Below, piece by piece: positions 1 through 64,000 of a stretch of DNA of 64,000 nucleotides. The translations under genes were made by a program, and so were the position numbers. Source of the stretch: an uncultured Bacteroidales bacterium (GTDB taxonomy: Bacteria; Bacteroidota; Bacteroidia; Bacteroidales; WCHB1-69); NCBI GenBank assembly GCA_946624065.1, contig CAMORT010000005.1, positions 1,187 through 65,186 of the forward strand. Direction: 5' to 3'. The notes under the pieces were generated by a model, which saw only the letters and a list, made by a program, of their open reading frames with translations, was not told the origin of the DNA and did not search any database. Positions within the stretch are counted from its first letter, which is position 1; each line of letters starts with the position of its first letter.

Positions 1-3
1 GCA

Positions 4-3000
4 ATGAAAGAAAAAATATTTTCAGCAATCATTTTCATGTTCTTATTATTTTTCAATGCAAATGCTCAACAGGCATATTACTATTATCATGGTGATAAAA
101 TATCTTTGTCTGTGGATTCCTTAGTGAGGTTTGTGGCAACAGATCCGGATATGGGTGAAGAGAAAAAAATGCAGTTGTTTTCAAAGCTTGAAGCACATGC
201 CCTAAAACATGAGTTGTTCTCATCCTGTTATGTATTTATCGTTGACCCTGCTAAAGAAGATGCTTTTGATAGAGAGATTGATAGACACGATGACTTGATT
301 TTGTTTCAAACTCCAGGATACAAAATGAGAGATTCTGTTTTGCTTTTTCCATCAAGATCAATTACCATTAAACTTAAAGATGAAAACAATTTGATACAAT
401 TATTTGACAGTTTACAAATTGGATATAAAACCATCTCTAAAGATACTTATATAAAAAATCGATATCAAGTGGAATTATACCAAGATGATGCGATTGATGT
501 TACGGCAAGATTGTTTGAAACAGGGCTGTTTGTTTACGCAACCCCTTCATTTATAAGTAGATATACCACAACAGGGTATTTTGATAATCCAAATTTTTTT
601 CAGCAATGGAGTGTTTTGAACGATAGTATAAATATGAATCTTTTGTCGGCATGGAATATTTCAACAGGAAGCAATCGAATAAAAACAGCTCTTATTGATG
701 ATGGTGTCGATCTTACTCATCCTGATCTCTCATCGAATTTGTTGCCCGGTTTTTGCACAATACCAGATCCCTACGAGCCTTGTAACGGGTCTTTCAAATA
801 TCCTGTGGAATATCATGGGACATGGTGCGCAGGTGTGATTGCTGCAGCGAATAACACAATGGGGATGGTCGGAGTTGCGCATACTGCTAAATTAATACCT
901 GTTAAAACAACATATGATTTTCCGGTTGGCAGAGAAAAAACCAGAAACGATTATATGTACTATTCACAAGGGGGTGGCTATATTGTAAGTGATTATTTGG
1001 AAGATGCTTTTCGTCGTGCGTGTTATGAATCAAATGCAGATGTGATAAGTTTTTCGTTAGATTATCAATCATTATCAGATGCATTAGAAGATGTCATCAC
1101 AGACGTTTGTTGTAATGGCAGGGATGGCAAGGGACTTACAGTGGTTGTGAATACAGGCGACTATAATGCATATAATAATAGTAGTAGCATGTCTGCTATT
1201 GCGAAACATCCGTATGTGATCTCTGTAGGAGCAATATCCAATACGGGTACGAGAATGTCATACCCTGAATTTGATGAAAGTTGTTATGGCGACAGTTTGG
1301 ATGTTGTTGCACCTGGGAAAAATATTCCAACCACTAATATTTACGATAGTTATACGAACTACTCGGGTACCTCTGCAGCAGCACCCCATGTGGCGGGATT
1401 GGCAGCACTAATCCTGTCAGTAAACCCTTGTTTGACCAGAGAAGAAGTCAAATATATTATAGAGTCAACTTGTACGAAAGTTCGTTCCGATATTTATGAT
1501 TATGACTCCAATCCAGAGCATCCCAATGGAACATGGAATATAGAAGTCGGATATGGTTTGGTTAATGCAGGAGCTGCACTGGCTTTGGTGCAACAGATGG
1601 GAAGTTATACCTATGTCAATGACACGTTGATTTCGGCCGACACATTGTGGAGTACGAACAGACTGATAAATCAGGATCTTGTGATTGACTCTTTAGTGAC
1701 ATTGACCATCACAGACACAGTATATATAGCATCCACATCCCGCATCATCGTGCGTCCCGGCGGCAAACTCGTTTTGGACGGCGGCACGCTCACCAGCGCC
1801 TGCGCGGATGAGATGTGGCAGGGCATCTATGTGGAGGGCCACCGCAACCAGCCGCAGACCGCCGCCAACCAAGGTACCGTGCAGCTCATCAACGGTGCCG
1901 TCGTCGAGAACGCCCATTGTGCCATAACCACCGCCATTCCGCCGCTTTGCGGCGGAACCCCGACGCAAACCGACTTACTGTCCACCGGCGGCATCATCAC
2001 GGCCGACAACGCCACATTCCGCAACTGCGCCAAGGCCGTGGAGTACCTCTCCTACGCCGGCACCAACTATGCGGGCCTGGTCGTGGACAACAAGGGGTCG
2101 TTCACCGGCTGCACCTTCACGGTGGACGACAACAACCTCTTCGCCGCCAACGGCACCGACCTCCTCGCCCATGTGTCCCTGTGGGATGTGAAAGGGGTGG
2201 AGTTCACTAACTGCCGCTTCGAGGACGCGCGGACAGGGAACCACAGCAGGAAGAGCGCCATCAGTGCCTTGGACGCGGGCTTCGAGATGAAGACGGGCTG
2301 CAGCTACAATGTTCCCAGACCGGAATGCGACTGCCCGCCCGCCTTGAGCACGCACAGCACGTTCGCGGGCTTCGGCACGGCCATAGACGCTGGAACCTCG
2401 GGCAGCCCGTACGGGATTGTGATAGACGGTGCTCGGTTCAGCGACAATATAACCGGCGTGAGGATAGAGGGCAGCAGCCACGCCACGGTGACGCGCTGCA
2501 CATTCGACTTGTCCGAGATGCCGGTGCGTGTTGTGACGGGCCTGAATCTTGAGGGTTGCACGGGTTATCTGGTGGAGGAGAACACCTTCACGCGCGGCGC
2601 GAGCGCGCCAAACGGGAGCCGCTACGGCATCCGGGTGAACAATTCGGGCACCGACGCGAACGGGCTGTACCGCAACACCTTCGAGCGCCTGAGCCACGGC
2701 ATGTATGTGACAGGAACCAACGGGGACGGCAACTCAAACACAGGACTCCAGATGACTTGCAACGAGTTCACGGACAACACATACGACATGTACCTGTACA
2801 GCACGGCTATTGTGAGCTCCTGGCAGGGGGACAACAGCAAGGGTGCGGACAACACCTTTTCGGGCACGCAGACGAGCAGCCTGCACAATGCAGGGAGCCA
2901 GCCGCTGACCTATCTCTACAGCGCAGGCACAAGCCATGTGCCGTACAATCCCACCACAGGCAATGTGACGCTGAACGGGACTGTGCCGTCCAACAATTGC

Positions 3001-3945
3001 GCCTCCACACTGTGCAGCAACGGGGGCGGCACCCCGAATCCCAAGTCGCCCACACCGTCGTTCCTGGCACTGAAGCAGCAGTACGAGAATCTCATGGCAG
3101 ACTTTGACAGGAACGGCTACGCGGACCTCTTGTCAACCGCCATTCCGCCGCAGGCGGAACCCCCAGCATCACCCGGCGAACTTGCCGCGGCCCAATACGC
3201 CTCGCAGCAGATGAACGCCATTGCCTCGGAGCTGTTCGCGCAGTCGCACGAGGCCGTGCGCGCCCTGATGTCGGACACGCTGGAGGACCTGCGGGCGGTC
3301 GTGGCGTGGCTGGACGCCACCCCGGGCCTGGCCAGCCGGTATTTGGCGGCGGAGACGGAATTCTCGATGACCGGCAGCAACCTCTCGCTGGCCGACATTG
3401 CCAACTACATCACCACTTCGGAAGAGCGGGATGAATATGACAATTATCTGGCGTTCAACACGCTGAAACAGGCGTTGGCGGAGGGTGGCCATGTGATGTG
3501 GCCCAACGCCACGGATGCGCATATGGGCGAGCTAATCCGCATCGCGGATGCCAACACGGGCCGTTCCTCACTGCTGGCGAAGAATGTGTTGTGTTTCTTC
3601 TTCGGGATCTGCTATGACGATACGGAGACGCGGGCATTGGAAACCACCACCATTCCGCCTACGGCGGAATCCCCGACATTAACGGGCCAACAAAACATCA
3701 CCGTGCACCCCAACCCCACGAATGATGTGTTGCATGTGACTGTCACGGACGGCAATGCAAAAATCGCGCGCGTGGAAATGTTTGACATGTTCGGGCGTAT
3801 CACCATGGTGGGGACGCAAAATCTTGCGTCTCCACCATCCCCAGAATATACGGTGGATCTATCCTCTTTGCCGGCCGGCCTGTACATCCTGCGCGTCACC
3901 CTGACCGACGGCACAGTGCGGAACGTGAAGGTGGTGAGAAAATGA
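4..3945 (+). CDS. Secreted subtilisin-family (S8) serine peptidase with right-handed beta-helix repeat region and type-A T9SS C-terminal sorting domain
   Basis: Signal peptide MKEKIFSAIIFMFLLFFNANAQ. Catalytic-triad motifs ALIDDGVD, HGTWCAGVIAA and SGTSAAAPHVAGLAALI. Repeated beta-helix-like segments (NATFRNC, GCTFTVDDNN, VTRCTFD, EENTFTRG, CNEFTDN). C-terminus ITVHPNPTNDVLHV...LYILRVTLTDGTVRNVKVV. Confidence 0.85.
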   Translation: MKEKIFSAIIFMFLLFFNANAQQAYYYYHGDKISLSVDSLVRFVATDPDMGEEKKMQLFSKLEAHALKHELFSSCYVFIVDPAKEDAFDREIDRHDDLILFQTPGYKMRDSVLLFPSRSITIKLKDENNLIQLFDSLQIGYKTISKDTYIKNRYQVELYQDDAIDVTARLFETGLFVYATPSFISRYTTTGYFDNPNFFQQWSVLNDSINMNLLSAWNISTGSNRIKTALIDDGVDLTHPDLSSNLLPGFCTIPDPYEPCNGSFKYPVEYHGTWCAGVIAAANNTMGMVGVAHTAKLIPVKTTYDFPVGREKTRNDYMYYSQGGGYIVSDYLEDAFRRACYESNADVISFSLDYQSLSDALEDVITDVCCNGRDGKGLTVVVNTGDYNAYNNSSSMSAIAKHPYVISVGAISNTGTRMSYPEFDESCYGDSLDVVAPGKNIPTTNIYDSYTNYSGTSAAAPHVAGLAALILSVNPCLTREEVKYIIESTCTKVRSDIYDYDSNPEHPNGTWNIEVGYGLVNAGAALALVQQMGSYTYVNDTLISADTLWSTNRLINQDLVIDSLVTLTITDTVYIASTSRIIVRPGGKLVLDGGTLTSACADEMWQGIYVEGHRNQPQTAANQGTVQLINGAVVENAHCAITTAIPPLCGGTPTQTDLLSTGGIITADNATFRNCAKAVEYLSYAGTNYAGLVVDNKGSFTGCTFTVDDNNLFAANGTDLLAHVSLWDVKGVEFTNCRFEDARTGNHSRKSAISALDAGFEMKTGCSYNVPRPECDCPPALSTHSTFAGFGTAIDAGTSGSPYGIVIDGARFSDNITGVRIEGSSHATVTRCTFDLSEMPVRVVTGLNLEGCTGYLVEENTFTRGASAPNGSRYGIRVNNSGTDANGLYRNTFERLSHGMYVTGTNGDGNSNTGLQMTCNEFTDNTYDMYLYSTAIVSSWQGDNSKGADNTFSGTQTSSLHNAGSQPLTYLYSAGTSHVPYNPTTGNVTLNGTVPSNNCASTLCSNGGGTPNPKSPTPSFLALKQQYENLMADFDRNGYADLLSTAIPPQAEPPASPGELAAAQYASQQMNAIASELFAQSHEAVRALMSDTLEDLRAVVAWLDATPGLASRYLAAETEFSMTGSNLSLADIANYITTSEERDEYDNYLAFNTLKQALAEGGHVMWPNATDAHMGELIRIADANTGRSSLLAKNVLCFFFGICYDDTETRALETTTIPPTAESPTLTGQQNITVHPNPTNDVLHVTVTDGNAKIARVEMFDMFGRITMVGTQNLASPPSPEYTVDLSSLPAGLYILRVTLTDGTVRNVKVVRK
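1936..1958 (+). repeat. Palindromic element copy 1 inside the S8 peptidase CDS
   Basis: aTTCCGCCGCtttGCGGCGGAAc with a 9-bp stem. Flanks accgccA...cccgac are shared with the other copies. Confidence 0.75.
3142..3160 (+). repeat. Palindromic element copy 2 inside the S8 peptidase CDS
   Basis: aTTCCGCCgcaGGCGGAAc with a 7-bp stem. The left flank aaccgcc is shared. Confidence 0.75.
3652..3670 (+). repeat. Palindromic element copy 3 inside the S8 peptidase CDS
   Basis: ATTCCGCCtacGGCGGAAT with an 8-bp stem. The right flank ccccgac is shared with copy 1. Confidence 0.75.
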
Positions 3946-3994
3946 AAAGTCTCTCGTCTCACATCTTACGTCTAAAATCCAAAATCCAAATTTT
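3946..3994. repeat. Degenerate heptamer tandem array (7 units) starting 1 nt after the S8 peptidase stop
   Basis: aaagtct ctcgtct cacatct tacgtct aaaatcc aaaatcc aaatttt. Confidence 0.6.
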
Positions 3995-3998
3995 CCCC

Positions 3999-4006
3999 TA
4001 TCTTTG
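3999..4006 (+). promoter_or_regulatory. Bacteroidota -7 promoter box TATCTTTG (TAnnTTTG) upstream of the LRR gene
   Basis: 38 nt upstream of ATG 4044. The surrounding ttttcccctatctttgcccc is near-identical to 33341-33360. Confidence 0.5.
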
Positions 4007-4043
4007 CCCCAACGAAAATATTAACCAATAAAATACACACATC

Positions 4044-5273
4044 ATGAAAAAATTATTATTCACCACAACACTTCTTGCCCTGCTGCTGATGTGCGGCGCG
4101 GCATGGGGACAGACCTACTCTTATCCCCCGTATGACTTCACTTCCGTGAACGCCGATGGTGACACGCTGTACTACCGCATCACCTCGTCGGCAACACCCT
4201 ATACGGTGGCCGTGACGCGCTGCCACGATTCCATATACCATACCTTGCCCCATCCTCATAATGCTTCCGAGGTCGGACAGCCCGGATTTGTCTATCCTGT
4301 ATATGACTACGACTCACTCATAACCATACCGTCAAGCGTGACCCATGACGGCATTGAATATACTGTCACGACCATCGACAACGAGGCGTTCTACGAACAG
4401 AATGGCATGCACACCGTCATACTCCCGTCCACGGTTACCATCATAGGCATGGCAGCATTTTATGAATCGACCGTTGAGCATATTGTAATGCCTAATGTGA
4501 CACACATTCTCTATGGTGCTTTTACCGATGCGCTTTTGTCTTCCGTTGATATTCCCGAATGTATTGTGGAGATTGGGGAGAAGGCTTTTGAGGGCAATAC
4601 TAGGCTCCGTCAGGTTGATATACCATCCTCCATCTCGGTTCTCAGAAGTTTCGTTTTTGCTTGTTGTAACAATCTATCTGTGGTGAACCTGCCCGAGCAT
4701 CTTGTCAGCATAGAAGATAATGCCTTTTATCGCTGCCCTCAACTAAAGAAAATCACAATCCCGTCAGAAGTGGCCTATATTGGTTGTGATGCATTCACAG
4801 ATGGATATGGTACCATTGATGGTAATTATGGAGCTAATGGATATCTGGACACTTTAATTATGAAATGTGAGACTCCACCTCAAAACCACATGCCTCAATC
4901 TTTCCAAACCAACAAAGCCCTTTTGGTTATTGTTCCCTGTCACACAGCGGAAACATACCAGACGGCCCCGATTTGGTCAACCTACTCCAATTTCACCTAC
5001 CATGAGGACTGCGTGGGAGTGGAGGATTATGAGAAGGAGAATGTGCAAATGTATCCGGTCCCTTGCCATGATGTGTTGCATGTCCGAGGCGAGAGCATAA
5101 GATTTTGCCGCATAGAGGTTTACGATATGTACGGAGCCCTTGTTTTGGCAGATGAGGCACAGGACACGGAAACGGCGCTGAATGTGTCAGGGCTGCCCGC
5201 CGGAGCGTATGCCGTTGTGGTCGTGGAAGACAACGGGCAAAGACAACATGTCCGGATGGTGACCAAACAATAG
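4044..5273 (+). CDS. BspA-type leucine-rich-repeat surface protein with T9SS C-terminal sorting domain
   Basis: Signal peptide. Repeated ~23-aa units (IPSSVT.I...AF..C..L..V.LP) typical of BspA-like LRRs. C-terminus VQMYPVPCHDVLHV...LPAGAYAVVVVEDNGQRQHVRMV. Confidence 0.75.
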   Translation: MKKLLFTTTLLALLLMCGAAWGQTYSYPPYDFTSVNADGDTLYYRITSSATPYTVAVTRCHDSIYHTLPHPHNASEVGQPGFVYPVYDYDSLITIPSSVTHDGIEYTVTTIDNEAFYEQNGMHTVILPSTVTIIGMAAFYESTVEHIVMPNVTHILYGAFTDALLSSVDIPECIVEIGEKAFEGNTRLRQVDIPSSISVLRSFVFACCNNLSVVNLPEHLVSIEDNAFYRCPQLKKITIPSEVAYIGCDAFTDGYGTIDGNYGANGYLDTLIMKCETPPQNHMPQSFQTNKALLVIVPCHTAETYQTAPIWSTYSNFTYHEDCVGVEDYEKENVQMYPVPCHDVLHVRGESIRFCRIEVYDMYGALVLADEAQDTETALNVSGLPAGAYAVVVVEDNGQRQHVRMVTKQ

Positions 5274-5313
5274 GATCTTCATCGGAACCACATTCCGAAA
5301 TTTTTGTCCATAC

Positions 5314-5343
5314 GGGAGCGGGAGGAATCTTGCTCCCTTTTTT
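5314..5343 (+). terminator. Intrinsic terminator after the LRR/T9SS gene
   Basis: GGGAGC-12 nt loop-GCTCCC followed by TTTTTTG. Confidence 0.6.
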
Positions 5344-5350
5344 GTGTGTT

Positions 5351-5434
5351 TAGTCGTTGGCCTTTGGCGATAGGGCCTTGGTTTCAAGTTTCAAGTCTGA
5401 ACTCTCAATTCCCCATTTCCCATTCCTCACCCAT
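5351..5434. repeat. Degenerate heptamer array (12 units); left copy of the direct repeat flanking the Rpn gene
   Basis: tagtcgt tggcctt tggcgat agggcct tggtttc aagtttc aagtctg aactctc aattccc catttcc cattcct cacccat. Confidence 0.8.
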
Positions 5435-5569
5435 ATCCTTTTTACTCCGAAAATCGCGTAACCGCCTTAACAACAGGTTGTTAAATTTACAACTTGTGTT
5501 TCTGTATGTTGCTGTTTTTCTGGTCGAAAAAAAATTCAGGATTCCCATTGCCCGAGCAAAACAATGTGT

Positions 5570-5577
5570 TATCTTTG
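5570..5577 (+). promoter_or_regulatory. -7 box TATCTTTG upstream of the Rpn gene
   Basis: 67 nt upstream of ATG 5644. Confidence 0.45.
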
Positions 5578-5643
5578 CTCCATCGCATGGCGGCTGAGCC
5601 AGTCGAAGCCGCCTGTTAACTGTAAAAACAAAATTTTATTATT

Positions 5644-6558
5644 ATGAAAACAAACAATGTGTTTATCAATCCGTTAACGGACTTTGGTTTCAAGCGTGTC
5701 TTTGCCAGCGAGGAGAACAAGGACATCCTCATCGCGTTTCTCAACGACTGCATCTCCGATCATGTGGGGGTTATCCGTGAAATCCGGTTCCTGCCCACTG
5801 AGCATATCGGACTTGCTGAGGCGGAGAAGAAACTGATTTTCGACATCTACTGCACCAACGAGCGAGGCCAGCGGTTCATCATCGAGATGCAGCGTGCGCG
5901 TCAGGACTACTTCGCCGACAGGGTGATCACATACATCAGCCGCATCATCAGCAATGAGGCCAGTCGCGGTGCGCGTCGGTACGACATCCCGCCGGTTTAT
6001 TCGTTCAATATCCTCGACTACAACGCCCCGGAGTTTATGGGCAGGGAGGAATATTTCTGGGCGGTGCACCTGAGGGACAACCAGAACCGAATTTTTTCGA
6101 AGAAAATCATCCTGTTTTTCATGGAATTGACTAAATTTGCAGCGCAGTTTCCGGATGAGAAGTCGCCGGCCTACAAGTGGGGCTACGCCCTGAAACACAT
6201 GTCAGGGATGTCACTGAAGGACATGCCCGAGGAGGCAGGAGAGTTCCGGAAGTTGTTTGAAGTTTGTCAAATGTCAAGACTCACAACTATGGAAAAAAAT
6301 GATTACGAGAAGAGCATCTTTGAATACGAGGATGTGCAGGACGCGTTGGAATGCATGCGCCGTCACTCATTACAGGAGGGATATGAGCAGGGGATGCAAC
6401 AAGGAGTACAACAAGGAATACTACAAGGAAGGGAGGAAGCGCTCCTCCAAACTGCGCGAAACTTCTTGAATTTAGGTGTTTCTCTCGCTGATGTGGCTAA
6501 GGCTACAGGCCTGAGCGAGGAGGAGATACTTGCGCACATAGGTGAAACTGGTGAATAG
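5644..6558 (+). CDS. Rpn family recombination-promoting nuclease / PD-(D/E)XK 'putative transposase'
   Basis: N-terminus NPLTDFGFKRVFASEENKDILIAFLNDCI and IFDIYCTNERGQRFIIEMQ (D..E.Q nuclease core). C-terminal QQG-rich helix plus LADVAKATGLSEEEI, typical of this family. Confidence 0.8.
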   Translation: MKTNNVFINPLTDFGFKRVFASEENKDILIAFLNDCISDHVGVIREIRFLPTEHIGLAEAEKKLIFDIYCTNERGQRFIIEMQRARQDYFADRVITYISRIISNEASRGARRYDIPPVYSFNILDYNAPEFMGREEYFWAVHLRDNQNRIFSKKIILFFMELTKFAAQFPDEKSPAYKWGYALKHMSGMSLKDMPEEAGEFRKLFEVCQMSRLTTMEKNDYEKSIFEYEDVQDALECMRRHSLQEGYEQGMQQGVQQGILQGREEALLQTARNFLNLGVSLADVAKATGLSEEEILAHIGETGE

Positions 6559-6660
6559 TCGTTGTCTCTTGGATGTTAGTCTTTGGCGATTTGGCCTTGG
6601 TTTCAGGTTTCAAGTTTCAAGTCTGAACTCTCAATTCCCCATTTCCCATTCCTAATTATC
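6556..6660. repeat. Degenerate heptamer array (15 units); right copy of the direct repeat, starting at the Rpn stop codon
   Basis: Positions 6612-6653 are identical to 5386-5427 (42 nt). ggccttggtttc is also shared. There is one extra heptad (aggtttc) and extra 5' units. Confidence 0.8.
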
Positions 6661-6663
6661 CTT

Positions 6664-7236
6664 TCACCCCATTTCCGATCTAACCAACGGAAATCTGGCC
6701 AGTGCCTTGTATTCCGGGCCTTCTTTGAGTAGAAAACTTTGATACAGAGTAAATTCCGTAATGGGAATCTGTTGGGTGAAGTCGGGTTGAGATTGCTGGA
6801 AACGCTCCCAGAATTTCTTCTTATCTACTACGGATTTCACTCTTCCCAAGGTAATATGTGGCACGAAATTGCCGTAGGCCGTTTCAAATCCCTGCTGTGT
6901 CAACTGGTTTTCCAAATGCTGAAAGCATTGCTTGAAAAAGAAGAATTCCTCAAACCCCAACCACAACACTTCAGGGTGATAATGGCTGCCAAACACGCCC
7001 AATTTGTTCAGTTCCAAATAAAACGGAGAGTGGGATTCGCAGGTCTGCCGTAAGGCATCCTTGATGGCGGGAATCTTGCTGTCGGGGGTGGCACCCAGAA
7101 AACGCAAGGTGAGGTGGCAGACTTCGTCTTTCACCCACACAATGTCATCGTGGCGCATTTCGTACTGGAATCGGGTACGCCACGCTTTGAACGCATCGCT
7201 CAACTCAACCTTGGTGGCGATGAAGAGCCGCTTCAT
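6664..7236 (-). CDS. thpR: RNA 2',3'-cyclic phosphodiesterase (2H family, LigT/ThpR)
   Basis: Two HxT/S motifs (HLTLRFLG and HITLGR) at the expected spacing. About 190 aa. The start overlaps the DPP-IV stop (TAATG). Confidence 0.8.
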   Translation of the reverse strand: MKRLFIATKVELSDAFKAWRTRFQYEMRHDDIVWVKDEVCHLTLRFLGATPDSKIPAIKDALRQTCESHSPFYLELNKLGVFGSHYHPEVLWLGFEEFFFFKQCFQHLENQLTQQGFETAYGNFVPHITLGRVKSVVDKKKFWERFQQSQPDFTQQIPITEFTLYQSFLLKEGPEYKALARFPLVRSEMG

Positions 7237-9374
7237 TACAACTCGCCTTTCAGGTTCTGGTTGTGGAAACGGAGCAGTTTGTTCCAGAGGTGCACGCGCT
7301 CCACACCCATTACATTGTGGTCGTGGGCAGTGTAGGGGAAGTATTCGATTTCAATGCCGTCGGTTACGGCCTGGCGCATCAGCTCCAGGGTGTGTTGCCA
7401 AACTACCGTGTGGTCCTGGCAGCCGTGCATCACGAGCAGCGGGCATTTCACATTCTTGATCTTGGGGATGATGTTGGCGTGCTCGTAGCCGTCAGGGTTC
7501 TCCTGCGGAGTGTCCATGTAGCGTTCGCCGTACATCACTTCGTACCAGGCCCAATTGACCACCGGACCGCCGCAACTGGCCGCGCGGAACGCTTCCGGAT
7601 GCTCGGTGATCAGTGACAATGTCATGAATCCGCCGTAGCTCCAGCCGTCCAAACCAATACGCTCAGTATCCACATAGGGCAACTTTTTCAGATACTCTAC
7701 ACCGCACATCTGGTCCTCCACCTCCTTCACACCGAGGTTGCGGTGGATGCACTTCTCAAAGTCGGCACCACGGTTCTGCGTGCCACGGTTGTCCAGCGTG
7801 AACACCACATAACCTTGTTCGGCCATGTACTCCAGAAACACGCCGCCGGACATGAAACTGTTGGTGACCAATTGGGAGTGCGGACCGCCATAGACATAAA
7901 TCAGGCACGGGTATTTTTTCGTGGGGTCCATGTTGGGCGGGGTGATGAGGCGGCACCAAAGCGAGTCGCCTTCTTTGTTGAGGATGGGGAATATCTTGGT
8001 GGTGCCCAGCGCGCAATCATCGTACGGGTTCTTGCAATTCTTGAGTTCTTTCATCGTTTTGCCCTGGTTGTTCACCACGCTGATGACACGCGGTGTGCTG
8101 ACATTGGTGAAATAATCGATGAAATAGTTCTTGCTCTCATTGAAAATAGGCGTGTGCGTGCCGTCGGTGGCCGCGATGCGGATAACCTTGCCATCTTTCA
8201 AGGATGATTTGCAAACATATTGGTTTACAGGTTTTTCCGTCGGGGCGATGGTGAAATAGACAAACTGTTCTTTGGTGTCCAAACCGATTACATCTACCAA
8301 GTCGTAGCGACCTTCGGTGAGTTTGCGGATTTGGCGGCCTTCCCCATCATACAAATAGAGATGACGCCAGCCATCAGTTTCGCTGATCCAGAGGAAGTTG
8401 TTGTCTTTGAGGAAAATCATGCGGTCGCAGGGCTCCACATAACGATTGTCACGCTCCTCAATAAGTACTTTCACTTTGTTGCCGGTCTGCAGGTCGTAGC
8501 GGATCAGTTTGGAGTGGTTCTGCTCACGGTTGAGGTGCGAGATGTAGAGATATTTCTCGTCAGGAGAAAAGGTTACATTGGTGAGAAATTCACCGTCGCT
8601 GAGGTCGGTGTTGATGTAGTGGTAAACGGGTTTATCGGCTTGGACGGATTTGGCCACATCGAAAATGCCGACCTTGACTTGGTGTGAAGTGCGTCCCGCC
8701 ATGGGGTATTTCATGTTCTCCACCGTAGCGATGGGTGTGGTGGTGTTCACCAGCGGATAATCTTCCACCATGCTCTCATCCATGCGGTAAAAGGCGATGT
8801 AATTGCCTTTTGGTGAGATATATTGGCCCTCATTGATGCCCCACTCGCTGCGGTGCACCGACTCGCCGAAGACGATGTTCTTACCCGTGTCGGGACACAA
8901 CAGAATGGGTTTGTAACCATTGAGCGCACTCTCAACAAATACACCATTATCGTTCTTGATGACGAAAACTTTGTTCTTGATGGACTGGTCAATCACCTCA
9001 TCCCAGCTGACATTTTCGAATTTGTCCACGGTAACAGTTTTGCCGTCGTAGGTCAGCGTGGTATTGTCTCTGGGAATGTAGATGGTGTTGGCGTTCACCC
9101 ATTGGAAACTGCGCAGTTTCTTAATTCCGTTTTCGCCGAGATTTTTTTCCGACAGGAAAGTGCTTTCCTTGCCGTTTTTGGCGTTCACCAACTTGATACT
9201 GCCGTCGTCGATGAGGGCGTAGTTGTCGGTGCCGGGCTGCCAGCTGAGTCCGTTGATGCGCTCGAACATGTATTTGCCCTGAAACACGCCGTTGAGGTCA
9301 ATGGTTTCGTTTTGGGCCGTCATTATGCCGACGGTCATGGCGGTTACGAGAAGGAGGGTGAAGATTCTTTTCAT
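7236..9374 (-). CDS. Dipeptidyl-peptidase IV (S9B prolyl oligopeptidase family)
   Basis: Signal peptide MKRIFTLLLVTAMTVGIMTAQ. Long beta-propeller N-domain. Catalytic GWSYGGFM, plus Asp and His in the C-terminal alpha/beta-hydrolase part. Start moved to ATG 9374 because a TATCTTTG box lies at 9396-9403. Confidence 0.9.
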   Translation of the reverse strand: MKRIFTLLLVTAMTVGIMTAQNETIDLNGVFQGKYMFERINGLSWQPGTDNYALIDDGSIKLVNAKNGKESTFLSEKNLGENGIKKLRSFQWVNANTIYIPRDNTTLTYDGKTVTVDKFENVSWDEVIDQSIKNKVFVIKNDNGVFVESALNGYKPILLCPDTGKNIVFGESVHRSEWGINEGQYISPKGNYIAFYRMDESMVEDYPLVNTTTPIATVENMKYPMAGRTSHQVKVGIFDVAKSVQADKPVYHYINTDLSDGEFLTNVTFSPDEKYLYISHLNREQNHSKLIRYDLQTGNKVKVLIEERDNRYVEPCDRMIFLKDNNFLWISETDGWRHLYLYDGEGRQIRKLTEGRYDLVDVIGLDTKEQFVYFTIAPTEKPVNQYVCKSSLKDGKVIRIAATDGTHTPIFNESKNYFIDYFTNVSTPRVISVVNNQGKTMKELKNCKNPYDDCALGTTKIFPILNKEGDSLWCRLITPPNMDPTKKYPCLIYVYGGPHSQLVTNSFMSGGVFLEYMAEQGYVVFTLDNRGTQNRGADFEKCIHRNLGVKEVEDQMCGVEYLKKLPYVDTERIGLDGWSYGGFMTLSLITEHPEAFRAASCGGPVVNWAWYEVMYGERYMDTPQENPDGYEHANIIPKIKNVKCPLLVMHGCQDHTVVWQHTLELMRQAVTDGIEIEYFPYTAHDHNVMGVERVHLWNKLLRFHNQNLKGEL

Positions 9375-9395
9375 TGTCTTATTTTTTATGAGCCG

Positions 9396-9403
9396 CAAAG
9401 ATA
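9396..9403 (-). promoter_or_regulatory. -7 box TATCTTTG upstream of DPP-IV
   Basis: 22 nt upstream of ATG 9374 on the minus strand. Confidence 0.5.
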
Positions 9404-9434
9404 CAAAAAATAGGGGATAGTGAACAGGACAGGT

Positions 9435-9466
9435 AACAGAAACCGGCAGGCCTTTGGGTCTGCCGG
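9435..9466 (-). terminator. Probable intrinsic terminator after ferritin
   Basis: On the minus strand: CCGGCAGACC-caaa-GGCCTGCCGG (one mismatch) followed by TTTCTGTT. Confidence 0.45.
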
Positions 9467-9542
9467 TATTGGTGGAATTATGAGATTGTGGACAAAATAT
9501 TGCAGGCCGTAGGTCTGCAGGCATTCTCATAGTCAGCAATGA

Positions 9543-10064
9543 TTATTCAGCGTTGGCCAGCGGCGAGGCCTGCGTATAGACGCGGGCGGCCAGTTCTTTG
9601 TCAAGCATGTAAAGACCATAACCGTTGTCCTTGATCATCTTCAAACTGTCGATGAGGGTGCGGGCGTTCTCCTCTTCCTCCACCTGCTCGTCGATGAACC
9701 ATTTCAGCATACTTTGCGTAGCATAATCTTTTTCTTTGGTGGCCAAAGCGTACAGATCGTTGATGAGGGAGGTGACCACTTGCTCGTGTTTGAGGGTGTC
9801 TTCAAACATGGCCAGAGCGCTCTTCCAGTTGGTTTGCACTTTCTCAATGGGCTTCAGCGTGACACGGCCTCCGCGGGAGATGACATATTTGTAGAAAATC
9901 TGGGCGTGGTCCTGTTCTTCCTTGAACTGGATTTCGAACCAGTTGGCCATACCGCCATAACCAAGTTCGTGGCATTGGGCTGCCATGGACAAATAAAGGT
10001 AAGCCGACCACATTTCGGCGTTGATTTGAGCGTTAATTGCTGCTTCAATTTTTTTGTTGAACAT
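9543..10064 (-). CDS. ftn: Non-heme ferritin
   Basis: 173 aa. Motifs INAEMWSAYLYLSMA...EEQDHAQ...LKHEQ match a ferritin-like di-iron four-helix bundle. Confidence 0.85.
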   Translation of the reverse strand: MFNKKIEAAINAQINAEMWSAYLYLSMAAQCHELGYGGMANWFEIQFKEEQDHAQIFYKYVISRGGRVTLKPIEKVQTNWKSALAMFEDTLKHEQVVTSLINDLYALATKEKDYATQSMLKWFIDEQVEEEENARTLIDSLKMIKDNGYGLYMLDKELAARVYTQASPLANAE

Positions 10065-10076
10065 AAGTGATGTTAT

Positions 10077-10691
10077 TTAAAGGTTTGTAAATAAATATGT
10101 TGTGTTTGTTGTTTTTTTGTAACAGAAAAGAATTGGAATGGAAATGGTCAATCCGAGCAACCAACCGCAAAGAATATCAGTGGGATAATGGACGCCCAGA
10201 TAGAGGCGGGTGTAGCAGAACAAGAGTACAAAAAGGAGGAGTGAGGAGGTGAGTATGCATCTTTTTTTGAAAAATGGAGCTAAAAAGAAGCCAAATAATA
10301 TGGATGCCGTGGCACTGTTGGTGGCGTGTGAGGAGACAAATCCGTAAGGACCTCCCCGGTATTCGCTGCCGTTGGCGTATTGGTGGCAATAAATCCGGTT
10401 TTGAATCTCCACATTGTGTGTCGGACGGGGCCTTTTCACCGTCGGTTTGATGATATGTGAGGAAATCTGGTCGGCGAGACCGACAGATAAAACTATGATT
10501 ACCAATATTTTCCATCCTGTTTTTCCATAAAAATGAAAAATAAGGAACACTAACGCGGCAATCAGTCCCAACCATGTGAAAATATTGGTCAGCGACCACA
10601 TAATCCCGTCCAGCACCGGCGTGTGTGCCCCATTGATGAGGAGCAGCAACGCGCGGTCGGCAGTTTCGATAGGGGGCGGGAAAGCGGTCAT
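10077..10691 (-). CDS. PAP2-family membrane phosphatase
   Basis: PAP2 motifs KPTVKRPRP, SFVSSHATN and YLGVHYPTD. Multiple TM helices. Start at ATG 10691, downstream of a TAACTTTG box. Confidence 0.75.
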   Translation of the reverse strand: MTAFPPPIETADRALLLLINGAHTPVLDGIMWSLTNIFTWLGLIAALVFLIFHFYGKTGWKILVIIVLSVGLADQISSHIIKPTVKRPRPTHNVEIQNRIYCHQYANGSEYRGGPYGFVSSHATNSATASILFGFFLAPFFKKRCILTSSLLLFVLLFCYTRLYLGVHYPTDILCGWLLGLTISIPILFCYKKTTNTTYLFTNL

Positions 10692-10834
10692 AGCAAAAAT
10701 TTTCAAAACAATTTGCAAAGTTACAAAATAATTTGGTCTGTGAGGAAAAAATAGCTCACTCAAATAGCGCAGATTAGCGAAGATGTGTTTTTAATATTGT
10801 AACGAAGAGTACCCAATATTTCAAAATTTTTCTG

Positions 10835-10842
10835 TAAGTTTG
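10835..10842 (+). promoter_or_regulatory. -7 box TAAGTTTG upstream of gcvP
   Basis: 51 nt upstream of ATG 10893. Confidence 0.45.
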
Positions 10843-10892
10843 CGACCGATTTTATTTCCGAATATTTTATTCACAACTAATTTATAATCAAC

Positions 10893-13751
10893 ATGATAAT
10901 TAAAGACAACTTTGTTAACCGGCACAATGGGCCGAGCGAAGCGGAGCAGCAGAAGATGCTGGCCGTTATCGGAGTGAAATCCATGGACGAACTCATTGAG
11001 AAAACCGTGCCCAACGCCATCCGCCTTCCGAAACCCCTGGATCTGCCGGAAGGCATGACCGAAGGGGAATACCTCAACCACATTCACGGTTTGATGGCCA
11101 AGAACAAGATTTACCGCTCTTATATCGGTATGGGTCACTACAACACCTACACTCCGGCGGTGATTCTGCGCAACATTTTTGAGAATCCGGGCTGGTACAC
11201 TTCCTACACCCCGTACCAAGCTGAAATTTCACAAGGCCGTATTGAGGCATTGCTGAATTACCAGACCATGATTAGCGACCTGACGGGCATGCCGCTGGCC
11301 AACGCTTCCATGCTGGACGACGCTACCGCCGCCGGTGAGATGATGCTGATGTTCTTCCGCAGCCGCAGCCGCGAGCAACAGAAAAACAATGTGGTGAAAT
11401 ACTTCGTCGCTGAGGGCGTGTTCCCGCACTCCATTGGGGTGATGAAGACCAACGCCGCGCCGCACGGCATCGAACTCGTCATCGGCAAACCTGACCAAGT
11501 GGAGCTTGACGAGACTTTCTTTGGCGCCATGATCCAGTACCCGAACTATTGGGGTGGTATCTATGATTACCGTGCTTGGGTGGAGAAAGCGCACGCCAAG
11601 AACATCTTCGTGGGCGTGGCCACCGACCTGCTGGCTCTGACCCTGCTCACGCCTCCGGGCGAGTGGGGTGCTGACTGCGTGATGGGTTCCACCCAGCGTT
11701 TTGGCATTCCGATGGGATATGGTAGCCCTGCCGCCGGCTTCTACGCTTGCCGTGAGGAGTTCCTGCGCCAGATGCCAGGCCGTATCATCGGTGTAACCGT
11801 TGACGCTCAAGGCAACCGCGCCGTGCGTATGGCTCTGCAAACCCGTGAGCAGCACATCAAACGCGAGCGCGCCACTTCCAATATCTGTACCGCCAGCGCC
11901 CTCACCGCCATCATGGCCGGTTTCTACGGCATGTGGCACGGTCCTGAGGGACTGAAGAACAAAGCTGTGAAAATCAATGTTTTGTCCGGCGTTTTGGCTA
12001 AGGAAGCCGAAAAATACGGATACAAACAGTATAACGAGCACTATTTCGACACGCTCTGCCTCGAGACACCCGAAGGCACGACTTGTGAGGATGTGAAGAA
12101 AGCGGCTCTGGCAAAAGAGATTAACCTCTGCTACCATTGCGAGCGTTGCTTCACCATTTCCTTGGATGAAACTGTCACCCATGACGATGTCAATGACATT
12201 CTCGAAGCGCTGGCTACTGCTGCCAAGAAACCGTTCACCCCGCATGTGTGCGACGGTTCCTGCGGTATTCCCGATCTGCATATTCCTGCCGAACTGACTC
12301 GTAAGAGTGCCTTCATGCAGCACAAGATTTTCAACCAGTATCATTCCGAAACGGAAATGATGCGCTATATGAAGATGCTGGAAGTGAAGGATTTGTCGCT
12401 CAACCGCGCCATGATTCCGCTTGGTTCCTGCACCATGAAGCTGAATGCCGCTGCCGAAATGTTGCCACTGAGTTGGGCCGAGACTTGCAACATCCATCCT
12501 TATGCTCCCGCCGACCAAGCTGAAGGTTATCGCGAGATGCTGGACGAAGTGTGCAACTGGTTGGCCAAGATTACCGGTTTCGCAGCCATCTCATTGCAAC
12601 CCAACTCCGGTGCTGCTGGCGAGTATGCCGGTATGACCGTGATTCGCAACTATCACCTAAGCCGTGGCGAGGGTCACCGCAACATCTGCTTGATTCCTTC
12701 CTCCGCGCACGGTACCAACCCCGCATCTTCCGCCAAGGCTGGCAACAAGATTGTGGTGGTGAAGGCAACCGAGCAGGGCGAAGTTGATATTGAGGATTTG
12801 CGCGCCAAAGCCGAACAATACAAGGACAACCTTTCCTGTTTGATGATTACCTATCCTTCCACACACGGTGTGTTTGAAGAGGGCATTCTTGAGATTATCA
12901 AGATTATCCACGAAAATGGTGGTTTGGTTTATATGGATGGTGCCAACATGAACGCCCAGGTGGGTTTGACCTCTCCTGGCACGATGGGCGCCGATGTTTG
13001 TCACCTCAACCTGCACAAGACATTTGCCATGCCTCACGGCGGTGGCGGTCCTGGTGTGGGCCCGATTGGTGTGTGCGAGAAACTCGTCCCGTTCCTGCCC
13101 AACCACGCGACCGTGAAGGTCGGTGGCGAGAACGGCAGCCAAGTGGCTACGGCTCCTTACGGCAGCGCTTACTTGATTCCGATCACCTATGGTTACCTCA
13201 AGATGCTGGGCGGCACTGGTTTGACAGAAGTTACCAAGAACGCCATCCTGAATGCCAACTACATGCGTGCCCGTTTGGAGAAGGATTACAAGATCCTCTA
13301 CACGGGTAAAAACGGCATGTGCGCACATGAGATGATTCTTGACTGCAACGAGTTTGACCGTCACGCAGGCGTGCAAGTGGGTGACATCGCCAAACGATTG
13401 ATGGACTACGGTTTCCACGCTCCCACAGTGGCCTTCCCGGTGCACGGCACCTTGATGGTGGAACCCACCGAGAGCGAACCGCTGAGCGAGCTCGACCGTT
13501 TCTGCGACGCGATGATCGCCATCCGTCAGGAAATCCGCGATATTGAGGAGGGCAAGTACGAGCGCGACAACAACCTCATCAAGAATGCGCCGCACACCAT
13601 GAATGTGGTTTGCGCCGATACTTGGGATCGCCCGTACACGCGTCAGCAAGCCGCCTTCCCGCTGGCCCATACCGAAAAGTACTGGCCTACTGTGGGTAAG
13701 ATTGACGACGCTTACGGCGACCGCAATCTGGTTTGCAAATTGGATGCGTAA
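10893..13751 (+). CDS. gcvP: Glycine dehydrogenase (decarboxylating), glycine cleavage system P protein
   Basis: 952 aa single-chain P protein. N-terminus FVNRHNGPSE, then YTPYQAEISQGRIEALLNYQTMI, and the PLP region NLHKTFAMPHGGGGPG. Confidence 0.95.
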   Translation: MIIKDNFVNRHNGPSEAEQQKMLAVIGVKSMDELIEKTVPNAIRLPKPLDLPEGMTEGEYLNHIHGLMAKNKIYRSYIGMGHYNTYTPAVILRNIFENPGWYTSYTPYQAEISQGRIEALLNYQTMISDLTGMPLANASMLDDATAAGEMMLMFFRSRSREQQKNNVVKYFVAEGVFPHSIGVMKTNAAPHGIELVIGKPDQVELDETFFGAMIQYPNYWGGIYDYRAWVEKAHAKNIFVGVATDLLALTLLTPPGEWGADCVMGSTQRFGIPMGYGSPAAGFYACREEFLRQMPGRIIGVTVDAQGNRAVRMALQTREQHIKRERATSNICTASALTAIMAGFYGMWHGPEGLKNKAVKINVLSGVLAKEAEKYGYKQYNEHYFDTLCLETPEGTTCEDVKKAALAKEINLCYHCERCFTISLDETVTHDDVNDILEALATAAKKPFTPHVCDGSCGIPDLHIPAELTRKSAFMQHKIFNQYHSETEMMRYMKMLEVKDLSLNRAMIPLGSCTMKLNAAAEMLPLSWAETCNIHPYAPADQAEGYREMLDEVCNWLAKITGFAAISLQPNSGAAGEYAGMTVIRNYHLSRGEGHRNICLIPSSAHGTNPASSAKAGNKIVVVKATEQGEVDIEDLRAKAEQYKDNLSCLMITYPSTHGVFEEGILEIIKIIHENGGLVYMDGANMNAQVGLTSPGTMGADVCHLNLHKTFAMPHGGGGPGVGPIGVCEKLVPFLPNHATVKVGGENGSQVATAPYGSAYLIPITYGYLKMLGGTGLTEVTKNAILNANYMRARLEKDYKILYTGKNGMCAHEMILDCNEFDRHAGVQVGDIAKRLMDYGFHAPTVAFPVHGTLMVEPTESEPLSELDRFCDAMIAIRQEIRDIEEGKYERDNNLIKNAPHTMNVVCADTWDRPYTRQQAAFPLAHTEKYWPTVGKIDDAYGDRNLVCKLDA

Positions 13752-13773
13752 TCCAGAGCATCGAATAGCAAAA

Positions 13774-13810
13774 AGAGGATGACCCATTGGGTCATCCTCT
13801 TTCTTTTTTC
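13774..13810. terminator. Terminator hairpin between the convergent gcvP and MFS transporter genes
   Basis: AGAGGATGACCC-att-GGGTCATCCTCT (12 bp) followed by TTCTTTTTTC on the plus strand, with AAAA immediately upstream. Confidence 0.8.
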
Positions 13811-13901
13811 CCCCCGCGTGTAGCACACCATTCAGCGAGACGCGTCAGCGTTGAGCGGAATCTACAACATAACCGGATCTTTTTCTATATCATTGCCAAA
13901 A

Positions 13902-15212
13902 TTATTCTTGAGGTTGGTTTTGTTTTTCGTCTTCTTTTTTGTATTTGAAAGCAAAGATAAAGGTGACGGCAACAATGAAGGCATAGAGTGCGAAAATGCC
14001 CCAAACGGCTGTCCAATTACCTGTCAGGAAATGCCGCATGCCGTTTTCGGTCATGACAGGTTCCCAGGAACAGAACTGGTTGACCACGGCTTGCGCGGCC
14101 AGTGTTCCGATAGTAGCGCCGATGCCGTTGGTCATCAGCATAAACAGACCTTGGGCGGAGGAACGGATGGAGATGTCGGTCTCTTTATCCACAAACAGCG
14201 AACCGCTGATGTTGAAGAAGTCGAAGGCCACGCCATAGACGATCATGGAAAGTATGAACAACCATACGCCGCTGCCAGGATTTCCCACTCCGAACAGACC
14301 GAAACGCAAAACCCATGCGAACATGGCAATCAGCATCACACGCTTGATACCGAATCTCTTAAGGCAGAAAGGAATAAGCAGAATGCACAGTGTTTCAGAT
14401 ATTTGAGACAAAGATACCAGCATATTGGCATGCTTCACACCGAAGGTGCTGGCATATTCGGGATTAGCGCCGAAACTGGAAATGAACGGGTTTGCAAAAC
14501 CGTTGGTGATTTGCAGGGAAACACCCAAAAGCATGGAGAAAATGAAGAAGATGGCCATTTTTTTCTCTTTGAAAAGGGAGAATGCCTTGAGTCCGAGTGC
14601 TTCGGCCATGGATTTGTGTTCTGCGCTTTTGACGATAGGACAGTTGGGCAGTGTGAAGGCATAGGAGGCCAACACCAAACCAATGCAGCCGCTGAAGAGG
14701 AATTGTCGGGCGCTTTCCTGAAGTCCCAGCAGGTCAACAGCCCACATGGAGATGATGAAACCGATAGTGCCGAACACGCGAATCGGCGGGAACGCTTTCA
14801 CGGTGTCCAATCCGGCTTTGTCCAAAGCGTTATATGCCACGGCGTTTGATAAGGCCAAGGTGGGCATATAGAATGCCACGCCAAGAGTATAAAGGGCAAA
14901 GAGCGGACCGAATTGCACATTCATTCCTGCGGATATGCCGTAAATGCCGGCGCATATCATGGCGGCACCGGAGATGCCGTGACTGATGCCTAACATTTTT
15001 TGTGCGGGAATCCAACGGTCAGCTACAATACCGAGCAATGCCGGCATGAAGATGGAAACAATGCCCTGAATGGAATAAAACAAGCCGATGTGTTTTCCCA
15101 GACCATGAGGACCCAGATAACGTCCCATGCAGGTAAGATAAGCCCCCCAGATGGCAAACTGGAGGAGGTTCATCGTAATTAGTTGAATTTTAAGTACTTT
15201 GTTGCTTTTCAT
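13902..15212 (-). CDS. MFS transporter, nucleoside:H+ symporter-like
   Basis: 436 aa with about 12 hydrophobic helices. N-terminus LITMNLLQFAIWGAYLTCMGRYL resembles the NupG/XapB-type family (recalled from memory, not searched). Confidence 0.6.
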   Translation of the reverse strand: MKSNKVLKIQLITMNLLQFAIWGAYLTCMGRYLGPHGLGKHIGLFYSIQGIVSIFMPALLGIVADRWIPAQKMLGISHGISGAAMICAGIYGISAGMNVQFGPLFALYTLGVAFYMPTLALSNAVAYNALDKAGLDTVKAFPPIRVFGTIGFIISMWAVDLLGLQESARQFLFSGCIGLVLASYAFTLPNCPIVKSAEHKSMAEALGLKAFSLFKEKKMAIFFIFSMLLGVSLQITNGFANPFISSFGANPEYASTFGVKHANMLVSLSQISETLCILLIPFCLKRFGIKRVMLIAMFAWVLRFGLFGVGNPGSGVWLFILSMIVYGVAFDFFNISGSLFVDKETDISIRSSAQGLFMLMTNGIGATIGTLAAQAVVNQFCSWEPVMTENGMRHFLTGNWTAVWGIFALYAFIVAVTFIFAFKYKKEDEKQNQPQE

Positions 15213-15217
15213 ATTCG

Positions 15218-15829
15218 TTATTTTACATTAAATTCAAACATTTTCTCATCTTCCAGGAAACCTTCCAGATGATCATTGATATGCACGGGGCCCACCCCAA
15301 CAGGCGTGCCTGTGAAGATGATGTCGCCCGTGCGTAAGGTGATGAATTTGGACACATACGCGATAATCTGGTCAATGGTGAAAAGCATATCCTTGCTATT
15401 GCCTTCCTGCACTTTTTCGCCATTCAGTAGCAGATGGAAGTTCAGGTTCTGCACATCGGGAAGTTGGCTTTTGGGCAGGAATTTCCCTACTACGGCAGAA
15501 CCGTCAAACGCTTTGGCAATCTCCCAAGGGTTCCCATGGTCGATGCAACGCTTTTGAATGTCTCTTGCGGTGAAATCCACACCTAATCCGATTTCCTCAT
15601 AGTAGAGATGAGCGAATTTTTCAGCAATACATTTGCCTAATCGGTTGATTTTCACGATTATCTCGGTTTCATAATCCACTCGTTCCGAAAAGTCGGGCAG
15701 GAAAAACGGACGGTTGCATCGGGTGATGGCGCTGTCGGGTTTCAGGAAAAAAACAGGTTCTTTGGGAGTCTCATGCTGCAACTCCTGAATGTGTTTTGCG
15801 TAGTTTCTTCCGATACAGATAAATTTCAT
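15218..15829 (-). CDS. Fumarylacetoacetate hydrolase (FAH) family protein
   Basis: Motifs ICIGRNYAKHIQEL, DYETEI and LRTGDIIFTGTPVGVGPV. About 200 aa single FAH domain. Confidence 0.8.
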   Translation of the reverse strand: MKFICIGRNYAKHIQELQHETPKEPVFFLKPDSAITRCNRPFFLPDFSERVDYETEIIVKINRLGKCIAEKFAHLYYEEIGLGVDFTARDIQKRCIDHGNPWEIAKAFDGSAVVGKFLPKSQLPDVQNLNFHLLLNGEKVQEGNSKDMLFTIDQIIAYVSKFITLRTGDIIFTGTPVGVGPVHINDHLEGFLEDEKMFEFNVK

Positions 15830-15831
15830 GT

Positions 15832-16644
15832 TTAGAAGAAGTTGATGTTAAACACCAGTTCAAGATATCCGAGTTTGGCGATTTGGTCCTCGTGTGTGAA
15901 ATTGTTTTGCGCATTTCCCCTGCCTTTGAAATAATTGGTGAGTGAGTGCGCATAATTGACGGTGACTCCGGCCCGGCAGTTTTTGGTGATGGAGTACTCA
16001 AATCCTAATCCGGCGTATGCGGATTCCTTAAACAGAGCGGTTTCCGAGGAGGGTGTGCTCTGCTTGGTCCAGTACTCAGGTTCGCCTGTCTGCCAATTGG
16101 AGAAGGTGTAGGTGTCGCTGTTGGAGGCGCGCAGCAAGATACTATTGTATAAACCGAAATTTCCCACGACAAAGAAGTTGCGCAAGGATTTGGATTTCAA
16201 AGTGATGCCCAGCGGAATGGTCAGGTAGTGCGCTTTGTAATGGCGGTCAATGCCTGTGGTGGTCACCGTGAAGCTGTCAATCGGGATTGGGAAGGCGATG
16301 TTGTCGATGAACTTCATCTTGCCGCCAAGCCGCTCAATCATGAAACCGGTGGAAACATAGTAGTTTTTCCGCAGGGTCAGGTTGACATTGATGTTCAAAC
16401 CATACCGCATGCCAAAGGAACTGCCGCTCCGCTCGAAACCGGTGGTTGAGGGAAACATCCAGTCAATGGTAGGGGCAAAGGATAATCCGAAATTGAGTTT
16501 GTGCCCAAGTCCGTCATCTTTGATGACCACTGGTTTTTGAAGATTGCGTTTGCCTTTTGGGGTATCAACTGTCGATGGCTCTTGGGCTAAGACAACCGTA
16601 AAGGATATCAGGATTAATCCAAGCAGGATGAAAATCTTTTTCAT
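15832..16644 (-). CDS. Outer-membrane beta-barrel protein (PorT/OmpA-like small barrel)
   Basis: Signal peptide, alternating-hydrophobic strands, and a terminal aromatic residue (...LVFNINFF). Confidence 0.55.
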   Translation of the reverse strand: MKKIFILLGLILISFTVVLAQEPSTVDTPKGKRNLQKPVVIKDDGLGHKLNFGLSFAPTIDWMFPSTTGFERSGSSFGMRYGLNINVNLTLRKNYYVSTGFMIERLGGKMKFIDNIAFPIPIDSFTVTTTGIDRHYKAHYLTIPLGITLKSKSLRNFFVVGNFGLYNSILLRASNSDTYTFSNWQTGEPEYWTKQSTPSSETALFKESAYAGLGFEYSITKNCRAGVTVNYAHSLTNYFKGRGNAQNNFTHEDQIAKLGYLELVFNINFF

Positions 16645-16656
16645 AATATGTTGATT

Positions 16657-17682
16657 TTAAAAGAGTTCTTGTTGTGGCGAAGCGAATTTGCTTTTGCCGA
16701 GATGTTCGTATGCCAGAGGGGTGGCCTCGCGCCCGCGCGGGGTGCGCATAAGGTATCCCTCTTGGATTAAGAACGGTTCATATACCTCTTCTATTGTGCC
16801 GGCGTCTTCACTTACGGCTGTTGCCACTGTGCTCAACCCCACCGGACCGCCCTTGAACTTGTCGATGATGGTGCTCAGAATGCGGTTGTCCATCTCGTCC
16901 AAACCATGCTTGTCCACATTGAGTGCCGACAAGGCCACTTGTGTGATGGGCAGGGTGATAGTGCCGTCGCCCTTGATTTGCGCGAAGTCACGCACGCGCC
17001 GCAGGAGCAGGTTTGCGATACGGGGCGTGCCGCGGCTGCGGCCTGCGATTTCCAACGCGGCCTCATCGTGAATCGGGATGTCCAGAATGGATGCGGAACG
17101 CTGTATGATATGGCAAAGCGTTTCAGCATCGTAATATTGCAGGCGCAAGTTGATGCCGAAACGGGAGCGCAATGGGGCAGTGAGCAATCCAGACCGCGTG
17201 GTGGCACCCACCAGCGTGAACGGGTTCAGCGAGATCTGCACACTGCGGGCACTTGGACCGCTATCGATCATAATATCAATCTTATAGTCCTCCATGGCGG
17301 AGTAAAGGTACTCTTCCACCACGGGTGACAAACGATGTATTTCATCAATGAAAAGCACATCGTGGGGTTCCAGATTGGTGAGCAGACCGGCCAAGTCACC
17401 GGGCTTGTCGATGACGGGACCGGAGGTGCAGCGCACATTCACGCCCATTTCGTTGCCAATGATGTGTGAAAGAGTGGTTTTCCCTAATCCTGGAGGTCCG
17501 TGCAGCAGAACATGGTCCAGCGCCTCGCCACGCGCTTTGGCCGCGTGCACAAACACCATGATGTTCTCAATCACCTGCTTCTGGCCCTGGAAGTCTTGGA
17601 AAACGGCAGGGCGGATGGCTCTTTCGAACTCCTTGTCGGCTGACGACAACCGGGTGGCGGACGGATCTAAATTTTCGTTCAT
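16657..17682 (-). CDS. ruvB: Holliday junction branch migration DNA helicase RuvB
   Basis: Motifs [40 protein letters not shown] and [19 protein letters not shown]. Confidence 0.95.
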
Positions 17683-17684
17683 CG

Positions 17685-18689
17685 TTATTTGCTTTGCAGT
17701 TTGTCCAACCGGTTCAGACCTAAGATGGCTGGTTCAAAGTTGGTTTGTAGTTTCAGCGCCTTTTCGTAATCCTTGCGTGCCTTGTCGTATTGTCCCAAAT
17801 ATTCGTACGCCACGCCACGGTTGCACACGGAATACACAAAATCCGGATTTTCTTTGATTGCCTTTGTGAACAATTTGACGGCATCTTCATATTTGTTGAA
17901 TGGCTCATCCAAATACATGTAACCCAGATTGTTAAGAGAGGGAATGTGCTTTTCATCCAGCTGGATGGCGGTTTTGTATTCCTGCTCTGCCTCTTGGTAT
18001 TGCTCCAGATCCTGGTACAGTTTTCCCAAGTTGTAATGGATTTCCACATTGTTGGGATCCACATTCAATGCGTTTTGGTAATAGGAGGCGGCAAGGGGAT
18101 TCAAACTCTTCTGATAGAAATAACCCAGTTCCAGATAGGCCTTCACCTCTTTGGGATCTTGGTCTATAACCAATTGTAACATACGCAGATAAGCGGTAGT
18201 GTCCTGCATGTCCTTGTACATGAACGCTTTTATCAGGTATGCCTTAGGGTTGTATTTCTGTTGTTTGATGGCCTCATCCAGCGTCTCATTGCATTGCGTG
18301 AGCAGGTTCTCATGATAGAAAAGTTCTGCCAGTTTCAATCGGGCCTCATTGTTCTTCGGGTCTTTCTGAATGGCCTTTTCCAGCATTTCCTCTGCCAAGT
18401 CGGTTTCCACTTGTGCAAAATACAAGTCTGACAACATAATATAATATTTGCTGCTGTCGGGTTGCAGTTTGACAGCGGTCTGCATGTCAGCTATGCCTTT
18501 GTCCACATCTTTGTGCATGTAGTAATAGTTGGCGCGCTGGTAGTACAGTTCCGAGTTTTTGGGATGTTTGTCGATACTCTTGCACAAAGCGGCCAGCTCT
18601 TCCGGCAGGTCTGCGTATTTCTTGTTGTTATGACAGCCGCAAAGAGTGACGAGCGCGCACAACAGCAAGAGGACGATACGGTTTTTCAT
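17685..18689 (-). CDS. TPR-repeat lipoprotein
   Basis: Lipobox LVTLCGC followed by about 8 tandem TPR-like 34-aa units (YY..A..Y.....Y..A......A..L.P). Confidence 0.8.
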
Positions 18690-18695
18690 AGGATA

Positions 18696-19718
18696 CTATT
18701 GTTGGTTGTTTTTGATTGCCTCACGAATCTTGGCTTCCAGTTCGTCGCAGAGTTCCGGATTGTCGGCCAGCAGTTGTTTCACACCCTCGCGGCCTTGCGC
18801 CAACTTGGTGTCGCCGTAGGAGAACCAGGAACCGGCTTTCTTGATGATGCCGTACTCCACGCCGAGGTCGATAATCTCGCCGCGCTTGGAGATGCCTTCG
18901 CCGAACATGATGTCAAATTCGGCTGTGCGGAATGGGGGCGCCACTTTGTTCTTGACGATTTTCACCTTCACATGGTTGCCGATAGAGGTGTCGCCATCCT
19001 TGATCTGGGCTTGGCGGCGGATATCCAAACGAACTGACGCATAGAATTTTAAGGCGTTACCACCCGTGGTGGTTTCCGGATTTCCGAACAAAATGCCGAT
19101 CTTCTCGCGCAACTGGTTGATGAAAATGCAGCAGCAACCCGTCTTGTTGATGGTGGCGGTGAGTTTGCGCAGGGCCTGCGACATCAAACGCGCCTGCAAT
19201 CCCATCTTGGAGTCGCCCATGTCACCCTCAATTTCGCTTTTCGGCGTAAGGGCGGCCACAGAGTCAATGACAATGATGTCGATGGCGCCCGAGCGGATGA
19301 GGTTGTCGGCGATTTCCAGGGCTTGTTCCCCGTTGTCGGGTTGCGAAATCAGCAAGTCGGAGGTGTTCACACCCAGTTTCTCAGCATAGAAACGGTCGAA
19401 GGCGTGCTCCGCATCGATGAAGGCGGCAATGCCACCGTTTTTCTGCGCTTCAGCAATGGCGTGGATGGCCAAAGTTGTCTTACCGGATGATTCCGGTCCG
19501 TAAATTTCGATGATACGGCCCTTCGGGAGACCGCCCACACCCAGTGCGGCGTCCAGTCCGATGGAACCGGTGGAGATAACGTCCATATCTTCAACTTTGG
19601 TGTCGCCCATGCGCATGATGGAGCCCTTGCCAAACTGTTTTTCCAGTTTTTCCAGCGTCGAATTCAGCACTTTCAACTTTTCGGCATTCACGCTGCTTTG
19701 TAATTCTTCTTTTTCCAT
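18696..19718 (-). CDS. recA: Recombinase RecA
   Basis: Motifs [35 protein letters not shown] and [10 protein letters not shown]. Confidence 0.97.
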
Positions 19719-19748
19719 AGGTTAATGTTTTTTTGAGTTAATAGAGCG

Positions 19749-19756
19749 CAAAGATA
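19749..19756 (-). promoter_or_regulatory. -7 box TATCTTTG upstream of recA
   Basis: 31 nt upstream of ATG 19718 on the minus strand. Confidence 0.5.
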
Positions 19757-19953
19757 CGATTTTTTACCATACGAAAAAGATGTGTTTTTTAACAAACAGT
19801 TCTTAAAATGAAAATTGCAAATAATTGATTATCAGATATTAAAATCTTTTTTAAGAGATGATTGTTAAATGAAAAATGGAAGAAATTTGACCAAAACACC
19901 TGTATGAGCACGGAATTTGTTTTTTTCGCATTTTTGCAACCCATAATCTCTTT

Positions 19954-20043
19954 CACCTCTTGTACCTCTTCTACCTTCTGCACCCCTTTCACCTCCTGCA
20001 CCTATTGCACCTCTTTTACCCATTTCACCCCATTCACCCTTAT
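19954..20043. repeat. Degenerate nonamer array (10 x YACC+5 nt) running into the trmO start codon
   Basis: cacctcttg tacctcttc taccttctg caccccttt cacctcctg cacctattg cacctcttt tacccattt caccccatt cacccttat. Confidence 0.8.
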
Positions 20044-20716
20044 GACCCTCAACATTATCGCCCACGCACATAGTGAATTCCCTTCCAAGTTCGGCATTCC
20101 GCGACAGAGCGGTTTGGCCCCCTCGTTGCGCACACGCATCGTGTTTGAGCCGGAGTACCGCAATGCGGAGGCGTTGCGCGGCATAGAGGAGTTCTCGCAT
20201 TTGTGGTTGATTTGGGGGTTTTCAGAGGTGAAGCAGGAACAATGGTCGCCCACGGTGCGTCCGCCGCGACTGGGCGGCAACCGGCGTATGGGCGTGTTCG
20301 CCACGCGCTCGCCTTATCGCCCCAATCCCATTGGGCTCTCCTGTGTGGAGTTGATCGAGGTGGACCTCTCGCCGAAGAATCCCACGCTCCTGGTAGGTGG
20401 CGCCGACCTCATGGACGGCACACCCATCTACGACATCAAGCCCTATCTGTTAACCACTGATTGCCACCCGGAAGCCACTAAGGGTTTCACCCAAGTGCAT
20501 GAGCATTATCAGGTGGAGGTGGAGATTCCTGAGGAGGTTGCCAAAATAATGCCCAAGGCGACATTAGAAAAATTGCGCGAAGTGCTTGCGCAGGACCCGC
20601 GCCCCGCCTACCATGACGATGAGACCCGCGTGTATGGGTTCCCGTTTGAGGGGTATGAGGTGAAATTCTCCGTGAAGGAGGGCAAAGTGGTGGTGAAGGA
20701 GGTTAACTGGTCTTAA
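20042..20716 (+). CDS. trmO: tRNA (t6A37-N6)-methyltransferase TrmO/TsaA (YaeB family)
   Basis: Motifs FGIPRQSGL, FSHLWLIWGFS, GVFATRSPYRPNPIGLS and LMDGTPIYDIKPY. Start set at ATG 20042. The ORF is open further upstream, through a nonamer repeat. Confidence 0.85.
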   Translation: MTLNIIAHAHSEFPSKFGIPRQSGLAPSLRTRIVFEPEYRNAEALRGIEEFSHLWLIWGFSEVKQEQWSPTVRPPRLGGNRRMGVFATRSPYRPNPIGLSCVELIEVDLSPKNPTLLVGGADLMDGTPIYDIKPYLLTTDCHPEATKGFTQVHEHYQVEVEIPEEVAKIMPKATLEKLREVLAQDPRPAYHDDETRVYGFPFEGYEVKFSVKEGKVVVKEVNWS

Positions 20717-21492
20717 TCTTGCACGCAGCGGACGGATAATCCGTCGCTCTTATCGTGATTGCATCTTTCCACATCCGCGTAGTTATAATCGAGTCTGCGG
20801 CTGTATGCGTTGCAGTCATTGAACTTGTCAGCAGTCCAGAAATATGCGCGATAACTGAAATAGCTGGGACTTCCGTAGTACCCGCCAGCAGGCATGGCGG
20901 AAAAACCGGAAGCATTATTGGAATTCGGGTCGTTGCCTACTGCACAGGAGTTGGAACTGTAGCTCCAACCTGTTGTGGAGGCCATGGCTTTCGCTATGTT
21001 ACCATTGATCTCATTGCAAACATATTGGATATTGCCTCCCACATAGTTGGTCAGTTGCTTCCATTCCGCATCGCTTGGCACATGCCAGCCGTCTGGGCAT
21101 ATTCCCTGAACATGGGCAGAATTGCTGTTGGATGAAGAATTTCGGGTTGTCGCAGCCCAGTTGTATAAATAACCGTAATCACTAATGTTTGAGGGGTTGT
21201 CGTTAGGGATATATCGGTACGGGGTAGTAGAAGAAGAACCGGTGCTCAGAGGTATTTCTGTTCCATCGGCGAAATGGGTGGTTTTGAGGTTCTCCGCCAT
21301 CCATAACTGGTCGCCCATGCGAACAGCGTTGTATTGATTGCCATCAATGTCCTGAACGGCATTTTGGACAATTACAGGTGTTTCTGGATACACAGGATTG
21401 GTGCCTTCTTCACCATTCTCATGATGGCAGGCGGAGAGGCACAATGCGGCGGAAAATGTTGCCACAATCATCAAGTTCAATGCTCTTTTCAT
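20713..21492 (-). CDS. FISUMP (Fibrobacter succinogenes major paralogous) domain lipoprotein
   Basis: Lipobox ALCLSAC. Motifs DIDGNQYNAVRMGDQLWMAENL, YGYLYNW, CPDGWHVPSDAEWKQL and GFSAMPAGGY. Start at ATG 21492 with a TATTTTTG box at 21550-21557. Confidence 0.8.
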   Translation of the reverse strand: MKRALNLMIVATFSAALCLSACHHENGEEGTNPVYPETPVIVQNAVQDIDGNQYNAVRMGDQLWMAENLKTTHFADGTEIPLSTGSSSTTPYRYIPNDNPSNISDYGYLYNWAATTRNSSSNSNSAHVQGICPDGWHVPSDAEWKQLTNYVGGNIQYVCNEINGNIAKAMASTTGWSYSSNSCAVGNDPNSNNASGFSAMPAGGYYGSPSYFSYRAYFWTADKFNDCNAYSRRLDYNYADVERCNHDKSDGLSVRCVQD

Positions 21493-21663
21493 AGTTTCAG
21501 GATTTTGGTTGTTGCGATAATGATGTCCTGCCTTAGGCAGAGGAGGGTACAAAAATAATAAAATAATGCATTGATGCATCATAAAAAAAACGCTATCCCG
21601 TAGCAACTCCGAAGGGTTGCCCATTACGATGGATTTAATAACAAAAAATCCTATTTTTGCCGT

Positions 21664-22965
21664 ATGAAAAATTATTCCCAATACATTTTCATGCTCGCTC
21701 TGCTCGTGGCAACCGTTCTGGTATGCTCTGCTCAGGTGTGCGGCTGTACCGATTCGCTGGCACTCAATTTCAATCCTATGGCCACTCTTAACGATGGCAG
21801 TTGCCAATATGCCTCCACGATTATAATGCCGGTTGAGATTGGGGCGCTGGACTCGCAGTTGGGAAGTACCTCCTCTCTCTTTTATTGGGAAAATGGCTAC
21901 TGGACGAATAATGACCACAACGATAGCTGTTTATATCAAATTGACAGCACCAATGCGGAGACGATAGAAACCATCTGTTTTGATGGAATCCAGTATTATG
22001 ATATGGAAGAAATTACCCAGGACAGTCTCTATTTGTATTTCGGGGATGTGGGCAATAACAACGGCAACCGGCAAAATCTCAAAATCTTGAGAATTAGCAA
22101 GGAATCGATTTTGAATCAGGCGGTCGTAATAGATACGATATGGTTTTCCTACGAGGACCAGACGGATTTTACCTCCAACCCTCAAGCCACTGATTTTGAT
22201 TGCGAGGCGTTCATCGTTTCCGGTGACAGCATCTATATCTTCACCAAAGAGTGGGTTTCCACCCAAACTACGATTTACGCTATTCCCAAGACACCGGGTG
22301 CACACATGGCACGCCGATGCGAAACCTATAATGTGAACGGACTGATTACGGGCGCAGCGTATATGCCTGAATATAAGTTGGTTGTTCTGTGTGGTTACGA
22401 CTATGCCCCGTCGAATTTGTTGTCGTCGCTCCATCCGTTTGTTTTATTATTGTATGATTTTCAAGGAGATAGATTCTTTTCGGGCAACAAACGGCGGTTG
22501 GATTTCGATTTTTCCACAAGGGCTCAGATTGAGGCCATAGCCACTCGTAATGCTTTGAACTACTATATCACCAATGAAAGCACCTCAATTCCAGTGATGG
22601 ATCTTGTTGTTGACATTCCGCCAGCGCTCCAGCGGTTGGATTTGCGCGATTATCTTTTTCCGTATCTGAGCCGCTTTGGTGTTACAGACAATCCCGATGC
22701 TGTGCCGTCTTTGCAAAATCAGAAGGCGGACATCCGCATTTATCCCAATCCTGTCCACGACAAGATTTACATTGATTATACGCAGGATTTAGCTGGATCG
22801 GTTTATGAAATATACAATCTTAGAGGTCAGAGAGTGGCGGAAGGTTTGTTGGATGAGCATGTTATTATGTTGGACAACGGAAACCTGCCTGCCGGGCAGT
22901 ATGTTTTAACTGTTCGGGAAAACGGGAGTCTAAAATCGGTGTCTTTTATTAAAAAAAAGCAATGA
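21664..22965 (+). CDS. Secreted protein of unknown function with T9SS C-terminal sorting domain
   Basis: Signal peptide. N-terminal CGCTDSLALNFNPMATLNDGSCQY motif. C-terminus IRIYPNPVHDKIYIDY...LPAGQYVLTVRENGSLKSVSFI. Start ambiguous (21664 or Met at 21691). Confidence 0.65.
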   Translation: MKNYSQYIFMLALLVATVLVCSAQVCGCTDSLALNFNPMATLNDGSCQYASTIIMPVEIGALDSQLGSTSSLFYWENGYWTNNDHNDSCLYQIDSTNAETIETICFDGIQYYDMEEITQDSLYLYFGDVGNNNGNRQNLKILRISKESILNQAVVIDTIWFSYEDQTDFTSNPQATDFDCEAFIVSGDSIYIFTKEWVSTQTTIYAIPKTPGAHMARRCETYNVNGLITGAAYMPEYKLVVLCGYDYAPSNLLSSLHPFVLLLYDFQGDRFFSGNKRRLDFDFSTRAQIEAIATRNALNYYITNESTSIPVMDLVVDIPPALQRLDLRDYLFPYLSRFGVTDNPDAVPSLQNQKADIRIYPNPVHDKIYIDYTQDLAGSVYEIYNLRGQRVAEGLLDEHVIMLDNGNLPAGQYVLTVRENGSLKSVSFIKKKQ

Positions 22966-23062
22966 TATAGGAGTTGATCTGAAGTGACAATAATGATAGG
23001 GATTCTATCACATATTATGTTCGCGGCACCTCTGGTGCCGTACTCAAAGACTCCCCTTCTGA

Positions 23063-26950
<3,888 letters not shown>

Positions 26951-27472
26951 TTATTGCAAATACATGTCGATGAGCCCCTCCGGCGCTTGGATGTGCAGGA
27001 TGCGGTTGTCACGGTCGATGCCGGTGACGAACTGCTGGCTGGCGGGGATGAGGATCTCCTTGTCGTCGTGCGCCACCACCATGATGGGGTTGTTGCTCAC
27101 TTCCAGGAACTCGCGGCAGGTGCCGATCTCGCCCTTTTGCTCGTCTGCTACCGTAAATCCGATCACTTCGTGGAAATAGAAACGGTTGCCGGGCAGTTTG
27201 GGCAGTAGGTTCAGGGGCAGGTAAAGTTCCACGCCCACAAAGTCGCGGGCTTCGTTGGCCCCGACTCCGGCGAAGCGGATGATGAACTGGTTGCTGCCCC
27301 GATAGATGATTTCCTCAATGTTGTAAGGGATCTTCTCGCCGTCGAGATCCAGAAATACAGCGGGAAGTTCAGCGTAGTTTTCAGGGTTGTCGGTATCAAA
27401 AAAGGCACACAAACCTCCTTTCAGTCCGAAAGGTTTGGTTAGTGTGCCCAAATAGAAAAAGTCGTTTTCCAT
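26951..27472 (-). CDS. rimM: 16S rRNA processing protein RimM
   Basis: Motifs GTLTKPFGLKGGL and FYFHEVIGFTV (PRC barrel). The start overlaps the rpsP stop (TAATG), the classical rpsP-rimM order. Confidence 0.85.
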   Translation of the reverse strand: MENDFFYLGTLTKPFGLKGGLCAFFDTDNPENYAELPAVFLDLDGEKIPYNIEEIIYRGSNQFIIRFAGVGANEARDFVGVELYLPLNLLPKLPGNRFYFHEVIGFTVADEQKGEIGTCREFLEVSNNPIMVVAHDDKEILIPASQQFVTGIDRDNRILHIQAPEGLIDMYLQ

Positions 27473-28080
27473 TATGCTTCAGGAGCAGCTTCTTCGGTTG
27501 CGGGAGCTTCCTCGGCGGCGGGAGCGGCTTCTTCGGCTACGGCTTCAGCAGCGGCAGCGGCCTCTTCGGCGGCCTTGGCGGCAGCTTCTTCCTCAGCGGC
27601 TTTGGCAGCGGCTGCGGCGATCTCAGCGTTGCGGGCTGCGATCTTGGCTGACATGGCTTCCTTAACTTTCACTTCCTCGGCAATACGCTTCTTCACGACA
27701 TCGCGTTTTTTGTCGGCTTCCTCGCGAACGATGTTGCTGAGTTTGCTGTTCTTTTCATGTTTCCAGGCCTCAAAACGTCTTTGGGCCTCGGTCTCAGAGA
27801 AGGCGCCTTTTGCCACGCCTCCCTTGAGGTGTTTCATCATGTAAACGCCTTCGCGTTTCAGAATCGCACGGGCGGTATCGGAAGGTGTAGCACCGTTCTC
27901 CACCCAATACAAGGCGCGTTCAAAGTTGATGTTGAGCGTTGCAGGATTGGTCAGTGGGTTGTATGTGCCAAGATCTTCGATAAAACGTCCGTCACGTGGT
28001 GCACGACCATCCGCAATTACAAGGTGATAAAAAGGTTGGTTCTTTTTACCTCTTCTCTGTAATCTGATTCTTGTTGCCAT
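27472..28080 (-). CDS. rpsP: 30S ribosomal protein S16 with long Ala/Glu/Lys-rich C-terminal extension
   Basis: N-terminus MATRIRLQRRGKKNQPFYHLVIADGRAPRDGRFIEDLGTYNP. C-terminal about 60 aa is AAAAKAAEEEAAAKAAEEAAAAAE low complexity. Confidence 0.95.
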   Translation of the reverse strand: MATRIRLQRRGKKNQPFYHLVIADGRAPRDGRFIEDLGTYNPLTNPATLNINFERALYWVENGATPSDTARAILKREGVYMMKHLKGGVAKGAFSETEAQRRFEAWKHEKNSKLSNIVREEADKKRDVVKKRIAEEVKVKEAMSAKIAARNAEIAAAAAKAAEEEAAAKAAEEAAAAAEAVAEEAAPAAEEAPATEEAAPEA

Positions 28081-28147
28081 AAAAATTTGGTTTGATGTTA
28101 ATTAAATGAATTTTACCAATCAGGATCTCTGTCCTTTTTTGGGGCGG

Positions 28148-28155
28148 CAAAAATA
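28148..28155 (-). promoter_or_regulatory. -7 box TATTTTTG upstream of rpsP
   Basis: 68 nt upstream of ATG 28080 on the minus strand. Confidence 0.45.
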
Positions 28156-28206
28156 CAAATTTTTTTGAATCATCAAATTTATTATTTTTGCCATTTTAAA
28201 ACACAA

Positions 28207-31200
28207 ATGGAGAAAAAACGGCAATTTATTGTTAAATCATTGATACAATGCATATTAATATGCGTTGCGGTTCTTTTCACCATCTCAAAAGCCGACGCCC
28301 AATTCTATAATGGCTCGCAAATTAGCTTCGGGAAAAACCGCGTGCAGCACCAGAATTTCAACTGGCAGTTCATGCGTGCGGAGCAATATGATGTTTATTT
28401 TTATCCCACAGGCAAGGCGTTGGCGCAATATGTCTATTTTAAGGCCCCGCAGATTATCGCTGACATTGAGGAAAAACTGCATTATTCTTCCAGAAGGAAA
28501 CTCCAGCTTATCGTTTACAATACCCAAGAGGATTTTCGCGAGTCCAATTTTGCCTACGACGACGATGATTTCTACAACCAAGGCGGCGTGACGAATGTCT
28601 ATGGCACGAAAATCTACATCTATTTTGACGGCAACCGTGCGCACTTGGACCGGATGATCCGTAGCGGCATTATGAATGTGTATGCCCACTGGTTGGTGCA
28701 AGGCGCGTCGGTAGGTTCCAACATGACCTACGATTATCTCATGGATGTGCCCAACTGGTATTTCAGCGGACTGGCTTCCTACTATGGCGAGTCGTGGAAC
28801 AGCGATGTGGATGCGCATGTGAAGGACGGCATCCTAACACAGCATTATGCTGATTTTGATGATCTTTCGCCTCGTGATGCGACTTATGCCGGACATTCGT
28901 TATGGAAATATATAAGCGACACATACGGCGAGGAGAGCATCTATCGAATTTTGTACGCCACCCGTGCGTTCAAGAGCATGTCGCGGGCTTTCACCTATGT
29001 GGCTCAGGTGCCCTATCAGACATTATTGTACAATTGGTACAAATATTATTGCGTGATGTATTATCCGGATCTGGAGCGCCAGATACCACAAGGCAACGGC
29101 ATCGTGAAACGCCCGAATCCGAAACGGGAATACACGCGTTTTTGCTTTGCGCCGGATGGTCAGAGTTATGCGTATGTGACCAATGAGGCCGGGCAGGTGC
29201 GGGTGTGGCTCAAAACCGCCGACAGCAAAAGACCGAGATGCATCCTGAAACGGTTTCAAAAAATTGAAGACAACCCCGACCTCTCGTATCCGCTTTTGGC
29301 ATGGCATCCGTATGACTCTATCCTTGGTATGACCTTTGAGTCGAAAGGGCATTGCTACTATTATCCGTACGATGTGTCGAAACGAAAATGGCAGAAGCGC
29401 TTTCTGGTGGATGTGGAGAAGATAACCTCATGGTGCTATTCGGATGACGGGAAAATGATGCTGTTTTCCGGATTTAAAAACGGGCAGTCTGATATTTTCA
29501 TCTACAGTTTCCTTTCCCGTTCTTTCCAAAATCTGACGAACGATTTTTATGATGATTATGCGCCTGTTTTTGTGCGAGACCAGAAAGAGATCGTGTTTTC
29601 GTCCAACCGTCCGCGTGACACGATTATGCTGAATGACGAAATGACAGAGGCGACGCCACAGAATCATTACGACTTGTTTTTGTATTCGTATGCCAAGAAT
29701 GATCCGGCACTCTTGCGGGTTACCGATTTGGAGCAAGGCAACGCATATGACGCACGACGCGTGAATCGGGACAACATTGTCTTTTTGGGTGACGAGAGCA
29801 TATATGTGAATCAGTATGCGGCTCGATTTGACAGTACTATAAGCCGGATTGACACGGCCGTGCACTATATGTCGTTTGCCAAAACCCACCCGCTCACGGA
29901 TGTGGGGGTGAGTTCTCTTGAACATGATTATGATGCGGTGAACCAGCAGGTTGCCACTATATCGCTGAAAAATGGAGTAAAAGGCATCCATGTTAATCCG
30001 TTGGATTTTTCAAAGCAGGTCACGGTAGAACCGTCGTTTTTTCATCAGAAAATATTGTTGGAAAACGAGCGGCAGGAAGCATTGAAGATGGATACGGTTC
30101 CCCAAGATACCCTGGGTGGTGATTCCGTTGCGCCCAAAGCGGAATTCTATATTCCTGTGGGAAGCGGCTATAGGGTACAATATTCAATCAATAAGGTGAT
30201 TACGCAGGCAGACTTCAGTTTTTTGAACACCTCGTATCAGCAATTTGAAGGTGGCACCTCTCCGATTTACCTCAATACCGGTTTCAACGCATTGTTCATG
30301 TTGGGTATAAACGACCTGTTTGAGGATTATCGGGTTACGGGCGGTTTCCGAGTGGGAGTGGACCTGAACAGTTATGAGTTCATGATGAGTTATGAAAATC
30401 TGGCGCGCCGCTTGGACCGTCAGATTGTCATTTACCGCCAATCCATCACTTCCAGCATAAGGGATTATGTTTATAAGCAGCGTTCCAACAGCATTTTCTA
30501 TATCTTGAAATTCCCTTTTAACAAGATTCACAGTGTGCGGCTGACTTTGAACGGGCGCTATGAGTCGAATGTGATTGGCGCGTTGAGTGACAACTCGCTG
30601 CGTATGCCCGAAGAACGGCATTTGTGGGCGGGTGTGAAATTGGAATACATTTTCGATTCCTCAAAGGAGTTGTACACGAATCTGTGGCGTGGCACTAAGA
30701 TGAAGATTTTTGCGGAGTATAACCAGCGGGCTGAGAAAGAAACGCAGAATTTGCTGGTGGTGGGTTTGGATGCGCGGCGCTCCTTCAAACTGTACAAAAA
30801 TATGACTTTTGCCGTGCGCCTGGCCGCTTCAACCAATGTGGGTTCGGCTCGTTTGGTGTACTATATGGGCGGCGTCGATAATTGGATTAACGCCAAGTTC
30901 GACAGAGATATTTGGGTTGACCAATCCAAGAACTACGCTTATCAGACGCTGGCCACCAACATGCGCGGCTTTAAGCAGAATATTCGCAACGGCACTTCGT
31001 TCGTTTTGTTGAGTGGAGAGTTGCGAGTGCCCATAGTGCAACTTATCGCCGGACGAAAAGTGTCGTTTAACTTCTTGAATTCCATACAGTTGAATTTGTT
31101 TGGCGACTTTGGTACCGCCTGGACGGGTTTGACACCTTATTCTGAAGAGAATTGCTTGTACACCCGTTACATTACCAGCGGTCCAATATCGGTTGTGGTG

Positions 31201-31359
31201 CGTCGGCAAGTGGATCCTTTCGTGGGTGGATTCGGTGTCGGAGCACGGTGCTCGCTGCTGGGTTACTTCCTCCGCTTCGATTATGCCTGGGGTGTGGAGG
31301 ATTTTAAAATCCCGAACAAGAAAGGCATGTTTCTGTTCTCCATCGGAACCGATTTTTAA
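28207..31359 (+). CDS. Outer-membrane protein with TolB-like beta-propeller repeats fused to an Omp85/D15-type C-terminal beta-barrel
   Basis: Signal peptide. Propeller-like units (FAPDGQSYAYVTNEAGQVRVW, YSDDGKMMLFSGFKNGQSDIFIY, YAPVFVRDQKEIVFSSNR). Omp85-like NMRGFKQN...GELRVPI and terminal FLFSIGTDF. Start at ATG 28207, after the TATTTTTG box at 28183-28190. Confidence 0.6.
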   Translation: MEKKRQFIVKSLIQCILICVAVLFTISKADAQFYNGSQISFGKNRVQHQNFNWQFMRAEQYDVYFYPTGKALAQYVYFKAPQIIADIEEKLHYSSRRKLQLIVYNTQEDFRESNFAYDDDDFYNQGGVTNVYGTKIYIYFDGNRAHLDRMIRSGIMNVYAHWLVQGASVGSNMTYDYLMDVPNWYFSGLASYYGESWNSDVDAHVKDGILTQHYADFDDLSPRDATYAGHSLWKYISDTYGEESIYRILYATRAFKSMSRAFTYVAQVPYQTLLYNWYKYYCVMYYPDLERQIPQGNGIVKRPNPKREYTRFCFAPDGQSYAYVTNEAGQVRVWLKTADSKRPRCILKRFQKIEDNPDLSYPLLAWHPYDSILGMTFESKGHCYYYPYDVSKRKWQKRFLVDVEKITSWCYSDDGKMMLFSGFKNGQSDIFIYSFLSRSFQNLTNDFYDDYAPVFVRDQKEIVFSSNRPRDTIMLNDEMTEATPQNHYDLFLYSYAKNDPALLRVTDLEQGNAYDARRVNRDNIVFLGDESIYVNQYAARFDSTISRIDTAVHYMSFAKTHPLTDVGVSSLEHDYDAVNQQVATISLKNGVKGIHVNPLDFSKQVTVEPSFFHQKILLENERQEALKMDTVPQDTLGGDSVAPKAEFYIPVGSGYRVQYSINKVITQADFSFLNTSYQQFEGGTSPIYLNTGFNALFMLGINDLFEDYRVTGGFRVGVDLNSYEFMMSYENLARRLDRQIVIYRQSITSSIRDYVYKQRSNSIFYILKFPFNKIHSVRLTLNGRYESNVIGALSDNSLRMPEERHLWAGVKLEYIFDSSKELYTNLWRGTKMKIFAEYNQRAEKETQNLLVVGLDARRSFKLYKNMTFAVRLAASTNVGSARLVYYMGGVDNWINAKFDRDIWVDQSKNYAYQTLATNMRGFKQNIRNGTSFVLLSGELRVPIVQLIAGRKVSFNFLNSIQLNLFGDFGTAWTGLTPYSEENCLYTRYITSGPISVVVRRQVDPFVGGFGVGARCSLLGYFLRFDYAWGVEDFKIPNKKGMFLFSIGTDF

Positions 31360-32540
31360 TCTTGGATAAACGGTTGCACTGCCCGTTTGAAAATGCCATT
31401 CAGGTAGGCGATGACCATCCCGTAATTGGATACGGGAATGCCGGCGTCAATGGCGGGTTTTAATCTGTTAATCAGTTGTTTGCGGGTAATCATGCAACCG
31501 CCGCATTGGATAACCATGGCATATTGCCGGATGTCAGGGATGGCGTTGAGGCCGGACACGAAGTCAAAGTGCAGCTGTTTGCCCGTGTGCTGTTGTATCC
31601 AGCGGGGCAGTTTGCCGCGCCCGATGTCCTCGCATGAGGTGAGGTGTGTGCACGATTCCAGCATCAGGATTTTATCGCCGTCCTGCAGTTTGTCGAGGTG
31701 CGGGGTGCCTTGCAGATAATGCCCGAAATCGCCCTTGTGATGGGCCAGCACGATACTGAAGCCCGTAAGCGGGATGCTTTCTGGCACGTCCTTGGACACG
31801 CGCCCGAACATCTGGCTGTCGGTCACCACCAGTTTGGGAGTCGGGTTGCGCCGGAGCCAGTCGGACACTTTGTCCTCTTTCAGCACCACGGCAATGGCGT
31901 TATTGTCCAGAATGTCGCGAATCATCTGTACTTGCGGCAGAATGAGCCGGCCTTCGGGGGCCTCGGTGTCGATAGGGGTCACCAGCAGAACCGTGTCGTT
32001 ATCTTCGATAATATCACCCAATAATGAGTGAGAAATGTAGGCCGAAGAGGGCATCTTTTGCACTATGGCATCCAATAATGCCGATATGCCTTGGCCGGTC
32101 TTCGCACTTACATCGTACATATTATGGGCGATGACGCCGTCGGGGAGGGATGAGGTGGAATTGAGGTCGGACTTGTTGTTGGCGATGATGAAGGGAATCT
32201 CATATTCGTGGAATTTGTCCATCAGCATGCGCTCGGGTTGCCCGCACACATGGTTTGTGGTGACCAGTATGGCAAAGTCGATGGTTTTCAGCGCTTCCAG
32301 CGTCTTCTGAATGCGTTTTTGTCCTACAGTGCCTTCGTCGTCGATGCCGGCGGTGTCAATGAGCACCACGGGTCCGATGCCGAAAATCTCGATGGATTTT
32401 TTCACGGGGTCAGTGGTAGTGCCGGCGGTGGCATCCACAATGGCGATTTCCTGACCGGTGATGGCGTTGATGAGGGAACTCTTGCCGTTGTTGCGCCGCC
32501 CGAAGATTCCGATATGGGGTTTGGTTTCGCGTCCTTTCAT
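31356..32540 (-). CDS. hydF: [FeFe]-hydrogenase H-cluster maturation GTPase HydF
   Basis: G1 GRRNNGKSSLINAITGQ, G2 TTDPV and G3 DTAGIDDEG. C-terminal cluster motifs SCTH and QCGGC. About 394 aa. Start at ATG 32540 because a TACTTTTG box lies at 32548-32555. Confidence 0.7.
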   Translation of the reverse strand: MKGRETKPHIGIFGRRNNGKSSLINAITGQEIAIVDATAGTTTDPVKKSIEIFGIGPVVLIDTAGIDDEGTVGQKRIQKTLEALKTIDFAILVTTNHVCGQPERMLMDKFHEYEIPFIIANNKSDLNSTSSLPDGVIAHNMYDVSAKTGQGISALLDAIVQKMPSSAYISHSLLGDIIEDNDTVLLVTPIDTEAPEGRLILPQVQMIRDILDNNAIAVVLKEDKVSDWLRRNPTPKLVVTDSQMFGRVSKDVPESIPLTGFSIVLAHHKGDFGHYLQGTPHLDKLQDGDKILMLESCTHLTSCEDIGRGKLPRWIQQHTGKQLHFDFVSGLNAIPDIRQYAMVIQCGGCMITRKQLINRLKPAIDAGIPVSNYGMVIAYLNGIFKRAVQPFIQD

Positions 32541-32547
32541 AATGCTG

Positions 32548-32555
32548 CAAAAGTA
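32548..32555 (-). promoter_or_regulatory. -7 box TACTTTTG 7 nt upstream of the hydF ATG
   Basis: tgTACTTTTGcagcattATG on the minus strand. This implies a near-leaderless mRNA. Confidence 0.4.
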
Positions 32556-32709
32556 CATTTTTTTTCGTGGCGTTTTATTTTTTTATATTTTTGCACCGAT
32601 GAATATAGTTCTATTGTACAACATCATGCCCTTAGGACAGGATAGTACTAAAGATAAACAGGAAACCTTATGGAGTGTAAGCGTAGCGCGTAGGCGGAAG
32701 GCACAAAAG

Positions 32710-33117
32710 TTAATCTTTTATCGGGGTTCGCTCCCGTTTCCATAATAGTTTTCTGGATTTTACAACGGCGGTCCTAACTGGGAGCGCCGTTCTTATTTCC
32801 CAGAATTTCTTCTTGTAGTTGTAGTTAAGCGTAACAACGGCTACATAATTTTTTCCTTCGGTATTGGATGTCACTAAATCCAATGCGTCATTCGGAGCTT
32901 GGCGAATTTCTCCAAAAGTCGTGACAATCAATTTGACAAAATCCATTGCTGATATACCAAGAGTGTCGAGTTCCATCTTGTGTTTCTTGTTTATATGCTC
33001 GATATGTCTGTTGTCAATCATGATGTCAGCGCACTTCACATGCGCTTGTTTCGCAATAGGCATAGAGATTCTACCGACTTTGATGTACTCGGAGGCGAAT
33101 GCTTTGTTAGCGTTCAT
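32710..33117 (-). CDS. Hypothetical protein, possibly a barnase/EndoU/RelE-like (PBECR-type) nuclease domain
   Basis: 135 aa ORF in an AT-rich islet with a TATTTTTG box at 33204-33211. The segment IMIDNRHIEHINKKHKMEL...NYVAVVTL...WEIRTALP resembles phage/toxin PBECR nuclease domains (recalled from memory, weak). Confidence 0.4.
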   Translation of the reverse strand: MNANKAFASEYIKVGRISMPIAKQAHVKCADIMIDNRHIEHINKKHKMELDTLGISAMDFVKLIVTTFGEIRQAPNDALDLVTSNTEGKNYVAVVTLNYNYKKKFWEIRTALPVRTAVVKSRKLLWKRERTPIKD

Positions 33118-33413
33118 GGTTTTCTTTTTTGTTTTCTGTTAATGGTTGATGTTTTTTCGCGAACTATAGAATGTAATGTCATAGTTGTTGTGATTTTCGA
33201 TGACAAAAATACAACAATCCATTTAGATGATTCTCTTCAATAAATATTTTTTCCATAAAAATGACGAAACTATGGTTTTGTTCGTTTTTCTGCAAATATT
33301 GCGAGATATTTGACCATTTTGCTGACATTAGCAAAATGATTTTTTCCCTATCTTTGCCCCGTCAATCTGATAAACAAGCTGCGGATATAAATATCATTTT
33401 TAATTGTTTTTTT

Positions 33414-33794
33414 ATGGCAAGATCAGAAGAATTGGTTAAAAATATTTATTTGGCTGCTCAAGAAGTATATGATAATAAAATTTCATTGAAAGACCAGAAG
33501 ATTAAGATGCAGAATTTTTTTGGAATGAATCCTGGGTCCTTCAATGATTTTTATTATGGGTATGCGAAGATGAGGACCGGAGAAATTAGCAAAAGAGGAC
33601 TTGAAACTCGTTCATATGATTACTTTATTTTAAAAATATATGAAGAGTTTGGAAGAGTTGGATTAGAAAAAGCATTACAATCATTTCGGCAGACACTTGA
33701 TTATTACCAACAAACAATAGGGGTTCCTTGCCGTTCATGGCAACGCATATATGATAAATATAGCGAATTATTAAAATCACGATCAGGAGAATAG
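33414..33794 (+). CDS. Hypothetical helical protein (126 aa)
   Basis: ATG 33414 lies 58 nt downstream of a TATCTTTG box (33349-33356). AT-rich. No family recognised. Confidence 0.5.
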   Translation: MARSEELVKNIYLAAQEVYDNKISLKDQKIKMQNFFGMNPGSFNDFYYGYAKMRTGEISKRGLETRSYDYFILKIYEEFGRVGLEKALQSFRQTLDYYQQTIGVPCRSWQRIYDKYSELLKSRSGE

Positions 33795-33816
33795 TAAACT
33801 TGTAAAAATTCCCATG

Positions 33817-33879
33817 TACCATGTTCACCCCATTCTCCTCCTTTACCAACGTCACCTCATGCACCCATTTCACCACCTC
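33817..33879. repeat. Degenerate nonamer array (7 x YACC+5 nt) between convergent stop codons
   Basis: taccatgtt caccccatt ctcctcctt taccaacgt cacctcatg cacccattt caccacctc. The last unit touches the ABC exporter stop. Confidence 0.7.
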
Positions 33880-35663
33880 TAACTTATCGTTTTCGCAATC
33901 TTCTCGATGTTCAGACTTCTTGCCGAGGCGTCGATGATCTCCTTGTAGATGCCGCCCTTCTTGTAGATTTCGTCGGGGTCGCCGTCCTCCTCCACGCGAC
34001 CGTCCTTGAGCGCGTAGATGTAGTCGGCGTCGATGATCTGCGAGATGCTGTGGGAGATGATGATGACGGTGCGGTCCTGCTTGATGGCGTCGATGCTGTT
34101 CTTGATCTGCTCGGTGGCGATGGCGTCTAAGCTGGCGGTGGGCTCATCGAGGAAGATGATGGGTGGATTCTTCAGAAACATGCGGGCGATGGCCACGCGC
34201 TGCTGCTGCCCGCCGGATAGGTCGGCGGCGTTGTGCGCGAACTGCTTAGGCAGTTCCATGACTTGGTCGTAGAGGTGCGCCTTTTTAGCTGCCTCCACCA
34301 CCTCCTCGTGCGAAGCTTCCGGATTGCCGTAGAGGATGTTCTCCTCAATCGTGCCGTCAAAAATGTGGTTCTTCTGCAACACCAACCCGATGTTCTCGCG
34401 CAGATATTGCGTGTCGTAGTCCTTCAGATCGACCCCGTCGAGGGTGATGGTGCCCACCTGCGGCTCGTAGAATTTGTCCAGCAAGTTGACAATCGTACTC
34501 TTGCCCGCACCCGAGAGCCCGACCAACGCTGTGATCTTGCCCGGCTCAATCTTCATATTGACGCCGAACAAAGCCTGCGTGCCGTTCGGGTAGGTGAAAT
34601 CGACACCCTTCAGCTCGAAGTTGCCGTGTATGGGCTCCGGTCTGTACTCGCCCGACGGCTCGACCTCCTTTTCGGAGTTGAGGATGCCGAAGAAACCCTC
34701 CGCGTAGATCAGCGCGTCGTTCACATCATCGAAGATGCGCTGCAGCTGTGTGATGGGCGCGATGACATTGCTGAACAACATCACATGGTACATGATCTTA
34801 CCGATGGTCATGCCCGGATACTCAATGAGCACAAGGTAGGCGGTGAGGATGATGACCAGCACGGTGCCCACCTGTCGCACGAAGCTCTTGAGACCGTTGT
34901 AGTAGAAAGCTACCCTGCGGGTTTTCATCTGGTTCTCTGTCACTTGGTTCTGAATGTCCAACTGTTTCTGCCCCTCAATCTGCTCGCGGTTGAAACTTTT
35001 GATAACATTGATGGAGTCGATGATGTTCTTGATACCCTGACTTTTAGACTCCAGATGGCTACGCATCTCGCGCCGCCAACCCTTGAGCCGACGCGCCTGG
35101 CGGTAGGTAATCCAGAAATAGACCGGCACGATGCCGAGGGCGACCAAACCGACATAAACATTGGCTGCGAACATCAGGATGAGGGCGAGCAGGGCGCTGG
35201 TGAACAACGGCAGCAGGTCGATGAAGAAGTTCTGCACCGTGCGCGACAATGAACTGACACCCTGATCGATACGAGCTTGTAGCTTGCCGGTGGCGTTGTC
35301 GCCAGAGTTGAAGAAGGCCATCTTGAAGGTGAGCACCTTCTCGATGACGCTTTGCGCCAAGTCGCGGCTGACATAAATCCGCATCCGCTCGCCGAAATAG
35401 TTCTGTGCAAAGGTGACGATTGCGGAGAGCAACTCCTTGCCTAACAGCACGATGGAGATGATGGTCATAATTCGCGCCGCCTGACCCCATTGGAAGTTGG
35501 TGCCGATGAGCGCATTGATGGCATCGACCGTCCGGTCGAGCACAATGGCGTTCACCTGTGCCATTAACGACCCGACCAAAGTCAGTATCAAAGTTGTGAA
35601 AACCAGCCACTTATAGGGCTTTACAAAAGGGCGAACATTTTTGAATAATTGGAAAAGGTTCAT
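33879..35663 (-). CDS. ABC transporter, fused permease/ATP-binding exporter (MsbA/ABCB type)
   Basis: Six N-terminal TM helices. Walker A GLSGAGKST, signature LSGGQQQRVAIARMF, Walker B IIFLDEPTASLD. Confidence 0.9.
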   Translation of the reverse strand: MNLFQLFKNVRPFVKPYKWLVFTTLILTLVGSLMAQVNAIVLDRTVDAINALIGTNFQWGQAARIMTIISIVLLGKELLSAIVTFAQNYFGERMRIYVSRDLAQSVIEKVLTFKMAFFNSGDNATGKLQARIDQGVSSLSRTVQNFFIDLLPLFTSALLALILMFAANVYVGLVALGIVPVYFWITYRQARRLKGWRREMRSHLESKSQGIKNIIDSINVIKSFNREQIEGQKQLDIQNQVTENQMKTRRVAFYYNGLKSFVRQVGTVLVIILTAYLVLIEYPGMTIGKIMYHVMLFSNVIAPITQLQRIFDDVNDALIYAEGFFGILNSEKEVEPSGEYRPEPIHGNFELKGVDFTYPNGTQALFGVNMKIEPGKITALVGLSGAGKSTIVNLLDKFYEPQVGTITLDGVDLKDYDTQYLRENIGLVLQKNHIFDGTIEENILYGNPEASHEEVVEAAKKAHLYDQVMELPKQFAHNAADLSGGQQQRVAIARMFLKNPPIIFLDEPTASLDAIATEQIKNSIDAIKQDRTVIIISHSISQIIDADYIYALKDGRVEEDGDPDEIYKKGGIYKEIIDASARSLNIEKIAKTIS

Positions 35664-35672
35664 AATGCGAAT

Positions 35673-36641
35673 TTAGTTTTTGACATATATTCCAAACAGA
35701 AAGTCGCTTGGATATTTTTGCAGATATTGGTCTTCAAACTCAAACAATTGTTGCAGGAGTAGTGTCTGATTTTGGTTGCATTCCAAAAAATGATGCGACA
35801 AATCCTTGAGCAACGGCATAAGAATATTCCCTCCATAGCCTTTTTCCTCTTTGATGGAGAAGAACTTGTGTATAGATGGCAGAATATTTGCCGATTCCAC
35901 ACATTCAGACGGATCGGAAACAATCATGCGAAGTCGCCCGGAACCGTAATATTTGTTTTTGTACAAGTTACTGCAAAACATTTTACGGTACTGTTTTTCA
36001 ATGAGGGACAATCCTTGGTTGATGGCCTCAATTTGATATTTTGGGTATTGTAATCGGTTTGCTCCCACGTATTCATTTATTACCAGCCAACCTGATGGGG
36101 AGAGTGTACGATGGATCTTTTGCAGAAAAGATTCCATGTTTTTGAAATGATGCAAGGAGCCATGGAAAAACACAAGGTCATAGCCATTTTCTGGCAGTGG
36201 ATGGGCGAGAATGTCTTCTGCTAGGAAATGCATGTTCACCAAGCCGTTTTCCGAAGCGGTTTTGGCTGCTTCTTGAATCAATTGTTCAGAGAAATCGATA
36301 CAGGTGATATCCCAATGGGAATTCAGTTGGGCAAGTTTGATTTCATGACTGCACACACCGGAACCGATGGATAGCATGCGGATTTTCTGTTCTTCGGGGA
36401 TGAGTTTCTTGGACAAGTATGTTTCGTAAGTCATCGTTTCATCCCCTGTTATCATCCGGTTCCATCGTTTTTGAACCAGAGGAATCATGGACCATGTGTC
36501 GATCCGGATGTCTGTTTCGTTGAAACTGCTCTTCGTTCTGCTTTTCCCCGAAGGGGACAATTTGCTTAACAGGAAAGGCAATCCCCGTTGCACACTTTTC
36601 AGATAAATGTCGCGAAAATCTTCTATTGTTATGAATGCCAT
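35673..36641 (-). CDS. Class I SAM-dependent methyltransferase
   Basis: Motif I MLSIGSGVCSHE and post-I/II DLVFFHGSLHHF. About 120 aa C-terminal extension. Packed between rimO (11-nt gap) and the ABC exporter (9-nt gap). Confidence 0.75.
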   Translation of the reverse strand: MAFITIEDFRDIYLKSVQRGLPFLLSKLSPSGKSRTKSSFNETDIRIDTWSMIPLVQKRWNRMITGDETMTYETYLSKKLIPEEQKIRMLSIGSGVCSHEIKLAQLNSHWDITCIDFSEQLIQEAAKTASENGLVNMHFLAEDILAHPLPENGYDLVFFHGSLHHFKNMESFLQKIHRTLSPSGWLVINEYVGANRLQYPKYQIEAINQGLSLIEKQYRKMFCSNLYKNKYYGSGRLRMIVSDPSECVESANILPSIHKFFSIKEEKGYGGNILMPLLKDLSHHFLECNQNQTLLLQQLFEFEDQYLQKYPSDFLFGIYVKN

Positions 36642-36652
36642 GAAAGCAACTG

Positions 36653-37927
36653 TTAAATGATATGGCCGTACAAATCGTATGCGGCAGCTTCGGTGATTTT
36701 AGCGTCGTAGAACTCGCCTATGTGCAGTGCTTTGTCTTTGCGGATCAGCACGCTGTTGTCCACATCCGGCGAGTCGAACTCGGTGCGGCCTACGTAGAAA
36801 TCCTGTTCTTCGGAATCGACAATCACTTTCAGGGTTTGGCCTACTTTGGTTTCGTTGAGTTCACGGGAAATGCCTTCCTGCAGTTGCATGATTTCGTTCA
36901 CGCGGCGCGTCTTGATGTTCCGGCGCACGGGGTCGCCAAGGTCGTAGGCGGGAGTGTCGTCCTCTTGGGAGTAGGCAAATACGCCCAAGCGCTCGAAGCG
37001 GTTTTTGCGCACAAACTCCACAAGTTCTTTGTGTTGTTCGTTGGTTTCGGTAGGGTAGCCGGAGATGAGAGTGGTGCGCAGCGCGATGCCGGGCACCGTC
37101 TCGCGTATGCGTGCGATGAGGTCGTAGATGTATTTTGAGGTGCCGCCACGCCGCATGCTTTTCAGAATGTCATCGCTGACATGCTGGAAGGGAATGTCCA
37201 GGTAACGGCAATATTGCGGGTGGGCGTTCATCACATCCAGAATTTCGTATGGGAAGTGGATGGGGTATGCATAGTGCAGTCGTATCCATTCCAAACCTTT
37301 CACCTGTGCCAATGCTTCCATCAGATTGGCCAGTTCTTGTTTCCCGGACAGGTCCACGCCGTAGTAGGTGAGGTCCTGGGCGATGAGCATCAGTTCCTTA
37401 ACGCCTTGGTCGGCCAGTTTTTGCGCCTCGTCCACAAGCAATGGGATGGGTTTTGAGACCTGCTTGCCGCGAATCAAGGGGATGGCGCAGTAGGAACAAC
37501 TGTGGTCGCAGCCCTCCGAAACCTTGAGGTAGGCGTAGTGGGGTGGGGTGGAGAGCAATCGCTCGCTGGTGCCCAATAGGTCGAAATCGGATGATTCCAT
37601 TAGTTTTTTCAGCTCATCGAATGTGTAGAAGCCGTCCACTTCGGGCAGTTCGTTCACCAGATCCTGTTTGCAGCGTTGGGCAAGACAACCCACCACATAG
37701 ATTTTTTTCACCTGCCGGCGCATCTTGCGTTCCACTTGGGCGAGGATCTCGTTGACGGACTCCTCGCGCGCGTCACCGATGAAACTGCATGTGTTGATGA
37801 TGACGGCGTCGGTTTTCATGGTGCATTCAAAGAAGATGCGATGTCCCATCTTTTGCAGCCGTGAAGCCATGATTTCAGAGTCCACGATGTTCTTAGAACA
37901 GCCTAAGGTGATGATATTAATGGTCAT
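36653..37927 (-). CDS. rimO: Ribosomal protein S12 methylthiotransferase RimO
   Basis: N-terminus INIITLGCSKNIVDSE, radical-SAM CDHSCSYC, C-terminal TRAM domain. About 424 aa. Confidence 0.85.
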   Translation of the reverse strand: MTINIITLGCSKNIVDSEIMASRLQKMGHRIFFECTMKTDAVIINTCSFIGDAREESVNEILAQVERKMRRQVKKIYVVGCLAQRCKQDLVNELPEVDGFYTFDELKKLMESSDFDLLGTSERLLSTPPHYAYLKVSEGCDHSCSYCAIPLIRGKQVSKPIPLLVDEAQKLADQGVKELMLIAQDLTYYGVDLSGKQELANLMEALAQVKGLEWIRLHYAYPIHFPYEILDVMNAHPQYCRYLDIPFQHVSDDILKSMRRGGTSKYIYDLIARIRETVPGIALRTTLISGYPTETNEQHKELVEFVRKNRFERLGVFAYSQEDDTPAYDLGDPVRRNIKTRRVNEIMQLQEGISRELNETKVGQTLKVIVDSEEQDFYVGRTEFDSPDVDNSVLIRKDKALHIGEFYDAKITEAAAYDLYGHII

Positions 37928-37959
37928 ACAATTATATTATTATGATGAGACGGCAAAAA

Positions 37960-37994
37960 TAAAAAAAAAGCCCCTCGTTGAAGGGGCTGTTTTT
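37960..37994 (-). terminator. Terminator after the small Cys-rich lipoprotein gene
   Basis: AGCCCCT-cgttga-AGGGGCT, with a 9-nt T-run on the minus-strand side. Confidence 0.75.
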
Positions 37995-38010
37995 CCAACT
38001 GTACAAAAAA

Positions 38011-38229
38011 TTACATGGTAGCTTTACATTTAACCTCAGTAGTAACGCCTAAAAGGGAAGCAGAACTGTTGTAATCGGCACATTTTTTACCAGATTCCAC
38101 TTCAAAGGGATCGCCCGTAGTGGTGAGAGCTCCATTGACATAGGTCTTGCATTGGCATTTTTTGTTGCATGATGTAGTGAAGAAACAAAGCAACAAACCA
38201 GCTGCTACGATACATAATACTTTTTTCAT
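38011..38229 (-). CDS. Small Cys-rich lipoprotein (72 aa)
   Basis: Lipobox LLLCFFTTSC. The mature part has 5 more Cys (CQC...KKC...VKC). Own TACTTTTG box (38267-38274) and own terminator (37960-37994). Confidence 0.6.
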   Translation of the reverse strand: MKKVLCIVAAGLLLCFFTTSCNKKCQCKTYVNGALTTTGDPFEVESGKKCADYNSSASLLGVTTEVKCKATM

Positions 38230-38266
38230 TTCCTTAAAAGTTTTAAAATTTGTAATTAATTTGCGG

Positions 38267-38274
38267 CAAAAGTA
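38267..38274 (-). promoter_or_regulatory. -7 box TACTTTTG upstream of the small Cys-rich lipoprotein gene
   Basis: 38 nt upstream of ATG 38229. Confidence 0.45.
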
Positions 38275-38358
38275 CATTTTTTTTGAATTGCTATGCTTAA
38301 TAAATGTTAATTTAATTCACAATAGCAGGTTCAGAAGATTATTGTTATAGAGATGTTC

Positions 38359-39420
38359 TTAAACATACTTGTAGCAGCGCAGAATGGGTTGTCTGTAGTT
38401 TGACCGCAAATGCATGGCACCACCCAGACATTGTTTGTAATCGGTGCATTTCTCGCAAGAACCGCAACGCATCCAATCACGGTTACGCATGATATCAAAT
38501 CGGTTGTCCCAAACATCCATCAGGTTGTTGTTATAGATGTTTCCTTGCACAAAAGAGCGGTTGATGTTCGGGCAGGCAGAAATATCCCCGTTGACAAGCA
38601 CAGAACCGATGTTAATGCCGGCCCGGCAGAAGAAATAACTGTCGCGTACGCTCTCCTCATATTTTCCAGTGTAGGCCTCGCAGCTGAATTTCAAATCAAT
38701 TGAACCCTCACGGCGGGTGTCGGCGATGAACTGAAGCATCTCCTGCACTTGTAAATGATTAAGTTGAAGTTCGGCATTTTTTGTGGCGCGTCCGATGGGT
38801 GCAATGGTGAACAAACGCCAATGACGAATGCCGTTGGCTATGAGAAGATTCTTCAGTTGTGGTAATTCGGAAAGGTTACGTTGATGCACACAAGTCACCA
38901 CATCGTAGTTCAGATTCGGAGTGCGCGCGATGATTTGCAGCGCATGTAGTGCCCTTTGGAAACTCTGGGGATGGTTGCGTAGCCAGTTGTGAGTGTTTTC
39001 TAAACCATCCAAACTCACCGTCACCGAGCCAAGTCCAGCTGCCATGAGTTCCTGATGCCGTTTTTCATCGTACAACATGCCGTTGGTAACAATGCCCCAG
39101 CGGAAGCCATGCTCGCGGAGCACACGTCCGCATGTGGCAAGGTCAGCGCGTAATAAGGGCTCGCCACCTGTAATGGCAATAAGAGTGGTGCCGCGCTTGT
39201 AGCGTTTTTCCACGGGTTTAATGGCTGTCAGAAAATCATAAAATGGCATGTCTGGCACACATGGTTCGGCTTTGCAGTCGGAACCGCAGTGCCGACATGA
39301 CAAGTTGCACCGCGAGGTGCACTCCCAGAACAGATAATTTAACTCGTGTATGGCCGTTTCGTTTTTTCGGAACACACGGAAAAGAAACCGTTTGAACCGC
39401 TTGCTTTTATGAATTCTCAC
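38359..39420 (-). CDS. Radical SAM enzyme with C-terminal SPASM domain
   Basis: CX3CX2C motif (CNLSCRHC), GGEPLL, and a C-terminal Cys cluster CRAG...CPN...CGSCEKCTDYKQC. Confidence 0.85.
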   Translation of the reverse strand: MRIHKSKRFKRFLFRVFRKNETAIHELNYLFWECTSRCNLSCRHCGSDCKAEPCVPDMPFYDFLTAIKPVEKRYKRGTTLIAITGGEPLLRADLATCGRVLREHGFRWGIVTNGMLYDEKRHQELMAAGLGSVTVSLDGLENTHNWLRNHPQSFQRALHALQIIARTPNLNYDVVTCVHQRNLSELPQLKNLLIANGIRHWRLFTIAPIGRATKNAELQLNHLQVQEMLQFIADTRREGSIDLKFSCEAYTGKYEESVRDSYFFCRAGINIGSVLVNGDISACPNINRSFVQGNIYNNNLMDVWDNRFDIMRNRDWMRCGSCEKCTDYKQCLGGAMHLRSNYRQPILRCYKYV

Positions 39421-39817
39421 GATGCTGTTTCACTTTCAGTTCAAGTGGATTTTGAAGGTCAGAAGCAGAAATTGTGGTGTCGAACGACTCATACAATCCG
39501 TTTTCGATACTGTCAATGTCGTTTACCTGCACATCATAGCCGATCCATTCGTTAAAAAAACGTTCTCCGTTGGGATCCACAAAATTGCCTTCATTGTCGG
39601 TGATGGCTGTGAAATCCAAGGCTGGAATGGACACTTGAAGACCTTTTATGGGTGCCCCAGTTTCTGTATCAAGCACCTTGCCTTGGACTTTTGCTTTGAT
39701 ATGTATCTCCGGAGGACCATAGCAGGCTTGGAAGGTGAACATGAGTGCAGTGGCGGAAAAAGAGCCAAAAAGGAAGCGCACCAGCTGTTGTTTCTTTTCT
39801 TTGAACTTCTTGAACAT
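39407..39817 (-). CDS. Lipoprotein partner of the radical SAM enzyme (CarboxypepD_reg-like fold suspected)
   Basis: Lipobox MFTFQAC. GKVLDTETGAPIKGLQVSI...TDNEGNF. Its 3' end overlaps the rSAM start by 14 nt. Confidence 0.6.
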   Translation of the reverse strand: MFKKFKEKKQQLVRFLFGSFSATALMFTFQACYGPPEIHIKAKVQGKVLDTETGAPIKGLQVSIPALDFTAITDNEGNFVDPNGERFFNEWIGYDVQVNDIDSIENGLYESFDTTISASDLQNPLELKVKQHRENS

Positions 39818-39977
39818 AATGCCAGATTCTTAAACGTTGCAAAAATAAAAAAAATGTTGAAAAAAAGTTGATAACTTATTTTGGGTATGCGGAAAAGAAA
39901 AACGGTAAAAATTTATTTTTGCGACATCCGAAAAGAGTGATTTAAAATAAGTATAATAAACTGAAAATCAAATAACT

Positions 39978-41384
39978 ATGGGTGGTTTTTTTGGTGTAGT
40001 GTCCGATGGACCTTGCAATCCTGATTTGTTTTACGGCATCGACTACCATTCTCATCTTGGAACGAAGCGAGGTGGTATGGTGACCATCGATCACAATCTC
40101 TTCCATCGTTCCATTCACAATATAGAGAATTCTTATTTTAGGACTAAATTCGAAGAGGATTTGGCCAAGTTTACCGGTAACATGGGCATTGGCGTGATTA
40201 GTGACACAGATGCCCAACCCATTGTGGTCAATTCACATTTGGGACGCTTTGCGATAGTTACTGTTGCTAAAATTAATAATATCAGCGAATTGGAGCAGGA
40301 TTGTTTGGCCAAGAACCAGCAATTCACGGAGTTGAGTTCGGGTTCTACCAACCCTACGGAACTCATCGCCTTGATGATTACGCAAGGTCGCGATTTTGTG
40401 GACGGCATCCAGAATGTGTACCACAAGGTGAAGGGTTCGTGCTCTATGCTGATTTTGACCGATGACGGCATTATCGCAGCCCGTGACTATTATGGGCGTA
40501 CACCTATTGTAATTGGCAAGAAGGGTGGCAGTTATGCATTATCTTTCGATTGTCATAGTTTTGCCAACCTTGACTATTCCATTGAGCAGTTTGTGGGGCC
40601 CGGAGAGGTGACAAAGGTCACCCTGAATGGTGTTCAGCAATTGCTGGCTCCCAACCCTAAGATGCAGATTTGCTCGTTCTTGTGGATTTATTACGGTTAT
40701 CCGACTTCTGAATACGAGGGTGTGAATGTGGAGAATACACGTTATATGTATGGTTATGAGATGGGTCGTAACGATGATATAGAAGCCGACATGGTGTCAG
40801 CCATTCCGGATTCCGGTATTGGCATGGCCCTTGGCTATGCTATGGGAAAGCAGATTCCATATCGAAGAGGTATTGTGAAATACACGCCCACTTGGTCACG
40901 GAGCTTTATGCCTGTCACACAAGAATCGCGCGAGCATGTGGCCCGTATGAAACTGCTGCCGAACACCACTGTGCTGAAAGGCCAGCGCATTGTGTTTTGT
41001 GACGATTCCATCGTGCGCGGCACCCAGTTGCGTGACAATGTGAAAAAACTCTACGGTTACGGAGCGAAAGAAGTGCATATTCGCATCAGTTGTCCTCCGC
41101 TGACCTATGGATGTCCCTTCCTCAACTTCTCCGCATCCAAAACGGAAATGGAACTCATCACCCGCCGTGTGATTGAGGAGTTGGAAGGCGACAGCACGAA
41201 GAATCTGCATCTCTACTGCGACGATTCTACCAAAGAATATGCCAATATGGTGGAACTGATACGGAAGCATCTCGGTGTGGATACCTTGAAATTCAACCGG
41301 TTGGAAACAATCGCTAAGGCAATCGGTTTGCCGAAAGAGCGTGTCTGCACACACTGCTTCGACGGTTCTTCCTACGGAGAATAA
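39978..41384 (+). CDS. Amidophosphoribosyltransferase-like protein (PurF paralog type, N-terminus MGGFFG)
   Basis: Ntn-amidotransferase-like N-domain. PRPP loop IVFCDDSIVRGTQ. Cys residues at positions expected for the PurF 4Fe-4S cluster (CSFLW, CPPLTYGCP, CTHC). Confidence 0.85.
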   Translation: MGGFFGVVSDGPCNPDLFYGIDYHSHLGTKRGGMVTIDHNLFHRSIHNIENSYFRTKFEEDLAKFTGNMGIGVISDTDAQPIVVNSHLGRFAIVTVAKINNISELEQDCLAKNQQFTELSSGSTNPTELIALMITQGRDFVDGIQNVYHKVKGSCSMLILTDDGIIAARDYYGRTPIVIGKKGGSYALSFDCHSFANLDYSIEQFVGPGEVTKVTLNGVQQLLAPNPKMQICSFLWIYYGYPTSEYEGVNVENTRYMYGYEMGRNDDIEADMVSAIPDSGIGMALGYAMGKQIPYRRGIVKYTPTWSRSFMPVTQESREHVARMKLLPNTTVLKGQRIVFCDDSIVRGTQLRDNVKKLYGYGAKEVHIRISCPPLTYGCPFLNFSASKTEMELITRRVIEELEGDSTKNLHLYCDDSTKEYANMVELIRKHLGVDTLKFNRLETIAKAIGLPKERVCTHCFDGSSYGE

Positions 41385-41412
41385 CCTGCAATTGTAAGAT
41401 AATCGACGGAAA

Positions 41413-41441
41413 GGGCAACCGAATAGGTTGTCCTTTTTTTT
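41413..41441 (+). terminator. Intrinsic terminator after the purF-like gene
   Basis: GGGCAACC-gaata-GGTTGTCC (one G-U) followed by T8. Confidence 0.75.
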
Positions 41442-41443
41442 AT

Positions 41444-41451
41444 TATTTTTG
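41444..41451 (+). promoter_or_regulatory. -7 box TATTTTTG upstream of the CotH gene
   Basis: 20 nt upstream of ATG 41472, directly after the purF-like terminator. Confidence 0.5.
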
Positions 41452-41471
41452 CAAAAAATATTATTTGGAAT

Positions 41472-43514
41472 ATGAGAAAATGTTTGATTTTGATATGGTT
41501 TCTGGCGTTCTTGGGCGTTTGTCAAGGTCAGATTCTCACCTCTTCCAATCTTCCCATTGTTATCATTACCACAGAAGTGAACCCGAATACGGGGTCGCAC
41601 TATTCCATTCCTGACGAGCCCAAAATCGTGGCCCACATGAAAATATTGTATGTGAACGACACGGTGGAGAACTTTCTTTCCAATCAGAACGATTCGGCGT
41701 TTTTGAATTATGATGGTTTGGTGGGAATCGAGTTGCGTGGTTCCACCTCACAAGGAAGCTATAAGAAACCATACGGATTTGAAACCAGAATGGCGGACGG
41801 TGTTACCAACAATAATGTTTCGTTGTTGGGGCTGCCTGCGGAAAACGACTGGGTGCTCAACCCGATGAATGACGAGCCGTCGTATGTGCGTGACGCCTTG
41901 TCCTACTCTTTGGCTGAAAAGATGGGGAACTATGCTCCCCGCACCAAATATTGTGAGGTGATTGTGAATGATGATTATCGGGGGCTCTATTTCCTGACGG
42001 AAAAAATTAAAATCGACGATAAAAGGGTGGATGTTTTGAAGATGGACTCATCCAGTAATGCTGTTCCGGAAGTGACAGGCGGCTATATCATCAAAGCCGA
42101 CAAAACCACAGGCGGAGATGTGCCCGCATGGTCAACACCGGCATACGATTATTGGGAAAATGTGGATTATATTTTCCACAATCCGAAACCGGAAGAAATC
42201 ACACCGGAGCAAAGTGTGTACATCCAGAGTTATTTCGATACCATCCAGGAGTTGATGAATGCGCATAATCAAAATGTAACAAATGGATTTCCTGCATATT
42301 TGGATGTGCCCTCTTTTGTGGATTATATGATTATAGGCGAACTTTCGTCCAATGTTGACATTTACCAGAAAAGCACATTCTTTCACAAAGACCGTAACGG
42401 GAAACTGCGGGCGGGTCCTGTTTGGGATTTCAATCTGGCATACGGGTATGATTTTGGCTCCGTTGGCCGTTCCGGGTACGATGTGTTCCAATTCGCCAAT
42501 GGGGATAATACCGGTTCCGATTTTTGGCATCAATTGTATGAGAACGGTATGTTCCGCTGTGCTTTGGCGCACCGTTGGAATGAATTGACAAGTGAAGGCG
42601 CTCCATTGTCATATGACCAGATTGTCCATGTGATCGACAGTTTGACCGACCGGATCAGTCAGGCGTTACCGCGCGAACGCTTGCGTTGGTTCCAGTTTTA
42701 CAATTACAACTCCCATATCAGTAATATGAAGGCCTGGATACAGAATCGGCAAGACTGGTTGTCAGCCAACTGGAACGGTTCCGATGTGTGTATTCCAGAC
42801 CAACAACTGCCATTGGTGATTTCGAAAATCCATTATCACCCACCCGTTTGGAATGGCTATAATTCTGATCAACAGGAGTTTATCGGCATCACTAATAACG
42901 GGGACGACACTTTGGATGTTTCGGGGGTTTATTTCATGAAACTCGGTTTGACCTATGCTTTTCCTGAGGGTTCTTTGATACCGCCTCACAAAGAGGTTTT
43001 CTTGGTTTCAAATGCCCAAGCGTTTGCGGAAAGGTTCAATTTGACTGCCTATGGGGTGTTTACCCGCCATCTCTCCAACAAATCGCAGGAGTTGGTGCTT
43101 GCGGATGCTTGGGGCAATATCATTGATGAGGTGACTTATCGTGACACACTGCCTTGGCCAATGTCGGCTGACGGGCGAGGCGATTTTCTAGTGCTGATGA
43201 ATTTGGACGCAGACAACAGTCTTGGCGAGAATTGGACCACGGCATCGGAGTTTGTGGGAGTCTCCCATTATTGTCAACAGCATGCGGATATTCAGGCAAG
43301 TCCAAATCCCACTAAAGGTCTGATACAAATAGTGTCGGCAATTCCGATGCGCCAGATTGTTGTGTTTGACATGCAAGGGCGTCAACTTTTAGCTCAAGAA
43401 TTGTACGATGATTCCACCTCAGTGGATATGACCGCTTTTCAGTCGGGGGTGTATTTTGTGCGCGTCACCGACCAGGATCGTCAATCGGTCGTGATGAAGG
43501 TTGTAAAGTGGTAG
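41472..43514 (+). CDS. CotH kinase-family protein with lamin-tail (LTD) domain and T9SS C-terminal sorting domain
   Basis: CotH-like motifs YGFETR, DWVLNPMNDEPSYVRDALSYSLAEKMG, YRGLYFLTEKIK and FNLAYGY. LTD-like ISKIHYHP...EFIGITNNGDDTLDVSG. C-terminus IQASPNPTKGLIQI...GVYFVRVTD. Confidence 0.8.
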   Translation: MRKCLILIWFLAFLGVCQGQILTSSNLPIVIITTEVNPNTGSHYSIPDEPKIVAHMKILYVNDTVENFLSNQNDSAFLNYDGLVGIELRGSTSQGSYKKPYGFETRMADGVTNNNVSLLGLPAENDWVLNPMNDEPSYVRDALSYSLAEKMGNYAPRTKYCEVIVNDDYRGLYFLTEKIKIDDKRVDVLKMDSSSNAVPEVTGGYIIKADKTTGGDVPAWSTPAYDYWENVDYIFHNPKPEEITPEQSVYIQSYFDTIQELMNAHNQNVTNGFPAYLDVPSFVDYMIIGELSSNVDIYQKSTFFHKDRNGKLRAGPVWDFNLAYGYDFGSVGRSGYDVFQFANGDNTGSDFWHQLYENGMFRCALAHRWNELTSEGAPLSYDQIVHVIDSLTDRISQALPRERLRWFQFYNYNSHISNMKAWIQNRQDWLSANWNGSDVCIPDQQLPLVISKIHYHPPVWNGYNSDQQEFIGITNNGDDTLDVSGVYFMKLGLTYAFPEGSLIPPHKEVFLVSNAQAFAERFNLTAYGVFTRHLSNKSQELVLADAWGNIIDEVTYRDTLPWPMSADGRGDFLVLMNLDADNSLGENWTTASEFVGVSHYCQQHADIQASPNPTKGLIQIVSAIPMRQIVVFDMQGRQLLAQELYDDSTSVDMTAFQSGVYFVRVTDQDRQSVVMKVVKW

Positions 43515-43526
43515 TTTTCAAATATT

Positions 43527-44216
43527 TCAGATTGTTCCAATCAGGTTTGTGGGGGTGAGCATTCCCTGTAGCACACCATCGGGATTGCCGTTATCGGTGA
43601 TGAACAGCACATCCAGTTTTTTCTTGCGTTGTTTGGAGCGTTGGAACAATTCGGACGCGTCTTCCAGTGTGGTGTTCGGGTTGATGAAACCGTATTGGTT
43701 TTCGGGGTCGTTCGTGAGGCGGATGAAATCCCGGATATCGTGGAAGGTCAGTTTGTCGGTGAGTGCGGGGGTTTTGTCCTCGGCCACGATTCGCAGGAGT
43801 GTTTTGATGCTGAAGACGCCCACGATGCGATGGTCGTCCACGATGGGGATATAGGAATAATCGTTTCGGTGCATCACTTTTATGGCGTTGAGTACGGAGT
43901 CGGCGGAGGTGGGCGCGAAGATCTGTCCGGCGCGGATGGCCACCCGCATCAGCGTCACCGGATTGAGTGAGTAGTAGAGGTTGTTCACCTGCCGTAGGGC
44001 CTGGTCGGTGACCACAATCATGTCATTGCCCGCTTTCGACCAGTCGTAGTGCGAGAGCAGGTTGCGCAGGATGCGGCAGAAAGAGAGGTTGCTGCGCAGA
44101 TTTTTATATTGGGGCATCTGCTCCAGGTCTTTCATTTCCGTAATGTTGAAATTGTTGAGGGCCCACTCCTCTATTTCGCGATAGCGTTCTAAAAACTGGG
44201 ATGCTTTATTGTCCAT
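43527..44216 (-). CDS. CBS-pair domain protein with N-terminal helical HEPN-like module
   Basis: Two CBS motifs (IPIVDDHRIVGVFSIKTLL and LFITDNGNPDGVLQGMLTPTNL). The N-terminal about 60 aa ends in RILRNLLSHY (Rx4H). Confidence 0.75.
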   Translation of the reverse strand: MDNKASQFLERYREIEEWALNNFNITEMKDLEQMPQYKNLRSNLSFCRILRNLLSHYDWSKAGNDMIVVTDQALRQVNNLYYSLNPVTLMRVAIRAGQIFAPTSADSVLNAIKVMHRNDYSYIPIVDDHRIVGVFSIKTLLRIVAEDKTPALTDKLTFHDIRDFIRLTNDPENQYGFINPNTTLEDASELFQRSKQRKKKLDVLFITDNGNPDGVLQGMLTPTNLIGTI

Positions 44217-44312
44217 GATAACAAAAGTATATCGAGTGTCAAAAATACAAAAAACATCATTATTATGCTTATTGTTTTTCCATTTATTTGTTTTTTGTGG
44301 ATGGCAGTAAAC

Positions 44313-44342
44313 AAAAAAAACACCGACTCTTTGGAATCGGTG
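44313..44342 (-). terminator. Intrinsic terminator after tRNA-Asn
   Basis: On the minus strand: CACCGA-10-nt loop-TCGGTG followed by T8. Confidence 0.7.
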
Positions 44343-44353
44343 CTTTCGTTTTG

Positions 44354-44427
44354 CGCTCCCTCAAGGACTTGAACCTTGGACCCTCTGATTAACAGTCAGA
44401 TGCTCTAACCAACTGAGCTAAGGAAGC
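44354..44427 (-). tRNA. tRNA-Asn (anticodon GTT)
   Basis: Manual fold. Acceptor GCTTCCT/AGGGAGC (one G-U), D-arm GCTC-AGTTGGTTA-GAGC, anticodon arm TCTGA-CTGTTAA-TCAGA, T-arm CAAGG-TTCAAGT-CCTTG. 74 nt, CCA not encoded. Confidence 0.9.
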
Positions 44428-44456
44428 GGGTGGTTAACTGCTGTTGTTAACGGCTG

Positions 44457-44464
44457 CAAAAATA
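44457..44464 (-). promoter_or_regulatory. -7 box TATTTTTG upstream of tRNA-Asn
   Basis: 30 nt upstream of the tRNA 5' end, with a GTTAAC-n7-GTTAAC hairpin in between. Confidence 0.45.
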
Positions 44465-44577
44465 CATTTTTTTTCAATATATGCACTACCCCGAAAAAAA
44501 ATTTTACTTTTGCGGGTTGTTTTGTGGTAATAAAATTATTACATATCTGATAATCAATAATATAAATTGAATTTCCA

Positions 44578-45444
44578 ATGAAAATTACCTTTAAGGATGT
44601 TGCCCGTGAGGCCAAAAATTACTTCTTTATCACTATCGGTTTGGCTATTTTTGTGCTCGGATGGTCCGCTTTTATGACACCTTTCGAAGTTACGGGTGGT
44701 GGTGTAGCAGGTATTGCTTCCATTCTCTATTTCGCCACCAAAATCCCGATCGGTTTCACCACTTTCGCCTTGAATGCCATCCTTATTGCCATCGCTTGGA
44801 AAGTACTCGGCCCTAAATTCTGTGTCAACTCGCTGATTTGTACCATTATTCTATCCGTTTTCTTCTATATCGGACAACGGATCTTCACCCATCCGATTGT
44901 GGATGACATGTTTATGAGTGTCATTATTGGCGCGTCGCTTGGTGCGCTGGGCGCAGGCATCTCCATCAACTGGGGCGGCAATACCGGCGGTCTGGACATC
45001 ATTGCCCTTATGGTCGGCAAGTACCGCAATATCTCCTACGGCAAGGTGAATATGATGTGCAACCTCATCATCGTGGGTTCCTCGTTCTTTATTCTGCAGG
45101 ATATTCAGAAACTGGTCTATAGTTTCGTTGTCCTTTTTGTGAGCATGCTGGTCGCCGATACGGTCATCGACGGTTTCCATCAGACTTACCAGTTTATGGT
45201 GTTTTCCAAAAAGAACGATGAAATCGCCCGCCGTATCAACGAAGAATTGCATCGCGGCGCCTCCTTCCTCAAGGGATACGGTTCTTACGACCGCCAAGAA
45301 AATGATGTGCTGCTCATCATTGCCCACCGTAGCGATAAGGTTCGCGTGACCCGCATCATTAAGGAAATCGACAATTCCGCCTTTGTCACGGTGTCCAAAA
45401 CATCCAGTGTGTTCGGAAAGAATTTCGATACGCTGAAATTGTAA
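44578..45444 (+). CDS. YitT-family membrane protein (DUF161/DUF2179)
   Basis: N-terminus YFFITIGLAIFVLGWSAFMTPFEVTGGGVAGIA, about 5 TM helices, C-terminal soluble domain. Confidence 0.8.
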   Translation: MKITFKDVAREAKNYFFITIGLAIFVLGWSAFMTPFEVTGGGVAGIASILYFATKIPIGFTTFALNAILIAIAWKVLGPKFCVNSLICTIILSVFFYIGQRIFTHPIVDDMFMSVIIGASLGALGAGISINWGGNTGGLDIIALMVGKYRNISYGKVNMMCNLIIVGSSFFILQDIQKLVYSFVVLFVSMLVADTVIDGFHQTYQFMVFSKKNDEIARRINEELHRGASFLKGYGSYDRQENDVLLIIAHRSDKVRVTRIIKEIDNSAFVTVSKTSSVFGKNFDTLKL

Positions 45445-45452
45445 TGTGGCGG

Positions 45453-45554
45453 TTAGCCATTAGCAATTGGCTATTAGCCGTTAGCCAATAGCCAATAGTT
45501 CATAGTCATAGTTCATAGTCATAGTTCATAGTCATAGTTCATAGTTCAAATTCC
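45453..45554. repeat. Degenerate heptamer/hexamer array (15 units) filling the yitT-ispE intergenic region
   Basis: ttagcca ttagcaa ttggcta ttagccg ttagcca atagcca atagttc atagtc atagttc atagtc atagttc atagtc atagttc atagttc aaattcc. Confidence 0.85.
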
Positions 45555-45561
45555 CCTCCCC

Positions 45562-46332
45562 ATGCCCACCTCCCTCGTCAATTGCAAAATTAACCTCGGA
45601 CTGAACATTATCCGAAAACGGGATGACGGGTTCCACGATTTGCAAACCGTGTTCTATCCTACGGATGCGTTTTCCGACCTTTTGTCTTTGGAACCGATTG
45701 CTGGTGGGCTTGAGTTTGTATGCGACAGTGCGCAAGATATCGGTCCGGACAGCGACAATCTTTGTGTGAAGGCATTTCGATTGCTGGAGCGCGATTTCGG
45801 TGTTCAGGGTGTGCGTCTCCGTTTGGAGAAGCATATCCCTACCGGTGCGGGTCTGGGTGGCGGTTCCGCCGATGCGGCGTTTGTGCTGAAAATGCTGACT
45901 GAACAGTTTAAATTACCCTTGGATAATGTGGACCTCAAGCAATATGCCGCGCAACTCGGCAGTGATGTGCCGTTTTTCATCGACAACAAACCGGCATTCG
46001 CCGAAGGAAGAGGCGAGATAATGACGCCCGTTGACCTGGATCTTTCCGCATACAATATTATTATTGAAAAACCGGAGGTGTCGGTTTCCACGCGCGAGGC
46101 CTACGCGCATGTGCGCCCACACGAGTCCGATGTGAACTTCGCGGAAGTGGTGCACAATGTGCCCGTGCACGAGTGGAAAAAGTATCTCTATAATGATTTC
46201 GAGGATTCGGTTTTCCCAAAATATCCCCAAATTGCGGAAATCAAACGCAAGTTTTACGAATCAGGCGCTTTCTACGCCGCCATGTCGGGTAGCGGCTCGG
46301 CAGTGTTCGGAATCTTTCCGAAAGCACGCTAA
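45562..46332 (+). CDS. ispE: 4-(cytidine 5'-diphospho)-2-C-methyl-D-erythritol kinase
   Basis: KINLGLNIIRKRDDGFHDL and the GHMP kinase motif PTGAGLGGGSADAA. Confidence 0.9.
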   Translation: MPTSLVNCKINLGLNIIRKRDDGFHDLQTVFYPTDAFSDLLSLEPIAGGLEFVCDSAQDIGPDSDNLCVKAFRLLERDFGVQGVRLRLEKHIPTGAGLGGGSADAAFVLKMLTEQFKLPLDNVDLKQYAAQLGSDVPFFIDNKPAFAEGRGEIMTPVDLDLSAYNIIIEKPEVSVSTREAYAHVRPHESDVNFAEVVHNVPVHEWKKYLYNDFEDSVFPKYPQIAEIKRKFYESGAFYAAMSGSGSAVFGIFPKAR

Positions 46333-46823
46333 TATTTCAGAATCAGAAACAGGACCAATTCCACTATCAGTACCCCGACGAGGCAGAACCAATGCCATCT
46401 TTTGGCTTTGTCCGTATAGACAAAGTGTTTGTTTAATATGTAGTTCAGCAAACCAACCGGAATTGCCATTAGCGTGATGTTCAGATAGTTATTACTGCTC
46501 CCAAAATGCTCCAGCAGCGCAATGCCACCAATGTTCAGCAAGTAAGTGAACGAGGTGACCATCAGAAAACGGAAAAGCAGTTTGTTATTCTTGTTTTTGA
46601 ACACCAAAATGCCGTAGGTCTTGAAGTTGAATAAGATGCTGACGATGGTGGCCAGGAAATTGGAGATGATATACGCATGGTTGATTTTGAGCAGATGCTC
46701 AAAGATGAACAGGAACACGTAGTTAATAAACAATCCGAACCCGGTGTTCAGTATGGCGGTAAGAATGAAACGGATAAACTGGGGGGTGAATATCTTGTGG
46801 TATAATGTTTTTAATTTCTCCAT
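46329..46823 (-). CDS. GtrA-family membrane protein
   Basis: 164 aa, 4 TM helices, N-terminus FIRFILTAILNTGFGLFINYVF. Confidence 0.7.
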   Translation of the reverse strand: MEKLKTLYHKIFTPQFIRFILTAILNTGFGLFINYVFLFIFEHLLKINHAYIISNFLATIVSILFNFKTYGILVFKNKNNKLLFRFLMVTSFTYLLNIGGIALLEHFGSSNNYLNITLMAIPVGLLNYILNKHFVYTDKAKRWHWFCLVGVLIVELVLFLILKY

Positions 46824-46837
46824 CGGCAGTGTTTTTC

Positions 46838-49660
46838 TTATCGAATAACGGTAATAGAACCGTGATAATCAACGGTTTTCACTTTCCCCTTGTAATAGAA
46901 GGAGTAATAGTAAACCCCGTCGCTGAGGTTGCTGGCGTCAAAGTACTGTGAACCTTTGGTGATGTTTCCGTCTATCGAGTAGGTGTCGTAATTCTTGGCG
47001 TGATACACGGATTTGCCCCACCGGTCATAAATGAACAATTCGTTGCTCCTGAATTGATCGGGATCTTCGGGATTGTAATTTGTGTTCAGATTCTGAATGG
47101 CAAAGCAGTCGTTGACATTATCCCCATTGGGGGTGATGATGTTCGGGAAGATGAGGTCGTCCTCAATGACCACAGTATGGGTGATTTGGCTGGAGCAGTT
47201 TTGCTGGCTGCTCATGGTCAATGTCACATCGTAATCGCCCCAGGAGGCGTAGGTGTGGTCGGGCGAGAAATTTGAGGAGTCGGTGGTGCCGTCGCCAAAA
47301 TCCCAGACAAACCCAAGGCCGCCGTCTCCGAGCATGGTGGAGTCCGCGTAGTTGTGGAAATGGATGGTGCCTCCACTCTCTTGAAACAAGGATATTTCGG
47401 GCGAGGACGCAAACTCGGCGATGGGTTTGTGATAGATATGCAGGCAGTTCCATTTGTACAGTGAGTCGGCGCATCCCTCTGGGGTGCTGACACGGAGATA
47501 GACAGAGTAGGTGCCCGGTTCTTCAATGGTGAAAACGGGATTTTTGTTGGGGGAGGCGTAGGCCAGTGAACCGTCTTCCCTAAGGATAGACCATTCGTAC
47601 TGGTAATCCGGGTTGTCAGCCGTGGTAAGGTCGGTCATTCGTATGGTGGCAGGCGTGCACCCGCTGGTGTCGTTGAGGGTGAAATCCGCATGGGGCACTT
47701 CCAGCACCTCCATGTGGATGGTGTCGCTGCCGTAACAGGTCAAATTGAAAGTGGTGTCGGTAGTGGCGATAAATACGGAATAGTCGCCGGAACTAACCAC
47801 CTCAATATCAGGTGTGTTGTCGCCAGTATTCCAAAAATACTCGGTGTTGGGGGCATCATAATGGGAGGCGATGATGGTGCGGTCGCCATAGCAGGTGTTG
47901 AAATCCTCGCCTAATTCGGGCTTCGGGGATCGCACCACATGCAATGGCACAACGGTATCGTAGGCACAACCGAATTCGTCCACCACAACAGCGGTGTAGG
48001 GGATATCACCATCCTGATCCGGGATGACATACATGCAGTTGGCTCCCGGTCCAACCAGATAGGTGGTGTCAATGTTGACGGCGTATGACCAGTTTTGGGG
48101 CAGTAGGCGAGGGTCTAGGGCGATTTCCCATTCGTGCAGATACCCGTTGTCGTTGGTCCACAGGTCCTGTATTTCAATGTACCAGTTGCCGTTCAGCGGA
48201 CAACCCACCATGCCCGCGAAACTCTCGTTGGGATGGTAAATCTGTGTCATGTTGGCCACATTGCTCGAATCAATCACATACGAGTATGTGCCGTCGTCCC
48301 ACATGGGATTGTAGATGTAATGCACATTGACGGGCTCGTAGCAGTAACCGTAGGTGCCGTTGGCATATTGATAGCCCAATGTCGTATTGTTTGACCAAAC
48401 ATAATTCCAGGCCTCGCCCATGGGGTTTTGGGCAGGGTTGCAGCTGGTTACTTCCTGCAACCGGTTGGCGCGCCCCAGGTTCGTTCGGAAATTGTGCGTT
48501 ATGCCGCCCCAACCGTCATTCTGGTAGTCGGGCACGATGCGGCAGGAGCTACCGTTAGGGCAGAACAGCTTGATGCGGATGTCCTCAATGGCGGAGTGCT
48601 CCATCTTGATGCGGACAAAGAGGATGTCGTTGGCGTTGGTGATGGTGGCGGTGGGCGCGAAAGAGGTGAAGTTCACATATGAACGGTAGTAGTATCCGTA
48701 GGGTGGGCAACTGATGCCGTCGGGCAGGAATACGGTGTCCAGAACGCCCAGTGAGGTGATTTGTTCGCTGCCCACGGAGTCGAGCTGAAGATAGGAAATC
48801 TGGTCGTAGCCCACGGTCAGATCCAAACGCTGGCCGCTGCACACGGTAGGCAACGGACTGGTGTTGCGGATGGGATTTTTGGAGGTGCGCACGCGGAAGG
48901 TGATGGGAATCAGCGACAGACACTGCGTCTGATCGGCAGCGCTGATGGACACATCGTATCCTCTCCCCGGTGTGAAATAGTAATCCACCGAATGGCCTCC
49001 GATGCTGTCTATCTCTTCCAAGTCAAAGTCCCATAAGAAAGTGGTTTGGTTGTCGGATTGATGATAACTGAAGTCATTGTCGGGATAGACACCGTTCACA
49101 CTGAAATGGAGCGTGTCGTATGGGCATAGGTCGATGTAATAATAGCCGTCGTCGGGGTCCAGACGCGGAAGATGCGAGCAGTTTGCAGAGTCGATCTCAA
49201 GCGTGATGCGCTGGCATGGGGCTATACAGCTGGTACGGATTTCAAAGCCGGTGCCTACACCCGAAGCGTCGGAGGTGAATTGCAAAGTGATGGCCCCTGT
49301 GTTGTTTTGAATTGTGGCCGCATATCGGAAAGTGCCGGTGACATCGTAGTTGCTGTTGTTGATTTTGTGCAAGACAGGACCAGTGGTTCCCACGCCATCG
49401 TATATGGTGAGCGTGTCGGTGGTGTCAATGTCCAAATCGGTGATTTCCACCATAACGCACCCGTTGTTGGGGTCGTTAGACAGAATGGTTAAGGTCTCAT
49501 TGACATTGGAAGCATAATTCCCATTCAATCCACCATCATCATAAATAATTATGTTACAATTTGTTACGGATTGCTGCGAACCCATCAAAACCACGGATTG
49601 GGCGTATGAGCCCAAGGCGCAAACAAACCATATGAACAAAAATGCGAATGCTCTTCTCAT
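46838..49660 (-). CDS. Large secreted multidomain protein with PKD-like domains and type-B T9SS (gliding-motility-associated) C-terminal domain
   Basis: Signal peptide. PKD-type FVWDFGDGTTD...HTY...GDYDVTLT. C-terminus IFPNIITPNGDNVNDCF...LFIYDRWGKSVY...YYYSFYY. Confidence 0.8.
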   Translation of the reverse strand: MRRAFAFLFIWFVCALGSYAQSVVLMGSQQSVTNCNIIIYDDGGLNGNYASNVNETLTILSNDPNNGCVMVEITDLDIDTTDTLTIYDGVGTTGPVLHKINNSNYDVTGTFRYAATIQNNTGAITLQFTSDASGVGTGFEIRTSCIAPCQRITLEIDSANCSHLPRLDPDDGYYYIDLCPYDTLHFSVNGVYPDNDFSYHQSDNQTTFLWDFDLEEIDSIGGHSVDYYFTPGRGYDVSISAADQTQCLSLIPITFRVRTSKNPIRNTSPLPTVCSGQRLDLTVGYDQISYLQLDSVGSEQITSLGVLDTVFLPDGISCPPYGYYYRSYVNFTSFAPTATITNANDILFVRIKMEHSAIEDIRIKLFCPNGSSCRIVPDYQNDGWGGITHNFRTNLGRANRLQEVTSCNPAQNPMGEAWNYVWSNNTTLGYQYANGTYGYCYEPVNVHYIYNPMWDDGTYSYVIDSSNVANMTQIYHPNESFAGMVGCPLNGNWYIEIQDLWTNDNGYLHEWEIALDPRLLPQNWSYAVNIDTTYLVGPGANCMYVIPDQDGDIPYTAVVVDEFGCAYDTVVPLHVVRSPKPELGEDFNTCYGDRTIIASHYDAPNTEYFWNTGDNTPDIEVVSSGDYSVFIATTDTTFNLTCYGSDTIHMEVLEVPHADFTLNDTSGCTPATIRMTDLTTADNPDYQYEWSILREDGSLAYASPNKNPVFTIEEPGTYSVYLRVSTPEGCADSLYKWNCLHIYHKPIAEFASSPEISLFQESGGTIHFHNYADSTMLGDGGLGFVWDFGDGTTDSSNFSPDHTYASWGDYDVTLTMSSQQNCSSQITHTVVIEDDLIFPNIITPNGDNVNDCFAIQNLNTNYNPEDPDQFRSNELFIYDRWGKSVYHAKNYDTYSIDGNITKGSQYFDASNLSDGVYYYSFYYKGKVKTVDYHGSITVIR

Positions 49661-49806
49661 AATTTATTTTATGTGAAATGCAAAAATATAAAAATCAATA
49701 TAAATACTTTAGTTTGGTCTCTTTTTTTTAAGAGAAAAATAATTTGTTTGTAATGAATGTTTTGATATCAAAAAAAACATATATTTGCAACCCAAAAATT
49801 CAAACG

Positions 49807-50355
49807 ATGGATATAAAGGACTTAAAGGAGCAATTTAAGCTTCGGTTATCCGGAGTTGAAGATGGAACTTATTGTTATTCAATAGAATGCAATAAAGAGT
49901 TCTTTGAGTTGGCTGAAATTTCCGATGTCCGCGACGGTGATGTGCATTTGCGGGTTGAAATGAAAAAAACTGAGAAATTGGTGGATTTGAACTGCCATTT
50001 CGAAGGGGAAGTGGTGGCTCCTTGCGACCGTTGTCTGCTTCCGGTCACCATCCCGATGGATTTTGACACCCGTCTGATTGTCAAACTGGTGCCTGCTGTG
50101 GAAGAAGGGGAGAATGAGGATGACGATGACATCTGGGTGATGGATGAGAACACTTACGAACTGGACATTTTCCACTTCGTCTATGAATCCATCTTCCTTG
50201 CGCTGCCGCATCGCATTGTCCATGAGGATGATGAGGACGGTAACCCGACCTGTGATCCGGAGGTGATGAGGAAATTGGAGGAGATGGAACATTCTCAGGC
50301 CGAAAAAGAACCCGATCCGAGATGGGATGCGTTGAAGAATTTGAAATTTGATTAA
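49807..50355 (+). CDS. yceD: YceD/DUF177 family protein
   Basis: CDRCL motif, acidic C-terminus, and the classical position immediately upstream of rpmF. Start at ATG 49807, 20 nt after the TATATTTG box. Confidence 0.75.
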   Translation: MDIKDLKEQFKLRLSGVEDGTYCYSIECNKEFFELAEISDVRDGDVHLRVEMKKTEKLVDLNCHFEGEVVAPCDRCLLPVTIPMDFDTRLIVKLVPAVEEGENEDDDDIWVMDENTYELDIFHFVYESIFLALPHRIVHEDDEDGNPTCDPEVMRKLEEMEHSQAEKEPDPRWDALKNLKFD

Positions 50356-50376
50356 AAACTATAAAATTTAGATATT

Positions 50377-50565
50377 ATGCCGAATCCTAAAAGAAGACAC
50401 TCAGCAATGAGAAGAGATAAGAGAAGAGCAAACGATTTCATTACTGCTCCTCAGTTGACGACTTGCAGCCATTGTGGCGCCCCCATCCTGACTCACCGTA
50501 TTTGTCCGGAATGTGGTTACTACAGAGGCAAACAAGCCATCGAAGTAAGCGGTGCCGCTCAGTAA
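50377..50565 (+). CDS. rpmF: 50S ribosomal protein L32
   Basis: MPNPKRRHSAMRRDKRRAN plus a CxxC...CxxC zinc ribbon. 62 aa. Confidence 0.93.
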   Translation: MPNPKRRHSAMRRDKRRANDFITAPQLTTCSHCGAPILTHRICPECGYYRGKQAIEVSGAAQ

Positions 50566-50640
50566 CAGGCGGTTACCCAATTTTTTTACACTTAAGGTTA
50601 GATGACATAAGCAATTATGCCATCTTTTTCTGTTTATATT

Positions 50641-51228
50641 ATGGACATGATTTTCGCTACTCATAACGAACATAAAACCCAGGAGGCACGTGCCATCCTG
50701 GGTGAGGAATGGAACCTGAAAAACCTGCGTGAAATCGGCTGTATGGAAGAAATTCCCGAAACCGCCAACACCCTGCAAGGCAATGCTTTGCAGAAAGTCC
50801 AATATGTGGTGGAGCATTACCACACCAACTGCTTCGCCGATGACACAGGACTGGAAGTGGAAGCGCTGTATGGTGCCCCTGGCGTCTATTCCGCCCGTTA
50901 TGCCGGCGAGCATTGCACCTATCAGGACAATGTGAACAAATTGCTGGCCGAGATGAAAGGCATGACCAATCGCAAGGCCTGCTTCAAGACGGTGGTGGCA
51001 TTGGTGCTGGATGGCGAGACGCATCTTTTTGAAGGTCGCGTTGATGGGCAGATCATCGAGGAACCGCGCGGAACCGCCGGCTTCGGCTACGACCCCGTTT
51101 TTATGCCCGATGGCTACGACCAGACCTTCGCTGAAATGGGCGATGCGGAGAAAAACAGCATCAGCCATCGTGGCCGCGCAATGCGGAAACTGATTGATTT
51201 TTTGAAAGATAAAACGGCGGAAAAATAG
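50641..51228 (+). CDS. rdgB: Non-canonical purine NTP (dITP/XTP) pyrophosphatase RdgB
   Basis: Motifs IFATHNEHKTQE, FADDTGLEVEAL.GAPGVYSARYAG, FGYDPVF and KNSISHRGRA. Confidence 0.88.
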   Translation: MDMIFATHNEHKTQEARAILGEEWNLKNLREIGCMEEIPETANTLQGNALQKVQYVVEHYHTNCFADDTGLEVEALYGAPGVYSARYAGEHCTYQDNVNKLLAEMKGMTNRKACFKTVVALVLDGETHLFEGRVDGQIIEEPRGTAGFGYDPVFMPDGYDQTFAEMGDAEKNSISHRGRAMRKLIDFLKDKTAEK

Positions 51229-51234
51229 TCGGCT

Positions 51235-51612
51235 TTAATCCAACTCTTTTTTGATTTTCAGTAGCATCTCCTTGATTTCTGTAAGGGATGCGATGATGGT
51301 GGCGTTATCGGCCTCTTGGATGAAATTGTTCTTCAGGGCGTCGCGTGCGCCTTGGATTGTGTACCCCTTCACCTTGGTCAGGTAGTGGATGGTGCGGATG
51401 AGCGCGATGTCGTTCTTGGAGAAGAAACGGTCGCCTTTCTTGTTCTTGCGGGGCTTCAGCACATCGAATTCCTTTTCCCAATAGCGGAGAGTGGAGGCGG
51501 GGAGTTGGAAAATCTCGCAGGTTTCCCCCATGCTGTAATACAGTTTTTCCTTCGAATCAAACGATTCAGGCAGCGGCATGTAATCCGGATTGTCGATAAG
51601 GTCTGTGGTCAT
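51235..51612 (-). CDS. MerR-family helix-turn-helix transcriptional regulator
   Basis: YYSMGETCEIFQLPASTLRYWEKEF..LKPRKNKKGDRFFSKNDI. The start overlaps the smpB stop (TAATG). Confidence 0.75.
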   Translation of the reverse strand: MTTDLIDNPDYMPLPESFDSKEKLYYSMGETCEIFQLPASTLRYWEKEFDVLKPRKNKKGDRFFSKNDIALIRTIHYLTKVKGYTIQGARDALKNNFIQEADNATIIASLTEIKEMLLKIKKELD

Positions 51613-52073
51613 TATTCGTCCTCCTGTTGTTTTCTGCGGCGCTCATCTTTCTCTTTGATGCTTTCGCGTTTGTCGTATAATTTTTTGCCCTTGGCCAAGG
51701 AGATGTCCAATTTGGCATATCCGTTTTCATTGATCCACAGCAGGGTAGGCACGATGGTGAAACCGCGCTCGTTGAGTTTGGACAGCAGTTTGCGGATCTC
51801 TTTCTTGTTCAGCAGCAGCTTGCGGTCGCGCTTCGGCTGGTGGTTGTTGTAACTGCCGTTGGCGTACTCGCTCACATGCATGTTGTGGACCCACAGCTCG
51901 TTGTTCACGAACGAGCAGTATGAGTCCGTGATGTTGGCACGACCCGCGCGGATGGACTTGATCTCCGTGCCGGTCAGCACGATGCCGGCTGTGTAGGAAG
52001 TGAGCAGAAAGTACTGGTACTCCGCCTTCCGGTTCTTGATTTCAATCTGTGTGGGATTTGTATTCTTACTCAT
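51612..52073 (-). CDS. smpB: SsrA-binding protein SmpB
   Basis: [38 protein letters not shown] and a basic C-terminal tail. Start at ATG 52073 with a TACTTTTG box at 52089-52096. Confidence 0.92.
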
Positions 52074-52088
52074 AATTTCGTTCGGCTG

Positions 52089-52096
52089 CAAAAGTA
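52089..52096 (-). promoter_or_regulatory. -7 box TACTTTTG upstream of smpB
   Basis: 16 nt upstream of ATG 52073. Confidence 0.5.
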
Positions 52097-52205
52097 CAAA
52101 AAAAGCGGTGCATCTCACCCGGATGATGTGAAATTTGGGAAATATTGTGTACTTTTGCTCCATCTTTTTCGAAAGGTTTCACAACATGTTTTCTACTGAT
52201 TGCCA

Positions 52206-52817
52206 ATGGTTACACGAATAGTACTTACAGGCGGCCCCTGCGCCGGAAAATCCACCATCCTGAAAAGAATCGAAACCAAATATTCCGCTTTGGGTTATGC
52301 GGTTTTCACACTGCCCGAGTCGGCGACACTGTTCATTCAAGCGGGTGCCGATTTTCTGACGAAAGATGAGGAACTCTCTTTTATCACGGAAGCCAACAAA
52401 CTCATATTCCAGTTGGCAATGGAAGACTGCATGATCCGTATCGCGGAAGCCACCGGCAAACCCGCTTTGTTGGTCTGCGACCGCGGCACGATGGATACCG
52501 CCGCTTATATGGACCGTCAAAAATGGCAACGCGTGATGGATTTTGTGGGAATGGATGAGAAACAGCTTTGCGATGACCGTTACGACGCCGTCTTCCACAT
52601 CAGCACCGCAGCCAAAGGCGCCGAGCAGTTCTACACTCGCGCCAACAACTCCTGCCGCTCCGAATCCCTCGAACTCGCCCGCGTGGTGGATGACCATCTC
52701 ATTGAAACCTGGCAACGCCATCCCATCATCCATGTAATAAAGGCCGAAATCTGCTTTGAAGACAAAATCGACAACGTGTTGCACATAATTGACGACATGC
52801 TGCAAATAAACCACTAA
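52206..52817 (+). CDS. AAA_28/NadR-like P-loop ATPase
   Basis: Walker A IVLTGGPCAGKSTIL and Walker B-like LLVCDRG. About 200 aa. Confidence 0.7.
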   Translation: MVTRIVLTGGPCAGKSTILKRIETKYSALGYAVFTLPESATLFIQAGADFLTKDEELSFITEANKLIFQLAMEDCMIRIAEATGKPALLVCDRGTMDTAAYMDRQKWQRVMDFVGMDEKQLCDDRYDAVFHISTAAKGAEQFYTRANNSCRSESLELARVVDDHLIETWQRHPIIHVIKAEICFEDKIDNVLHIIDDMLQINH

Positions 52818-52915
52818 CCCAGTAAAGACGCGATTTATCGCGTCTCCACCAGTAAAGACGCACGGTCGTGCGTCTCAACAAAAAAAACGACCGTGCGTCT
52901 CAACAAAAAAATAAG
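52818..52915. repeat. Tandem ~30-nt repeats, each carrying a perfect 8-9 bp hairpin, plus a 25-nt partial copy
   Basis: cagtaaAGACGCGATttATCGCGTCTccac / cagtaaAGACGCACGgtCGTGCGTCTcaac / aaaaaaaacgaccgtgcgtctcaac aaaaaaat. Confidence 0.75.
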
Positions 52916-52918
52916 AAT

Positions 52919-53410
52919 ATGAAAAATCTCAGCATGATAGCCGCCGTAGGCGAAAACTTAGAACTCGGATACCAGAACCAGCTGCTATGCCATCTCCCCA
53001 TTGACCTTAAACATTTCAAGGAGATCACATCTGGCCATACGGTCCTGATGGGCGACAACACATGGTTCTCTTTGCCCAAAAAACCGCTTCCCAACCGGAG
53101 AAACATTGTCATTACATTGGATGATGTGGCGTTTCCGGATTGCGAAACCGTGCATTCCATTGAGGATGCCTTAGACCTTGTGCGAGAAAAGGATGAAGAG
53201 GCGTTTGTGATGGGTGGCGCCACCATGTACCGTCTTTTTTTGCCATACGCCGATAAACTTTATCTTACCCGCATCGTCTCTTCTTTTACGGCCGATGTCT
53301 TTTTCCCCGCAATAAAGGAGGAAGAGTGGTCGTTAGTGGAGAATGAGTTTGTGCCGAAAGATGAAAAAAATATGTATGATTTGTATTTTCAAACCTTAAT
53401 CCGAAAGTAA
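52919..53410 (+). CDS. folA: Dihydrofolate reductase
   Basis: MIAAVGENLELG...LPIDLKHFKEIT.GHTVLMGDNTW.SLP.KPLPNRRNIVIT...GGATMY. Confidence 0.88.
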   Translation: MKNLSMIAAVGENLELGYQNQLLCHLPIDLKHFKEITSGHTVLMGDNTWFSLPKKPLPNRRNIVITLDDVAFPDCETVHSIEDALDLVREKDEEAFVMGGATMYRLFLPYADKLYLTRIVSSFTADVFFPAIKEEEWSLVENEFVPKDEKNMYDLYFQTLIRK

Positions 53411-53411
53411 G

Positions 53412-53963
53412 ATGAAAAAAGTTATGATGTTTCTGGTCGCGGCGATGATGATCGTAGTTGCCCATGCACAAAAACCTTCCCAGTTGCCAGTCCCTGACCT
53501 TCCCATTGACGAACGCACCAATTTGGTGACCTATCAGGATGTGGTGAAGCAGGAGGGCACGCCTAAAGTTCTGTATGACAGAGCGATGGAGTGGGTGAAA
53601 AAGTATTATAAAAACACCAATGAGGTCATCAAGAAGGCGGATGCCGAAAAATGCGTGATTGAAATGCGTTCCAGTGTGCGCATTTACTCCAAGCAGAAAG
53701 ATGGCACTGAGCTTCACATAAACATTGTTTATTATAACTTTAAGTTGGAGTGCCGCGACAACCGCTATCGTTATACGATTACCAATTTCAATGAACGGGC
53801 CGCCTCTGCCGCGCCTATTGAGAACTGGTTCAAGACCGACAGCCCATATTGGTCACCATCGCAATACGAATGGCTGACTCAGATTGACAGTCAAGTCAAA
53901 GAATTGATCAACTCCTTGGAAGAAGGTATGTTACCGCCCGAAGTCTTTGAAGATGAGTGGTAA
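53412..53963 (+). CDS. Secreted DUF4468-like protein
   Basis: Signal peptide. DERTNLVTYQDVVKQEGTPKVLYDRAMEWVKKYY resembles DUF4468 (recalled from memory). Confidence 0.5.
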   Translation: MKKVMMFLVAAMMIVVAHAQKPSQLPVPDLPIDERTNLVTYQDVVKQEGTPKVLYDRAMEWVKKYYKNTNEVIKKADAEKCVIEMRSSVRIYSKQKDGTELHINIVYYNFKLECRDNRYRYTITNFNERAASAAPIENWFKTDSPYWSPSQYEWLTQIDSQVKELINSLEEGMLPPEVFEDEW

Positions 53964-54711
53964 AAAGATCGTAGCCCTTCTAATATCAATTCTCCTTCTA
54001 TTTTCATCTTGTCAGAAACAAGTCGGGAAAATGAGGATGAATTTCACCTTTTCAGTGGATGGACAAGCGTTGACGCAAGATTCATTGCTGTATCAGAATG
54101 CGGCGGGCAACCGTTATGAAGTTACGGAGGCGCAGTATTTCATTTCCGATGTGGTTCTTACATCTGCCGACGGTTCTCAATATGCGATAAAATGCGATAA
54201 GTCAGCCCACTATGTGGACGCTGACATTCCCTATACGATGACTTGGGCTCCGGAGGACGAGTTGCCTGCGGGCGCGTATTCCTCCATCAGCTTTGTGTTC
54301 GGGCTTGCGCCGGAGCTGAATGTTTCGCATAGTTATACCGATGCGCCGGAGAACAACATGAGCTGGCCTGAAGTGCTTGGAGGCGGCTATCACAACATGA
54401 AAATCAACGGGCGATGGATAGGGGAGGATGGCGCGACACATCCGTTCAACCTCCACTCCGGACGGGTGGTGACTGCCGTTGGCGACGCAGTGGAAACCTC
54501 CTTCGCCGTCACATTGCCCCTAACCCAATTTGTGATTACCAAGAACGGAATCACCGACATCATCTTGGACATGAATGTCAACCGATGGTTCTGTTCCCCG
54601 TATCTGTTTGATTTCAACTATTTTGGCGGCAGCATTATGCAAAACGCCGAAGCACAGGAAATCTTGAAAGCCAACGGTTGGGATGTTTTCTCCATAATCT
54701 CCAATCGCTAA
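53953..54711 (+). CDS. Lipoprotein, possibly MbnP-like
   Basis: Lipobox LLLFSSC. FTFSVDGQAL....YQNAAGNRYEVTEAQYFISDVVL resembles the MbnP family (weak). Overlaps the upstream gene by 11 nt. Confidence 0.4.
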   Translation: MSGKKIVALLISILLLFSSCQKQVGKMRMNFTFSVDGQALTQDSLLYQNAAGNRYEVTEAQYFISDVVLTSADGSQYAIKCDKSAHYVDADIPYTMTWAPEDELPAGAYSSISFVFGLAPELNVSHSYTDAPENNMSWPEVLGGGYHNMKINGRWIGEDGATHPFNLHSGRVVTAVGDAVETSFAVTLPLTQFVITKNGITDIILDMNVNRWFCSPYLFDFNYFGGSIMQNAEAQEILKANGWDVFSIISNR

Positions 54712-54810
54712 TCTTTCATTTTTCCCCTCCTCTTTTCCTCTCCTCTTTTTATACACAATTCCCTGTTTAAAAACAAATTGCGTTGTCGGATACGCTAAAA
54801 GCGGAAAACG

Positions 54811-54818
54811 TATTTTTG
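54811..54818 (+). promoter_or_regulatory. -7 box TATTTTTG upstream of ddl
   Basis: 25 nt upstream of ATG 54844. Confidence 0.5.
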
Positions 54819-54843
54819 CGCAACTTGATAAAATTGTGTGATT

Positions 54844-55836
54844 ATGTATAATGTTGCCGTAATAGCCGGTGGAGATTCCGGCGAATATGAAATCTCCTTG
54901 AAAACAGCCGATAACATCTTCAATCAGCTGGACAAGAGTTTGTTCAACCCTTACCTGATCCATTTCAGAGGTGCTGACTGGCATTATACCGATGAGAACG
55001 GGAATGTTTGCCAAGTGGACAAGAACGATTTCTCCATTACCGTACATGGAGAAAAAATCAAGTTTGACGCAGCGTTCATAGCCATCCACGGTACGCCCGG
55101 TGAGAATGGTCGTCTGCAGGCCTATTTTGAATTGGTGGGACAGCCTTATACGGGTTGTGGGGTGTTCTGCTCCGCACTGACATTCAACAAATACTATTGC
55201 AATCTGGCGGTGGCCGGTTTCGGTGTGCCCATCTCGCCCTCGTTGCATTTTTACAATTCCGACCCTATTGATTATGAGCAGATTGAGTCTGTTTGTGGTT
55301 ATCCTTGCTTTGTCAAGGCGTGTAACTCTGGTTCCAGCGTGGGGGTCACGAAAGTGCACAACAGAAGTGAGGTTGACCAAGCCTTTGCGGAAGCGTTCAA
55401 ATATGACAACCAACTGATGGTGGAGAAGTTTGTGCGCGGCCGCGAGTTTACCTGCGGGGTTACCTCCGTGTATGGCGCTCCCCGTGTGCTTGCGGTAACC
55501 GAGGTGGTGGCCAGCAACGAATTCTATGACTACAACGCCAAATATACCGCCGTGGGACACAAACTCATCACACCTGCGGATCTTCCTGCTGAAATGACCC
55601 AAAAGTTGAGCGATTACGCCGTTCAGATTTTCCATAATCTTGACTGTCACGGTGTGGTGCGCATTGATTTCATTGTTTCAGAGGACGATGGCGTGCCTTA
55701 TTTCCTGGAGGTGAACACCATCCCCGGACAAACCGCTTTGAGCATCGTACCGGGTCAGGTTGAATATAATAAATTGGATATTAAAGAGTTTTATACAAAG
55801 ATGGTGATGGAAGCCCTGACATTTAAGAAAGGGTGA
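54844..55836 (+). CDS. ddl: D-alanine--D-alanine ligase
   Basis: VAVIAGGDSGEYEISLKTA, IAIHGTPGENGRLQ, the ATP-grasp fold, and FLEVNTIPGQT. Confidence 0.92.
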   Translation: MYNVAVIAGGDSGEYEISLKTADNIFNQLDKSLFNPYLIHFRGADWHYTDENGNVCQVDKNDFSITVHGEKIKFDAAFIAIHGTPGENGRLQAYFELVGQPYTGCGVFCSALTFNKYYCNLAVAGFGVPISPSLHFYNSDPIDYEQIESVCGYPCFVKACNSGSSVGVTKVHNRSEVDQAFAEAFKYDNQLMVEKFVRGREFTCGVTSVYGAPRVLAVTEVVASNEFYDYNAKYTAVGHKLITPADLPAEMTQKLSDYAVQIFHNLDCHGVVRIDFIVSEDDGVPYFLEVNTIPGQTALSIVPGQVEYNKLDIKEFYTKMVMEALTFKKG

Positions 55837-55943
55837 AAGGTGAACGGTGCATGGTACACGGTACACGGTGAAGGGTGAAAGGTGCACGGTACACGGTGAA
55901 GGGTACACGGAGAACGGTAAAAGGTGCACGGTGCACGAGAAAT
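55832..55943. repeat. Degenerate heptamer array (16 x GGTRMAN) starting on the ddl stop codon
   Basis: ggtgaaa ggtgaac ggtgcat ggtacac ggtacac ggtgaag ggtgaaa ggtgcac ggtacac ggtgaag ggtacac ggagaac ggtaaaa ggtgcac ggtgcac gagaaat. Confidence 0.9.
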
Positions 55944-55998
55944 GGGTTGGAGGAATTGTAGAAATGTCATTCGATGGTGTTTTATTCTCAAAAAATCA

Positions 55999-57189
55999 AT
56001 GAAGAAAGATAAGAATATGAGAAATATATTGAGTGTCGGATGTTTCCTGTTGGTGTTTGTCGGAATGCTTTCGAATATTTCCGCACAATACACGGAGGCG
56101 GATATGCGCGCGTATGTGGAGCAGTATAAGGATGTGGCCATGGAGAAGATGAAGCAGTACAAGATTCCGGCCAGCATCACCTTGGCGCAAGGCATTTTTG
56201 AAAGTGCGTGTGGCAAAAGCCGCTTGGCGACGGATGGGAATAATCATTTCGGCATCAAATGCCACACCGACTGGGAGGGCGACACGATCCTTATAGACGA
56301 CGATGAGTTGCAGGAGTGTTTCCGCAAATACGACAGCGTGGCGGCATCCTATACAGACCATTCGCTCTTTTTGACCACCCGAAAGCGCTATGCCAATCTG
56401 TTCTCATTAGACATTCTGGATTATCCTGGGTGGGCTCGCACGCTGAAAGCCGACGGATACGCCACTAACCCGCAGTACGCTGACCGTCTTATCAGTTTGA
56501 TAGAACGGTTTGACATTGCCCGTTTGGACACCTTGTGTTTGGAACAGCAGGGCATTGTTGTGGAACGCCGGCAAAATAATACGCCCATTTCAGAAAACAC
56601 TGGTGATTTGACCCAGTCTCAACAAGTTCCACCTCCGCAAAAGCCCCATGCCCGTCCGAAAATCGAGTATGTGGACAAAAACCGTGTGGATGCTCCGAAT
56701 ACGGTTGTGGAGACGAAAACCCATGTGGATGCGCCGCCTGCCCAAAATCCTGTATCACAACAACCAACCTCCAATACCAGAATCCAAACCTCTGGCAAAT
56801 TCAAGGTTTTCACCGCTGATCAGGATTATCCCGCCGTGGCCAGTCCATTTACCTATCGCAAAGTCTTTACCAACAACAACACCTATTTCGTAGTGGCTGA
56901 GCCCGGCGACACATACGAGAAAATCGCCACGGATGTGCAGGTGTCGGCGGCCAATCTTCGCAGATTTAACGATGCGGGCAAGGACGGTCAGCCAGTGGAA
57001 AAAGAAATTGTCTATATTGAATTGAAAGCCAAGCACAACGATGTGAGAGTGCATGTGGTGGAAAGTGGCGAGACGCTCAGGTACATTGCCCAGCGTTATG
57101 CGGTGCAGTTGAGTTACATCTTCAAATACAACGGGATGAATGATCAATCCATCATCCAACCCGGCAATCAAATATGGTTGAAACATTAA
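55999..57189 (+). CDS. Peptidoglycan hydrolase: GH73 glucosaminidase domain plus two LysM domains
   Basis: IPASITLAQGIFESACGKSRLATDGNNHFGIKC, a Pro/Gln-rich linker, then two LysM units (YFVVAEPGDTYEKIA and HVVESGETLRYIAQRY). The alternative start is 56017. Confidence 0.8.
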   Translation: MKKDKNMRNILSVGCFLLVFVGMLSNISAQYTEADMRAYVEQYKDVAMEKMKQYKIPASITLAQGIFESACGKSRLATDGNNHFGIKCHTDWEGDTILIDDDELQECFRKYDSVAASYTDHSLFLTTRKRYANLFSLDILDYPGWARTLKADGYATNPQYADRLISLIERFDIARLDTLCLEQQGIVVERRQNNTPISENTGDLTQSQQVPPPQKPHARPKIEYVDKNRVDAPNTVVETKTHVDAPPAQNPVSQQPTSNTRIQTSGKFKVFTADQDYPAVASPFTYRKVFTNNNTYFVVAEPGDTYEKIATDVQVSAANLRRFNDAGKDGQPVEKEIVYIELKAKHNDVRVHVVESGETLRYIAQRYAVQLSYIFKYNGMNDQSIIQPGNQIWLKH

Positions 57190-57200
57190 AATCAAATGAT

Positions 57201-58307
57201 ATGAAACGAATATTTTGTCTTATAATGGTTTTTGCGGCGGTTCTTATGGTGTGGGGACAACCCGTGCCCGAAAAAGTTATCCGCGACTATGTCGATACGC
57301 ATAAAGGACTGGCTGTTCAGGAGATGGAGGCATATAAGATTCCGGCCAGTATCACCTTGGCACAAGCCATCTATGCTTCCAAAGCGGGCACGAATCGAGT
57401 GGCAAAGGAGGCCAACAACCATTTCGGGATCACTTGCCATGCCAACGAGTGGGTGGGCGACACCTATTATGAAACGGAGGACCGCAGTCCCGACCATTGT
57501 TATCGGAAATATGCGGATGTGGAAAATTCCTACCGCGACCATTCGCTGTTTTTGGCAAAACGCCCCCGTTACGCCTCGCTGTTTGAACTGCCGATCACGG
57601 ATTACCGGGCTTGGGCGCGAGGCTTGAAAGAGGCAGGTTATGCGGGTAATCCGCGCTACGCCGACACGTTGATTGCCATTATTCAGAAATACGATTTGGC
57701 AAAGTTTGATGCCCTTGCGAAACCGGTCTCGGAAAAACCTGTTGGGGTAAAAGAACAGACTCAAAACCAATCTGTTGATAACCAATCGTTGTATAAGAAA
57801 GAACATGAAAATGCGGTTAAAGAGGAACCGCGTGCCCAACAAGAGGAGTCTAAAAAGCAGGTGGAACCTGTTGATTTTCCAAAAACCACTCCGAGAACAG
57901 TGGACGATGTGCATGTGTTTGTGCTTGAATCTGGCAAAGTGCCTTTCAAGCAAGCGTATTATCCTTATACGAAACGAGCTGTGTATGAAAATAATAAGAC
58001 GAAATTCATCTTGGCGAAAGCCGGTGACACATACGCATCCTTGGCTGCTTCGTTGCAGATGACGGAGAAGAATCTGCGGATGTACAACGATGTGTACGAC
58101 AATTCCGAACCTGTGGAGGGCGAAGTGGTATATGTGGAGATGAAAAGCACGAAATCGCCAGTGGGTTATCATATTTTAAGTGAGAAAGATACCTATCATT
58201 ATGTGTCACAGTTGTATGGCGTTCAGCTCAAGATTCTGATCAAGCGTAACAGTGGGTCTTTGAAGAATTACAAAGTGGGCGACCGTATTTGTGTGGGATG
58301 TAAATAA
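57201..58307 (+). CDS. Peptidoglycan hydrolase paralog: GH73 glucosaminidase domain plus two LysM domains
   Basis: IPASITLAQAIYASKAGTNRVAKEANNHFGITC and two LysM units. Same architecture as the upstream gene. Confidence 0.8.
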   Translation: MKRIFCLIMVFAAVLMVWGQPVPEKVIRDYVDTHKGLAVQEMEAYKIPASITLAQAIYASKAGTNRVAKEANNHFGITCHANEWVGDTYYETEDRSPDHCYRKYADVENSYRDHSLFLAKRPRYASLFELPITDYRAWARGLKEAGYAGNPRYADTLIAIIQKYDLAKFDALAKPVSEKPVGVKEQTQNQSVDNQSLYKKEHENAVKEEPRAQQEESKKQVEPVDFPKTTPRTVDDVHVFVLESGKVPFKQAYYPYTKRAVYENNKTKFILAKAGDTYASLAASLQMTEKNLRMYNDVYDNSEPVEGEVVYVEMKSTKSPVGYHILSEKDTYHYVSQLYGVQLKILIKRNSGSLKNYKVGDRICVGCK

Positions 58308-58335
58308 TTGTAAAATAAAATTTTAAGCTAAGCGA

Positions 58336-59298
58336 ATGCCAAAGTCCTTATATCACTTCAATCCAAAGACACTCTCCTTTGAGAAAGTCAAGGTCAGCTT
58401 CAAGCAGATGGCCAAGCGACTGCTTTGGGTGTTTGCGAGTGGTATCGCGTTTGCGTTGGTTTTTGTGTGGATAGCGTTTTATTTTGTTGATTCCCCGAAA
58501 GTTAAAATTCTGGAAAGAGAGAATAATGAACTGAAAACGGAAGTGGAATATCTGTCCTCCCGCATTGATAAAATGTCGGATGTCTTGTACGATATTGAAG
58601 ACCGTGATGATAATGTCTATCGTACGATTTTCGAGGCGGATCCGGTGCCGACTTCAGTGCGTTACCCTTTGTTGGTGGAAGACACGCGTTTGGACAGCAT
58701 GTCGCGCTCGGAGGCGTACAACATGTTGCGTGATGCAAACAAGAAAGCAGACCAGCTGACGGTGCGCTTGGCGGCGCAGTCGAAGTCGTTAGACACCTTG
58801 GAGCGCCTTGCCACCCGGAAGTCGGAGATGCTGACTTGCATTCCGGCCATCCGTCCGCTGAAGAACATGCATGAGATCTCGTCCGGTTTCGGTCGCCGCT
58901 ACCATCCGGTATTGAAAACCCTGCGAGCGCACACGGGTGTGGATATCACTGCCCCAAAGGGCACCCCAGTGTATGCCACCGCCGACGGCACGGTTTCAGG
59001 AGAGAATCCTGGCAGCGGCTATGGCATTGTGGTGGTTCTCAATCACGGTTATTCCTATCAGACTTTGTATGCCCACCTCTCCAAAAAGGCCGTGCGACCG
59101 GGTCAGAAAGTGAAACGGGGCCAGGTTATCGGTTATGTGGGCTCCACAGGCATGGCATCCGGCTCTCATTTGCATTATGAGGTCATTAAGAACGGTCAGA
59201 AGGTGAATCCGGTCTATTATTTCAATTCGGATATCACCCCTGAAGAATATAATTCCATCTTGGAATCCTCCAAGAAGGTAAATCAAGCACTGAGTTAG
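58336..59298 (+). CDS. M23-family peptidoglycan metalloendopeptidase
   Basis: N-terminal TM helix plus coiled coil. HTGVDITAPKGTPVYATADGTV and GSTGMASGSHLHYEV. Confidence 0.88.
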   Translation: MPKSLYHFNPKTLSFEKVKVSFKQMAKRLLWVFASGIAFALVFVWIAFYFVDSPKVKILERENNELKTEVEYLSSRIDKMSDVLYDIEDRDDNVYRTIFEADPVPTSVRYPLLVEDTRLDSMSRSEAYNMLRDANKKADQLTVRLAAQSKSLDTLERLATRKSEMLTCIPAIRPLKNMHEISSGFGRRYHPVLKTLRAHTGVDITAPKGTPVYATADGTVSGENPGSGYGIVVVLNHGYSYQTLYAHLSKKAVRPGQKVKRGQVIGYVGSTGMASGSHLHYEVIKNGQKVNPVYYFNSDITPEEYNSILESSKKVNQALS

Positions 59299-59349
59299 TA
59301 GTTAATAGTTAATAGTTTAGAGTTGATAGTTGAGAGTAGAGATTATAGA
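59294..59349. repeat. Degenerate heptamer array (8 units) spanning the M23 peptidase stop and the TTG start of the SBP gene
   Basis: gttagta gttaata gttaata gtttaga gttgata gttgaga gtagaga ttataga. Confidence 0.8.
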
Positions 59350-60973
59350 TAATATTCTATTGTTCATATTGATTGTGGCTGTGGCCCTTACAGGCTGCAA
59401 GCCCAAGTATGACCATGAGGGCAAGAAAATCTTCCATTACAACCAGTCTGAAGGCATTCAAACCCTTGACCCGGCATTTGCGTCTGGGCAGACGGTGATG
59501 TGGCCCTGCAACCAGCTTTACAACGGGCTGGTGGACATGGATGATTCGTTGAACATCGTGCCATCCATCGCCAAACGCTGGACAATTTCGGAGGATGGAT
59601 TGACCTACACCTTCTATCTCCGCGATGATGTGACCTTTCACAATACGGAATGTTATCCGTTCAAGACGCCAAGAAAGGTTGTGGCCCAGGATTTTGTGTA
59701 TAGTTTCTCCCGCATTCTGGATCCTGATGTGGCCTCGCCGGGCGCTTGGATTTTCCAAAAAGTGAAACGGGATAAAGAAGGGAAACCTGCTTTTAAGGCA
59801 TTGAATGACACTATTTTCCAGATTCAGTTAGCAGAAGCCTTTCCGCCATTTCTCGGCATTCTGGCTATGAAATACTGTTCCGTTGTCCCGAAAGAGGTGG
59901 TGGAACATTACGGCAAGGATTTCCGCAAAAATCCTGTGGGAACGGGTCCGTTTCAATTCCAACTCTGGCAAGAGGGCGTGAAGCTGGTGCTACGCAAAAA
60001 TCCTGACTATTTTGAGCGTGACGAACAAGGCAACCGCCTGCCCTACATTGACGCGGTGGCTATTTCCTTTATTGTCGATAAACAGTCTGTGTTTATGGAA
60101 TTCATGAAGGGCTCGCTGGACTTCATGTCGGGTGTGGAGGCGTGTTACAAAGACGCGTTGCTCACCAAAGACGGTCGGCTGAATCCCGAATACAAGGACA
60201 AAATCAAGATGCTGACAGGTCCGTATCTCAACACGGAATATCTGGGTTTTATGTTGAAACCCGGCGATAAGAAGAATCCGTTGTTGGACAAGCGGGTGCG
60301 GCAGGCCATCAATTACGGGTTCGACCGTGAGAAGATGATGAAATACTTGCGCAACAATGTGGGCTATCCCGGCACGGGCGGTTTTGTGCCCCGTGGCATG
60401 CCCTCGCATGATCCCGCGCGCACGGGCGGCTACGAATATAACCCCAAGAAGGCGGCTCAATTGCTGGCGGAGGCTGGCTATCCCGGCGGCAAGGGACTTC
60501 CACCTATCTCGGTGGCCGTGTCCGCCTCCTACGCCGATTTGGTGCAATACATGCAGCATGAGTTGTCGCAACTCGGCATCGACTTGCGGCTGGATGTGAT
60601 GCAGGGTGCCCAGCAGCGCGAGATGATGCGCAGTTACCAGTTGCCCTTCTTCCGTGGTTCTTGGATCTGCGATTACCCCGATGCGGAGAACTATATGGCG
60701 CTGTTCTATTCCAAGAACCTGCAGCCCGTTGGGTCCAACTATACGCATTATGTGAACCCCGCTTTTGACAAACTGTATGAGGCCTCCCAGCGTTGCACCG
60801 ACGAGGACAAACGCAACGACTACTACACGCGCATGGATGCCATGCTTATGGCTGACGCGCCTGTGGTGGTGCTCTATTATGACAAAGTCATCCGCTTCAC
60901 CCAAGCCAACATCTCCGGCCTCGGCACTAACCCCGTGAACATGCTGGATTTGAGGAGGGTGAAAATAGATTAA
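59330..60973 (+). CDS. ABC transporter substrate-binding lipoprotein, family 5 (peptide/nickel type)
   Basis: Lipobox ALTGC. SBP_bac_5-like motifs (LDPAFA, LYNGLVDMD, WTISEDGLTYTFYLRDDVTFH). No ATG is available, so the only upstream start is TTG 59330. Confidence 0.8.
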   Translation: MRVEIIDNILLFILIVAVALTGCKPKYDHEGKKIFHYNQSEGIQTLDPAFASGQTVMWPCNQLYNGLVDMDDSLNIVPSIAKRWTISEDGLTYTFYLRDDVTFHNTECYPFKTPRKVVAQDFVYSFSRILDPDVASPGAWIFQKVKRDKEGKPAFKALNDTIFQIQLAEAFPPFLGILAMKYCSVVPKEVVEHYGKDFRKNPVGTGPFQFQLWQEGVKLVLRKNPDYFERDEQGNRLPYIDAVAISFIVDKQSVFMEFMKGSLDFMSGVEACYKDALLTKDGRLNPEYKDKIKMLTGPYLNTEYLGFMLKPGDKKNPLLDKRVRQAINYGFDREKMMKYLRNNVGYPGTGGFVPRGMPSHDPARTGGYEYNPKKAAQLLAEAGYPGGKGLPPISVAVSASYADLVQYMQHELSQLGIDLRLDVMQGAQQREMMRSYQLPFFRGSWICDYPDAENYMALFYSKNLQPVGSNYTHYVNPAFDKLYEASQRCTDEDKRNDYYTRMDAMLMADAPVVVLYYDKVIRFTQANISGLGTNPVNMLDLRRVKID

Positions 60974-60998
60974 TAGCCAACAATTAAAAATAAAAATT

Positions 60999-61337
60999 AT
61001 GCTCGAATATTTCAACGAAGTGCCCTATTCCGTCACGGTTTGCGACAAAGACGGTAAGATTTTGGAAATGAATGAAATGGCGGTGAATGTGCTGAGCCAC
61101 GGCAAGCAGATTATCGGCCAAAACCTCCTCGACTGCCATCCGGAGCCCGCCCGCACCAAACTGGCGGAGATGCTGAAGAATCATAACGTGAATGCCTACA
61201 CCATCGAGAAGAACGGCAAGAAGAAACTTGTCTACCAGTCGCCTTGGTTTAAAGACGGCGAGTTTGCTGGTTACATCGAGCTTTCCATGGAGATCCCGAT
61301 GGAGATGCCGCATTTTGTAAGAAAACCGAAGCAATAG
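60999..61337 (+). CDS. Small PAS-domain protein
   Basis: 112 aa. VTVCDKDGKILEMNEMAV...GQNLLDCHPE...YTIEKNGKKKLVYQSPW has a PAS-fold pattern. Confidence 0.6.
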   Translation: MLEYFNEVPYSVTVCDKDGKILEMNEMAVNVLSHGKQIIGQNLLDCHPEPARTKLAEMLKNHNVNAYTIEKNGKKKLVYQSPWFKDGEFAGYIELSMEIPMEMPHFVRKPKQ

Positions 61338-61415
61338 AGAGTTTTTATTCTTTTTTTGTAGTTTTTTATAAGTTTGTTGCGTTTTTAGTTATAATAATTA
61401 CAAAAATATAGCTAT

Positions 61416-62096
61416 ATGAAAAACATTTTTACAACAGTGGCACTATGTCTGGTATGTGCCTTCAGCGTTTTCGCCCAAAATTATTCTACTGTCCAAATCA
61501 CGCCTGTCAACGGAGTGCTGGTGGTGAACGGAATTAACCAAATCTCCATTCCGAATTACGACCCAAGTGAAGTCCAGCTCGAGCCGATGGCTGGTTTCGT
61601 GGCGGTTCCTAACAATGATCAGATGTACACGGTGGCGGAATTTGCCACCTTGGATGCCGTGTGGAACGCATGTAATTCTTCTGCCATCTGGGCGGACAAT
61701 ATGGTCACCTTGGACACCTATTCCGGACAAGGTATGAATGTCGGTTATGCCGCATTGAAATTTTCAGGCACCCCTAATGCATACGGTTACGCCAAGTTCG
61801 ACAAAACTGTAGCGGGTGGTTGGGTAGAGTTCGGTTATTTTACAGATGGCACAGGAGTGGCCGAATGGACAAACACCGTTTCCGTTTATCCGAATCCGGT
61901 GGTGGAAACCATTAACATCAGCAATGCTGAAGGCGCCCGTGTTGCCGTTTACAACGCCACAGGCCAGCAGGTGAAAAGTGTTGACAACGCCGCGGCCAAT
62001 ACCGTAATAAGCGTCTCTGATTTGTCGTCGGGTGTCTATTTTGTGAAGATTACCAGCGGAAATAAAGAAAATACGATAAAGTTCGTTAAAGAATAA
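61416..62096 (+). CDS. Secreted protein with T9SS C-terminal sorting domain
   Basis: Signal peptide. C-terminus VSVYPNPVVETINI...LSSGVYFVKITSGNKENTIKFV. Followed by a strong terminator. Confidence 0.65.
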   Translation: MKNIFTTVALCLVCAFSVFAQNYSTVQITPVNGVLVVNGINQISIPNYDPSEVQLEPMAGFVAVPNNDQMYTVAEFATLDAVWNACNSSAIWADNMVTLDTYSGQGMNVGYAALKFSGTPNAYGYAKFDKTVAGGWVEFGYFTDGTGVAEWTNTVSVYPNPVVETINISNAEGARVAVYNATGQQVKSVDNAAANTVISVSDLSSGVYFVKITSGNKENTIKFVKE

Positions 62097-62121
62097 GATC
62101 ATACCACATTCTAATGTGATC

Positions 62122-62148
62122 CGGCAGACCTAAGGTCTGCCGTTTTTT
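62122..62148 (+). terminator. Intrinsic terminator after the T9SS cargo gene
   Basis: CGGCAGACC-taa-GGTCTGCCG (9 bp) followed by TTTTTTG. Confidence 0.85.
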
Positions 62149-62164
62149 GTGTTTTTTATTTTGC

Positions 62165-62172
62165 TATCTTTG
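62165..62172 (+). promoter_or_regulatory. -7 box TATCTTTG, about 250 nt upstream of the small HTH gene
   Basis: It follows the 62122-62148 terminator. A long leader contains a 10-bp inverted repeat (62254-62263 / 62296-62305). Confidence 0.4.
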
Positions 62173-62420
62173 CACTTGTTTTTTTAACACTATTATGAAT
62201 CAGTTTGCAGAATGACATAGAGATAAACTATAATAATAATTGAGCTTAATGCTCTTATTCTCTGAACGATAAAATCTGGTAAATTTTTCATGACGAGAGA
62301 ATAAGCAAGCGGAAGTTCATGCCAATAGGCGTGGATTGTTTCGTGCTTATCATCGTCAACGGTTTACCAGAGCCTTTCGTTTCTGACAAGCACACAACGA
62401 AAACAGTTCACGTCTTTTTT

Positions 62421-62636
62421 ATGGAAACAGGTCAAGACATACATATCGGGCGCATAATACACCAAAAGTTAAGGGAACAGGGCCGCACAGCCGCCTGGCT
62501 GGCGAAGCAGATTCCGTGCACCCGCAATAATGTATTCAAGATTATGCGGAAATCGCATATTAGTACCGATTTGTTGTTGCGTATTTCCAAGATTTTGGAC
62601 TATAATTTTTTTGATTGCTTTGATTATAGGAAGTAA
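62421..62636 (+). CDS. Small helix-turn-helix (XRE-like) protein
   Basis: IGRIIHQKLREQGRTAAWLAKQIPCTRNNVFKIMRKSHISTDLLLRISKIL. The alternative in-frame start is 62319. Confidence 0.55.
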   Translation: METGQDIHIGRIIHQKLREQGRTAAWLAKQIPCTRNNVFKIMRKSHISTDLLLRISKILDYNFFDCFDYRK

Positions 62637-62752
62637 GGCATCCCTTTACCAAATCCCAAAATGGATAGCAAATAGCATCCTTATTGGATAGCATTGTAAA
62701 TAATTGTGAGACAGAATAATCTGTATGTTTGCGATGCTAAAAATAATGGATT

Positions 62753-64000
62753 ATGAAAAAGATATTATTCATTCTTGCCGCTCTCATTTTTTCCTCATTT
62801 TCTTTGTCTGCACAATGGACTTGCGAAACATTGGATCCGGAATTTGACGATGCAATGAAAATAGCATATATACATGATAAAAATGGAAATGGATTGACGA
62901 TTGGAGAGTATTGTTCAATTTGGCAATACAATAATTGGGTGTCACAACAATTGTCGATTGCGGACTTTTTATTTAATTTGTTGGAGTATGATTATACAGG
63001 TCAGTATGTTTGGATTAACACAGTGTCTGATATGAAAGATGCATTAAAAGCAGGTGACTTCCCTGATTCGTGGGTGGATTTTACAAGTGAGGCGGGTAAT
63101 ATTCCTGTTGTTTTGGCGGTAGAAGGAAAGTATTATTGTGGTGAAGACGATTATTGTTCTGTTTATAGTTTTGAAATTTCTTTTAAGATAGGAGAATCTT
63201 ATAAAAAGTATAGGAATTATAGCATGAGCGAGAGGATGATTCCACTGGATGAAGACGAGATAGTTGTATCATATGAATATGATAGAAAAGACCGAGTCGG
63301 TAACTACTATATTGAGTGGCCGTCAAAGGAATTTTGGAAAGATTTTAGAGCTGCGAGTTCTGTAAAATTTCGTATTAAGCAAAGTGCAAAAAGTGAGTAT
63401 CAATATTATGAGTTTAATATGAGCGGGTCCACAAAAGCCTTTAATTATGTTACGACTAATCATAAAGTTGTTTGGTTAGAGGATTGGATTGAGGAGTTCT
63501 TTAAGGAGCAAAAGGAACAAAAGGAACAAAAGGAGGCAGAACGGCAAAGAGAAATAGAGATGGAAGAAGCAGAATTGCAAAAGGAATTAGCGAGTGTCAC
63601 ACCTCCTCACAAGTTGAAATTCGAATGTACGGAAAGAAGTTTACATTTGATATATCCAGATTTTTATTTATACCCTCTATCGGATAGTGTGTCATGTGGC
63701 ACTCGCGAGGATTTAGAATACTATGAAGAATATGATACAATTTTGAATGTTATGGGGTTGTGCCCTTGCCTTAATGGGGCAATAGGAGCCTTGGAGAACA
63801 TAGGAGAAGATGACAAGTACTATGGTAACTATGACTTAAACAAATATTCCAAAAGTGTTGGATGGAATTTGGATGGAATACATGTGTGGAGTAGAGAGAA
63901 ATGGGAAAGTGATAAACTGGAGAGAGAAGTTGTAGTTCCTTTTAACGATATTTCTCAATATGATTGGGGAGAAAGGTATTGTGCATTTTTGGAAGAGACC
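62753..64000 (+). CDS. Secreted protein of unknown function (5' partial view; ORF runs off the window end)
   Basis: Not in the supplied track. By hand translation from ATG 62753 (MKKILFILAALIFSSFSLSAQ...) I found no stop through 64000 (416 codons). A TATGTTTG box lies at 62724-62731. AT-rich. Confidence 0.6.
   Translation, partial: MKKILFILAALIFSSFSLSAQWTCETLDPEFDDAMKIAYIHDKNGNGLTIGEYCSIWQYNNWVSQQLSIADFLFNLLEYDYTGQYVWINTVSDMKDALKAGDFPDSWVDFTSEAGNIPVVLAVEGKYYCGEDDYCSVYSFEISFKIGESYKKYRNYSMSERMIPLDEDEIVVSYEYDRKDRVGNYYIEWPSKEFWKDFRAASSVKFRIKQSAKSEYQYYEFNMSGSTKAFNYVTTNHKVVWLEDWIEEFFKEQKEQKEQKEAERQREIEMEEAELQKELASVTPPHKLKFECTERSLHLIYPDFYLYPLSDSVSCGTREDLEYYEEYDTILNVMGLCPCLNGAIGALENIGEDDKYYGNYDLNKYSKSVGWNLDGIHVWSREKWESDKLEREVVVPFNDISQYDWGERYCAFLEET

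What the first reader, a model, noticed from the sequence alone, without database searches (positions are those of the whole stretch)
3946..59349. Family of degenerate 7-nt and 9-nt 'drifting' tandem arrays parked exactly at gene boundaries
By eye I find at least 9 arrays of short tandem units in which each unit differs from its neighbour by 1-2 nt, so the word gradually changes along the array.

Period-7 arrays:
- 3946-3994
- 5351-5434
- 6556-6660
- 45453-45554 (ttagcca...atagcca...atagttc)
- 55832-55943 (16 x GGTRMAN)
- 59294-59349 (GTTRRTA)
- possibly 54712-54760

Period-9 arrays:
- 19954-20043 and 33817-33879 (YACC+5 nt)
- 25334-25432 (the complement of the same kind of word)

Placement is not random:
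- The first heptad of 55832 contains the ddl TGA.
- 59294 spans the M23 TAG, and the same array contains the only possible (TTG) start of the next gene.
- 6556 starts on the Rpn TAG.
- 3946 starts 1 nt after a TGA.
- 19954 ends on the trmO ATG.
- 33817 ends on the ABC exporter stop.

Words are shared between distant loci. cacctcttgtacc at 19954-19966 compares with the reverse complement of 25397-25409, cacctcttgtgcc. cacccatttcacc occurs in both 19954 and 33817.

The arrays are not palindromic, so they are not REP/BIME-like. They have no spacers, so they are not CRISPR. They encode nothing obvious. I do not know a described element class that fits. Possible roles are 3'UTR or insulator elements, protein or RNA binding platforms, or products of a dedicated slippage or templated-insertion process.
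Basis: seen in the sequence. Interest (0 to 1): 0.82.

Follow-up and report, generated by a model that had tools for sequence, protein, structure and literature searches.

The report
Variable 7- and 9-base tandem repeats
The arrays are real, strain-variable short tandem repeats, mostly 7 bases per unit, that fill the tiny gaps between genes of an uncultured rumen Bacteroidales bacterium; this kind of repeat is already described in other bacteria, so this is a new example, not a new class.

Summary
All six claimed period-7 arrays and two period-9 arrays score above every dinucleotide shuffle. Intergenic DNA is only 6.3% of the window, yet it holds six heptamer arrays where 0.02 are expected.

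The arrays behave as VNTRs. In 97-99% identical strains from independent metagenome assemblies, the spacers change length in steps of one unit (9 nt; 7 or 13 nt).

In related rumen Bacteroidales species, the spacer after the ddl stop carries heptamer arrays built from different words. The words follow the ddl tree, and the stop codon usually lies inside the first units.

The exact parking at gene boundaries is mostly a result of very short ancestral spacers (TAATG overlaps or 10-25 nt). A 7-nt duplication that includes a stop codon does no harm there.

The class is already described. It matches long simple sequence repeats with heptamer dominance (Mrazek 2007), cyanobacterial STRR, TAACTGA repeats (which include some Bacteroidetes) and the GGGNATC heptamers near stop codons.

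Verdict: a new member of a known kind, most likely made by replication slippage. Two points are left open. Words are shared between loci, and GGTGAAN arrays show a sense-strand bias. Both leave a small chance of a selected function.

The parts
3949..3990 (.). Degenerate heptamer array (GTCTCNN drifting to AAAATCC). It starts 3 nt after the stop codon (TGA, ends at 3945) of the S8 peptidase/T9SS gene.
   Evidence: Score 19 against a shuffle maximum of 13; TRF finds AAAATCC x2.4; sequence read.
5350..5427 (.). Copy A of a 78-nt spacer module that contains GTTTCAA x2.3 and ATTCCCC x2.7. It lies upstream of the PDDEXK_2/Rpn gene.
   Evidence: Direct repeat D1, 83% identical to 6576-6653. Strains without the Rpn gene carry a single copy of this type after LigT.
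6576..6672 (.). Copy B of the module (GTTTCAR x3.3, ATTCCCC), running on into CCCATTTCACCCCATT-type words that contain the LigT stop codon (TGA on the minus strand, 6664-6666).
   Evidence: the word ATGGGGTGAA is at 6663-6672 on the minus strand.
19948..20041 (+). Nonamer array, about 10 units of YACCYYYTK, ending on the trmO ATG (20042). It is a non-coding leader, not part of TrmO.
   Evidence: TRF period 9/18; score 37. Length varies 154-208 nt in 9-nt steps among 11 strains. The TrmO domain starts 17 residues after the ATG, and the NCBI gene call is 224 aa.
25334..25432 (+). Nonamer array in the opposite orientation (CACAAAGGR, then GGTG-type units). It is in frame inside beta-galactosidase and encodes [33 protein letters not shown].
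   Evidence: It varies by 9-nt steps (162/171/180) among strains. Solved GH2 structures are 40-46 residues shorter just before IAYEQF.
33817..33879 (.). Decayed YACC-N5 nonamer array between convergent genes. It abuts the ABC exporter stop codon (33879-33881, minus strand).
   Evidence: Pattern matches; word sharing with the trmO array scores 16, reached by 0 of 200 shuffles; ATGGGGTGAA at 33824-33833 on the minus strand. It fails the period-score threshold.
45453..45548 (+). Heptamer array in two parts: a fixed, degenerate TTAGCCA part that includes a hairpin, then a perfect ATAGTTC/ATAGTC (13-nt) part. It fills 96 of the 117 nt between YitT and the GHMP kinase gene.
   Evidence: TRF. Spacer lengths are 97/110/117/124/130/143/182 nt among strains, and all the change is in the pure part. 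Hairpin z = -3.8.
54720..54749 (.). CT-rich repeat of period 13, just after the MbnP-like gene's stop codon and upstream of ddl.
   Evidence: TRF period 13, 94% matches; spacer is 48 or 56 nt among strains.
55829..55941 (+). About 16 heptamers of GGTRMAN. The ddl TGA (55834-55836) lies in the first unit. Higher-order periods of 21, 28 and 42 nt are present.
   Evidence: TRF; score 46. Spacer is 80 or 121 nt, with unit order shuffled between strains. Orthologous arrays with other words occur in related species.
59293..59354 (+). Heptamers of AGTTRRT spanning the M23 peptidase TAG (59296-59298). The array also contains the TTG start (59330) of the SBP_bac_5 lipoprotein gene.
   Evidence: TRF; score 35. 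Strains with 2 extra nt in the array use the TTG of the preceding unit. The ancestral junction in related species is a TAATG overlap.
63503..63534 (+). AAGGAACAA x3.6, an in-frame (KEQ)n coding repeat in the ORF that starts at 62753. It was not in the finding and is probably unrelated to the GGTG/YACC word family.
   Evidence: TRF 95% matches. The same unit occurs in L031 at 18645-18676. The gene is called in L011.

Best explanation
These arrays are hypervariable short tandem repeats of the kind called long simple sequence repeats (VNTRs with 5-11 nt units and heptamers dominant; the cyanobacterial examples are called STRR). The host is an uncultured rumen Bacteroidales lineage.

Shown:
- The arrays are far beyond chance, and period 7 dominates.
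- They gain and lose whole units between near-identical strains. The changes sit in the purest stretch of each array, and the degenerate stretches stay fixed.
- Arrays persist at the same spacer across species, while the word changes.

Inferred mechanism:
- Slipped-strand mispairing during replication, and possibly unequal exchange, duplicates a 7-nt (less often 9- or 13-nt) segment.
- In this compact genome the only places where such a duplication is harmless are at or just after a stop codon, in a leader, or (for 9 nt, which is 3 codons) in a tolerant protein loop.
- An array seeded on a stop codon carries that stop in every unit. Because 7 is not a multiple of 3, three units close all three reading frames.
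- Point mutations followed by re-amplification of the mutated unit produce the 'drifting' word and the higher-order periods of 13, 14, 18, 21, 28 and 42 nt.

No dedicated function is needed. The side effects are these:
- Formerly overlapping gene pairs are pulled apart.
- Protein C- and N-termini change.
- Gene callers are misled.
For: Beyond chance:
- Periods 7 and 9 exceed all shuffles.
- Intergenic DNA holds 6 heptamer arrays against 0.02 expected.
- Across 80 loci of related species (1.3 Mb), period 7 gives 33 of the 79 arrays found over periods 4-13.

Unit-step polymorphism among strains that are 97-99% identical in the flanks:
- trmO leader: 154/163/172/181/190/208 nt.
- beta-galactosidase: 162/171/180 nt.
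- YitT-GHMP spacer: 97 to 182 nt in steps of 7 and 13, all within the perfect ATAGTTCATAGTC part.
- ddl spacer: 80 or 121 nt.

Higher-order periods appear in TRF.

Ancestral junctions are tiny:
- M23/SBP is a TAATG overlap in 7 array-free species.
- ddl/glucosaminidase spacers in array-free species are short, for example about 10-21 nt in L036, L041 and L043.

Stop codons:
- Every word family that abuts a stop codon carries a stop triplet on the sense strand (GGTGAAN, AGTTAAT, TTAGCCA, ATAGTTC, TTGAAAC, GAGAATT, TAATGGA, AGTTAGC, AATTAAY).
- The gene's own stop lies inside the first units in the window and in L028, L031, L035, L045, L051 and L052/L053.

Words follow the ddl tree, so the arrays are inherited and turn over slowly.

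Published descriptions agree. Heptamers are the most abundant class, units that are multiples of 3 occur inside genes, and slippage is the proposed cause. Heptamers lie within 0-50 bp of the stop on the coding strand, some overlapping it.
Against: Pure local slippage does not by itself explain four observations.
- Different loci in one genome share words. Pair tests reached by 0 of 200 shuffles are trmO/ABC and ddl/LigT. ATGGGGTGAA occurs at three gene boundaries, matched by 1 of 100 shuffles. AATTAAY is used at both the ddl and M23 spacers of the L027 group.
- The GGTR core appears with period 7 in the window but period 9 at the same ddl spacer in L029 and L026.
- In metagenome contigs, GGTRMAN arrays lie just after ORF stops on the GGTG strand 12 times and on the other strand once.
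- The arrays survive across species despite the usual bacterial bias toward deletion.

Slippage itself was not observed. There are no expression data.
Confidence: 0.75

Rival explanations
1. The arrays are selected cis-elements in the transcripts. They would be unstructured platforms of repeated short words in 3'UTRs, operon spacers or leaders. Such platforms could bind an oligomeric single-strand-binding protein (S1, Csp or TRAP-like), or they could uncouple translation of adjacent genes.
For: - The arrays persist at the ddl and M23 spacers across species down to about 68% ddl protein identity to the window, with the word turning over.
- Most arrays are unstructured as RNA (z from -1.2 to +0.9).
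- Related words occur at several loci of one genome.
- Period 7 or 9 with the same GGTR core resembles tolerance to spacer length.
- GGTRMAN arrays after stops show a 12:1 sense-strand bias in unrelated contigs.
- Rehm 2015 reports the same coding-strand bias, and MacGregor 2015 proposes S1, Csp or CsrA binding.
Against: - Words differ completely between loci and between sister species at the same spacer (GGTGMAN against AATTAAY at 92% ddl identity).
- Copy number is free to vary about twofold among strains.
- Many relatives have no array at all and keep a 0-25 nt junction.
- Strand composition relative to the gene is not uniform in the window: C-rich on the sense strand after the S8 gene and before trmO, G-rich after ddl, LigT and ABC.
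- No candidate binding protein was identified.
- Part of the orientation bias follows from arrays being seeded on stop codons.
Confidence: 0.13
2. The arrays are spread by a copying process: a very small mobile or templated element, or gene conversion between arrays. That would explain the same words turning up at distant loci.
For: - Words are shared between non-orthologous spacers.
- A 78-nt array-bearing module is duplicated on both sides of a strain-variable PDDEXK_2/Rpn gene.
- GGTGAAN arrays are very widespread in metagenomes.
Against: - No inverted ends or target duplications are visible at any array.
- Array boundaries coincide with stop and start codons, not with element ends.
- Length differences are unit steps, not presence or absence of a whole array.
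- No reverse transcriptase or transposase is linked to the arrays in the window.
- The module duplication is equally well explained by recombination when the Rpn cassette was inserted.
Confidence: 0.08
3. The arrays are chance low-complexity sequence or an assembly artefact.
For: Some claimed arrays are weak (3949-3990, 33817-33879), and the source is a metagenome-derived genome.
Against: - No comparable array appears in 100 whole-window shuffles, and at most 1 in any of 300 per-spacer shuffles.
- The same arrays are recovered in dozens of independent assemblies from ENA, JGI, NCBI and Logan, with unit-step variation.
Confidence: 0.01

Closest known systems
Long simple sequence repeats (LSSR) with 5-11 nt units in prokaryotes (Mrazek, Guo and Shah 2007, as summarised in PMC4679880 and PMC4692102)
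   Same: - Tandem units of 7 and 9 nt, with heptamers the most common class.
- Strong intergenic bias.
- Units that are multiples of 3 are the ones found inside genes (the beta-galactosidase and KEQ arrays).
- Slippage is the proposed cause.
- Copy number is polymorphic.
   Different: - The LSSR-rich genomes listed there are Burkholderia, cyanobacteria, actinobacteria and Xanthomonas. As recalled from my own knowledge of that literature these tend to be large genomes. The summaries I read do not name a rumen Bacteroidales lineage.
- The arrays here are more degenerate (71-88% matches), with a visible succession of words.
Cyanobacterial STRR, short tandemly repeated repetitive heptanucleotides (Mazel et al. 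1990; Calothrix PCC 7601. The words are recalled from my own knowledge; the existence of the class is cited in PMC4692102)
   Same: - Heptanucleotide tandem arrays in non-coding DNA.
- Several word families per genome.
- The same word occurs at many loci.
- Function unknown.
   Different: The words CCCCAGT, TTGGTCA and CAACAGT never occur in tandem here. The phylum and habitat are different.
TAACTGA direct repeats of Beggiatoaceae, cyanobacteria and five Bacteroidetes (MacGregor 2015, PMC4679880)
   Same: - Intergenic heptamer repeats within a few nt of start or stop codons.
- Stop codons occur in the unit on the forward strand.
- They are reported in Bacteroidetes, including Paludibacter, Gramella and Aequorivita, together with other heptamer repeats in the same spacers.
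- Close relatives lack them and have shorter spacers.
   Different: - There are no TAACTGA tandems in the window. The nearest word, AGTTAAT, matches the complement AGTTATC at 5 of 7 positions.
- Here most arrays sit on stop codons, not directly upstream of start codons.
GGGNATC / GGGGAYT heptamer repeats of Xanthomonas and Nostoc (Rehm 2015, PMC4692102)
   Same: - G-rich heptamers spread over the genome and over-represented in non-coding DNA.
- Variable unit number.
- Most lie 0-50 bp downstream of the stop on the coding strand, including repeats that overlap the stop codon.
   Different: - Those repeats have G3-4 tracts, prefer 4 units and form G-quadruplexes.
- GGTRMAN has only GG. Only two G4 motifs exist in the window, and they sit at array edges.
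REP/BIME elements and CRISPR arrays
   Same: Repeated intergenic sequence.
   Different: - Apart from one hairpin in the 45453 array, the arrays have no palindromic units.
- There are no unique spacers between the repeats, and the units are 7-9 nt, not 24-48 nt.

Membership tests
LSSR / VNTR with 5-11 nt units | Head-to-tail tandem copies of a 5-11 nt unit, longer than chance allows | tested here: met
   TRF. Scores exceed all shuffles for periods 7 and 9.
LSSR / VNTR with 5-11 nt units | Copy number polymorphic between closely related genomes, in whole-unit steps | tested here: met
   Steps of 9 nt at trmO and beta-galactosidase, and 7/13 nt at YitT-GHMP, in strains with 97-99% identical flanks.
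LSSR / VNTR with 5-11 nt units | Heptamers are the predominant unit length; units not divisible by 3 are excluded from genes, and units divisible by 3 are tolerated in genes | tested here: met
   Period 7 gives 33 of 79 arrays in 80 related loci. All 6 heptamer arrays in the window are intergenic. The period-9 arrays at 25334 and 63503 are in frame inside ORFs.
LSSR / VNTR with 5-11 nt units | Genome-wide over-representation (an LSSR-rich genome) | not testable with these tools
   Only the 64 kb window and roughly 20 kb loci could be fetched. The local density is about 1 array per 7 kb.
Cyanobacterial STRR | Tandem heptanucleotides of the STRR words (CCCCAGT, TTGGTCA, CAACAGT) in cyanobacteria | tested here: not met
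   No tandem doublet of any STRR word. The host is Bacteroidales.
TAACTGA direct repeats | Tandem TAACTGA units, mostly just upstream of start codons | tested here: not met
   4 single TAACTGA occurrences and no tandem copies.
G-quadruplex heptamers (GGGNATC) | Four or more G3+ tracts with short loops within the array | tested here: not met
   Only 2 G4 motifs in 64 kb (20019-20048 and 45553-45574, both on the minus strand), and both lie at array edges. The GGTRMAN array has none.
REP/BIME | Imperfect palindromic units that fold into stem-loops | tested here: not met
   Folding z-scores range from -2.4 to +0.9 for 7 of 8 array regions. Only 45445-45500 folds well (z = -3.8).
CRISPR | Repeats of 24-48 nt separated by unique spacers of similar length | tested here: not met
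   Units are 7-13 nt and contiguous.
MITE / small dispersed mobile repeats | Defined ends (terminal inverted repeats) and target-site duplication; presence or absence as a whole element | tested here: not met
   No such ends were seen. Strains differ by unit steps, not by whole-array presence or absence.
Known structured RNA families (Rfam 15) | Match to a covariance model | tested here: not met
   Only tRNA-Asn reaches its gathering score. No match with E up to 0.5 overlaps an array.

The most novel reading that the evidence does not exclude
The GGTR-core arrays have period 7 (GGTRMAN) or period 9 (RRGGTRMAN). They lie on the sense strand at or just after stop codons, both in this lineage and in many unrelated environmental contigs. 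On the novel reading they are a selected 3'-end or operon-spacer element and not slippage debris. For example, they could be a spacing-tolerant platform for an oligomeric single-strand RNA or DNA binding protein. Alternatively they could be a device that breaks termination-reinitiation coupling between adjacent genes. Within-genome word sharing would then reflect co-evolution with that partner.
Probability: 0.1. Interest if true: 0.65.

Novelty: new member of a known kind. Interest (0 to 1): 0.3.

Why it matters
The value is modest but real.
1. It extends heptamer-dominated tandem repeats to an uncultured rumen Bacteroidales clade. It also gives an unusually clear natural record, from dozens of strains and about 30 species, of how such arrays start on stop codons, expand, decay and are replaced.
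2. The arrays are ready-made VNTR markers for telling strains of this rumen lineage apart in metagenomes.
3. They cause annotation errors. TrmO is called at 273-286 aa where 224 aa is correct, and start codons are placed inside arrays.
4. They alter protein ends: the ddl C-terminus, the N-terminus of the SBP lipoprotein signal peptide, and a 23-35 residue variable insert in beta-galactosidase.
5. Why 7 nt is favoured, and why G-rich heptamers prefer the coding strand after stops, are still open questions for the whole class.

Tried and rejected
- Anti-Shine-Dalgarno mimic. The nonamer consensus CACCTCTTT is one mismatch from the usual 16S 3' end CACCUCCUU (recalled from my own knowledge), and L005 has exact copies. 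After allowing for rotations, both strands and the several other motifs I tried, the match is about p = 0.01 and post hoc. The orientation relative to genes is also inconsistent. I do not claim it.
- G-quadruplex. GGTRMAN lacks G3 tracts.
- Rho rut site. The C-rich strand is the sense strand only at trmO, at the gene ending at 33794, and at the S8 and LRR genes. It is the antisense strand at ddl, LigT and ABC.
- Collagen-like Gly-X-Y coding. This applies only to the in-frame beta-galactosidase insert. The other GGT-N6 arrays are non-coding.
- Palindrome-plus-one words as restriction or methylation sites (GTGCAC, ATTAAT, GTAC). The pattern does not hold across words.
- Rfam matches, at gathering scores and at E up to 0.5: none at the arrays.
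- STRR, TAACTGA and GGGNATC words: absent in tandem.
- Sigma-70 promoter and terminator scan: not run, because Bacteroidetes promoters are outside its scope.
- Literature searches for a description in Bacteroidales or rumen genomes found only the general heptamer papers.
- YitT-GHMP orthologous spacers in the species loci: tblastn found no adjacent pair, so no comparison was possible.

Full report
WHAT THE WINDOW IS. The proteins carry T9SS sorting tails (Por_Secre_tail) and typical Bacteroidota housekeeping domains. Identical RecA, M23, YitT and LigT proteins occur on many rumen and gut metagenome contigs and in NCBI MAGs. The closest species representatives in GTDB are all 'MAG: Bacteroidales bacterium' from cattle, buffalo, goat, sheep, yak, deer and horse. 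The genome is compact. With a curated gene map, only 4.0 kb (6.3%) of the window is intergenic, spread over 43 spacers.

- TRF lists period-7 arrays at 45453-45548, 55827-55941 and 59292-59342, short ones at 3974-3990, 5381-5426 and 6600-6652, and period-9 arrays at 19948-20039 and 25335-25391.
- A scan that scores s[i]=s[i+p] finds arrays only at periods 7, 9, 12 and 13 with strict scoring, and none in 100 dinucleotide shuffles.
- Scoring suited to about 70% matching recovers all six claimed heptamer arrays and two nonamer arrays above the shuffle maximum.
- Restricted to intergenic DNA, there are six heptamer arrays against 0.02 expected.
- The corrections to individual claims are listed in the observation check. 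The main ones: 54720-54749 has period 13; 33817-33879 is only a decayed relative; 5350-5427 and 6576-6653 are two copies of one module; 25334-25432 lies inside a gene.

THE ARRAYS ARE VNTRs. The fetched contigs are 97-99% identical to the window in the flanks. Between fixed anchors the lengths are as follows.
- trmO leader: 154, 163, 172, 181, 190 or 208 nt.
- beta-galactosidase stretch: 162, 171 or 180 nt.
- YitT-GHMP spacer: 97, 110, 117, 124, 130, 143 or 182 nt. These are steps of 7 and of 13 (ATAGTTC plus ATAGTC).
- ddl spacer: 80 or 121 nt, with units reordered.
- M23 spacer: 70 or 72 nt.
- CT-rich tract before ddl: 48 or 56 nt.
In the YitT array the degenerate TTAGCCA half is the same in every strain, and all change is in the perfect half. 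This dependence on purity is what slippage predicts. The higher-order periods (13, 14, 18, 21, 28, 42) show that blocks of several units are also duplicated. Independent assemblies agree, so assembly artefact is excluded.

WHY THEY SIT 'EXACTLY' ON GENE BOUNDARIES.
- The arrays take up 43-100% of their spacers.
- In array-free relatives the M23/SBP junction is a TAATG overlap or a few nt (L044, L046, L047, L050, L051, L053, L065).
- The ddl/glucosaminidase junction is short in array-free relatives, for example about 10-21 nt in L036, L041 and L043.
- So any array born in such a junction must touch both genes.
- Beyond that, the gene's own stop lies inside the first units in the window (gggTGAaagg) and in L028, L031, L035, L045, L051, L052 and L053.
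- Every word that abuts a stop codon has a stop triplet on the sense strand.
- The simplest reading is that the seed duplication included the stop codon. That duplication is harmless, whereas a 7-nt duplication inside an ORF or in the next gene's initiation region is not. Because 7 is not a multiple of 3, three units stop all three frames.
- The M23 array also supplies TTG in successive frames. The window uses the TTG at 59330 (MRVEIIDN...). Strains with 2 more nt in the array use the preceding TTG (MIVERLEIIDN...). Both read into the same lipoprotein signal peptide.
- The M23 Ser codon before the stop is AGT here and TCG in array-free relatives, so the array has absorbed it without changing the protein.
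- The nonamer array before trmO is a leader, not coding sequence. The ATG at 20042 gives a normal TrmO N-terminus, and NCBI calls the protein at 224 aa. Other gene callers read through the stop-free array and give 273-286 aa.
- The nonamer array in beta-galactosidase is an in-frame, strain-variable insert of 23-35 residues just before IAYEQF. Solved GH2 enzymes are 40-46 residues shorter at that point.

EVOLUTION ACROSS SPECIES. In about 30 related species the ddl spacer has no array in roughly half of them. The others carry the following words.
- GGTGAAN: window, L028 and L031.
- GGTR-N5 nonamers behind a hairpin: L026 and L029.
- AATTAAY: L027, L030, L032, L033 and L037.
- GAGAATT: L035 and L045, degenerate in L042.
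- TAATGGA/TAATTGA: L051.
- AGTTAGC: L052 and L053.
On a ddl neighbour-joining tree these words fall into subclades. The arrays are therefore inherited for long periods and their words are replaced over time. In the L027 group the end of ddl reads ggaaatggggagaaaaTGA, a decayed GGTG-type unit now inside the ORF, and it is followed by the younger AATTAAY array. Across all 80 loci, period 7 is the commonest period (33 of 79 arrays). By my tally of the table, 34 of 43 heptamer arrays lie mostly outside modelled ORFs, although only 12% of that sequence is non-ORF. By the same tally, 25 of the 43 are within 15 nt of a modelled stop. These ORF models are crude.

WHAT PURE SLIPPAGE DOES NOT EXPLAIN.
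- Words are shared between distant loci beyond what composition gives. Scores reached by 0 of 200 shuffles: trmO against ABC, and ddl against LigT. Scores reached by 3 of 200 shuffles: trmO against beta-galactosidase, trmO against LigT, and ABC against LigT.
- ATGGGGTGAA sits at three gene boundaries in the window and at non-orthologous spacers in L026, L027 and L029.
- The L027 group uses AATTAAY, and L035 uses AGAATKN, at both the ddl and the M23 spacers.
- The GGTR core occurs with period 7 or period 9.
The 80 loci I read have GC of 35-69% and come from soil, marine, sediment and gut samples. A few are adjacent to eukaryotic telomere repeats.
- Of 57 usable arrays, 24 had an ORF of at least 80 codons ending at the 5' edge on the GGTG strand, none had one only on the other strand, and one had both. 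Counting only stops that lie before the array, which removes the bias from in-array stops, the split is 12 to 1.
- Rehm 2015 reported the same coding-strand, near-stop preference for other G-rich heptamers.
These points keep a functional or copying explanation alive at low probability.

COMPARISON WITH WHAT IS KNOWN. MacGregor 2015 and Rehm 2015 summarise Mrazek 2007.
- Some prokaryotic genomes are rich in tandem repeats with 5-11 nt units.
- Heptamers are the commonest unit length.
- Units divisible by 3 are the ones found in genes.
- Polymerase slippage is the proposed cause.
- Three heptanucleotide families were described in Calothrix in 1990.
- TAACTGA repeats occur in Beggiatoaceae, 15 cyanobacteria and 5 Bacteroidetes. 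They occur together with other heptamers in the same spacers, and close relatives have shorter, repeat-free spacers.
- Xanthomonas and Nostoc heptamers cluster within 0-50 bp of stops, some overlapping them.
All defining features of that class that I could test are met here. The specific word-defined families (STRR, TAACTGA, GGGNATC) are not matched. REP/BIME, CRISPR, MITE and Rfam families are excluded. No paper in the searchable library describes these repeats in rumen Bacteroidales.

VERDICT. The finding is real and well observed, but it is a new member of a known kind. Most likely mechanism (confidence 0.75): replication slippage seeded where a 7- or 9-nt duplication is neutral, followed by mutation and re-amplification. 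Shown here: non-randomness, unit-step polymorphism, inheritance with word turnover, and stop codons embedded in the units. Inferred: slippage itself and neutrality. Interest 0.3.

LIMITS.
- No whole genome could be scanned.
- There are no expression data.
- The ORF models for the species loci are crude.

Noticed in passing
window 5274-6663 (gene 5644-6558): A PDDEXK_2 / Rpn-family 'transposase' gene is flanked by 78-nt direct repeats (5350-5427 and 6576-6653, 83% identical). Strains L106, L110, L111, L113 and L114 lack the gene and the upstream S8/LRR genes. They have a single copy of the module after LigT, followed by DUF4230 genes. This looks like a cassette inserted by recombination at an array-bearing spacer.
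   Followed up: partly
window 52826-52845 and 52856-52875; L026 and L029 just after the ddl stop: Two tandem perfect 9-bp hairpins, AGACGCGAT/ATCGCGTCT and AGACGCACG/CGTGCGTCT, each preceded by CAGTAA. A similar GAGACGATGCATGCATCGTCTC palindrome follows ddl in L026 and L029. This may be a small REP-like hairpin family in this clade, separate from the tandem arrays.
   Followed up: partly
window 19862-20041; loci L001-L010: Gene callers extend TrmO through the stop-free nonamer array, giving 273-286 aa where 224 aa is correct. The predicted protein length therefore varies between strains as an annotation artefact.
   Followed up: yes
window 25334-25432: Beta-galactosidase carries a strain-variable, low-complexity insert rich in Gly, Lys and Thr, between the TIM barrel and the small-chain domain. 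The variants are [12 protein letters not shown]... in the window, NTKDAKGARGTRGKGGEKGMEN in L007 and NTKGARGEWGSRGEGGEKGMGN in L005. Any effect on the enzyme is unknown.
   Followed up: partly
window 20716-23102 compared with L001-L010: Gene content between trmO and beta-galactosidase differs among strains that share an identical RecA. Fib_succ_major, AAA_14/DUF4143, DUF2442/DUF4160 and a 329-344 aa ORF come and go. This is a small hypervariable island.
   Followed up: no
window 62001-64000 (ORF from 62753): A low-GC stretch (36.5% against about 48% elsewhere) encodes a large protein with no Pfam match on record and a (KEQ)n repeat at 63503-63534. The same repeat unit occurs in L031.
   Followed up: no
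window 44353-44427; L016 203-1420: tRNA-Asn lies upstream of the YitT gene. In strain L016 a phage-type integrase gene sits upstream of the YitT gene where other strains have a CBS-domain gene, which suggests an integration hotspot. I did not check whether the tRNA itself is the insertion point.
   Followed up: no
window 27482-27606: GC-rich repeats of period 18 and 27 lie inside the minus-strand ORF 27472-28080, a 202-aa ribosomal protein S16 with a long repetitive tail. This is a coding repeat unrelated to the arrays.
   Followed up: no
L125, L127, L159, L193 and others from the metagenome scan: Some GGTGCAG/GGTAAAG heptamer arrays lie next to TTTAGGG/TTAGGG runs, so they are probably eukaryotic subtelomeric satellites. 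The GGTRMAN pattern is therefore not specific to bacteria.
   Followed up: no

Follow-up and report, generated by a model that had tools for sequence, protein, structure and literature searches.

The window, a stretch of 64,000 nucleotides from one contig of an uncultured rumen Bacteroidales bacterium, contains a gene of the Rpn/YhgA nuclease family between two intergenic heptamer arrays, with a gene for a BspA-type LRR protein on its left and a convergent thpR gene on its right. The features of this locus, with their window coordinates and the evidence for each, are as follows.

4044..5273, + strand: BspA-type LRR protein carrying a C-terminal T9SS sorting domain, neighbour to the left of the cassette (Pfam LRR_5, Por_Secre_tail)
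5314..5343, + strand: intrinsic terminator of the LRR gene (terminator scan)
5351..5434, + strand: left heptamer array, L (sequence, repeat search)
5380..5427, + strand: identical 48-nt block, left copy, equal to 6606-6653 (blastn-short, common-substring script)
5435..6574, + strand: Rpn cassette common to unrelated contexts, comprising the leader, the CDS and about 19 nt of array start, TAGTCGTTGTCTCTTGGAT (blastn)
5440..5452, + strand: conserved left-end motif TTTTACTCCGAAA, family consensus TTTTCTCCGAAAT (paralog comparison)
5467..5484, + strand: perfect palindrome TTAACAAC-AG-GTTGTTAA, the TTAACAACAGGTTGTTAA palindrome (paralog comparison)
5570..5577, + strand: Bacteroidetes-type -7 promoter box TAnnTTTG, here TATCTTTG (direct reading of the sequence)
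5589..5613, + strand: 5' UTR hairpin GGCGGCT...AGCCGCC (fold of 5575-5646, -17.1 kcal/mol, z = -1.7)
5644..6558, + strand: rpnL CDS, 304 aa, with an N-terminal PD-(D/E)XK nuclease and a C-terminal RpnS-like helical domain (PF12784, TIGR01784, 7TH0)
6355..6558, + strand: candidate intragenic antitoxin RpnS, 67 aa from the in-frame M238 (Met position)
6385..6432, + strand: four copies of the four-residue repeat [EQ]QG[MVIR], a 12-nt repeat in the DNA (Tandem Repeats Finder row 6397-6430)
6556..6663, + strand: right heptamer array, R, from the rpn stop codon to the thpR stop codon (sequence, repeat search)
6606..6653, + strand: identical 48-nt block, right copy, equal to 5380-5427 (blastn-short, common-substring script)
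6664..7236, - strand: thpR (2'-5' RNA ligase / LigT family), neighbour to the right, oriented convergently to rpn (Pfam LigT_PEase, 2_5_RNA_ligase2)

The rpn product matches PDDEXK_2 (PF12784, E 2.6e-51, 175 bits against a cut-off of 27.4) and TIGR01784 (109.5 bits, cut-off 52.1), and its residues 261-297 can be aligned with the RpnA_S crystal structure (7TH0, E 0.005), which bears out the Rpn/YhgA-type PD-(D/E)XK identity given by an earlier, sequence-only reading of this DNA. Products of identical length also gave a weak match to HTH_Rpn_C (PF27070), and an exact-protein look-up of the window Rpn returned no record. Similarly to E. coli RpnA-E and RpnL-RpnS (Kingston et al. 2017, PMC5350276; Zhong et al. 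2023, PMC10400941), the protein has an N-terminal PD-(D/E)XK domain with the D...D...E-x-Q motif. By inspection, D13, D66, E81 and Q83 (NPLTDFGF, IFDIYC, FIIEMQ) are spaced as D11, D63, E82 and Q84 of RpnA, a comparison made by eye against the residues reported in PMC5350276. The C-terminal helical domain alignable to RpnA_S is a further likeness to E. coli Rpn, as is the hypervariable four-residue repeat with an in-frame Met upstream of it. The RpnS start has been described with four-residue repeats 8-20 residues downstream (PMC10400941), and M238 lies 10 residues upstream of the repeats in the window gene. Their copy number ranges from 1 to 5 among rpn copies that are 85-99% identical, a variable number of four-residue repeats being a described trait of RpnS (PMC10400941). 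By analogy, RpnL may be a toxic endonuclease and RpnS its antitoxin, possibly with a function in phage defence. Unlike the E. coli genes, the window gene belongs to the PF12784/TIGR01784 branch and not to PF04754, and it has a conserved 209-nt leader with the left-end motif and the palindrome.

Three rpn copies are present in the genome, at 100%, 91% nucleotide identity and 51% protein identity. The left-end motif is found about 205 nt 5' of the ATG in paralogs as distant as about 40% protein identity. A loose pattern of the motif has five matches in the genome, of which the one in the window is the only one at rpn, and variants at the copies on contigs C74 and C39 were recognised by eye. The palindrome is exact at the window copy (C5) and at C39, the right arm of the C74 version differs at one position, and inverted repeats of the TTAAC...GTTAA type occur in further paralogs of the genus, which suggests a candidate operator at 5467..5484. 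TAnnTTTG is the -7 consensus of Bacteroidetes promoters, and this box is kept as TACCTTTG or TATCTTTG in the paralogs. The C74 copy has a longer, different hairpin at the equivalent place of the 5' UTR.

The heptamer arrays are intergenic tandem units of period 7 that occupy 8.9% of the intergenic regions of the genome, where period-7 arrays are strongly over-represented (87 to 136, versus 1 to 44 for periods 5, 8 and 10). In L, TTGG-type heptads are followed by TTTCAAG heptads and then by C/A-rich heptads, with CACCCATATCC at the end. Both arrays open with TAGTCGTTG (5351 and 6556), the first three bases of the right array are the rpn stop codon TAG (6556-6558), and the interval between the arrays holds solely the rpn leader and promoter (209 nt) and the CDS (5644-6558, 304 codons), all as first described. 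The arrays had also been claimed to be direct repeats with an identical block of 42 nt; the direct repeats stand, but the block is 48 nt long according to both blastn-short and a longest-common-substring script. That arrays flank the Rpn gene is thereby confirmed as an observation, and its original interpretation, a cassette inserted into or duplicated with a pre-existing array and able to be excised, is partly supported by the comparisons described below. A repeat search returned a direct-repeat family of 78 nt (5350-5427 versus 6576-6653, ungapped identity 83%), which extends to about 87-91 nt when one 7-nt gap, equal to one heptad, is allowed. Among 1560 crude gene calls of the genome, just nine have a flank-to-flank local alignment score of at least 20, and the window rpn is the third of the genome with a score of 48. 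The array family of L and R has only four loci in the 2.43-Mb assembly, namely L, R, C2:862-916 and C90:5113-5138.

RNA folding of the arrays gave no significant structure (z-scores from -0.7 to +1.0) and an Rfam search of them gave no match, so that RNA structures or known RNA families were excluded as their explanation. Within 5200-6800 no inverted-repeat pairs were found, and the two cassette ends are unrelated to each other. The arrays resemble other bacterial heptanucleotide arrays (long simple-sequence repeats, STRR of heterocystous cyanobacteria) in being period-7, fast-evolving, strictly intergenic and made of ordered blocks, in starting often on a stop codon and in having no RNA fold. 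Unlike these, the window arrays act as crossover and gene-conversion substrates that bracket a putative defence gene and contain the breakpoints of its presence and absence, which is a consequence and not necessarily their function.

The terminator of the LRR gene is within a module of about 60 nt, further copies of which follow other T9SS genes and include the array start. A 93% identical copy of window 5294-5424 is located at C2:812-941 of the same assembly (G000), and the terminator alone at C12:27619-27667. The same LRR protein, or variants of it by 1-2 residues, forms the left flank of both filled and empty alleles, that is, those with and without the cassette. On the other side, an identical ThpR protein occurs both in Rpn-bearing and in Rpn-less contexts.

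When 5435-6558 was compared by blastn with 13 metagenome loci, the matches always began at cassette position 1-7 and stopped at 1102-1124. Different flanks share both ATCC..TTTTCTCCGAAAT at the left end and the consensus TAG-CYRTTGKYCTYTGG after the stop codon, and in at least eight contexts the cassette is delimited by the same sharp boundaries. The contexts found were LRR/thpR, LRR/methyltransferase, LRR/BatA, helicase/BatA and helicase/methyltransferase. The window arrangement was recovered in at least five independent assemblies with an identity of 99.5-99.8%. At loci L068, L066 and L178 the rpn genes are 5'/3' hybrids of paralogs, with crossovers within rpn; some of the recombinant contexts come from one metagenome contig each, and such a contig may be a chimera of the 91% identical paralogs. 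Across species of the genus, the rpn copy number ranges from 0 to 14.

Copies of rpn break assemblies at contig ends. Putative solo 5' leader remnants in genome G011 were in fact contig ends within rpn copies.

In a sister lineage, the site between the LRR and methyltransferase genes is filled at L181, L064 and L179 and empty at L180 and L185. L180 (LRR, one array, methyltransferase) and L181 (LRR, array, Rpn, array, methyltransferase) encode an identical LRR protein (P0010). Positions 2625-4350 of L180 and 2625-4350 of L181 are 99.8% identical, and L180 4315-6022 matches L181 5526-7233 at 95.2%; from the overlap of these two matches, the alleles differ by a 1211-nt indel flanked on both sides by 36 nt of the single array. 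The segment shared at this indel is perfectly identical over 17 nt, TTGGCGATAGGGCCTTG, or over 24 nt with one mismatch. The indel breakpoints are within the sequence common to both repeats, and the empty allele, both at this site and for the thpR array, is composed of the left 5' part, the shared segment and the right 3' part. The empty LRR/methyltransferase allele is present in two assemblies with different SNPs. Because the empty and filled alleles of this pair have conserved flanks and breakpoints inside the arrays, recombination between arrays would add or remove the cassette precisely in the sister lineage. The precise gain and loss through flanking arrays predicted for the window thus has its counterpart in the sister lineage, while excision was not seen at the window locus: among about 35 strain contigs, neither the predicted empty site (LRR, one array, thpR) nor a circle or deletion junction was found.

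The cassette of the filled/empty pair is the sister-lineage version, 93% identical. Since the right flank is just 95% identical between the sister alleles, the cassette may have come with this flank through ordinary allelic replacement. Furthermore, the shared segment is short for RecA-dependent recombination, and the geometry of repeat, cassette and repeat abutting both ends is equally expected from a long target duplication. Empty sites for locus L042 of genome G006 were found in at least eight species, with spacers too diverged for placing the duplication. Two other candidate empty sites were discarded: in the sister species G011, thpR is followed by a hairpin and purE, an uninformative synteny break, and for the C74 paralog the helicase and BatA genes are on separate contigs in all relatives.

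The thpR-side array is older than the cassette, in agreement with the suggestion of a pre-existing array, as at least 12 of the 20 contigs that encode an identical ThpR have one array and lack Rpn. This Rpn-less allele has another left neighbour (DUF4230), and its entire left flank differs. Its array consists of the 5' part of L, the core and an R-like 3' end, and is identical with L over 72 nt and with allele 2 of R over 75 nt. The window R is itself a hybrid, with a start linked to the cassette followed by the thpR-associated array, and R of L163, L170, L171 and L182 corresponds to TAGCCGTTGTCTCTTGGAT plus the entire array of the Rpn-less strains.

The longest identical block between L and R differs in length among strains: L163 has 72 nt, the window 48 nt, and L162, L170, L171 and L182 have 19 nt each. 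This variation speaks against the idea of the block as a fixed insertion scar. This pattern is patchy, as is typical of gene conversion, and the block appears to be a conversion tract of variable length. The window L is allele 1; other strains have allele 2, with a 20-nt patch of substitutions, which is similar to the array of the empty LRR/methyltransferase allele. The SNP GGAC is present in both L and R of L163. In the same genome as the window, the C90 array follows a DUF4230 promoter and contains the first 26 nt of the Rpn-less thpR array and then other heptads. C90 is possibly the reciprocal junction, judging from this composition, a reading that is not secure because the adjoining small winged-helix gene belongs to a multi-copy family (5 copies). 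A perfect reciprocal set via L066 was rejected for the same reason, its winged-helix copy not being clearly the C90 orthologue.

A check of the other Rpn paralogs for flanking arrays had been suggested as well; the two in this genome are without matching flanking repeats (flank score about 10). Their flanks are weakly heptad-periodic, and those of both C74 and C39 fail the criterion adopted for array flanks (19-of-28 lag-7), so that the idea of all paralogs lying between arrays holds only in part. By the heptad-periodicity threshold, arrays are present in 5 of 8 right contexts and in 3-4 of 9 left contexts of the window rpn subfamily, compared with 5.2% and 1.9% of the genome's genes, respectively. 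Genus-wide, the 19-of-28 lag-7 criterion is passed by 5 of 33 rpn flanks on the upstream side and by 6 of 34 on the downstream side, above the background of 1.9% and 5.2%. Locus-specific flanking repeats were found at 5 of 22 genus loci (the window, L028, L035, L037 and L042). The repeat of L035 is a common REP-type hairpin, that of L037 belongs to a dispersed family numbering about 10 in that genome, and the repeat of L042 is in part specific to this one locus, which is unexplained by a simple array crossover.

The arrays also occur where the nuclease is missing or rare: G010 has zero PF12784 matches and at least seven matches to the array core, and G002 has one distant PF12784 copy and at least five array-core matches. 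Because arrays are present in genus members without any PDDEXK_2 gene (G010), Rpn is dispensable for making or keeping them, and the idea that Rpn makes the arrays was rejected. The locus is reminiscent of REP/RAYT systems (REPtrons), in which a nuclease-family gene lies between short repeats that populate the intergenic regions of the genome, and a real RAYT is encoded in the same genome at C73:4558-5019, flanked by repeats of roughly 170 nt. Unlike in REPtrons, the arrays are tandem and not hairpins, and the same heptads are found in G010 without a PDDEXK_2 gene.

Here it is proposed that the rpn cassette is probably gained, lost and shuffled passively, by recombination between dispersed heptamer arrays and not by transposition. 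A single-gene rpnL/rpnS cassette, with a putative PD-(D/E)XK toxin and intragenic antitoxin of the E. coli type, would be embedded in modular heptamer intergenic DNA and would have array sequence at both ends, the C/A-rich half 5' of the leader and the T/G-rich start after the stop codon. Homologous recombination between arrays is possible because related arrays are present at several other intergenic sites. Such recombination, either RecA-dependent or RecA-independent over short homology, would integrate or delete the cassette plus one array-equivalent, leaving or consuming an array direct repeat, and would also exchange the neighbours of the cassette, while gene conversion would homogenise neighbouring arrays. 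In the window, R may be a recombinant of the cassette's array start with the thpR-side array of Rpn-less strains, and the 48-nt perfect block may stem from a recent gene conversion in which R was copied into L. The cassette ends, the filled and empty alleles, the hybrid arrays, the breakpoints inside arrays and the patchy polymorphism among strains are shown directly by the sequences; the homology-driven nature of the recombination, the direction of the individual events and the function of Rpn are inferred.

Homology-driven gain and loss of cargo is known from Campbell-type integration and excision without a site-specific recombinase, from direct-repeat deletion and from Neisseria minimal mobile elements. 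Similarly to these systems, the filled allele has two repeats and the empty allele one hybrid, the breakpoints may be anywhere in the shared sequence, and the unit has no recombinase gene; unlike them, the repeats are degenerate heptamer arrays (17-72 nt identical) and not genes or IS copies. Rpn would then be cargo and not a transposase, and nothing at the locus indicates that it acts as one. The unit has no terminal inverted repeats, and in place of fixed-length identical target-site duplications it has flanking repeats 36-90 nt long whose copies are hybrids of different arrays. The three diverged rpn copies of the genome are likewise not the multi-copy family of an autonomous IS or transposon. 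According to the published survey, rpn genes are gained and lost singly, neither terminal inverted repeats nor target-site duplications accompany them, and recombination or hitch-hiking is the suggested mechanism (PMC10400941), in agreement with the earlier statement that no ends are defined for them. Single-gene gain and loss, variable copy number and the lack of terminal inverted repeats are thus shared with E. coli Rpn; the window differs in that its arrays form long direct repeats with gain and loss breakpoints, whereas flanking repeats were not found in the published survey.

Active movement, in which the Rpn nuclease breaks arrays, staggered cleavage or template switching inserts the cassette with a long and variable array duplication, and Rpn drives its own mobility, would agree with repeats directly adjoining the cassette on either side, at the window locus as well as at L042, with the stop codon placed within the repeat. 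It would also agree with the frequency of locus-specific flanking repeats (5 of 22 genus loci versus 9 of 1560 background genes), with the partly unique repeat of L042 and with the shared segment of just 17-24 nt in L180 and L181. IS1549 of Mycobacterium smegmatis is an IS with unusually long target duplications, and the window similarly has long variable direct repeats around a single-gene unit of roughly 1 kb; unlike IS1549, it has neither inverted ends nor a DDE transposase, and its repeat copies are hybrids of different arrays. Additionally, RpnA is known to promote RecA-independent recombination, with cleavage products that prime template switching (PMC5350276). Self-driven insertion is nevertheless considered unlikely, since L and R differ by patches and indels that track other arrays, as hybrids that were not identical at birth, the flanks of the close paralog C74 do not match each other and terminal inverted repeats are missing. 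To our knowledge, there is no autonomous PD-(D/E)XK transposase. The survey of rpn genes was without target-site duplications (PMC10400941), and the sequence specificity of RpnA in vitro is low (PMC5350276), both of which also count against it. A related proposal, in which the arrays are the 'ends' of Rpn genes and Rpn provokes RecA-independent template-switch recombination at its own flanking arrays, so that cassettes excise and land in related arrays, is held to be similarly improbable.

The arrays could instead be independent members of a spacer family beside a small gene at a static locus, with a similarity due to local gene conversion and strain differences due to ordinary rearrangement or allelic replacement. 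The share of intergenic regions filled by arrays (8.9%) is compatible with this, as is a housekeeping EamA gene (C25:30724-31605) that likewise lies between similar arrays (flank score 23). The identical block of 19 to 72 nt depending on the strain, the poorly kept synteny of the genus, with helicase and BatA on different contigs in relatives, and the Rpn-less thpR allele that differs across its whole left flank also point in this direction. A static locus is considered similarly unlikely, however, in view of the same sharp cassette ends in at least eight contexts, the clean presence/absence pair with both flanks kept, an rpn copy number of 0 to 14 among species of the genus and the rpn copies that break assemblies at contig ends. 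Mis-assembly of metagenomes over arrays and paralogous rpn genes as the source of the repeats or of the filled, empty and recombinant alleles is very unlikely, even though G000 is a 109-contig MAG, many short contigs terminate within arrays or the cassette and the LRR/BatA (L068) and helicase/methyltransferase (L178) contexts each come from single contigs, given the window arrangement in at least five independent assemblies (99.5-99.8%), the Rpn-less thpR allele in at least 12 contigs and the empty LRR/methyltransferase allele in two assemblies with different SNPs, where collapse is unlikely because the 17-24 nt segment is at or below the shortest usual assembler k-mers.

Thousands of genomes contain Rpn genes with the annotation 'putative transposase'. 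With passive recombination between arrays as the preferred explanation, the sharp ends, the filled and empty alleles and the array breakpoints offer a concrete and testable route for rpn movement, that of portable array homology. It would also be the first demonstrable consequence of the unexplained heptamer spacers of rumen Bacteroidales, as crossover and conversion substrates that reshuffle gene neighbourhoods. If the RecA-independent activity of Rpn drives the movement, its published role in promoting recombination would be linked with its published role as a toxin in defence, and if the arrays were truly the ends of Rpn genes, they would be genome-wide landing pads for defence genes and Rpn would be self-mobilising without a transposase.

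The rpn gene of the window (cassette 5435-6574; CDS 5644-6558, + strand) lies between a T9SS-sorted LRR gene and the convergent thpR, with an array on each side:

Array L, 5351-5434, degenerate period-7 array
Array R, 6556-6663, degenerate period-7 array

Both arrays open with TAGTCGTTG and share the same block order, from TTGG-type heptads to TTTCAAG heptads and then to C/A-rich heptads. The direct-repeat search of L against R gave a 78-nt family with 83% ungapped identity, and in the gapped alignment the repeat reaches about 87-91 nt, R having one heptad more. A sequence-only reading had described direct repeats bracketing only this gene, with R beginning on its stop codon. Both points hold: the repeat search and the ORF map place nothing between the arrays but a non-coding leader of 209 nt and an ORF of 304 codons, which ends on the TAG in the R opening. 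The perfectly identical block exists as well, with a length of 48 nt (5380-5427 = 6606-6653) instead of the 42 nt reported. This repeat is far beyond coincidence, since only 9 of 1560 genes (crude gene calls of the 2.43-Mb assembly G000, in which the window belongs to contig C5) reach a flank-to-flank local score of at least 20, rpn ranking third with a score of 48, and the array family occurs at only four genome places (L, R, C2:862-916 and C90:5113-5138).

Another heptamer array (3948-3995; GTCTCxC, then AAAATCC) is located directly 3' of the S8 peptidase stop, upstream of the LRR gene. A terminator module of about 60 nt (CCGAAATTTTTGTCCATACGGGAGCGGGAGGAATCTTGCTCCCTTTTTT) recurs 3' of different T9SS-sorted genes (window 5294-5424, C2:812-941 and C12:27619-27667), and its C2 copy comes together with the array start, which suggests that 3' UTR and array units may be copied from gene to gene. 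The EamA transporter gene (C25:30623-31676) has GGTGAAT/GGGGTGA heptamer arrays on both sides; thus, a housekeeping gene can also lie between arrays of the same family while showing no sign of mobility.

The LRR protein cluster holds variants whose exact sequences occupy two contexts. In the metagenome or relative locus L180, variant P0010 lies in the order M4 peptidase, LRR, 150-nt spacer and UbiE-type methyltransferase, with Rpn absent, and in L181 (its record is that of L064) and in L179 the order is LRR, array, Rpn, array and methyltransferase. L180 2625-4350 matches L181 2625-4350 at 99.8%, and L180 4315-6022 matches L181 5526-7233 at 95.2%; because these matches overlap, the same 36 nt of the single array (CGTTGGCCTTTGGCGATAGGGCCTTGGTTTCAAGTT) border a 1211-nt indel at either end. 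What the filled allele has in addition is a half array rich in C/A, the cassette, the T/G-rich start of an array and the shared segment once more; its left array consists of target 5' and element 3' parts and its right array of element 5' and target 3' parts. A crossover between an element array and a site array yields this structure, and the reverse deletion removes it. L185 (variant P0008) is another empty allele; its SNPs differ, and on the LRR side it has 99.5% identity to a strain with the LRR/Rpn/thpR order. The C2 locus of the window genome is another Rpn-less version of the methyltransferase site.

An identical ThpR protein is encoded on 20 contigs. The window arrangement is present on five of them (99.5-99.8% identity), and at least 12 lack Rpn; there, a single array separates thpR from a DUF4230 gene promoter, an arrangement nearer to that of the sister species, where purE adjoins thpR. 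The single array of the Rpn-less contigs shares 72 identical nt with window L, after which its 3' end resembles that of R; in L163, L170, L171 and L182, R consists of TAGCCGTTGTCTCTTGGAT plus the complete single array of the Rpn-less strains. In the window genome, C90 contains the DUF4230 promoter, the first 26 nt of the Rpn-less thpR array and then unrelated heptads. It resembles the reciprocal product of an exchange inside this 26-nt module, a reading not leaned on here because the small gene beyond belongs to a multi-copy family. This winged-helix family (about 75 aa, ending in KKQGLIRHVGSNKTGGYEA) has five copies in G000, and the 3' end abuts a heptamer array in at least two (C90 and C10):

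C90:5190-5389, winged-helix gene
C33:27832-28044, winged-helix gene
C12:33234-33410, winged-helix gene
C26:14603-14722, winged-helix gene
C10:983-1141, winged-helix gene

An empty site of the kind proposed as a check in the sequence-only reading is present at the LRR/methyltransferase site (L180, L185); for the window locus itself, the predicted excision product was not found among the strain contigs compared. The cassette occurs, or is missing, between several neighbours.

Contexts of the cassette (left neighbour, cassette, right neighbour)
LRR, present, thpR
LRR, present, methyltransferase
LRR, absent, methyltransferase
LRR, present, BatA
helicase, present, BatA
helicase, present, methyltransferase
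T9SS paralog, absent, methyltransferase
DUF4230, absent, thpR
DUF4230, absent, small wHTH gene

The cassettes of L068, L066 and L178 are 5'/3' hybrids of paralogs; some contexts and hybrids are known from single metagenome contigs, which could be chimeric, and each main allele has several independent assemblies behind it. The gene upstream of LRR varies by strain (L180, L171 and L182 versus L170 versus the window), the alternatives being an M4 peptidase, an SLT/LysM protein, an S8 peptidase, and a MarR-like regulator with small ORFs, which places the LRR gene itself at a variable junction.

The longest block that L and R share without a mismatch varies between strains of the window arrangement: L163 has 72 nt, the window 48 nt, and L162, L170, L171 and L182 have 19 nt. 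In the 19-nt strains, about nine substitutions are packed into 20 nt of L (GTCTAAATTCCTCATTCCTGATTTCCC), and this allele resembles the array of the empty LRR/methyltransferase allele; window L carries an R/thpR-type core in place of this patch, and in L163 one private SNP, GGAC, is common to L and R. Differences that are patchy and concerted in this way are expected from gene conversion between adjacent repeats, and not from a duplication that later gathered point mutations.

Homology to 5435-6558, compared over 13 close metagenome loci, starts at cassette position 1-7 and stops at 1102-1124 in every case, independently of the flanks. The left end, ATCC..TTTTCTCCGAAAT, is a motif that paralogs with as little as about 40% protein identity retain; downstream of it come a palindrome (TTAACAAC-AG-GTTGTTAA), a promoter box of the TAnnTTTG type and a hairpin in the UTR. 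The first 19 nt or so past the stop (TAG-CYRTTGKYCTYTGG) are kept across different contexts, as is the C/A-rich end of the upstream array in several pairs (e.g., L069 and G011:C11); the travelling unit would therefore be the cassette with array sequence at both ends. The inverted-repeat search around the cassette found no terminal inverted repeats. Elsewhere in the assembly, an IS200/RAYT-type Y1 transposase gene (C73:4558-5019, - strand; region C73:4039-5443) has direct repeats of about 170 nt on either side, REP-like hairpins and, just upstream, a palindrome (TTAACAATCAATTGTTAA) of the same type as that in the rpn leader.

The ORF matches PF12784 (PDDEXK_2; E 2.6e-51) and TIGR01784 (Rpn family; 109.5 bits, cut-off 52.1), and residues 261-297 can be aligned to 7TH0, a crystal structure of the small RpnA protein from E. 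coli. D13, D66 and E81-x-Q83 are spaced as in RpnA, where mutating the corresponding residues abolishes activity (PMC5350276). The protein also contains a four-residue repeat:

6385-6432, + strand, 12-nt repeat encoding [EQ]QG[MVI]

Near-identical copies in other strains (otherwise 85-99% identical) have one to five units, and an in-frame Met lies 10 residues upstream. The RpnL/RpnS toxin-antitoxin defence genes have variable four-residue repeats from 8-20 residues past the RpnS start (Zhong et al., PMC10400941), and 6385-6432 appears to show the RpnS hypervariable helix cleanly in a member of the Bacteroidales; judged by homology, the window Rpn probably functions as a defence gene of this type. 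According to the work of Zhong et al., rpn genes come and go singly, neither inverted repeats nor target duplications accompany them, and they are unlikely to be transposases.

The assembly has three rpn paralogs, in C5 (window), C74 (91% nucleotide identity) and C39 (51% protein identity). The expectation that the others would also be array-flanked was at best partly borne out: the C74 and C39 flanks are of low complexity, T/G-rich to C/A-rich, and they failed the strict heptad test, left and right not matching each other. Across the genus, locus-specific flanking direct repeats were found in 5 of 22 loci (window, L028, L035, L037 and L042), the repeat being a common REP-type hairpin in L035, a member of a dispersed family of its own genome in L037, and partly dispersed (the array) and partly unique to the locus (45 nt) in L042. 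In the window-like subfamily, significant arrays are present in 5/8 right contexts (genome background 5.2%) and 3-4/9 left contexts (background 1.9%). Two more loci have a second leader copy downstream of rpn, which in L021 (G005:C91) lies about 200-460 nt past the stop and drives an unrelated coiled-coil gene, and in L017 (G003:C30) about 140-330 nt past the stop, preceding a truncated rpn remnant. Within the genus, PDDEXK_2 copies range from 0 to 14 per genome.

The best-supported reading is that Rpn would be cargo, the array-bearing ends lending the cassette homology to many intergenic sites, where recombination inside the arrays may insert, delete and re-partner it and also convert neighbouring arrays. 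A nuclease-driven mechanism creating a long duplication would leave an identical geometry and is kept alive by the short shared segment at the indel (17-24 nt), the partly unique repeat at L042 and the RecA-independent, template-switch recombination that RpnA is reported to stimulate (PMC5350276). Rpn as maker of the arrays is ruled out, since arrays of the same heptads are present in the relative G010, which has no PDDEXK_2 copy. The sequence-only reading stands in part: the cassette is bracketed by repeats through which, judging by the filled and empty alleles, it is gained and lost; these repeats would be recombining members of a dispersed array family and not transposon ends. Rpn defence genes are already known, as are heptamer arrays and repeat-mediated indels, and the present case would be a variant of these; it offers a route for the mobility of rpn genes that can be put to the test, and heptamer spacers gain a first consequence.

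Follow-up and report, generated by a model that had tools for sequence, protein, structure and literature searches.

It has been shown that spliceases excise tyramine at X-Tyr-Gly (XYG) sites with a loss of 135.06 Da (PMC11626197; PMC11414181), and the splice tags PIRP-LYGLP-I and AVAA-(M)YGVVFP have been described (PMC10533398). These enzymes, of type I (PlpX/PcpX with a Y protein; TIGR04103/IPR026482) or type II (RhaX/RcsX/RasX, binary systems with a leader helix in place of the separate Y protein), are radical SAM/SPASM proteins encoded beside their substrates, as the enzymes of the family TIGR04133 are beside their putative substrates. Both kinds of system share an X-Y-G(-x-P) pattern with variable X, which reads LYGLPI in PlpA2, LYGLPPE in Nostoc and CYGPPE in the lipoprotein described here, and the repeated X-Y-G sites of several TIGR04133 partners are a further likeness to splicease substrates. 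In contrast, splicease substrates have Nif11/NHLP leader peptides, whereas TIGR04133 partners have Sec/SPII lipoprotein signal peptides. Unlike the spliceotide pathways, the TIGR04133 system would need no protease or exporter, and in its C-type clade, with Cys as X, the site overlaps the lipobox. In the literature searched, which did not extend to the splicease census of Scott et al. 2022 (Chem 8:2659), the terms 'splicease' and 'lipoprotein' were not found together, nor was TIGR04133 found. Protein modification ahead of export, as we propose for TIGR04133, is known from other cytoplasmic radical SAM/SPASM enzymes such as anSME, which acts on sulfatases, and QhpD, which acts on QhpC; anSME converts C/S-x-P-x-R sites to formylglycine and QhpD forms Cys-Asp/Glu thioethers, and both motifs are absent from the lipoprotein described here.

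We analysed a stretch of 64,000 nucleotides (the window) from a rumen Bacteroidales genome that encodes a TIGR04133/TIGR04134 two-gene unit on the minus strand (39817..38359; Table 1). A first-pass annotation, made from the sequence alone, had described a 136-aa lipoprotein gene overlapping the start of a radical SAM enzyme gene by 14 nt, and these coordinates hold. It had also pointed to an 'rSAM/lipoprotein system' in TIGRFAMs, and the identification was correct: the enzyme scores 466.3 bits against the TIGR04133 (rSAM_w_lipo) HMM (cut-off 425, E 5.4e-140), with residues 9-350 matching profile positions 5-345 of 350, and the lipoprotein passes the TIGR04134 (lipo_with_rSAM) cut-off marginally (40.7 bits against 39.8). 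A genome-wide profile search gave the same TIGR04133 result and showed the enzyme to be a single copy. By these profile matches the pair belongs to the catalogued 'rSAM/lipoprotein system' of NCBIfam hypothetical equivalogs, whose definition fits it in full and names no function. The -7 box of the pair, a match for that of the mini-lipoprotein gene that follows it, was called by consensus match to TANNTTTG alone, of which the window has 58 matches with 39 expected by chance.

Table 1. Coordinates of features in and around the lipoprotein-enzyme gene pair, numbered from the first letter of the window.
Feature	Position	Strand	Remarks
-7 promoter box of the pair, TATTTTTG	39840..39847	-	Bacteroidetes-type; 23 nt 5' of the lipoprotein ATG
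Partner lipoprotein gene	39407..39817	-	ORF, 136 aa; TIGR04134; putative substrate
Signal peptide, residues 1-31	39725..39817	-	Basic N-region, then h-region LFGSFSATALMFTFQA
C32-Y33-G34-P35-P36 site	39710..39724	-	Codons tgc tat ggt cct ccg; proposed modification site
Transthyretin-like / carboxypeptidase-regulatory beta-sandwich domain, residues 39-129	39431..39703	-	AF2 strands 39-129
Radical SAM/SPASM enzyme gene	38359..39420	-	353 aa; GTG start; TIGR04133
CX3CX2C motif, C38-N-L-S-C42-R-H-C45	39286..39309	-	Columns invariant in alignment A1
SPASM region, residues 265-349	38374..38628	-	Invariant Cys, predicted auxiliary Fe-S cluster ligands, including C265-x12-G-x4-C283
-7 box of the mini-lipoprotein gene, TACTTTTG	38274-38267	-	Match to Bacteroidetes-type consensus
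Cys-rich mini-lipoprotein, 72 aa	38011..38229	-	ORF; outside the pair system
Intrinsic terminator 3' of the mini-lipoprotein gene	37969..37988	-	Hairpin and T-run
ABC exporter gene	35663..33879	-	About 2.3 kb downstream, past rimO and a methyltransferase

The GTG start of the enzyme is the earliest start codon 3' of two in-frame TGA stops, and the sole one to retain the conserved block KRFLFRVFRKNE at the N-terminus as well as an HMM match that begins at residue 9. Public gene callers take an internal ATG as the start, which gives 296 aa, and as such the annotated enzyme has lost its CX3CX2C motif. Pfam places Radical_SAM (PF04055) at residues 33-192 (61.5 bits, E 1.4e-16) and SPASM (PF13186) at residues 265-326 (27.6 bits, E 3.5e-6), both above the gathering score, and with the motif columns this confirms the CNLSCRHC motif and C-terminal Cys cluster noted at first pass. 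The motif sits inside a conserved block, W-E-C-T-x-R-C-N-L-x-C-x-H-C-G-S-D-C, the H-C-G-S part of which is common to the Nostoc TIGR04103, Aureibacter and Agathobacter enzymes. Twelve cysteines are invariant across the TIGR04133 family; those listed from alignment A1 beyond the CX3CX2C block are C247, C265, C283, C322, C325, C331 and C349. The enzyme has no signal peptide and is predicted to be cytoplasmic.

The lipoprotein has a basic N-region, a hydrophobic helix and the lipobox FQAC with Cys32, and in the AF2 model (pLDDT 92) a predicted helix spans residues 2-33. All the features that the first-pass annotation ascribed to lipoprotein and enzyme are real; what it missed is an invariant Tyr-Gly motif, which in this lipoprotein is an X-Y-G-x-P site beginning at the lipobox Cys itself (X = C32). 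Among 50 CYG-type partners A31, C32, Y33, G34 and P36 are invariant, and in a second partner set A31, C32, Y33 and G34 are. In the 50 partners R14, F27, F29 and Q30 are also conserved (82-84%). Conservation over the signal peptide as a whole is 66%, as against 40% for the mature part. We conjecture that the signal peptide serves also as a leader, or recognition helix, for the enzyme; its conservation is a weak argument for such a role, because the unrelated mini-lipoprotein behaves alike (56% against 42%). The mature part is a beta-sandwich that carries a conserved D-x-D-x(3)-N-G loop, and its top Foldseek matches were carboxypeptidase D (3mn8_D, E 1.9e-4) and the isolated transthyretin-like domain of carboxypeptidase D (5aq0, target TM-score 0.75); the Pfam CarboxypepD_reg match is below threshold. 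The domain is dispensable in relatives, where short partners occur without it.

The pairing is conserved, as the first-pass annotation had supposed. In a neighbourhood survey of about 178 loci, made up of 98 loci and an independent set of 80, the partner adjoins the enzyme in nearly every locus and YG is present in about 165. An adjacent X-Y-G protein was found by script in 86 of the 98 loci and by inspection in 3 more, most of the remainder being contig ends or distant outgroups, and in the independent set about 75 loci had such a neighbour. Within the genus, each of the 18 genomes with the enzyme gives a strong match to the partner profile, as does one of the 7 without it. The partners are otherwise unrelated. 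Among them are beta-sandwich lipoproteins (120-160 aa), acidic-tailed lipopeptides (55-80 aa) and coiled-coil lipoproteins in which VYGSPE recurs, as well as spirochaete proteins with AYG and no Cys and, at locus L007, a cytoplasmic 70-aa protein that lacks both signal peptide and Cys and carries IYGPMP and LYGPPP. The TIGR04134 HMM detects only part of this diversity and misses much of it. The sole feature common to all these proteins is X-Tyr-Gly, usually with x-Pro next, in which X may be C, E, M, V, I, L, A or Y, and in many of them the YG site lies 4-10 residues from the Cys, or the Cys is absent. In the window's genome YG.P occurs in 2% of ORFs, and C-Y-G-x-P in one lipoprotein only. The enzyme tree tracks residue X of the partner: enzymes with C-type partners fall on one side of a branch (support 90/98) and those with non-C partner types form one nested clade, an arrangement equalled in 0 of 500 label shuffles. 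The X-Y-G-x-P motif is very probably the modification site.

Against TIGR04103 the window enzyme scores 108 bits, with a cut-off of 725, which leaves it outside the characterised splicease family, and it scores higher on NirJ2 (124), TIGR03913 (121) and AhbD (119). A TIGR04103 cluster from Nostoc sp. C057 was obtained by tblastn of plasmids; among genome contigs no match was found to the PlpA2 core (PIRPLYGLPI) in back-translation. The cluster encodes a Nif11 precursor with the core RGSIA-LYGLPPE-LF, a 71-aa Y-like ORF and an enzyme that scores 853 bits on TIGR04103 and is 25% identical to the window enzyme; for this Nostoc enzyme TIGR04133 ranks fourth, at 152 bits, equal to AhbD and NirJ2. 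The nearest homologue outside the TIGR04133 family, at 30.6% identity, is an Agathobacter rectalis enzyme (TIGR04103 235, TIGR03913 225 and TIGR04133 185 bits) that adjoins an unannotated 35-aa ORF ending GPVMYGTGVRM. This enzyme and the TIGR03913 'GDL motif peptide-associated' maturases, which go with DUF1843 peptides, are among the best non-family matches (30-32% identity), and lie beside small x-Y-G proteins (MLYGG, KPYGV, VMYGTG). The tree places them with TIGR04103 (support 94/93). As substrates they have cytoplasmic peptides, in contrast to the lipoproteins of TIGR04133, and some DUF1843 copies show Y-A in place of Y-G. The tree, with PqqE, MftC, TIGR04053 and others as outgroups and with AhbD and NirJ left out, does not resolve deep nodes; in it TIGR04133 is linked to the other XYG-associated enzymes with support of 41/21, and forcing all XYG-associated enzymes into one clade was not rejected (AU p = 0.60). 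Kinship to the spliceases is neither shown nor rejected by sequence or phylogeny.

We propose that the two overlapping genes are made together and that the enzyme would act on the lipoprotein precursor; being cytoplasmic, without a signal peptide, it must do so before Sec export. The target would be X-Tyr-Gly-x-Pro (C32-Y33-G34-P35-P36), where the signal-peptide helix ends and where X is the Cys destined to carry lipid; from Tyr33, 5'-deoxyadenosyl radical chemistry would remove the equivalent of tyramine (C8H9NO, -135.07 Da). That the reaction is tyramine excision, as in the spliceases, is predicted by analogy, and we rate it as the likeliest reaction, at a little short of an even chance. Because the amino side of Cys32 would be left unaltered, processing by Lgt and signal peptidase II, and N-acylation, should remain possible. 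The predicted outcome is a beta-sandwich lipoprotein bearing an electrophilic ketoamide beside its lipid anchor, which may act in protease inhibition or covalent capture. The first-pass suggestion that an envelope lipoprotein is modified, rather than a peptide released, fits the anatomy of the pair.

Several other accounts must be set against tyramine excision. The enzyme might act on the same partner at the same Y-G site by other radical chemistry. It might cross-link Tyr, through a C-O or C-C bond or in a three-residue cyclophane Y-G-x like that of triceptides; cleave Tyr between Calpha and Cbeta (-106 Da); or epimerise, beta-hydroxylate or desaturate the site. All the evidence for the YG site as target fits such a reaction as well, the enzyme has no special sequence affinity to TIGR04103, SPASM enzymes catalyse many reactions on aromatic residues, and the closest solved folds (BlsE, SkfB, SuiB, anSME and PqqE) belong to enzymes of varied reactions; no splicease structure was found among the solved PDB structures searched. 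However, splice sites are defined by a Tyr that is followed at once by an invariant Gly and preceded by a free X, the x-P extension agrees with splicease cores, and known cyclophane motifs leave position 2 free and their enzymes usually carry an RRE. We consider other chemistry at this site somewhat unlikely. Thioether chemistry of the sactipeptide or ranthipeptide kind was rejected, since most partners have the lipobox Cys alone and those of L007, L144 and L146 have none, and across the TIGR04133 family it appears unlikely from the partner sequences. An anSME-like action on the lipobox Cys, yielding formylglycine or another product, is exceedingly improbable. Bacteroidales do apply anSME to exported sulfatases, and anSME is among the closest structural neighbours of the window enzyme (target TM-score about 0.70), but TIGR03942 is outside the 25 best-scoring NCBIfam families for it, CYGPP does not fit the C/S-x-P-x-R motif that the partner lacks, and a YG site at a distance from the Cys, or without one, as in many partners, is at odds with such a reaction.

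The substrate itself might be a different one. A small molecule or cofactor, modified in the manner of NirJ/AhbD or BlsE with the lipoprotein as a functional or regulatory partner only, would be consistent with the heme-modifying NirJ2 and AhbD being the best HMM matches outside the family, and with BlsE, the top match in a PDB sequence search, acting on a small molecule. Partner genes also lack an adjacent enzyme gene in three genomes (G006, G023 and G024), and G023, 95% complete, has an intact CYGMP partner and no detected enzyme. At locus L137 the partner and enzyme genes lie in one frame, separated by a single TAG; when this was read as Gly and the resulting 414-aa fusion was folded by AlphaFold with alignment A3, the enzyme part was well folded, the partner segment had pLDDT 42-61 and the site was not docked, an uninformative result, if one in keeping with a small-molecule substrate. 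Against it, a cytoplasmic enzyme and an exported partner can meet only before export, and the gene overlap, the motif invariant in unrelated partners and the tree that tracks X fit an enzyme-substrate pair; cofactor-pathway genes were not conserved near the pair in the surveyed loci. As such we regard a small-molecule substrate as improbable. The mini-lipoprotein, put forward at first pass as a thioether or cross-link substrate or a redox partner, is a highly improbable candidate, close to refuted by its distribution. In three genomes, the window's own, G011 and G021, its gene lies immediately 3' of the pair. A search between this gene and that of the enzyme revealed no terminator-like site, and beyond the lipobox Cys21 the protein has four conserved Cys (25, 27, 50 and 68), where five had been counted. 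In contrast, every one of the 25 genomes of the genus has a homologue of it, the 7 without TIGR04133 among them, it follows the pair only in the three genomes named, and most enzyme loci carry different downstream genes. It lies directly 5' of rimO in 14 of 20 loci, with the enzyme present or not, has its own -7 box, lacks the X-Y-G motif and any YG at a conserved position, and two periplasmic disulfides would be a simpler account of its four Cys.

The mini-lipoprotein is an independent neighbour, part of a conserved mini-lipoprotein-rimO unit, and matched no Pfam or NCBIfam family; the promoter box and terminator of its own that the first-pass annotation had given it were both found. The same annotation held that no protease or exporter is adjacent. 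No leader peptidase or dedicated exporter is conserved beside the pair in the loci surveyed, which sets it apart from a classical RiPP cluster, and no conserved third gene, RRE or Y protein was found there, so that the signal-peptide helix is the sole candidate for an element that activates the enzyme; the ABC exporter gene that does lie downstream follows rimO and does not accompany the pair in relatives.

Taken together with the proposed chemistry, TIGR04133 could represent a Bacteroidales-wide branch of tyramine spliceases acting on lipoproteins, in which the Sec/SPII signal peptide doubles as a RiPP-type leader helix and the cell displays a ketoamide, a view that we put forward tentatively and with rather less than even confidence. 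If true, this would be the first backbone splicing on a lipoprotein, and envelope proteins of major gut and rumen bacteria would carry at their lipid anchors a beta-amino-acid ketoamide, which is known as a pharmacophore of protease inhibitors. A membrane-anchored electrophile on the envelope or on outer-membrane vesicles could then serve as a protease trap or covalent-capture handle, and the signal peptide with CYGxP would provide a minimal leader-free splice tag for protein engineering. The pair has been assigned no function since it was catalogued, and it is common in Bacteroidales. TIGR04133 was found in 93 of 401 Bacteroidales genomes sampled, the pair being present in about 23% of the species and in 66 of the 236 genera sampled, and a phylum-wide draw found the family in 4 of 401 genomes, all 4 of them Bacteroidales. 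More than 586 pair loci occur among species-representative genomes. Inhabitants of the rumen and the gut are among the hosts, and so is Bacteroides thetaiotaomicron, a tractable species that carries a member. The family is also present in termite-gut Treponema/Spirochaetia and in Chloroflexota and Hydrogenedentales MAGs.

The first-pass annotation had pointed to a Bacteroidetes family that pairs a radical SAM enzyme with a lipoprotein, and NCBIfam bears this out: by its models the enzyme belongs to TIGR04133 (466.3 bits; cut-off 425) and its partner to TIGR04134 (40.7 bits; cut-off 39.8). The window locus is an ordinary member of this catalogued family. In the literature searched we found no mention of TIGR04133, and TIGR04134 turned up once, in a type IX secretion review. 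The nearest genomes come from the rumen and are MAGs of uncultured 'Bacteroidales bacterium' (RUG312, RGIG7251, ruminal_MAG_24 and RUG13189; enzyme identity 74-79%). TIGR04133-type enzymes of 50-62% identity with XYG partners also occur in termite-gut Treponema/Spirochaetia, Chloroflexota and Hydrogenedentales MAGs (loci L131, L134, L140, L144, L146, L147, L149, L194 and L197), a distribution that suggests either horizontal spread or faulty binning.

The gene set had been described accurately, save that four rather than five Cys follow the lipobox Cys of the Cys-rich mini-lipoprotein. In Pfam the enzyme hits Radical_SAM with 61.5 bits and SPASM with 27.6 bits. Its GTG start, the first start codon past two in-frame TGA stops, has the support of homologues as well as of the HMM match, and the conserved N-terminal KRFLFRVFRKNE block of relatives is kept only from this start. 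In public metagenome gene calls for the same species (L119-L124) an internal ATG is taken as the start instead, and the resulting 296-aa product lacks the CX3CX2C cluster motif (C38/C42/C45). Among these strains, the methyltransferase gene between rimO and an ABC exporter is present in L119 and L121 and missing in L120 and L122-L124. Beyond a PurF-like gene lies a secreted protein that has CotH and LTD domains and, for type IX secretion sorting, a Por_Secre_tail domain.

Genes and signals at and around the locus (window coordinates)
Feature	Position	Strand	Remarks
Partner lipoprotein ORF, 136 aa	39817..39407	minus	basic N-terminus, hydrophobic helix, lipobox FQAC
Radical SAM/SPASM enzyme ORF, 353 aa	39420..38359	minus	GTG start; 14-nt overlap with partner ORF
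Mini-lipoprotein, 72 aa	38229..38011	minus	
Terminator 3' of mini-lipoprotein	37988-37969	minus	hairpin and T-run
-7 box before 136-aa gene	39847-39840	minus	TAnnTTTG, Bacteroidetes-type consensus match
-7 box before 72-aa gene	38274-38267	minus	TAnnTTTG, Bacteroidetes-type consensus match
-7 box before rimO	37961-37954	minus	TAnnTTTG, Bacteroidetes-type consensus match
Methyltransferase, 322 aa	35673-36641	minus	
PurF-like gene	39978-41384		
CotH-domain secreted protein, 680 aa	41472-43514	plus	

The pairing proved to be conserved. Searches of the genus, the order and the phylum yielded 98 loci, and a small X-Tyr-Gly protein lies beside the enzyme in 86 of these by script and in three more on inspection, the rest being mostly contig-end cuts or distant homologues (28-33% identity). 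A pattern search made independently on species-representative genomes added 80 loci, about 75 of them with such a protein. The partners are not one family. They comprise beta-sandwich lipoproteins (120-160 aa) in which the lipobox itself carries CYG[TMPAV]P or is followed, a few positions later, by [EM]YG[TVMS]P; lipopeptides of 55-80 aa in which nothing but an acidic tail is added to the signal peptide and CYGxP; coiled-coil lipoproteins in which VYGSPE recurs; a 70-aa protein (L007) with IYGPMP and LYGPPP, lacking both signal peptide and Cys; and spirochaete partners (L144, L146) with AYG but no Cys, that of the lipobox included. Tyr and Gly are kept where Cys or Pro is gone, and in 50 CYG-type partners no positions other than A31, C32, Y33, G34 and P36 are fully invariant. 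The TIGR04134 model gives EYG-type partners 106 bits; the window partner stands at threshold, other CYG types fall under the cut-off, and the short and coiled-coil partners are not detected by it at all.

The enzyme co-varies with residue X: in the enzyme tree the C-type partners are confined to one side of a branch (90/98), while a single nested clade holds the E/M/V/A/I/L types. In the source genome 2% of ORFs contain YG.P, and a single lipoprotein carries C-Y-G-x-P. Two other lipoproteins there have YG soon after the lipobox, one with SCVKHSCEYGQPAKIVF (C2:130-528; not recognised by the TIGR04134 model) and one, a 155-aa ORF (C21, minus), with CDPPSPTIPYGVYGTV followed by a CarboxypepD_reg-like region; either may be a substrate in trans or a chance match.

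An AF2 model of the window partner (35-sequence alignment; pLDDT 92) has a helix at 2-33, the signal peptide up to Tyr33, which the short linker G34-P-P-E-I joins to a beta-sandwich at 39-129, and the X-Y-G site therefore sits at the junction of signal helix and mature domain. Foldseek pointed to carboxypeptidase D, matching its transthyretin-like domain (E 1.9e-4), in agreement with sub-threshold Pfam CarboxypepD_reg matches. In a natural same-frame partner-enzyme read-through (L137), AF2 folded the enzyme well and gave the partner segment pLDDT 42-61.

Taken as the place where the enzyme acts, which is probable, the Tyr33-Gly34 motif offers a well-supported and easily testable hypothesis for the substrate site. 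The chemistry may be tyramine excision, a reading that we put forward tentatively, at a little short of even chances. The radical SAM/SPASM enzymes known as spliceases act at X-Y-G, from which they cut out a tyramine equivalent (C8H9NO, 135.06 Da; PMC11626197, PMC11414181), and published splice tags include PIRP-LYGLP-I and AVAA-(M)YGVVFP (PMC10533398). Scott et al. 2022 reportedly predicted 939 splicease systems in 189 genera, a listing that may already hold the TIGR04133/TIGR04134 system. A tblastn search of plasmids found, in Nostoc sp. C057, a bona fide TIGR04103 enzyme (853 bits) with a 71-aa Y-like ORF 3' of its gene and an adjoining Nif11 precursor ending ...AGG-RGSIA-LYGLPPE-LF; the X-Y-G-x-P(-P-E) shape is thus common to this precursor (LYGLPPE) and the window partner (CYGPPE). 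For the enzymes themselves this link has limits: the window enzyme is 25% identical to that of Nostoc and scores 108 bits on TIGR04103, below its NirJ2, TIGR03913, AhbD and TIGR04053 scores, and for the Nostoc enzyme TIGR04133 takes fourth place with 152 bits, on a par with AhbD and NirJ2. The best matches of the window enzyme outside the family likewise adjoin x-Y-G peptides. TIGR03913, the family closest to TIGR04103 (414 bits), has enzymes adjoining DUF1843 peptides with x-Y-G (MLYGG, KPYGV), and an Agathobacter rectalis enzyme (TIGR04103 235, TIGR03913 225, TIGR04133 185 bits) adjoins an unannotated 35-aa ORF with C-terminal GPVMYGTGVRM. A tree of 22 sequences recovers TIGR04133 as monophyletic (100/99) and unites the other XYG-associated enzymes (94/93); the node joining the two has support of 41/21, and a tree in which they are forced together is neither rejected (AU p = 0.60) nor supported. 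We found no splicease among solved structures, the nearest to the window enzyme being BlsE, SkfB, SuiB, anSME and PqqE.

The -7 box at 39847 would drive transcription of the overlapping genes, which would be translated jointly, and the cytoplasmic enzyme would grip the nascent precursor around the signal helix, modifying Tyr33-Gly34 ahead of Sec export; Lgt, signal peptidase II and N-acylation would then act on Cys32, its amino side unaltered. The signal peptide might serve as leader, as its conservation weakly suggests. Were tyramine excised, the mature protein would start with a lipidated alpha-keto-beta-Cys joined to Gly-Pro-Pro, a product whose function we can only infer.

At L207 (2028-2743) and L208 (2153-2866), DUF1843 'GDL motif' peptides with N-terminal MLYGG, KPYGV or QPYGA lie by TIGR03913-type enzymes, and DUF1843 paralogues have x-Y-A or x-Y-M in place of x-Y-G. 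On Agathobacter rectalis plasmid NZ_CP143948.1 (L206, 2713-2919) the small ORF, whose likely product is the 35-aa MFNLEELSLEFVKISELKTSKNLFGPVMYGTGVRM, is directly upstream of the radical SAM/SPASM gene, followed by an MFS transporter; this looks like a binary splicease-type RiPP locus of a human gut Firmicute.

Strong matches to the partner profile occur in 18/18 enzyme-positive genomes of the genus as against 1/7 enzyme-negative ones. The exception, G023, has partner, mini-lipoprotein and rimO contiguous with no enzyme gene, and TIGR04133 was not detectable genome-wide; in G006 it lies on a contig other than the partner's. In both (L047, G023:C10, 480-2556; L032, G006:C5) an intact CYGMP partner is directly followed by mini-lipoprotein and rimO, and it looks as if the enzyme gene was lost or moved, or acts in trans.

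The first-pass annotation had extended the system to the mini-lipoprotein as a plausible substrate or redox partner. The survey does not support this, and the mini-lipoprotein is a bystander of the pair: homologues occur in 25/25 genomes of the genus, including the seven with no TIGR04133 match, and lie directly upstream of rimO in 14/20 loci. Only three genomes, the window's own, G011 and G021, have it 3' of the enzyme; in enzyme-positive genomes it is mostly on a different contig or about 12 kb off. Its conserved features are a signal peptide and four Cys (C-x-C...C...C), most simply two periplasmic disulfides. The family had no match in Pfam or NCBIfam. It is genus-wide and multi-copy, with 1-4 matches per genome (the window copy and L028-L047), and has the pattern TSC-NKxCxC-KTY...KKCxDYN...EC.
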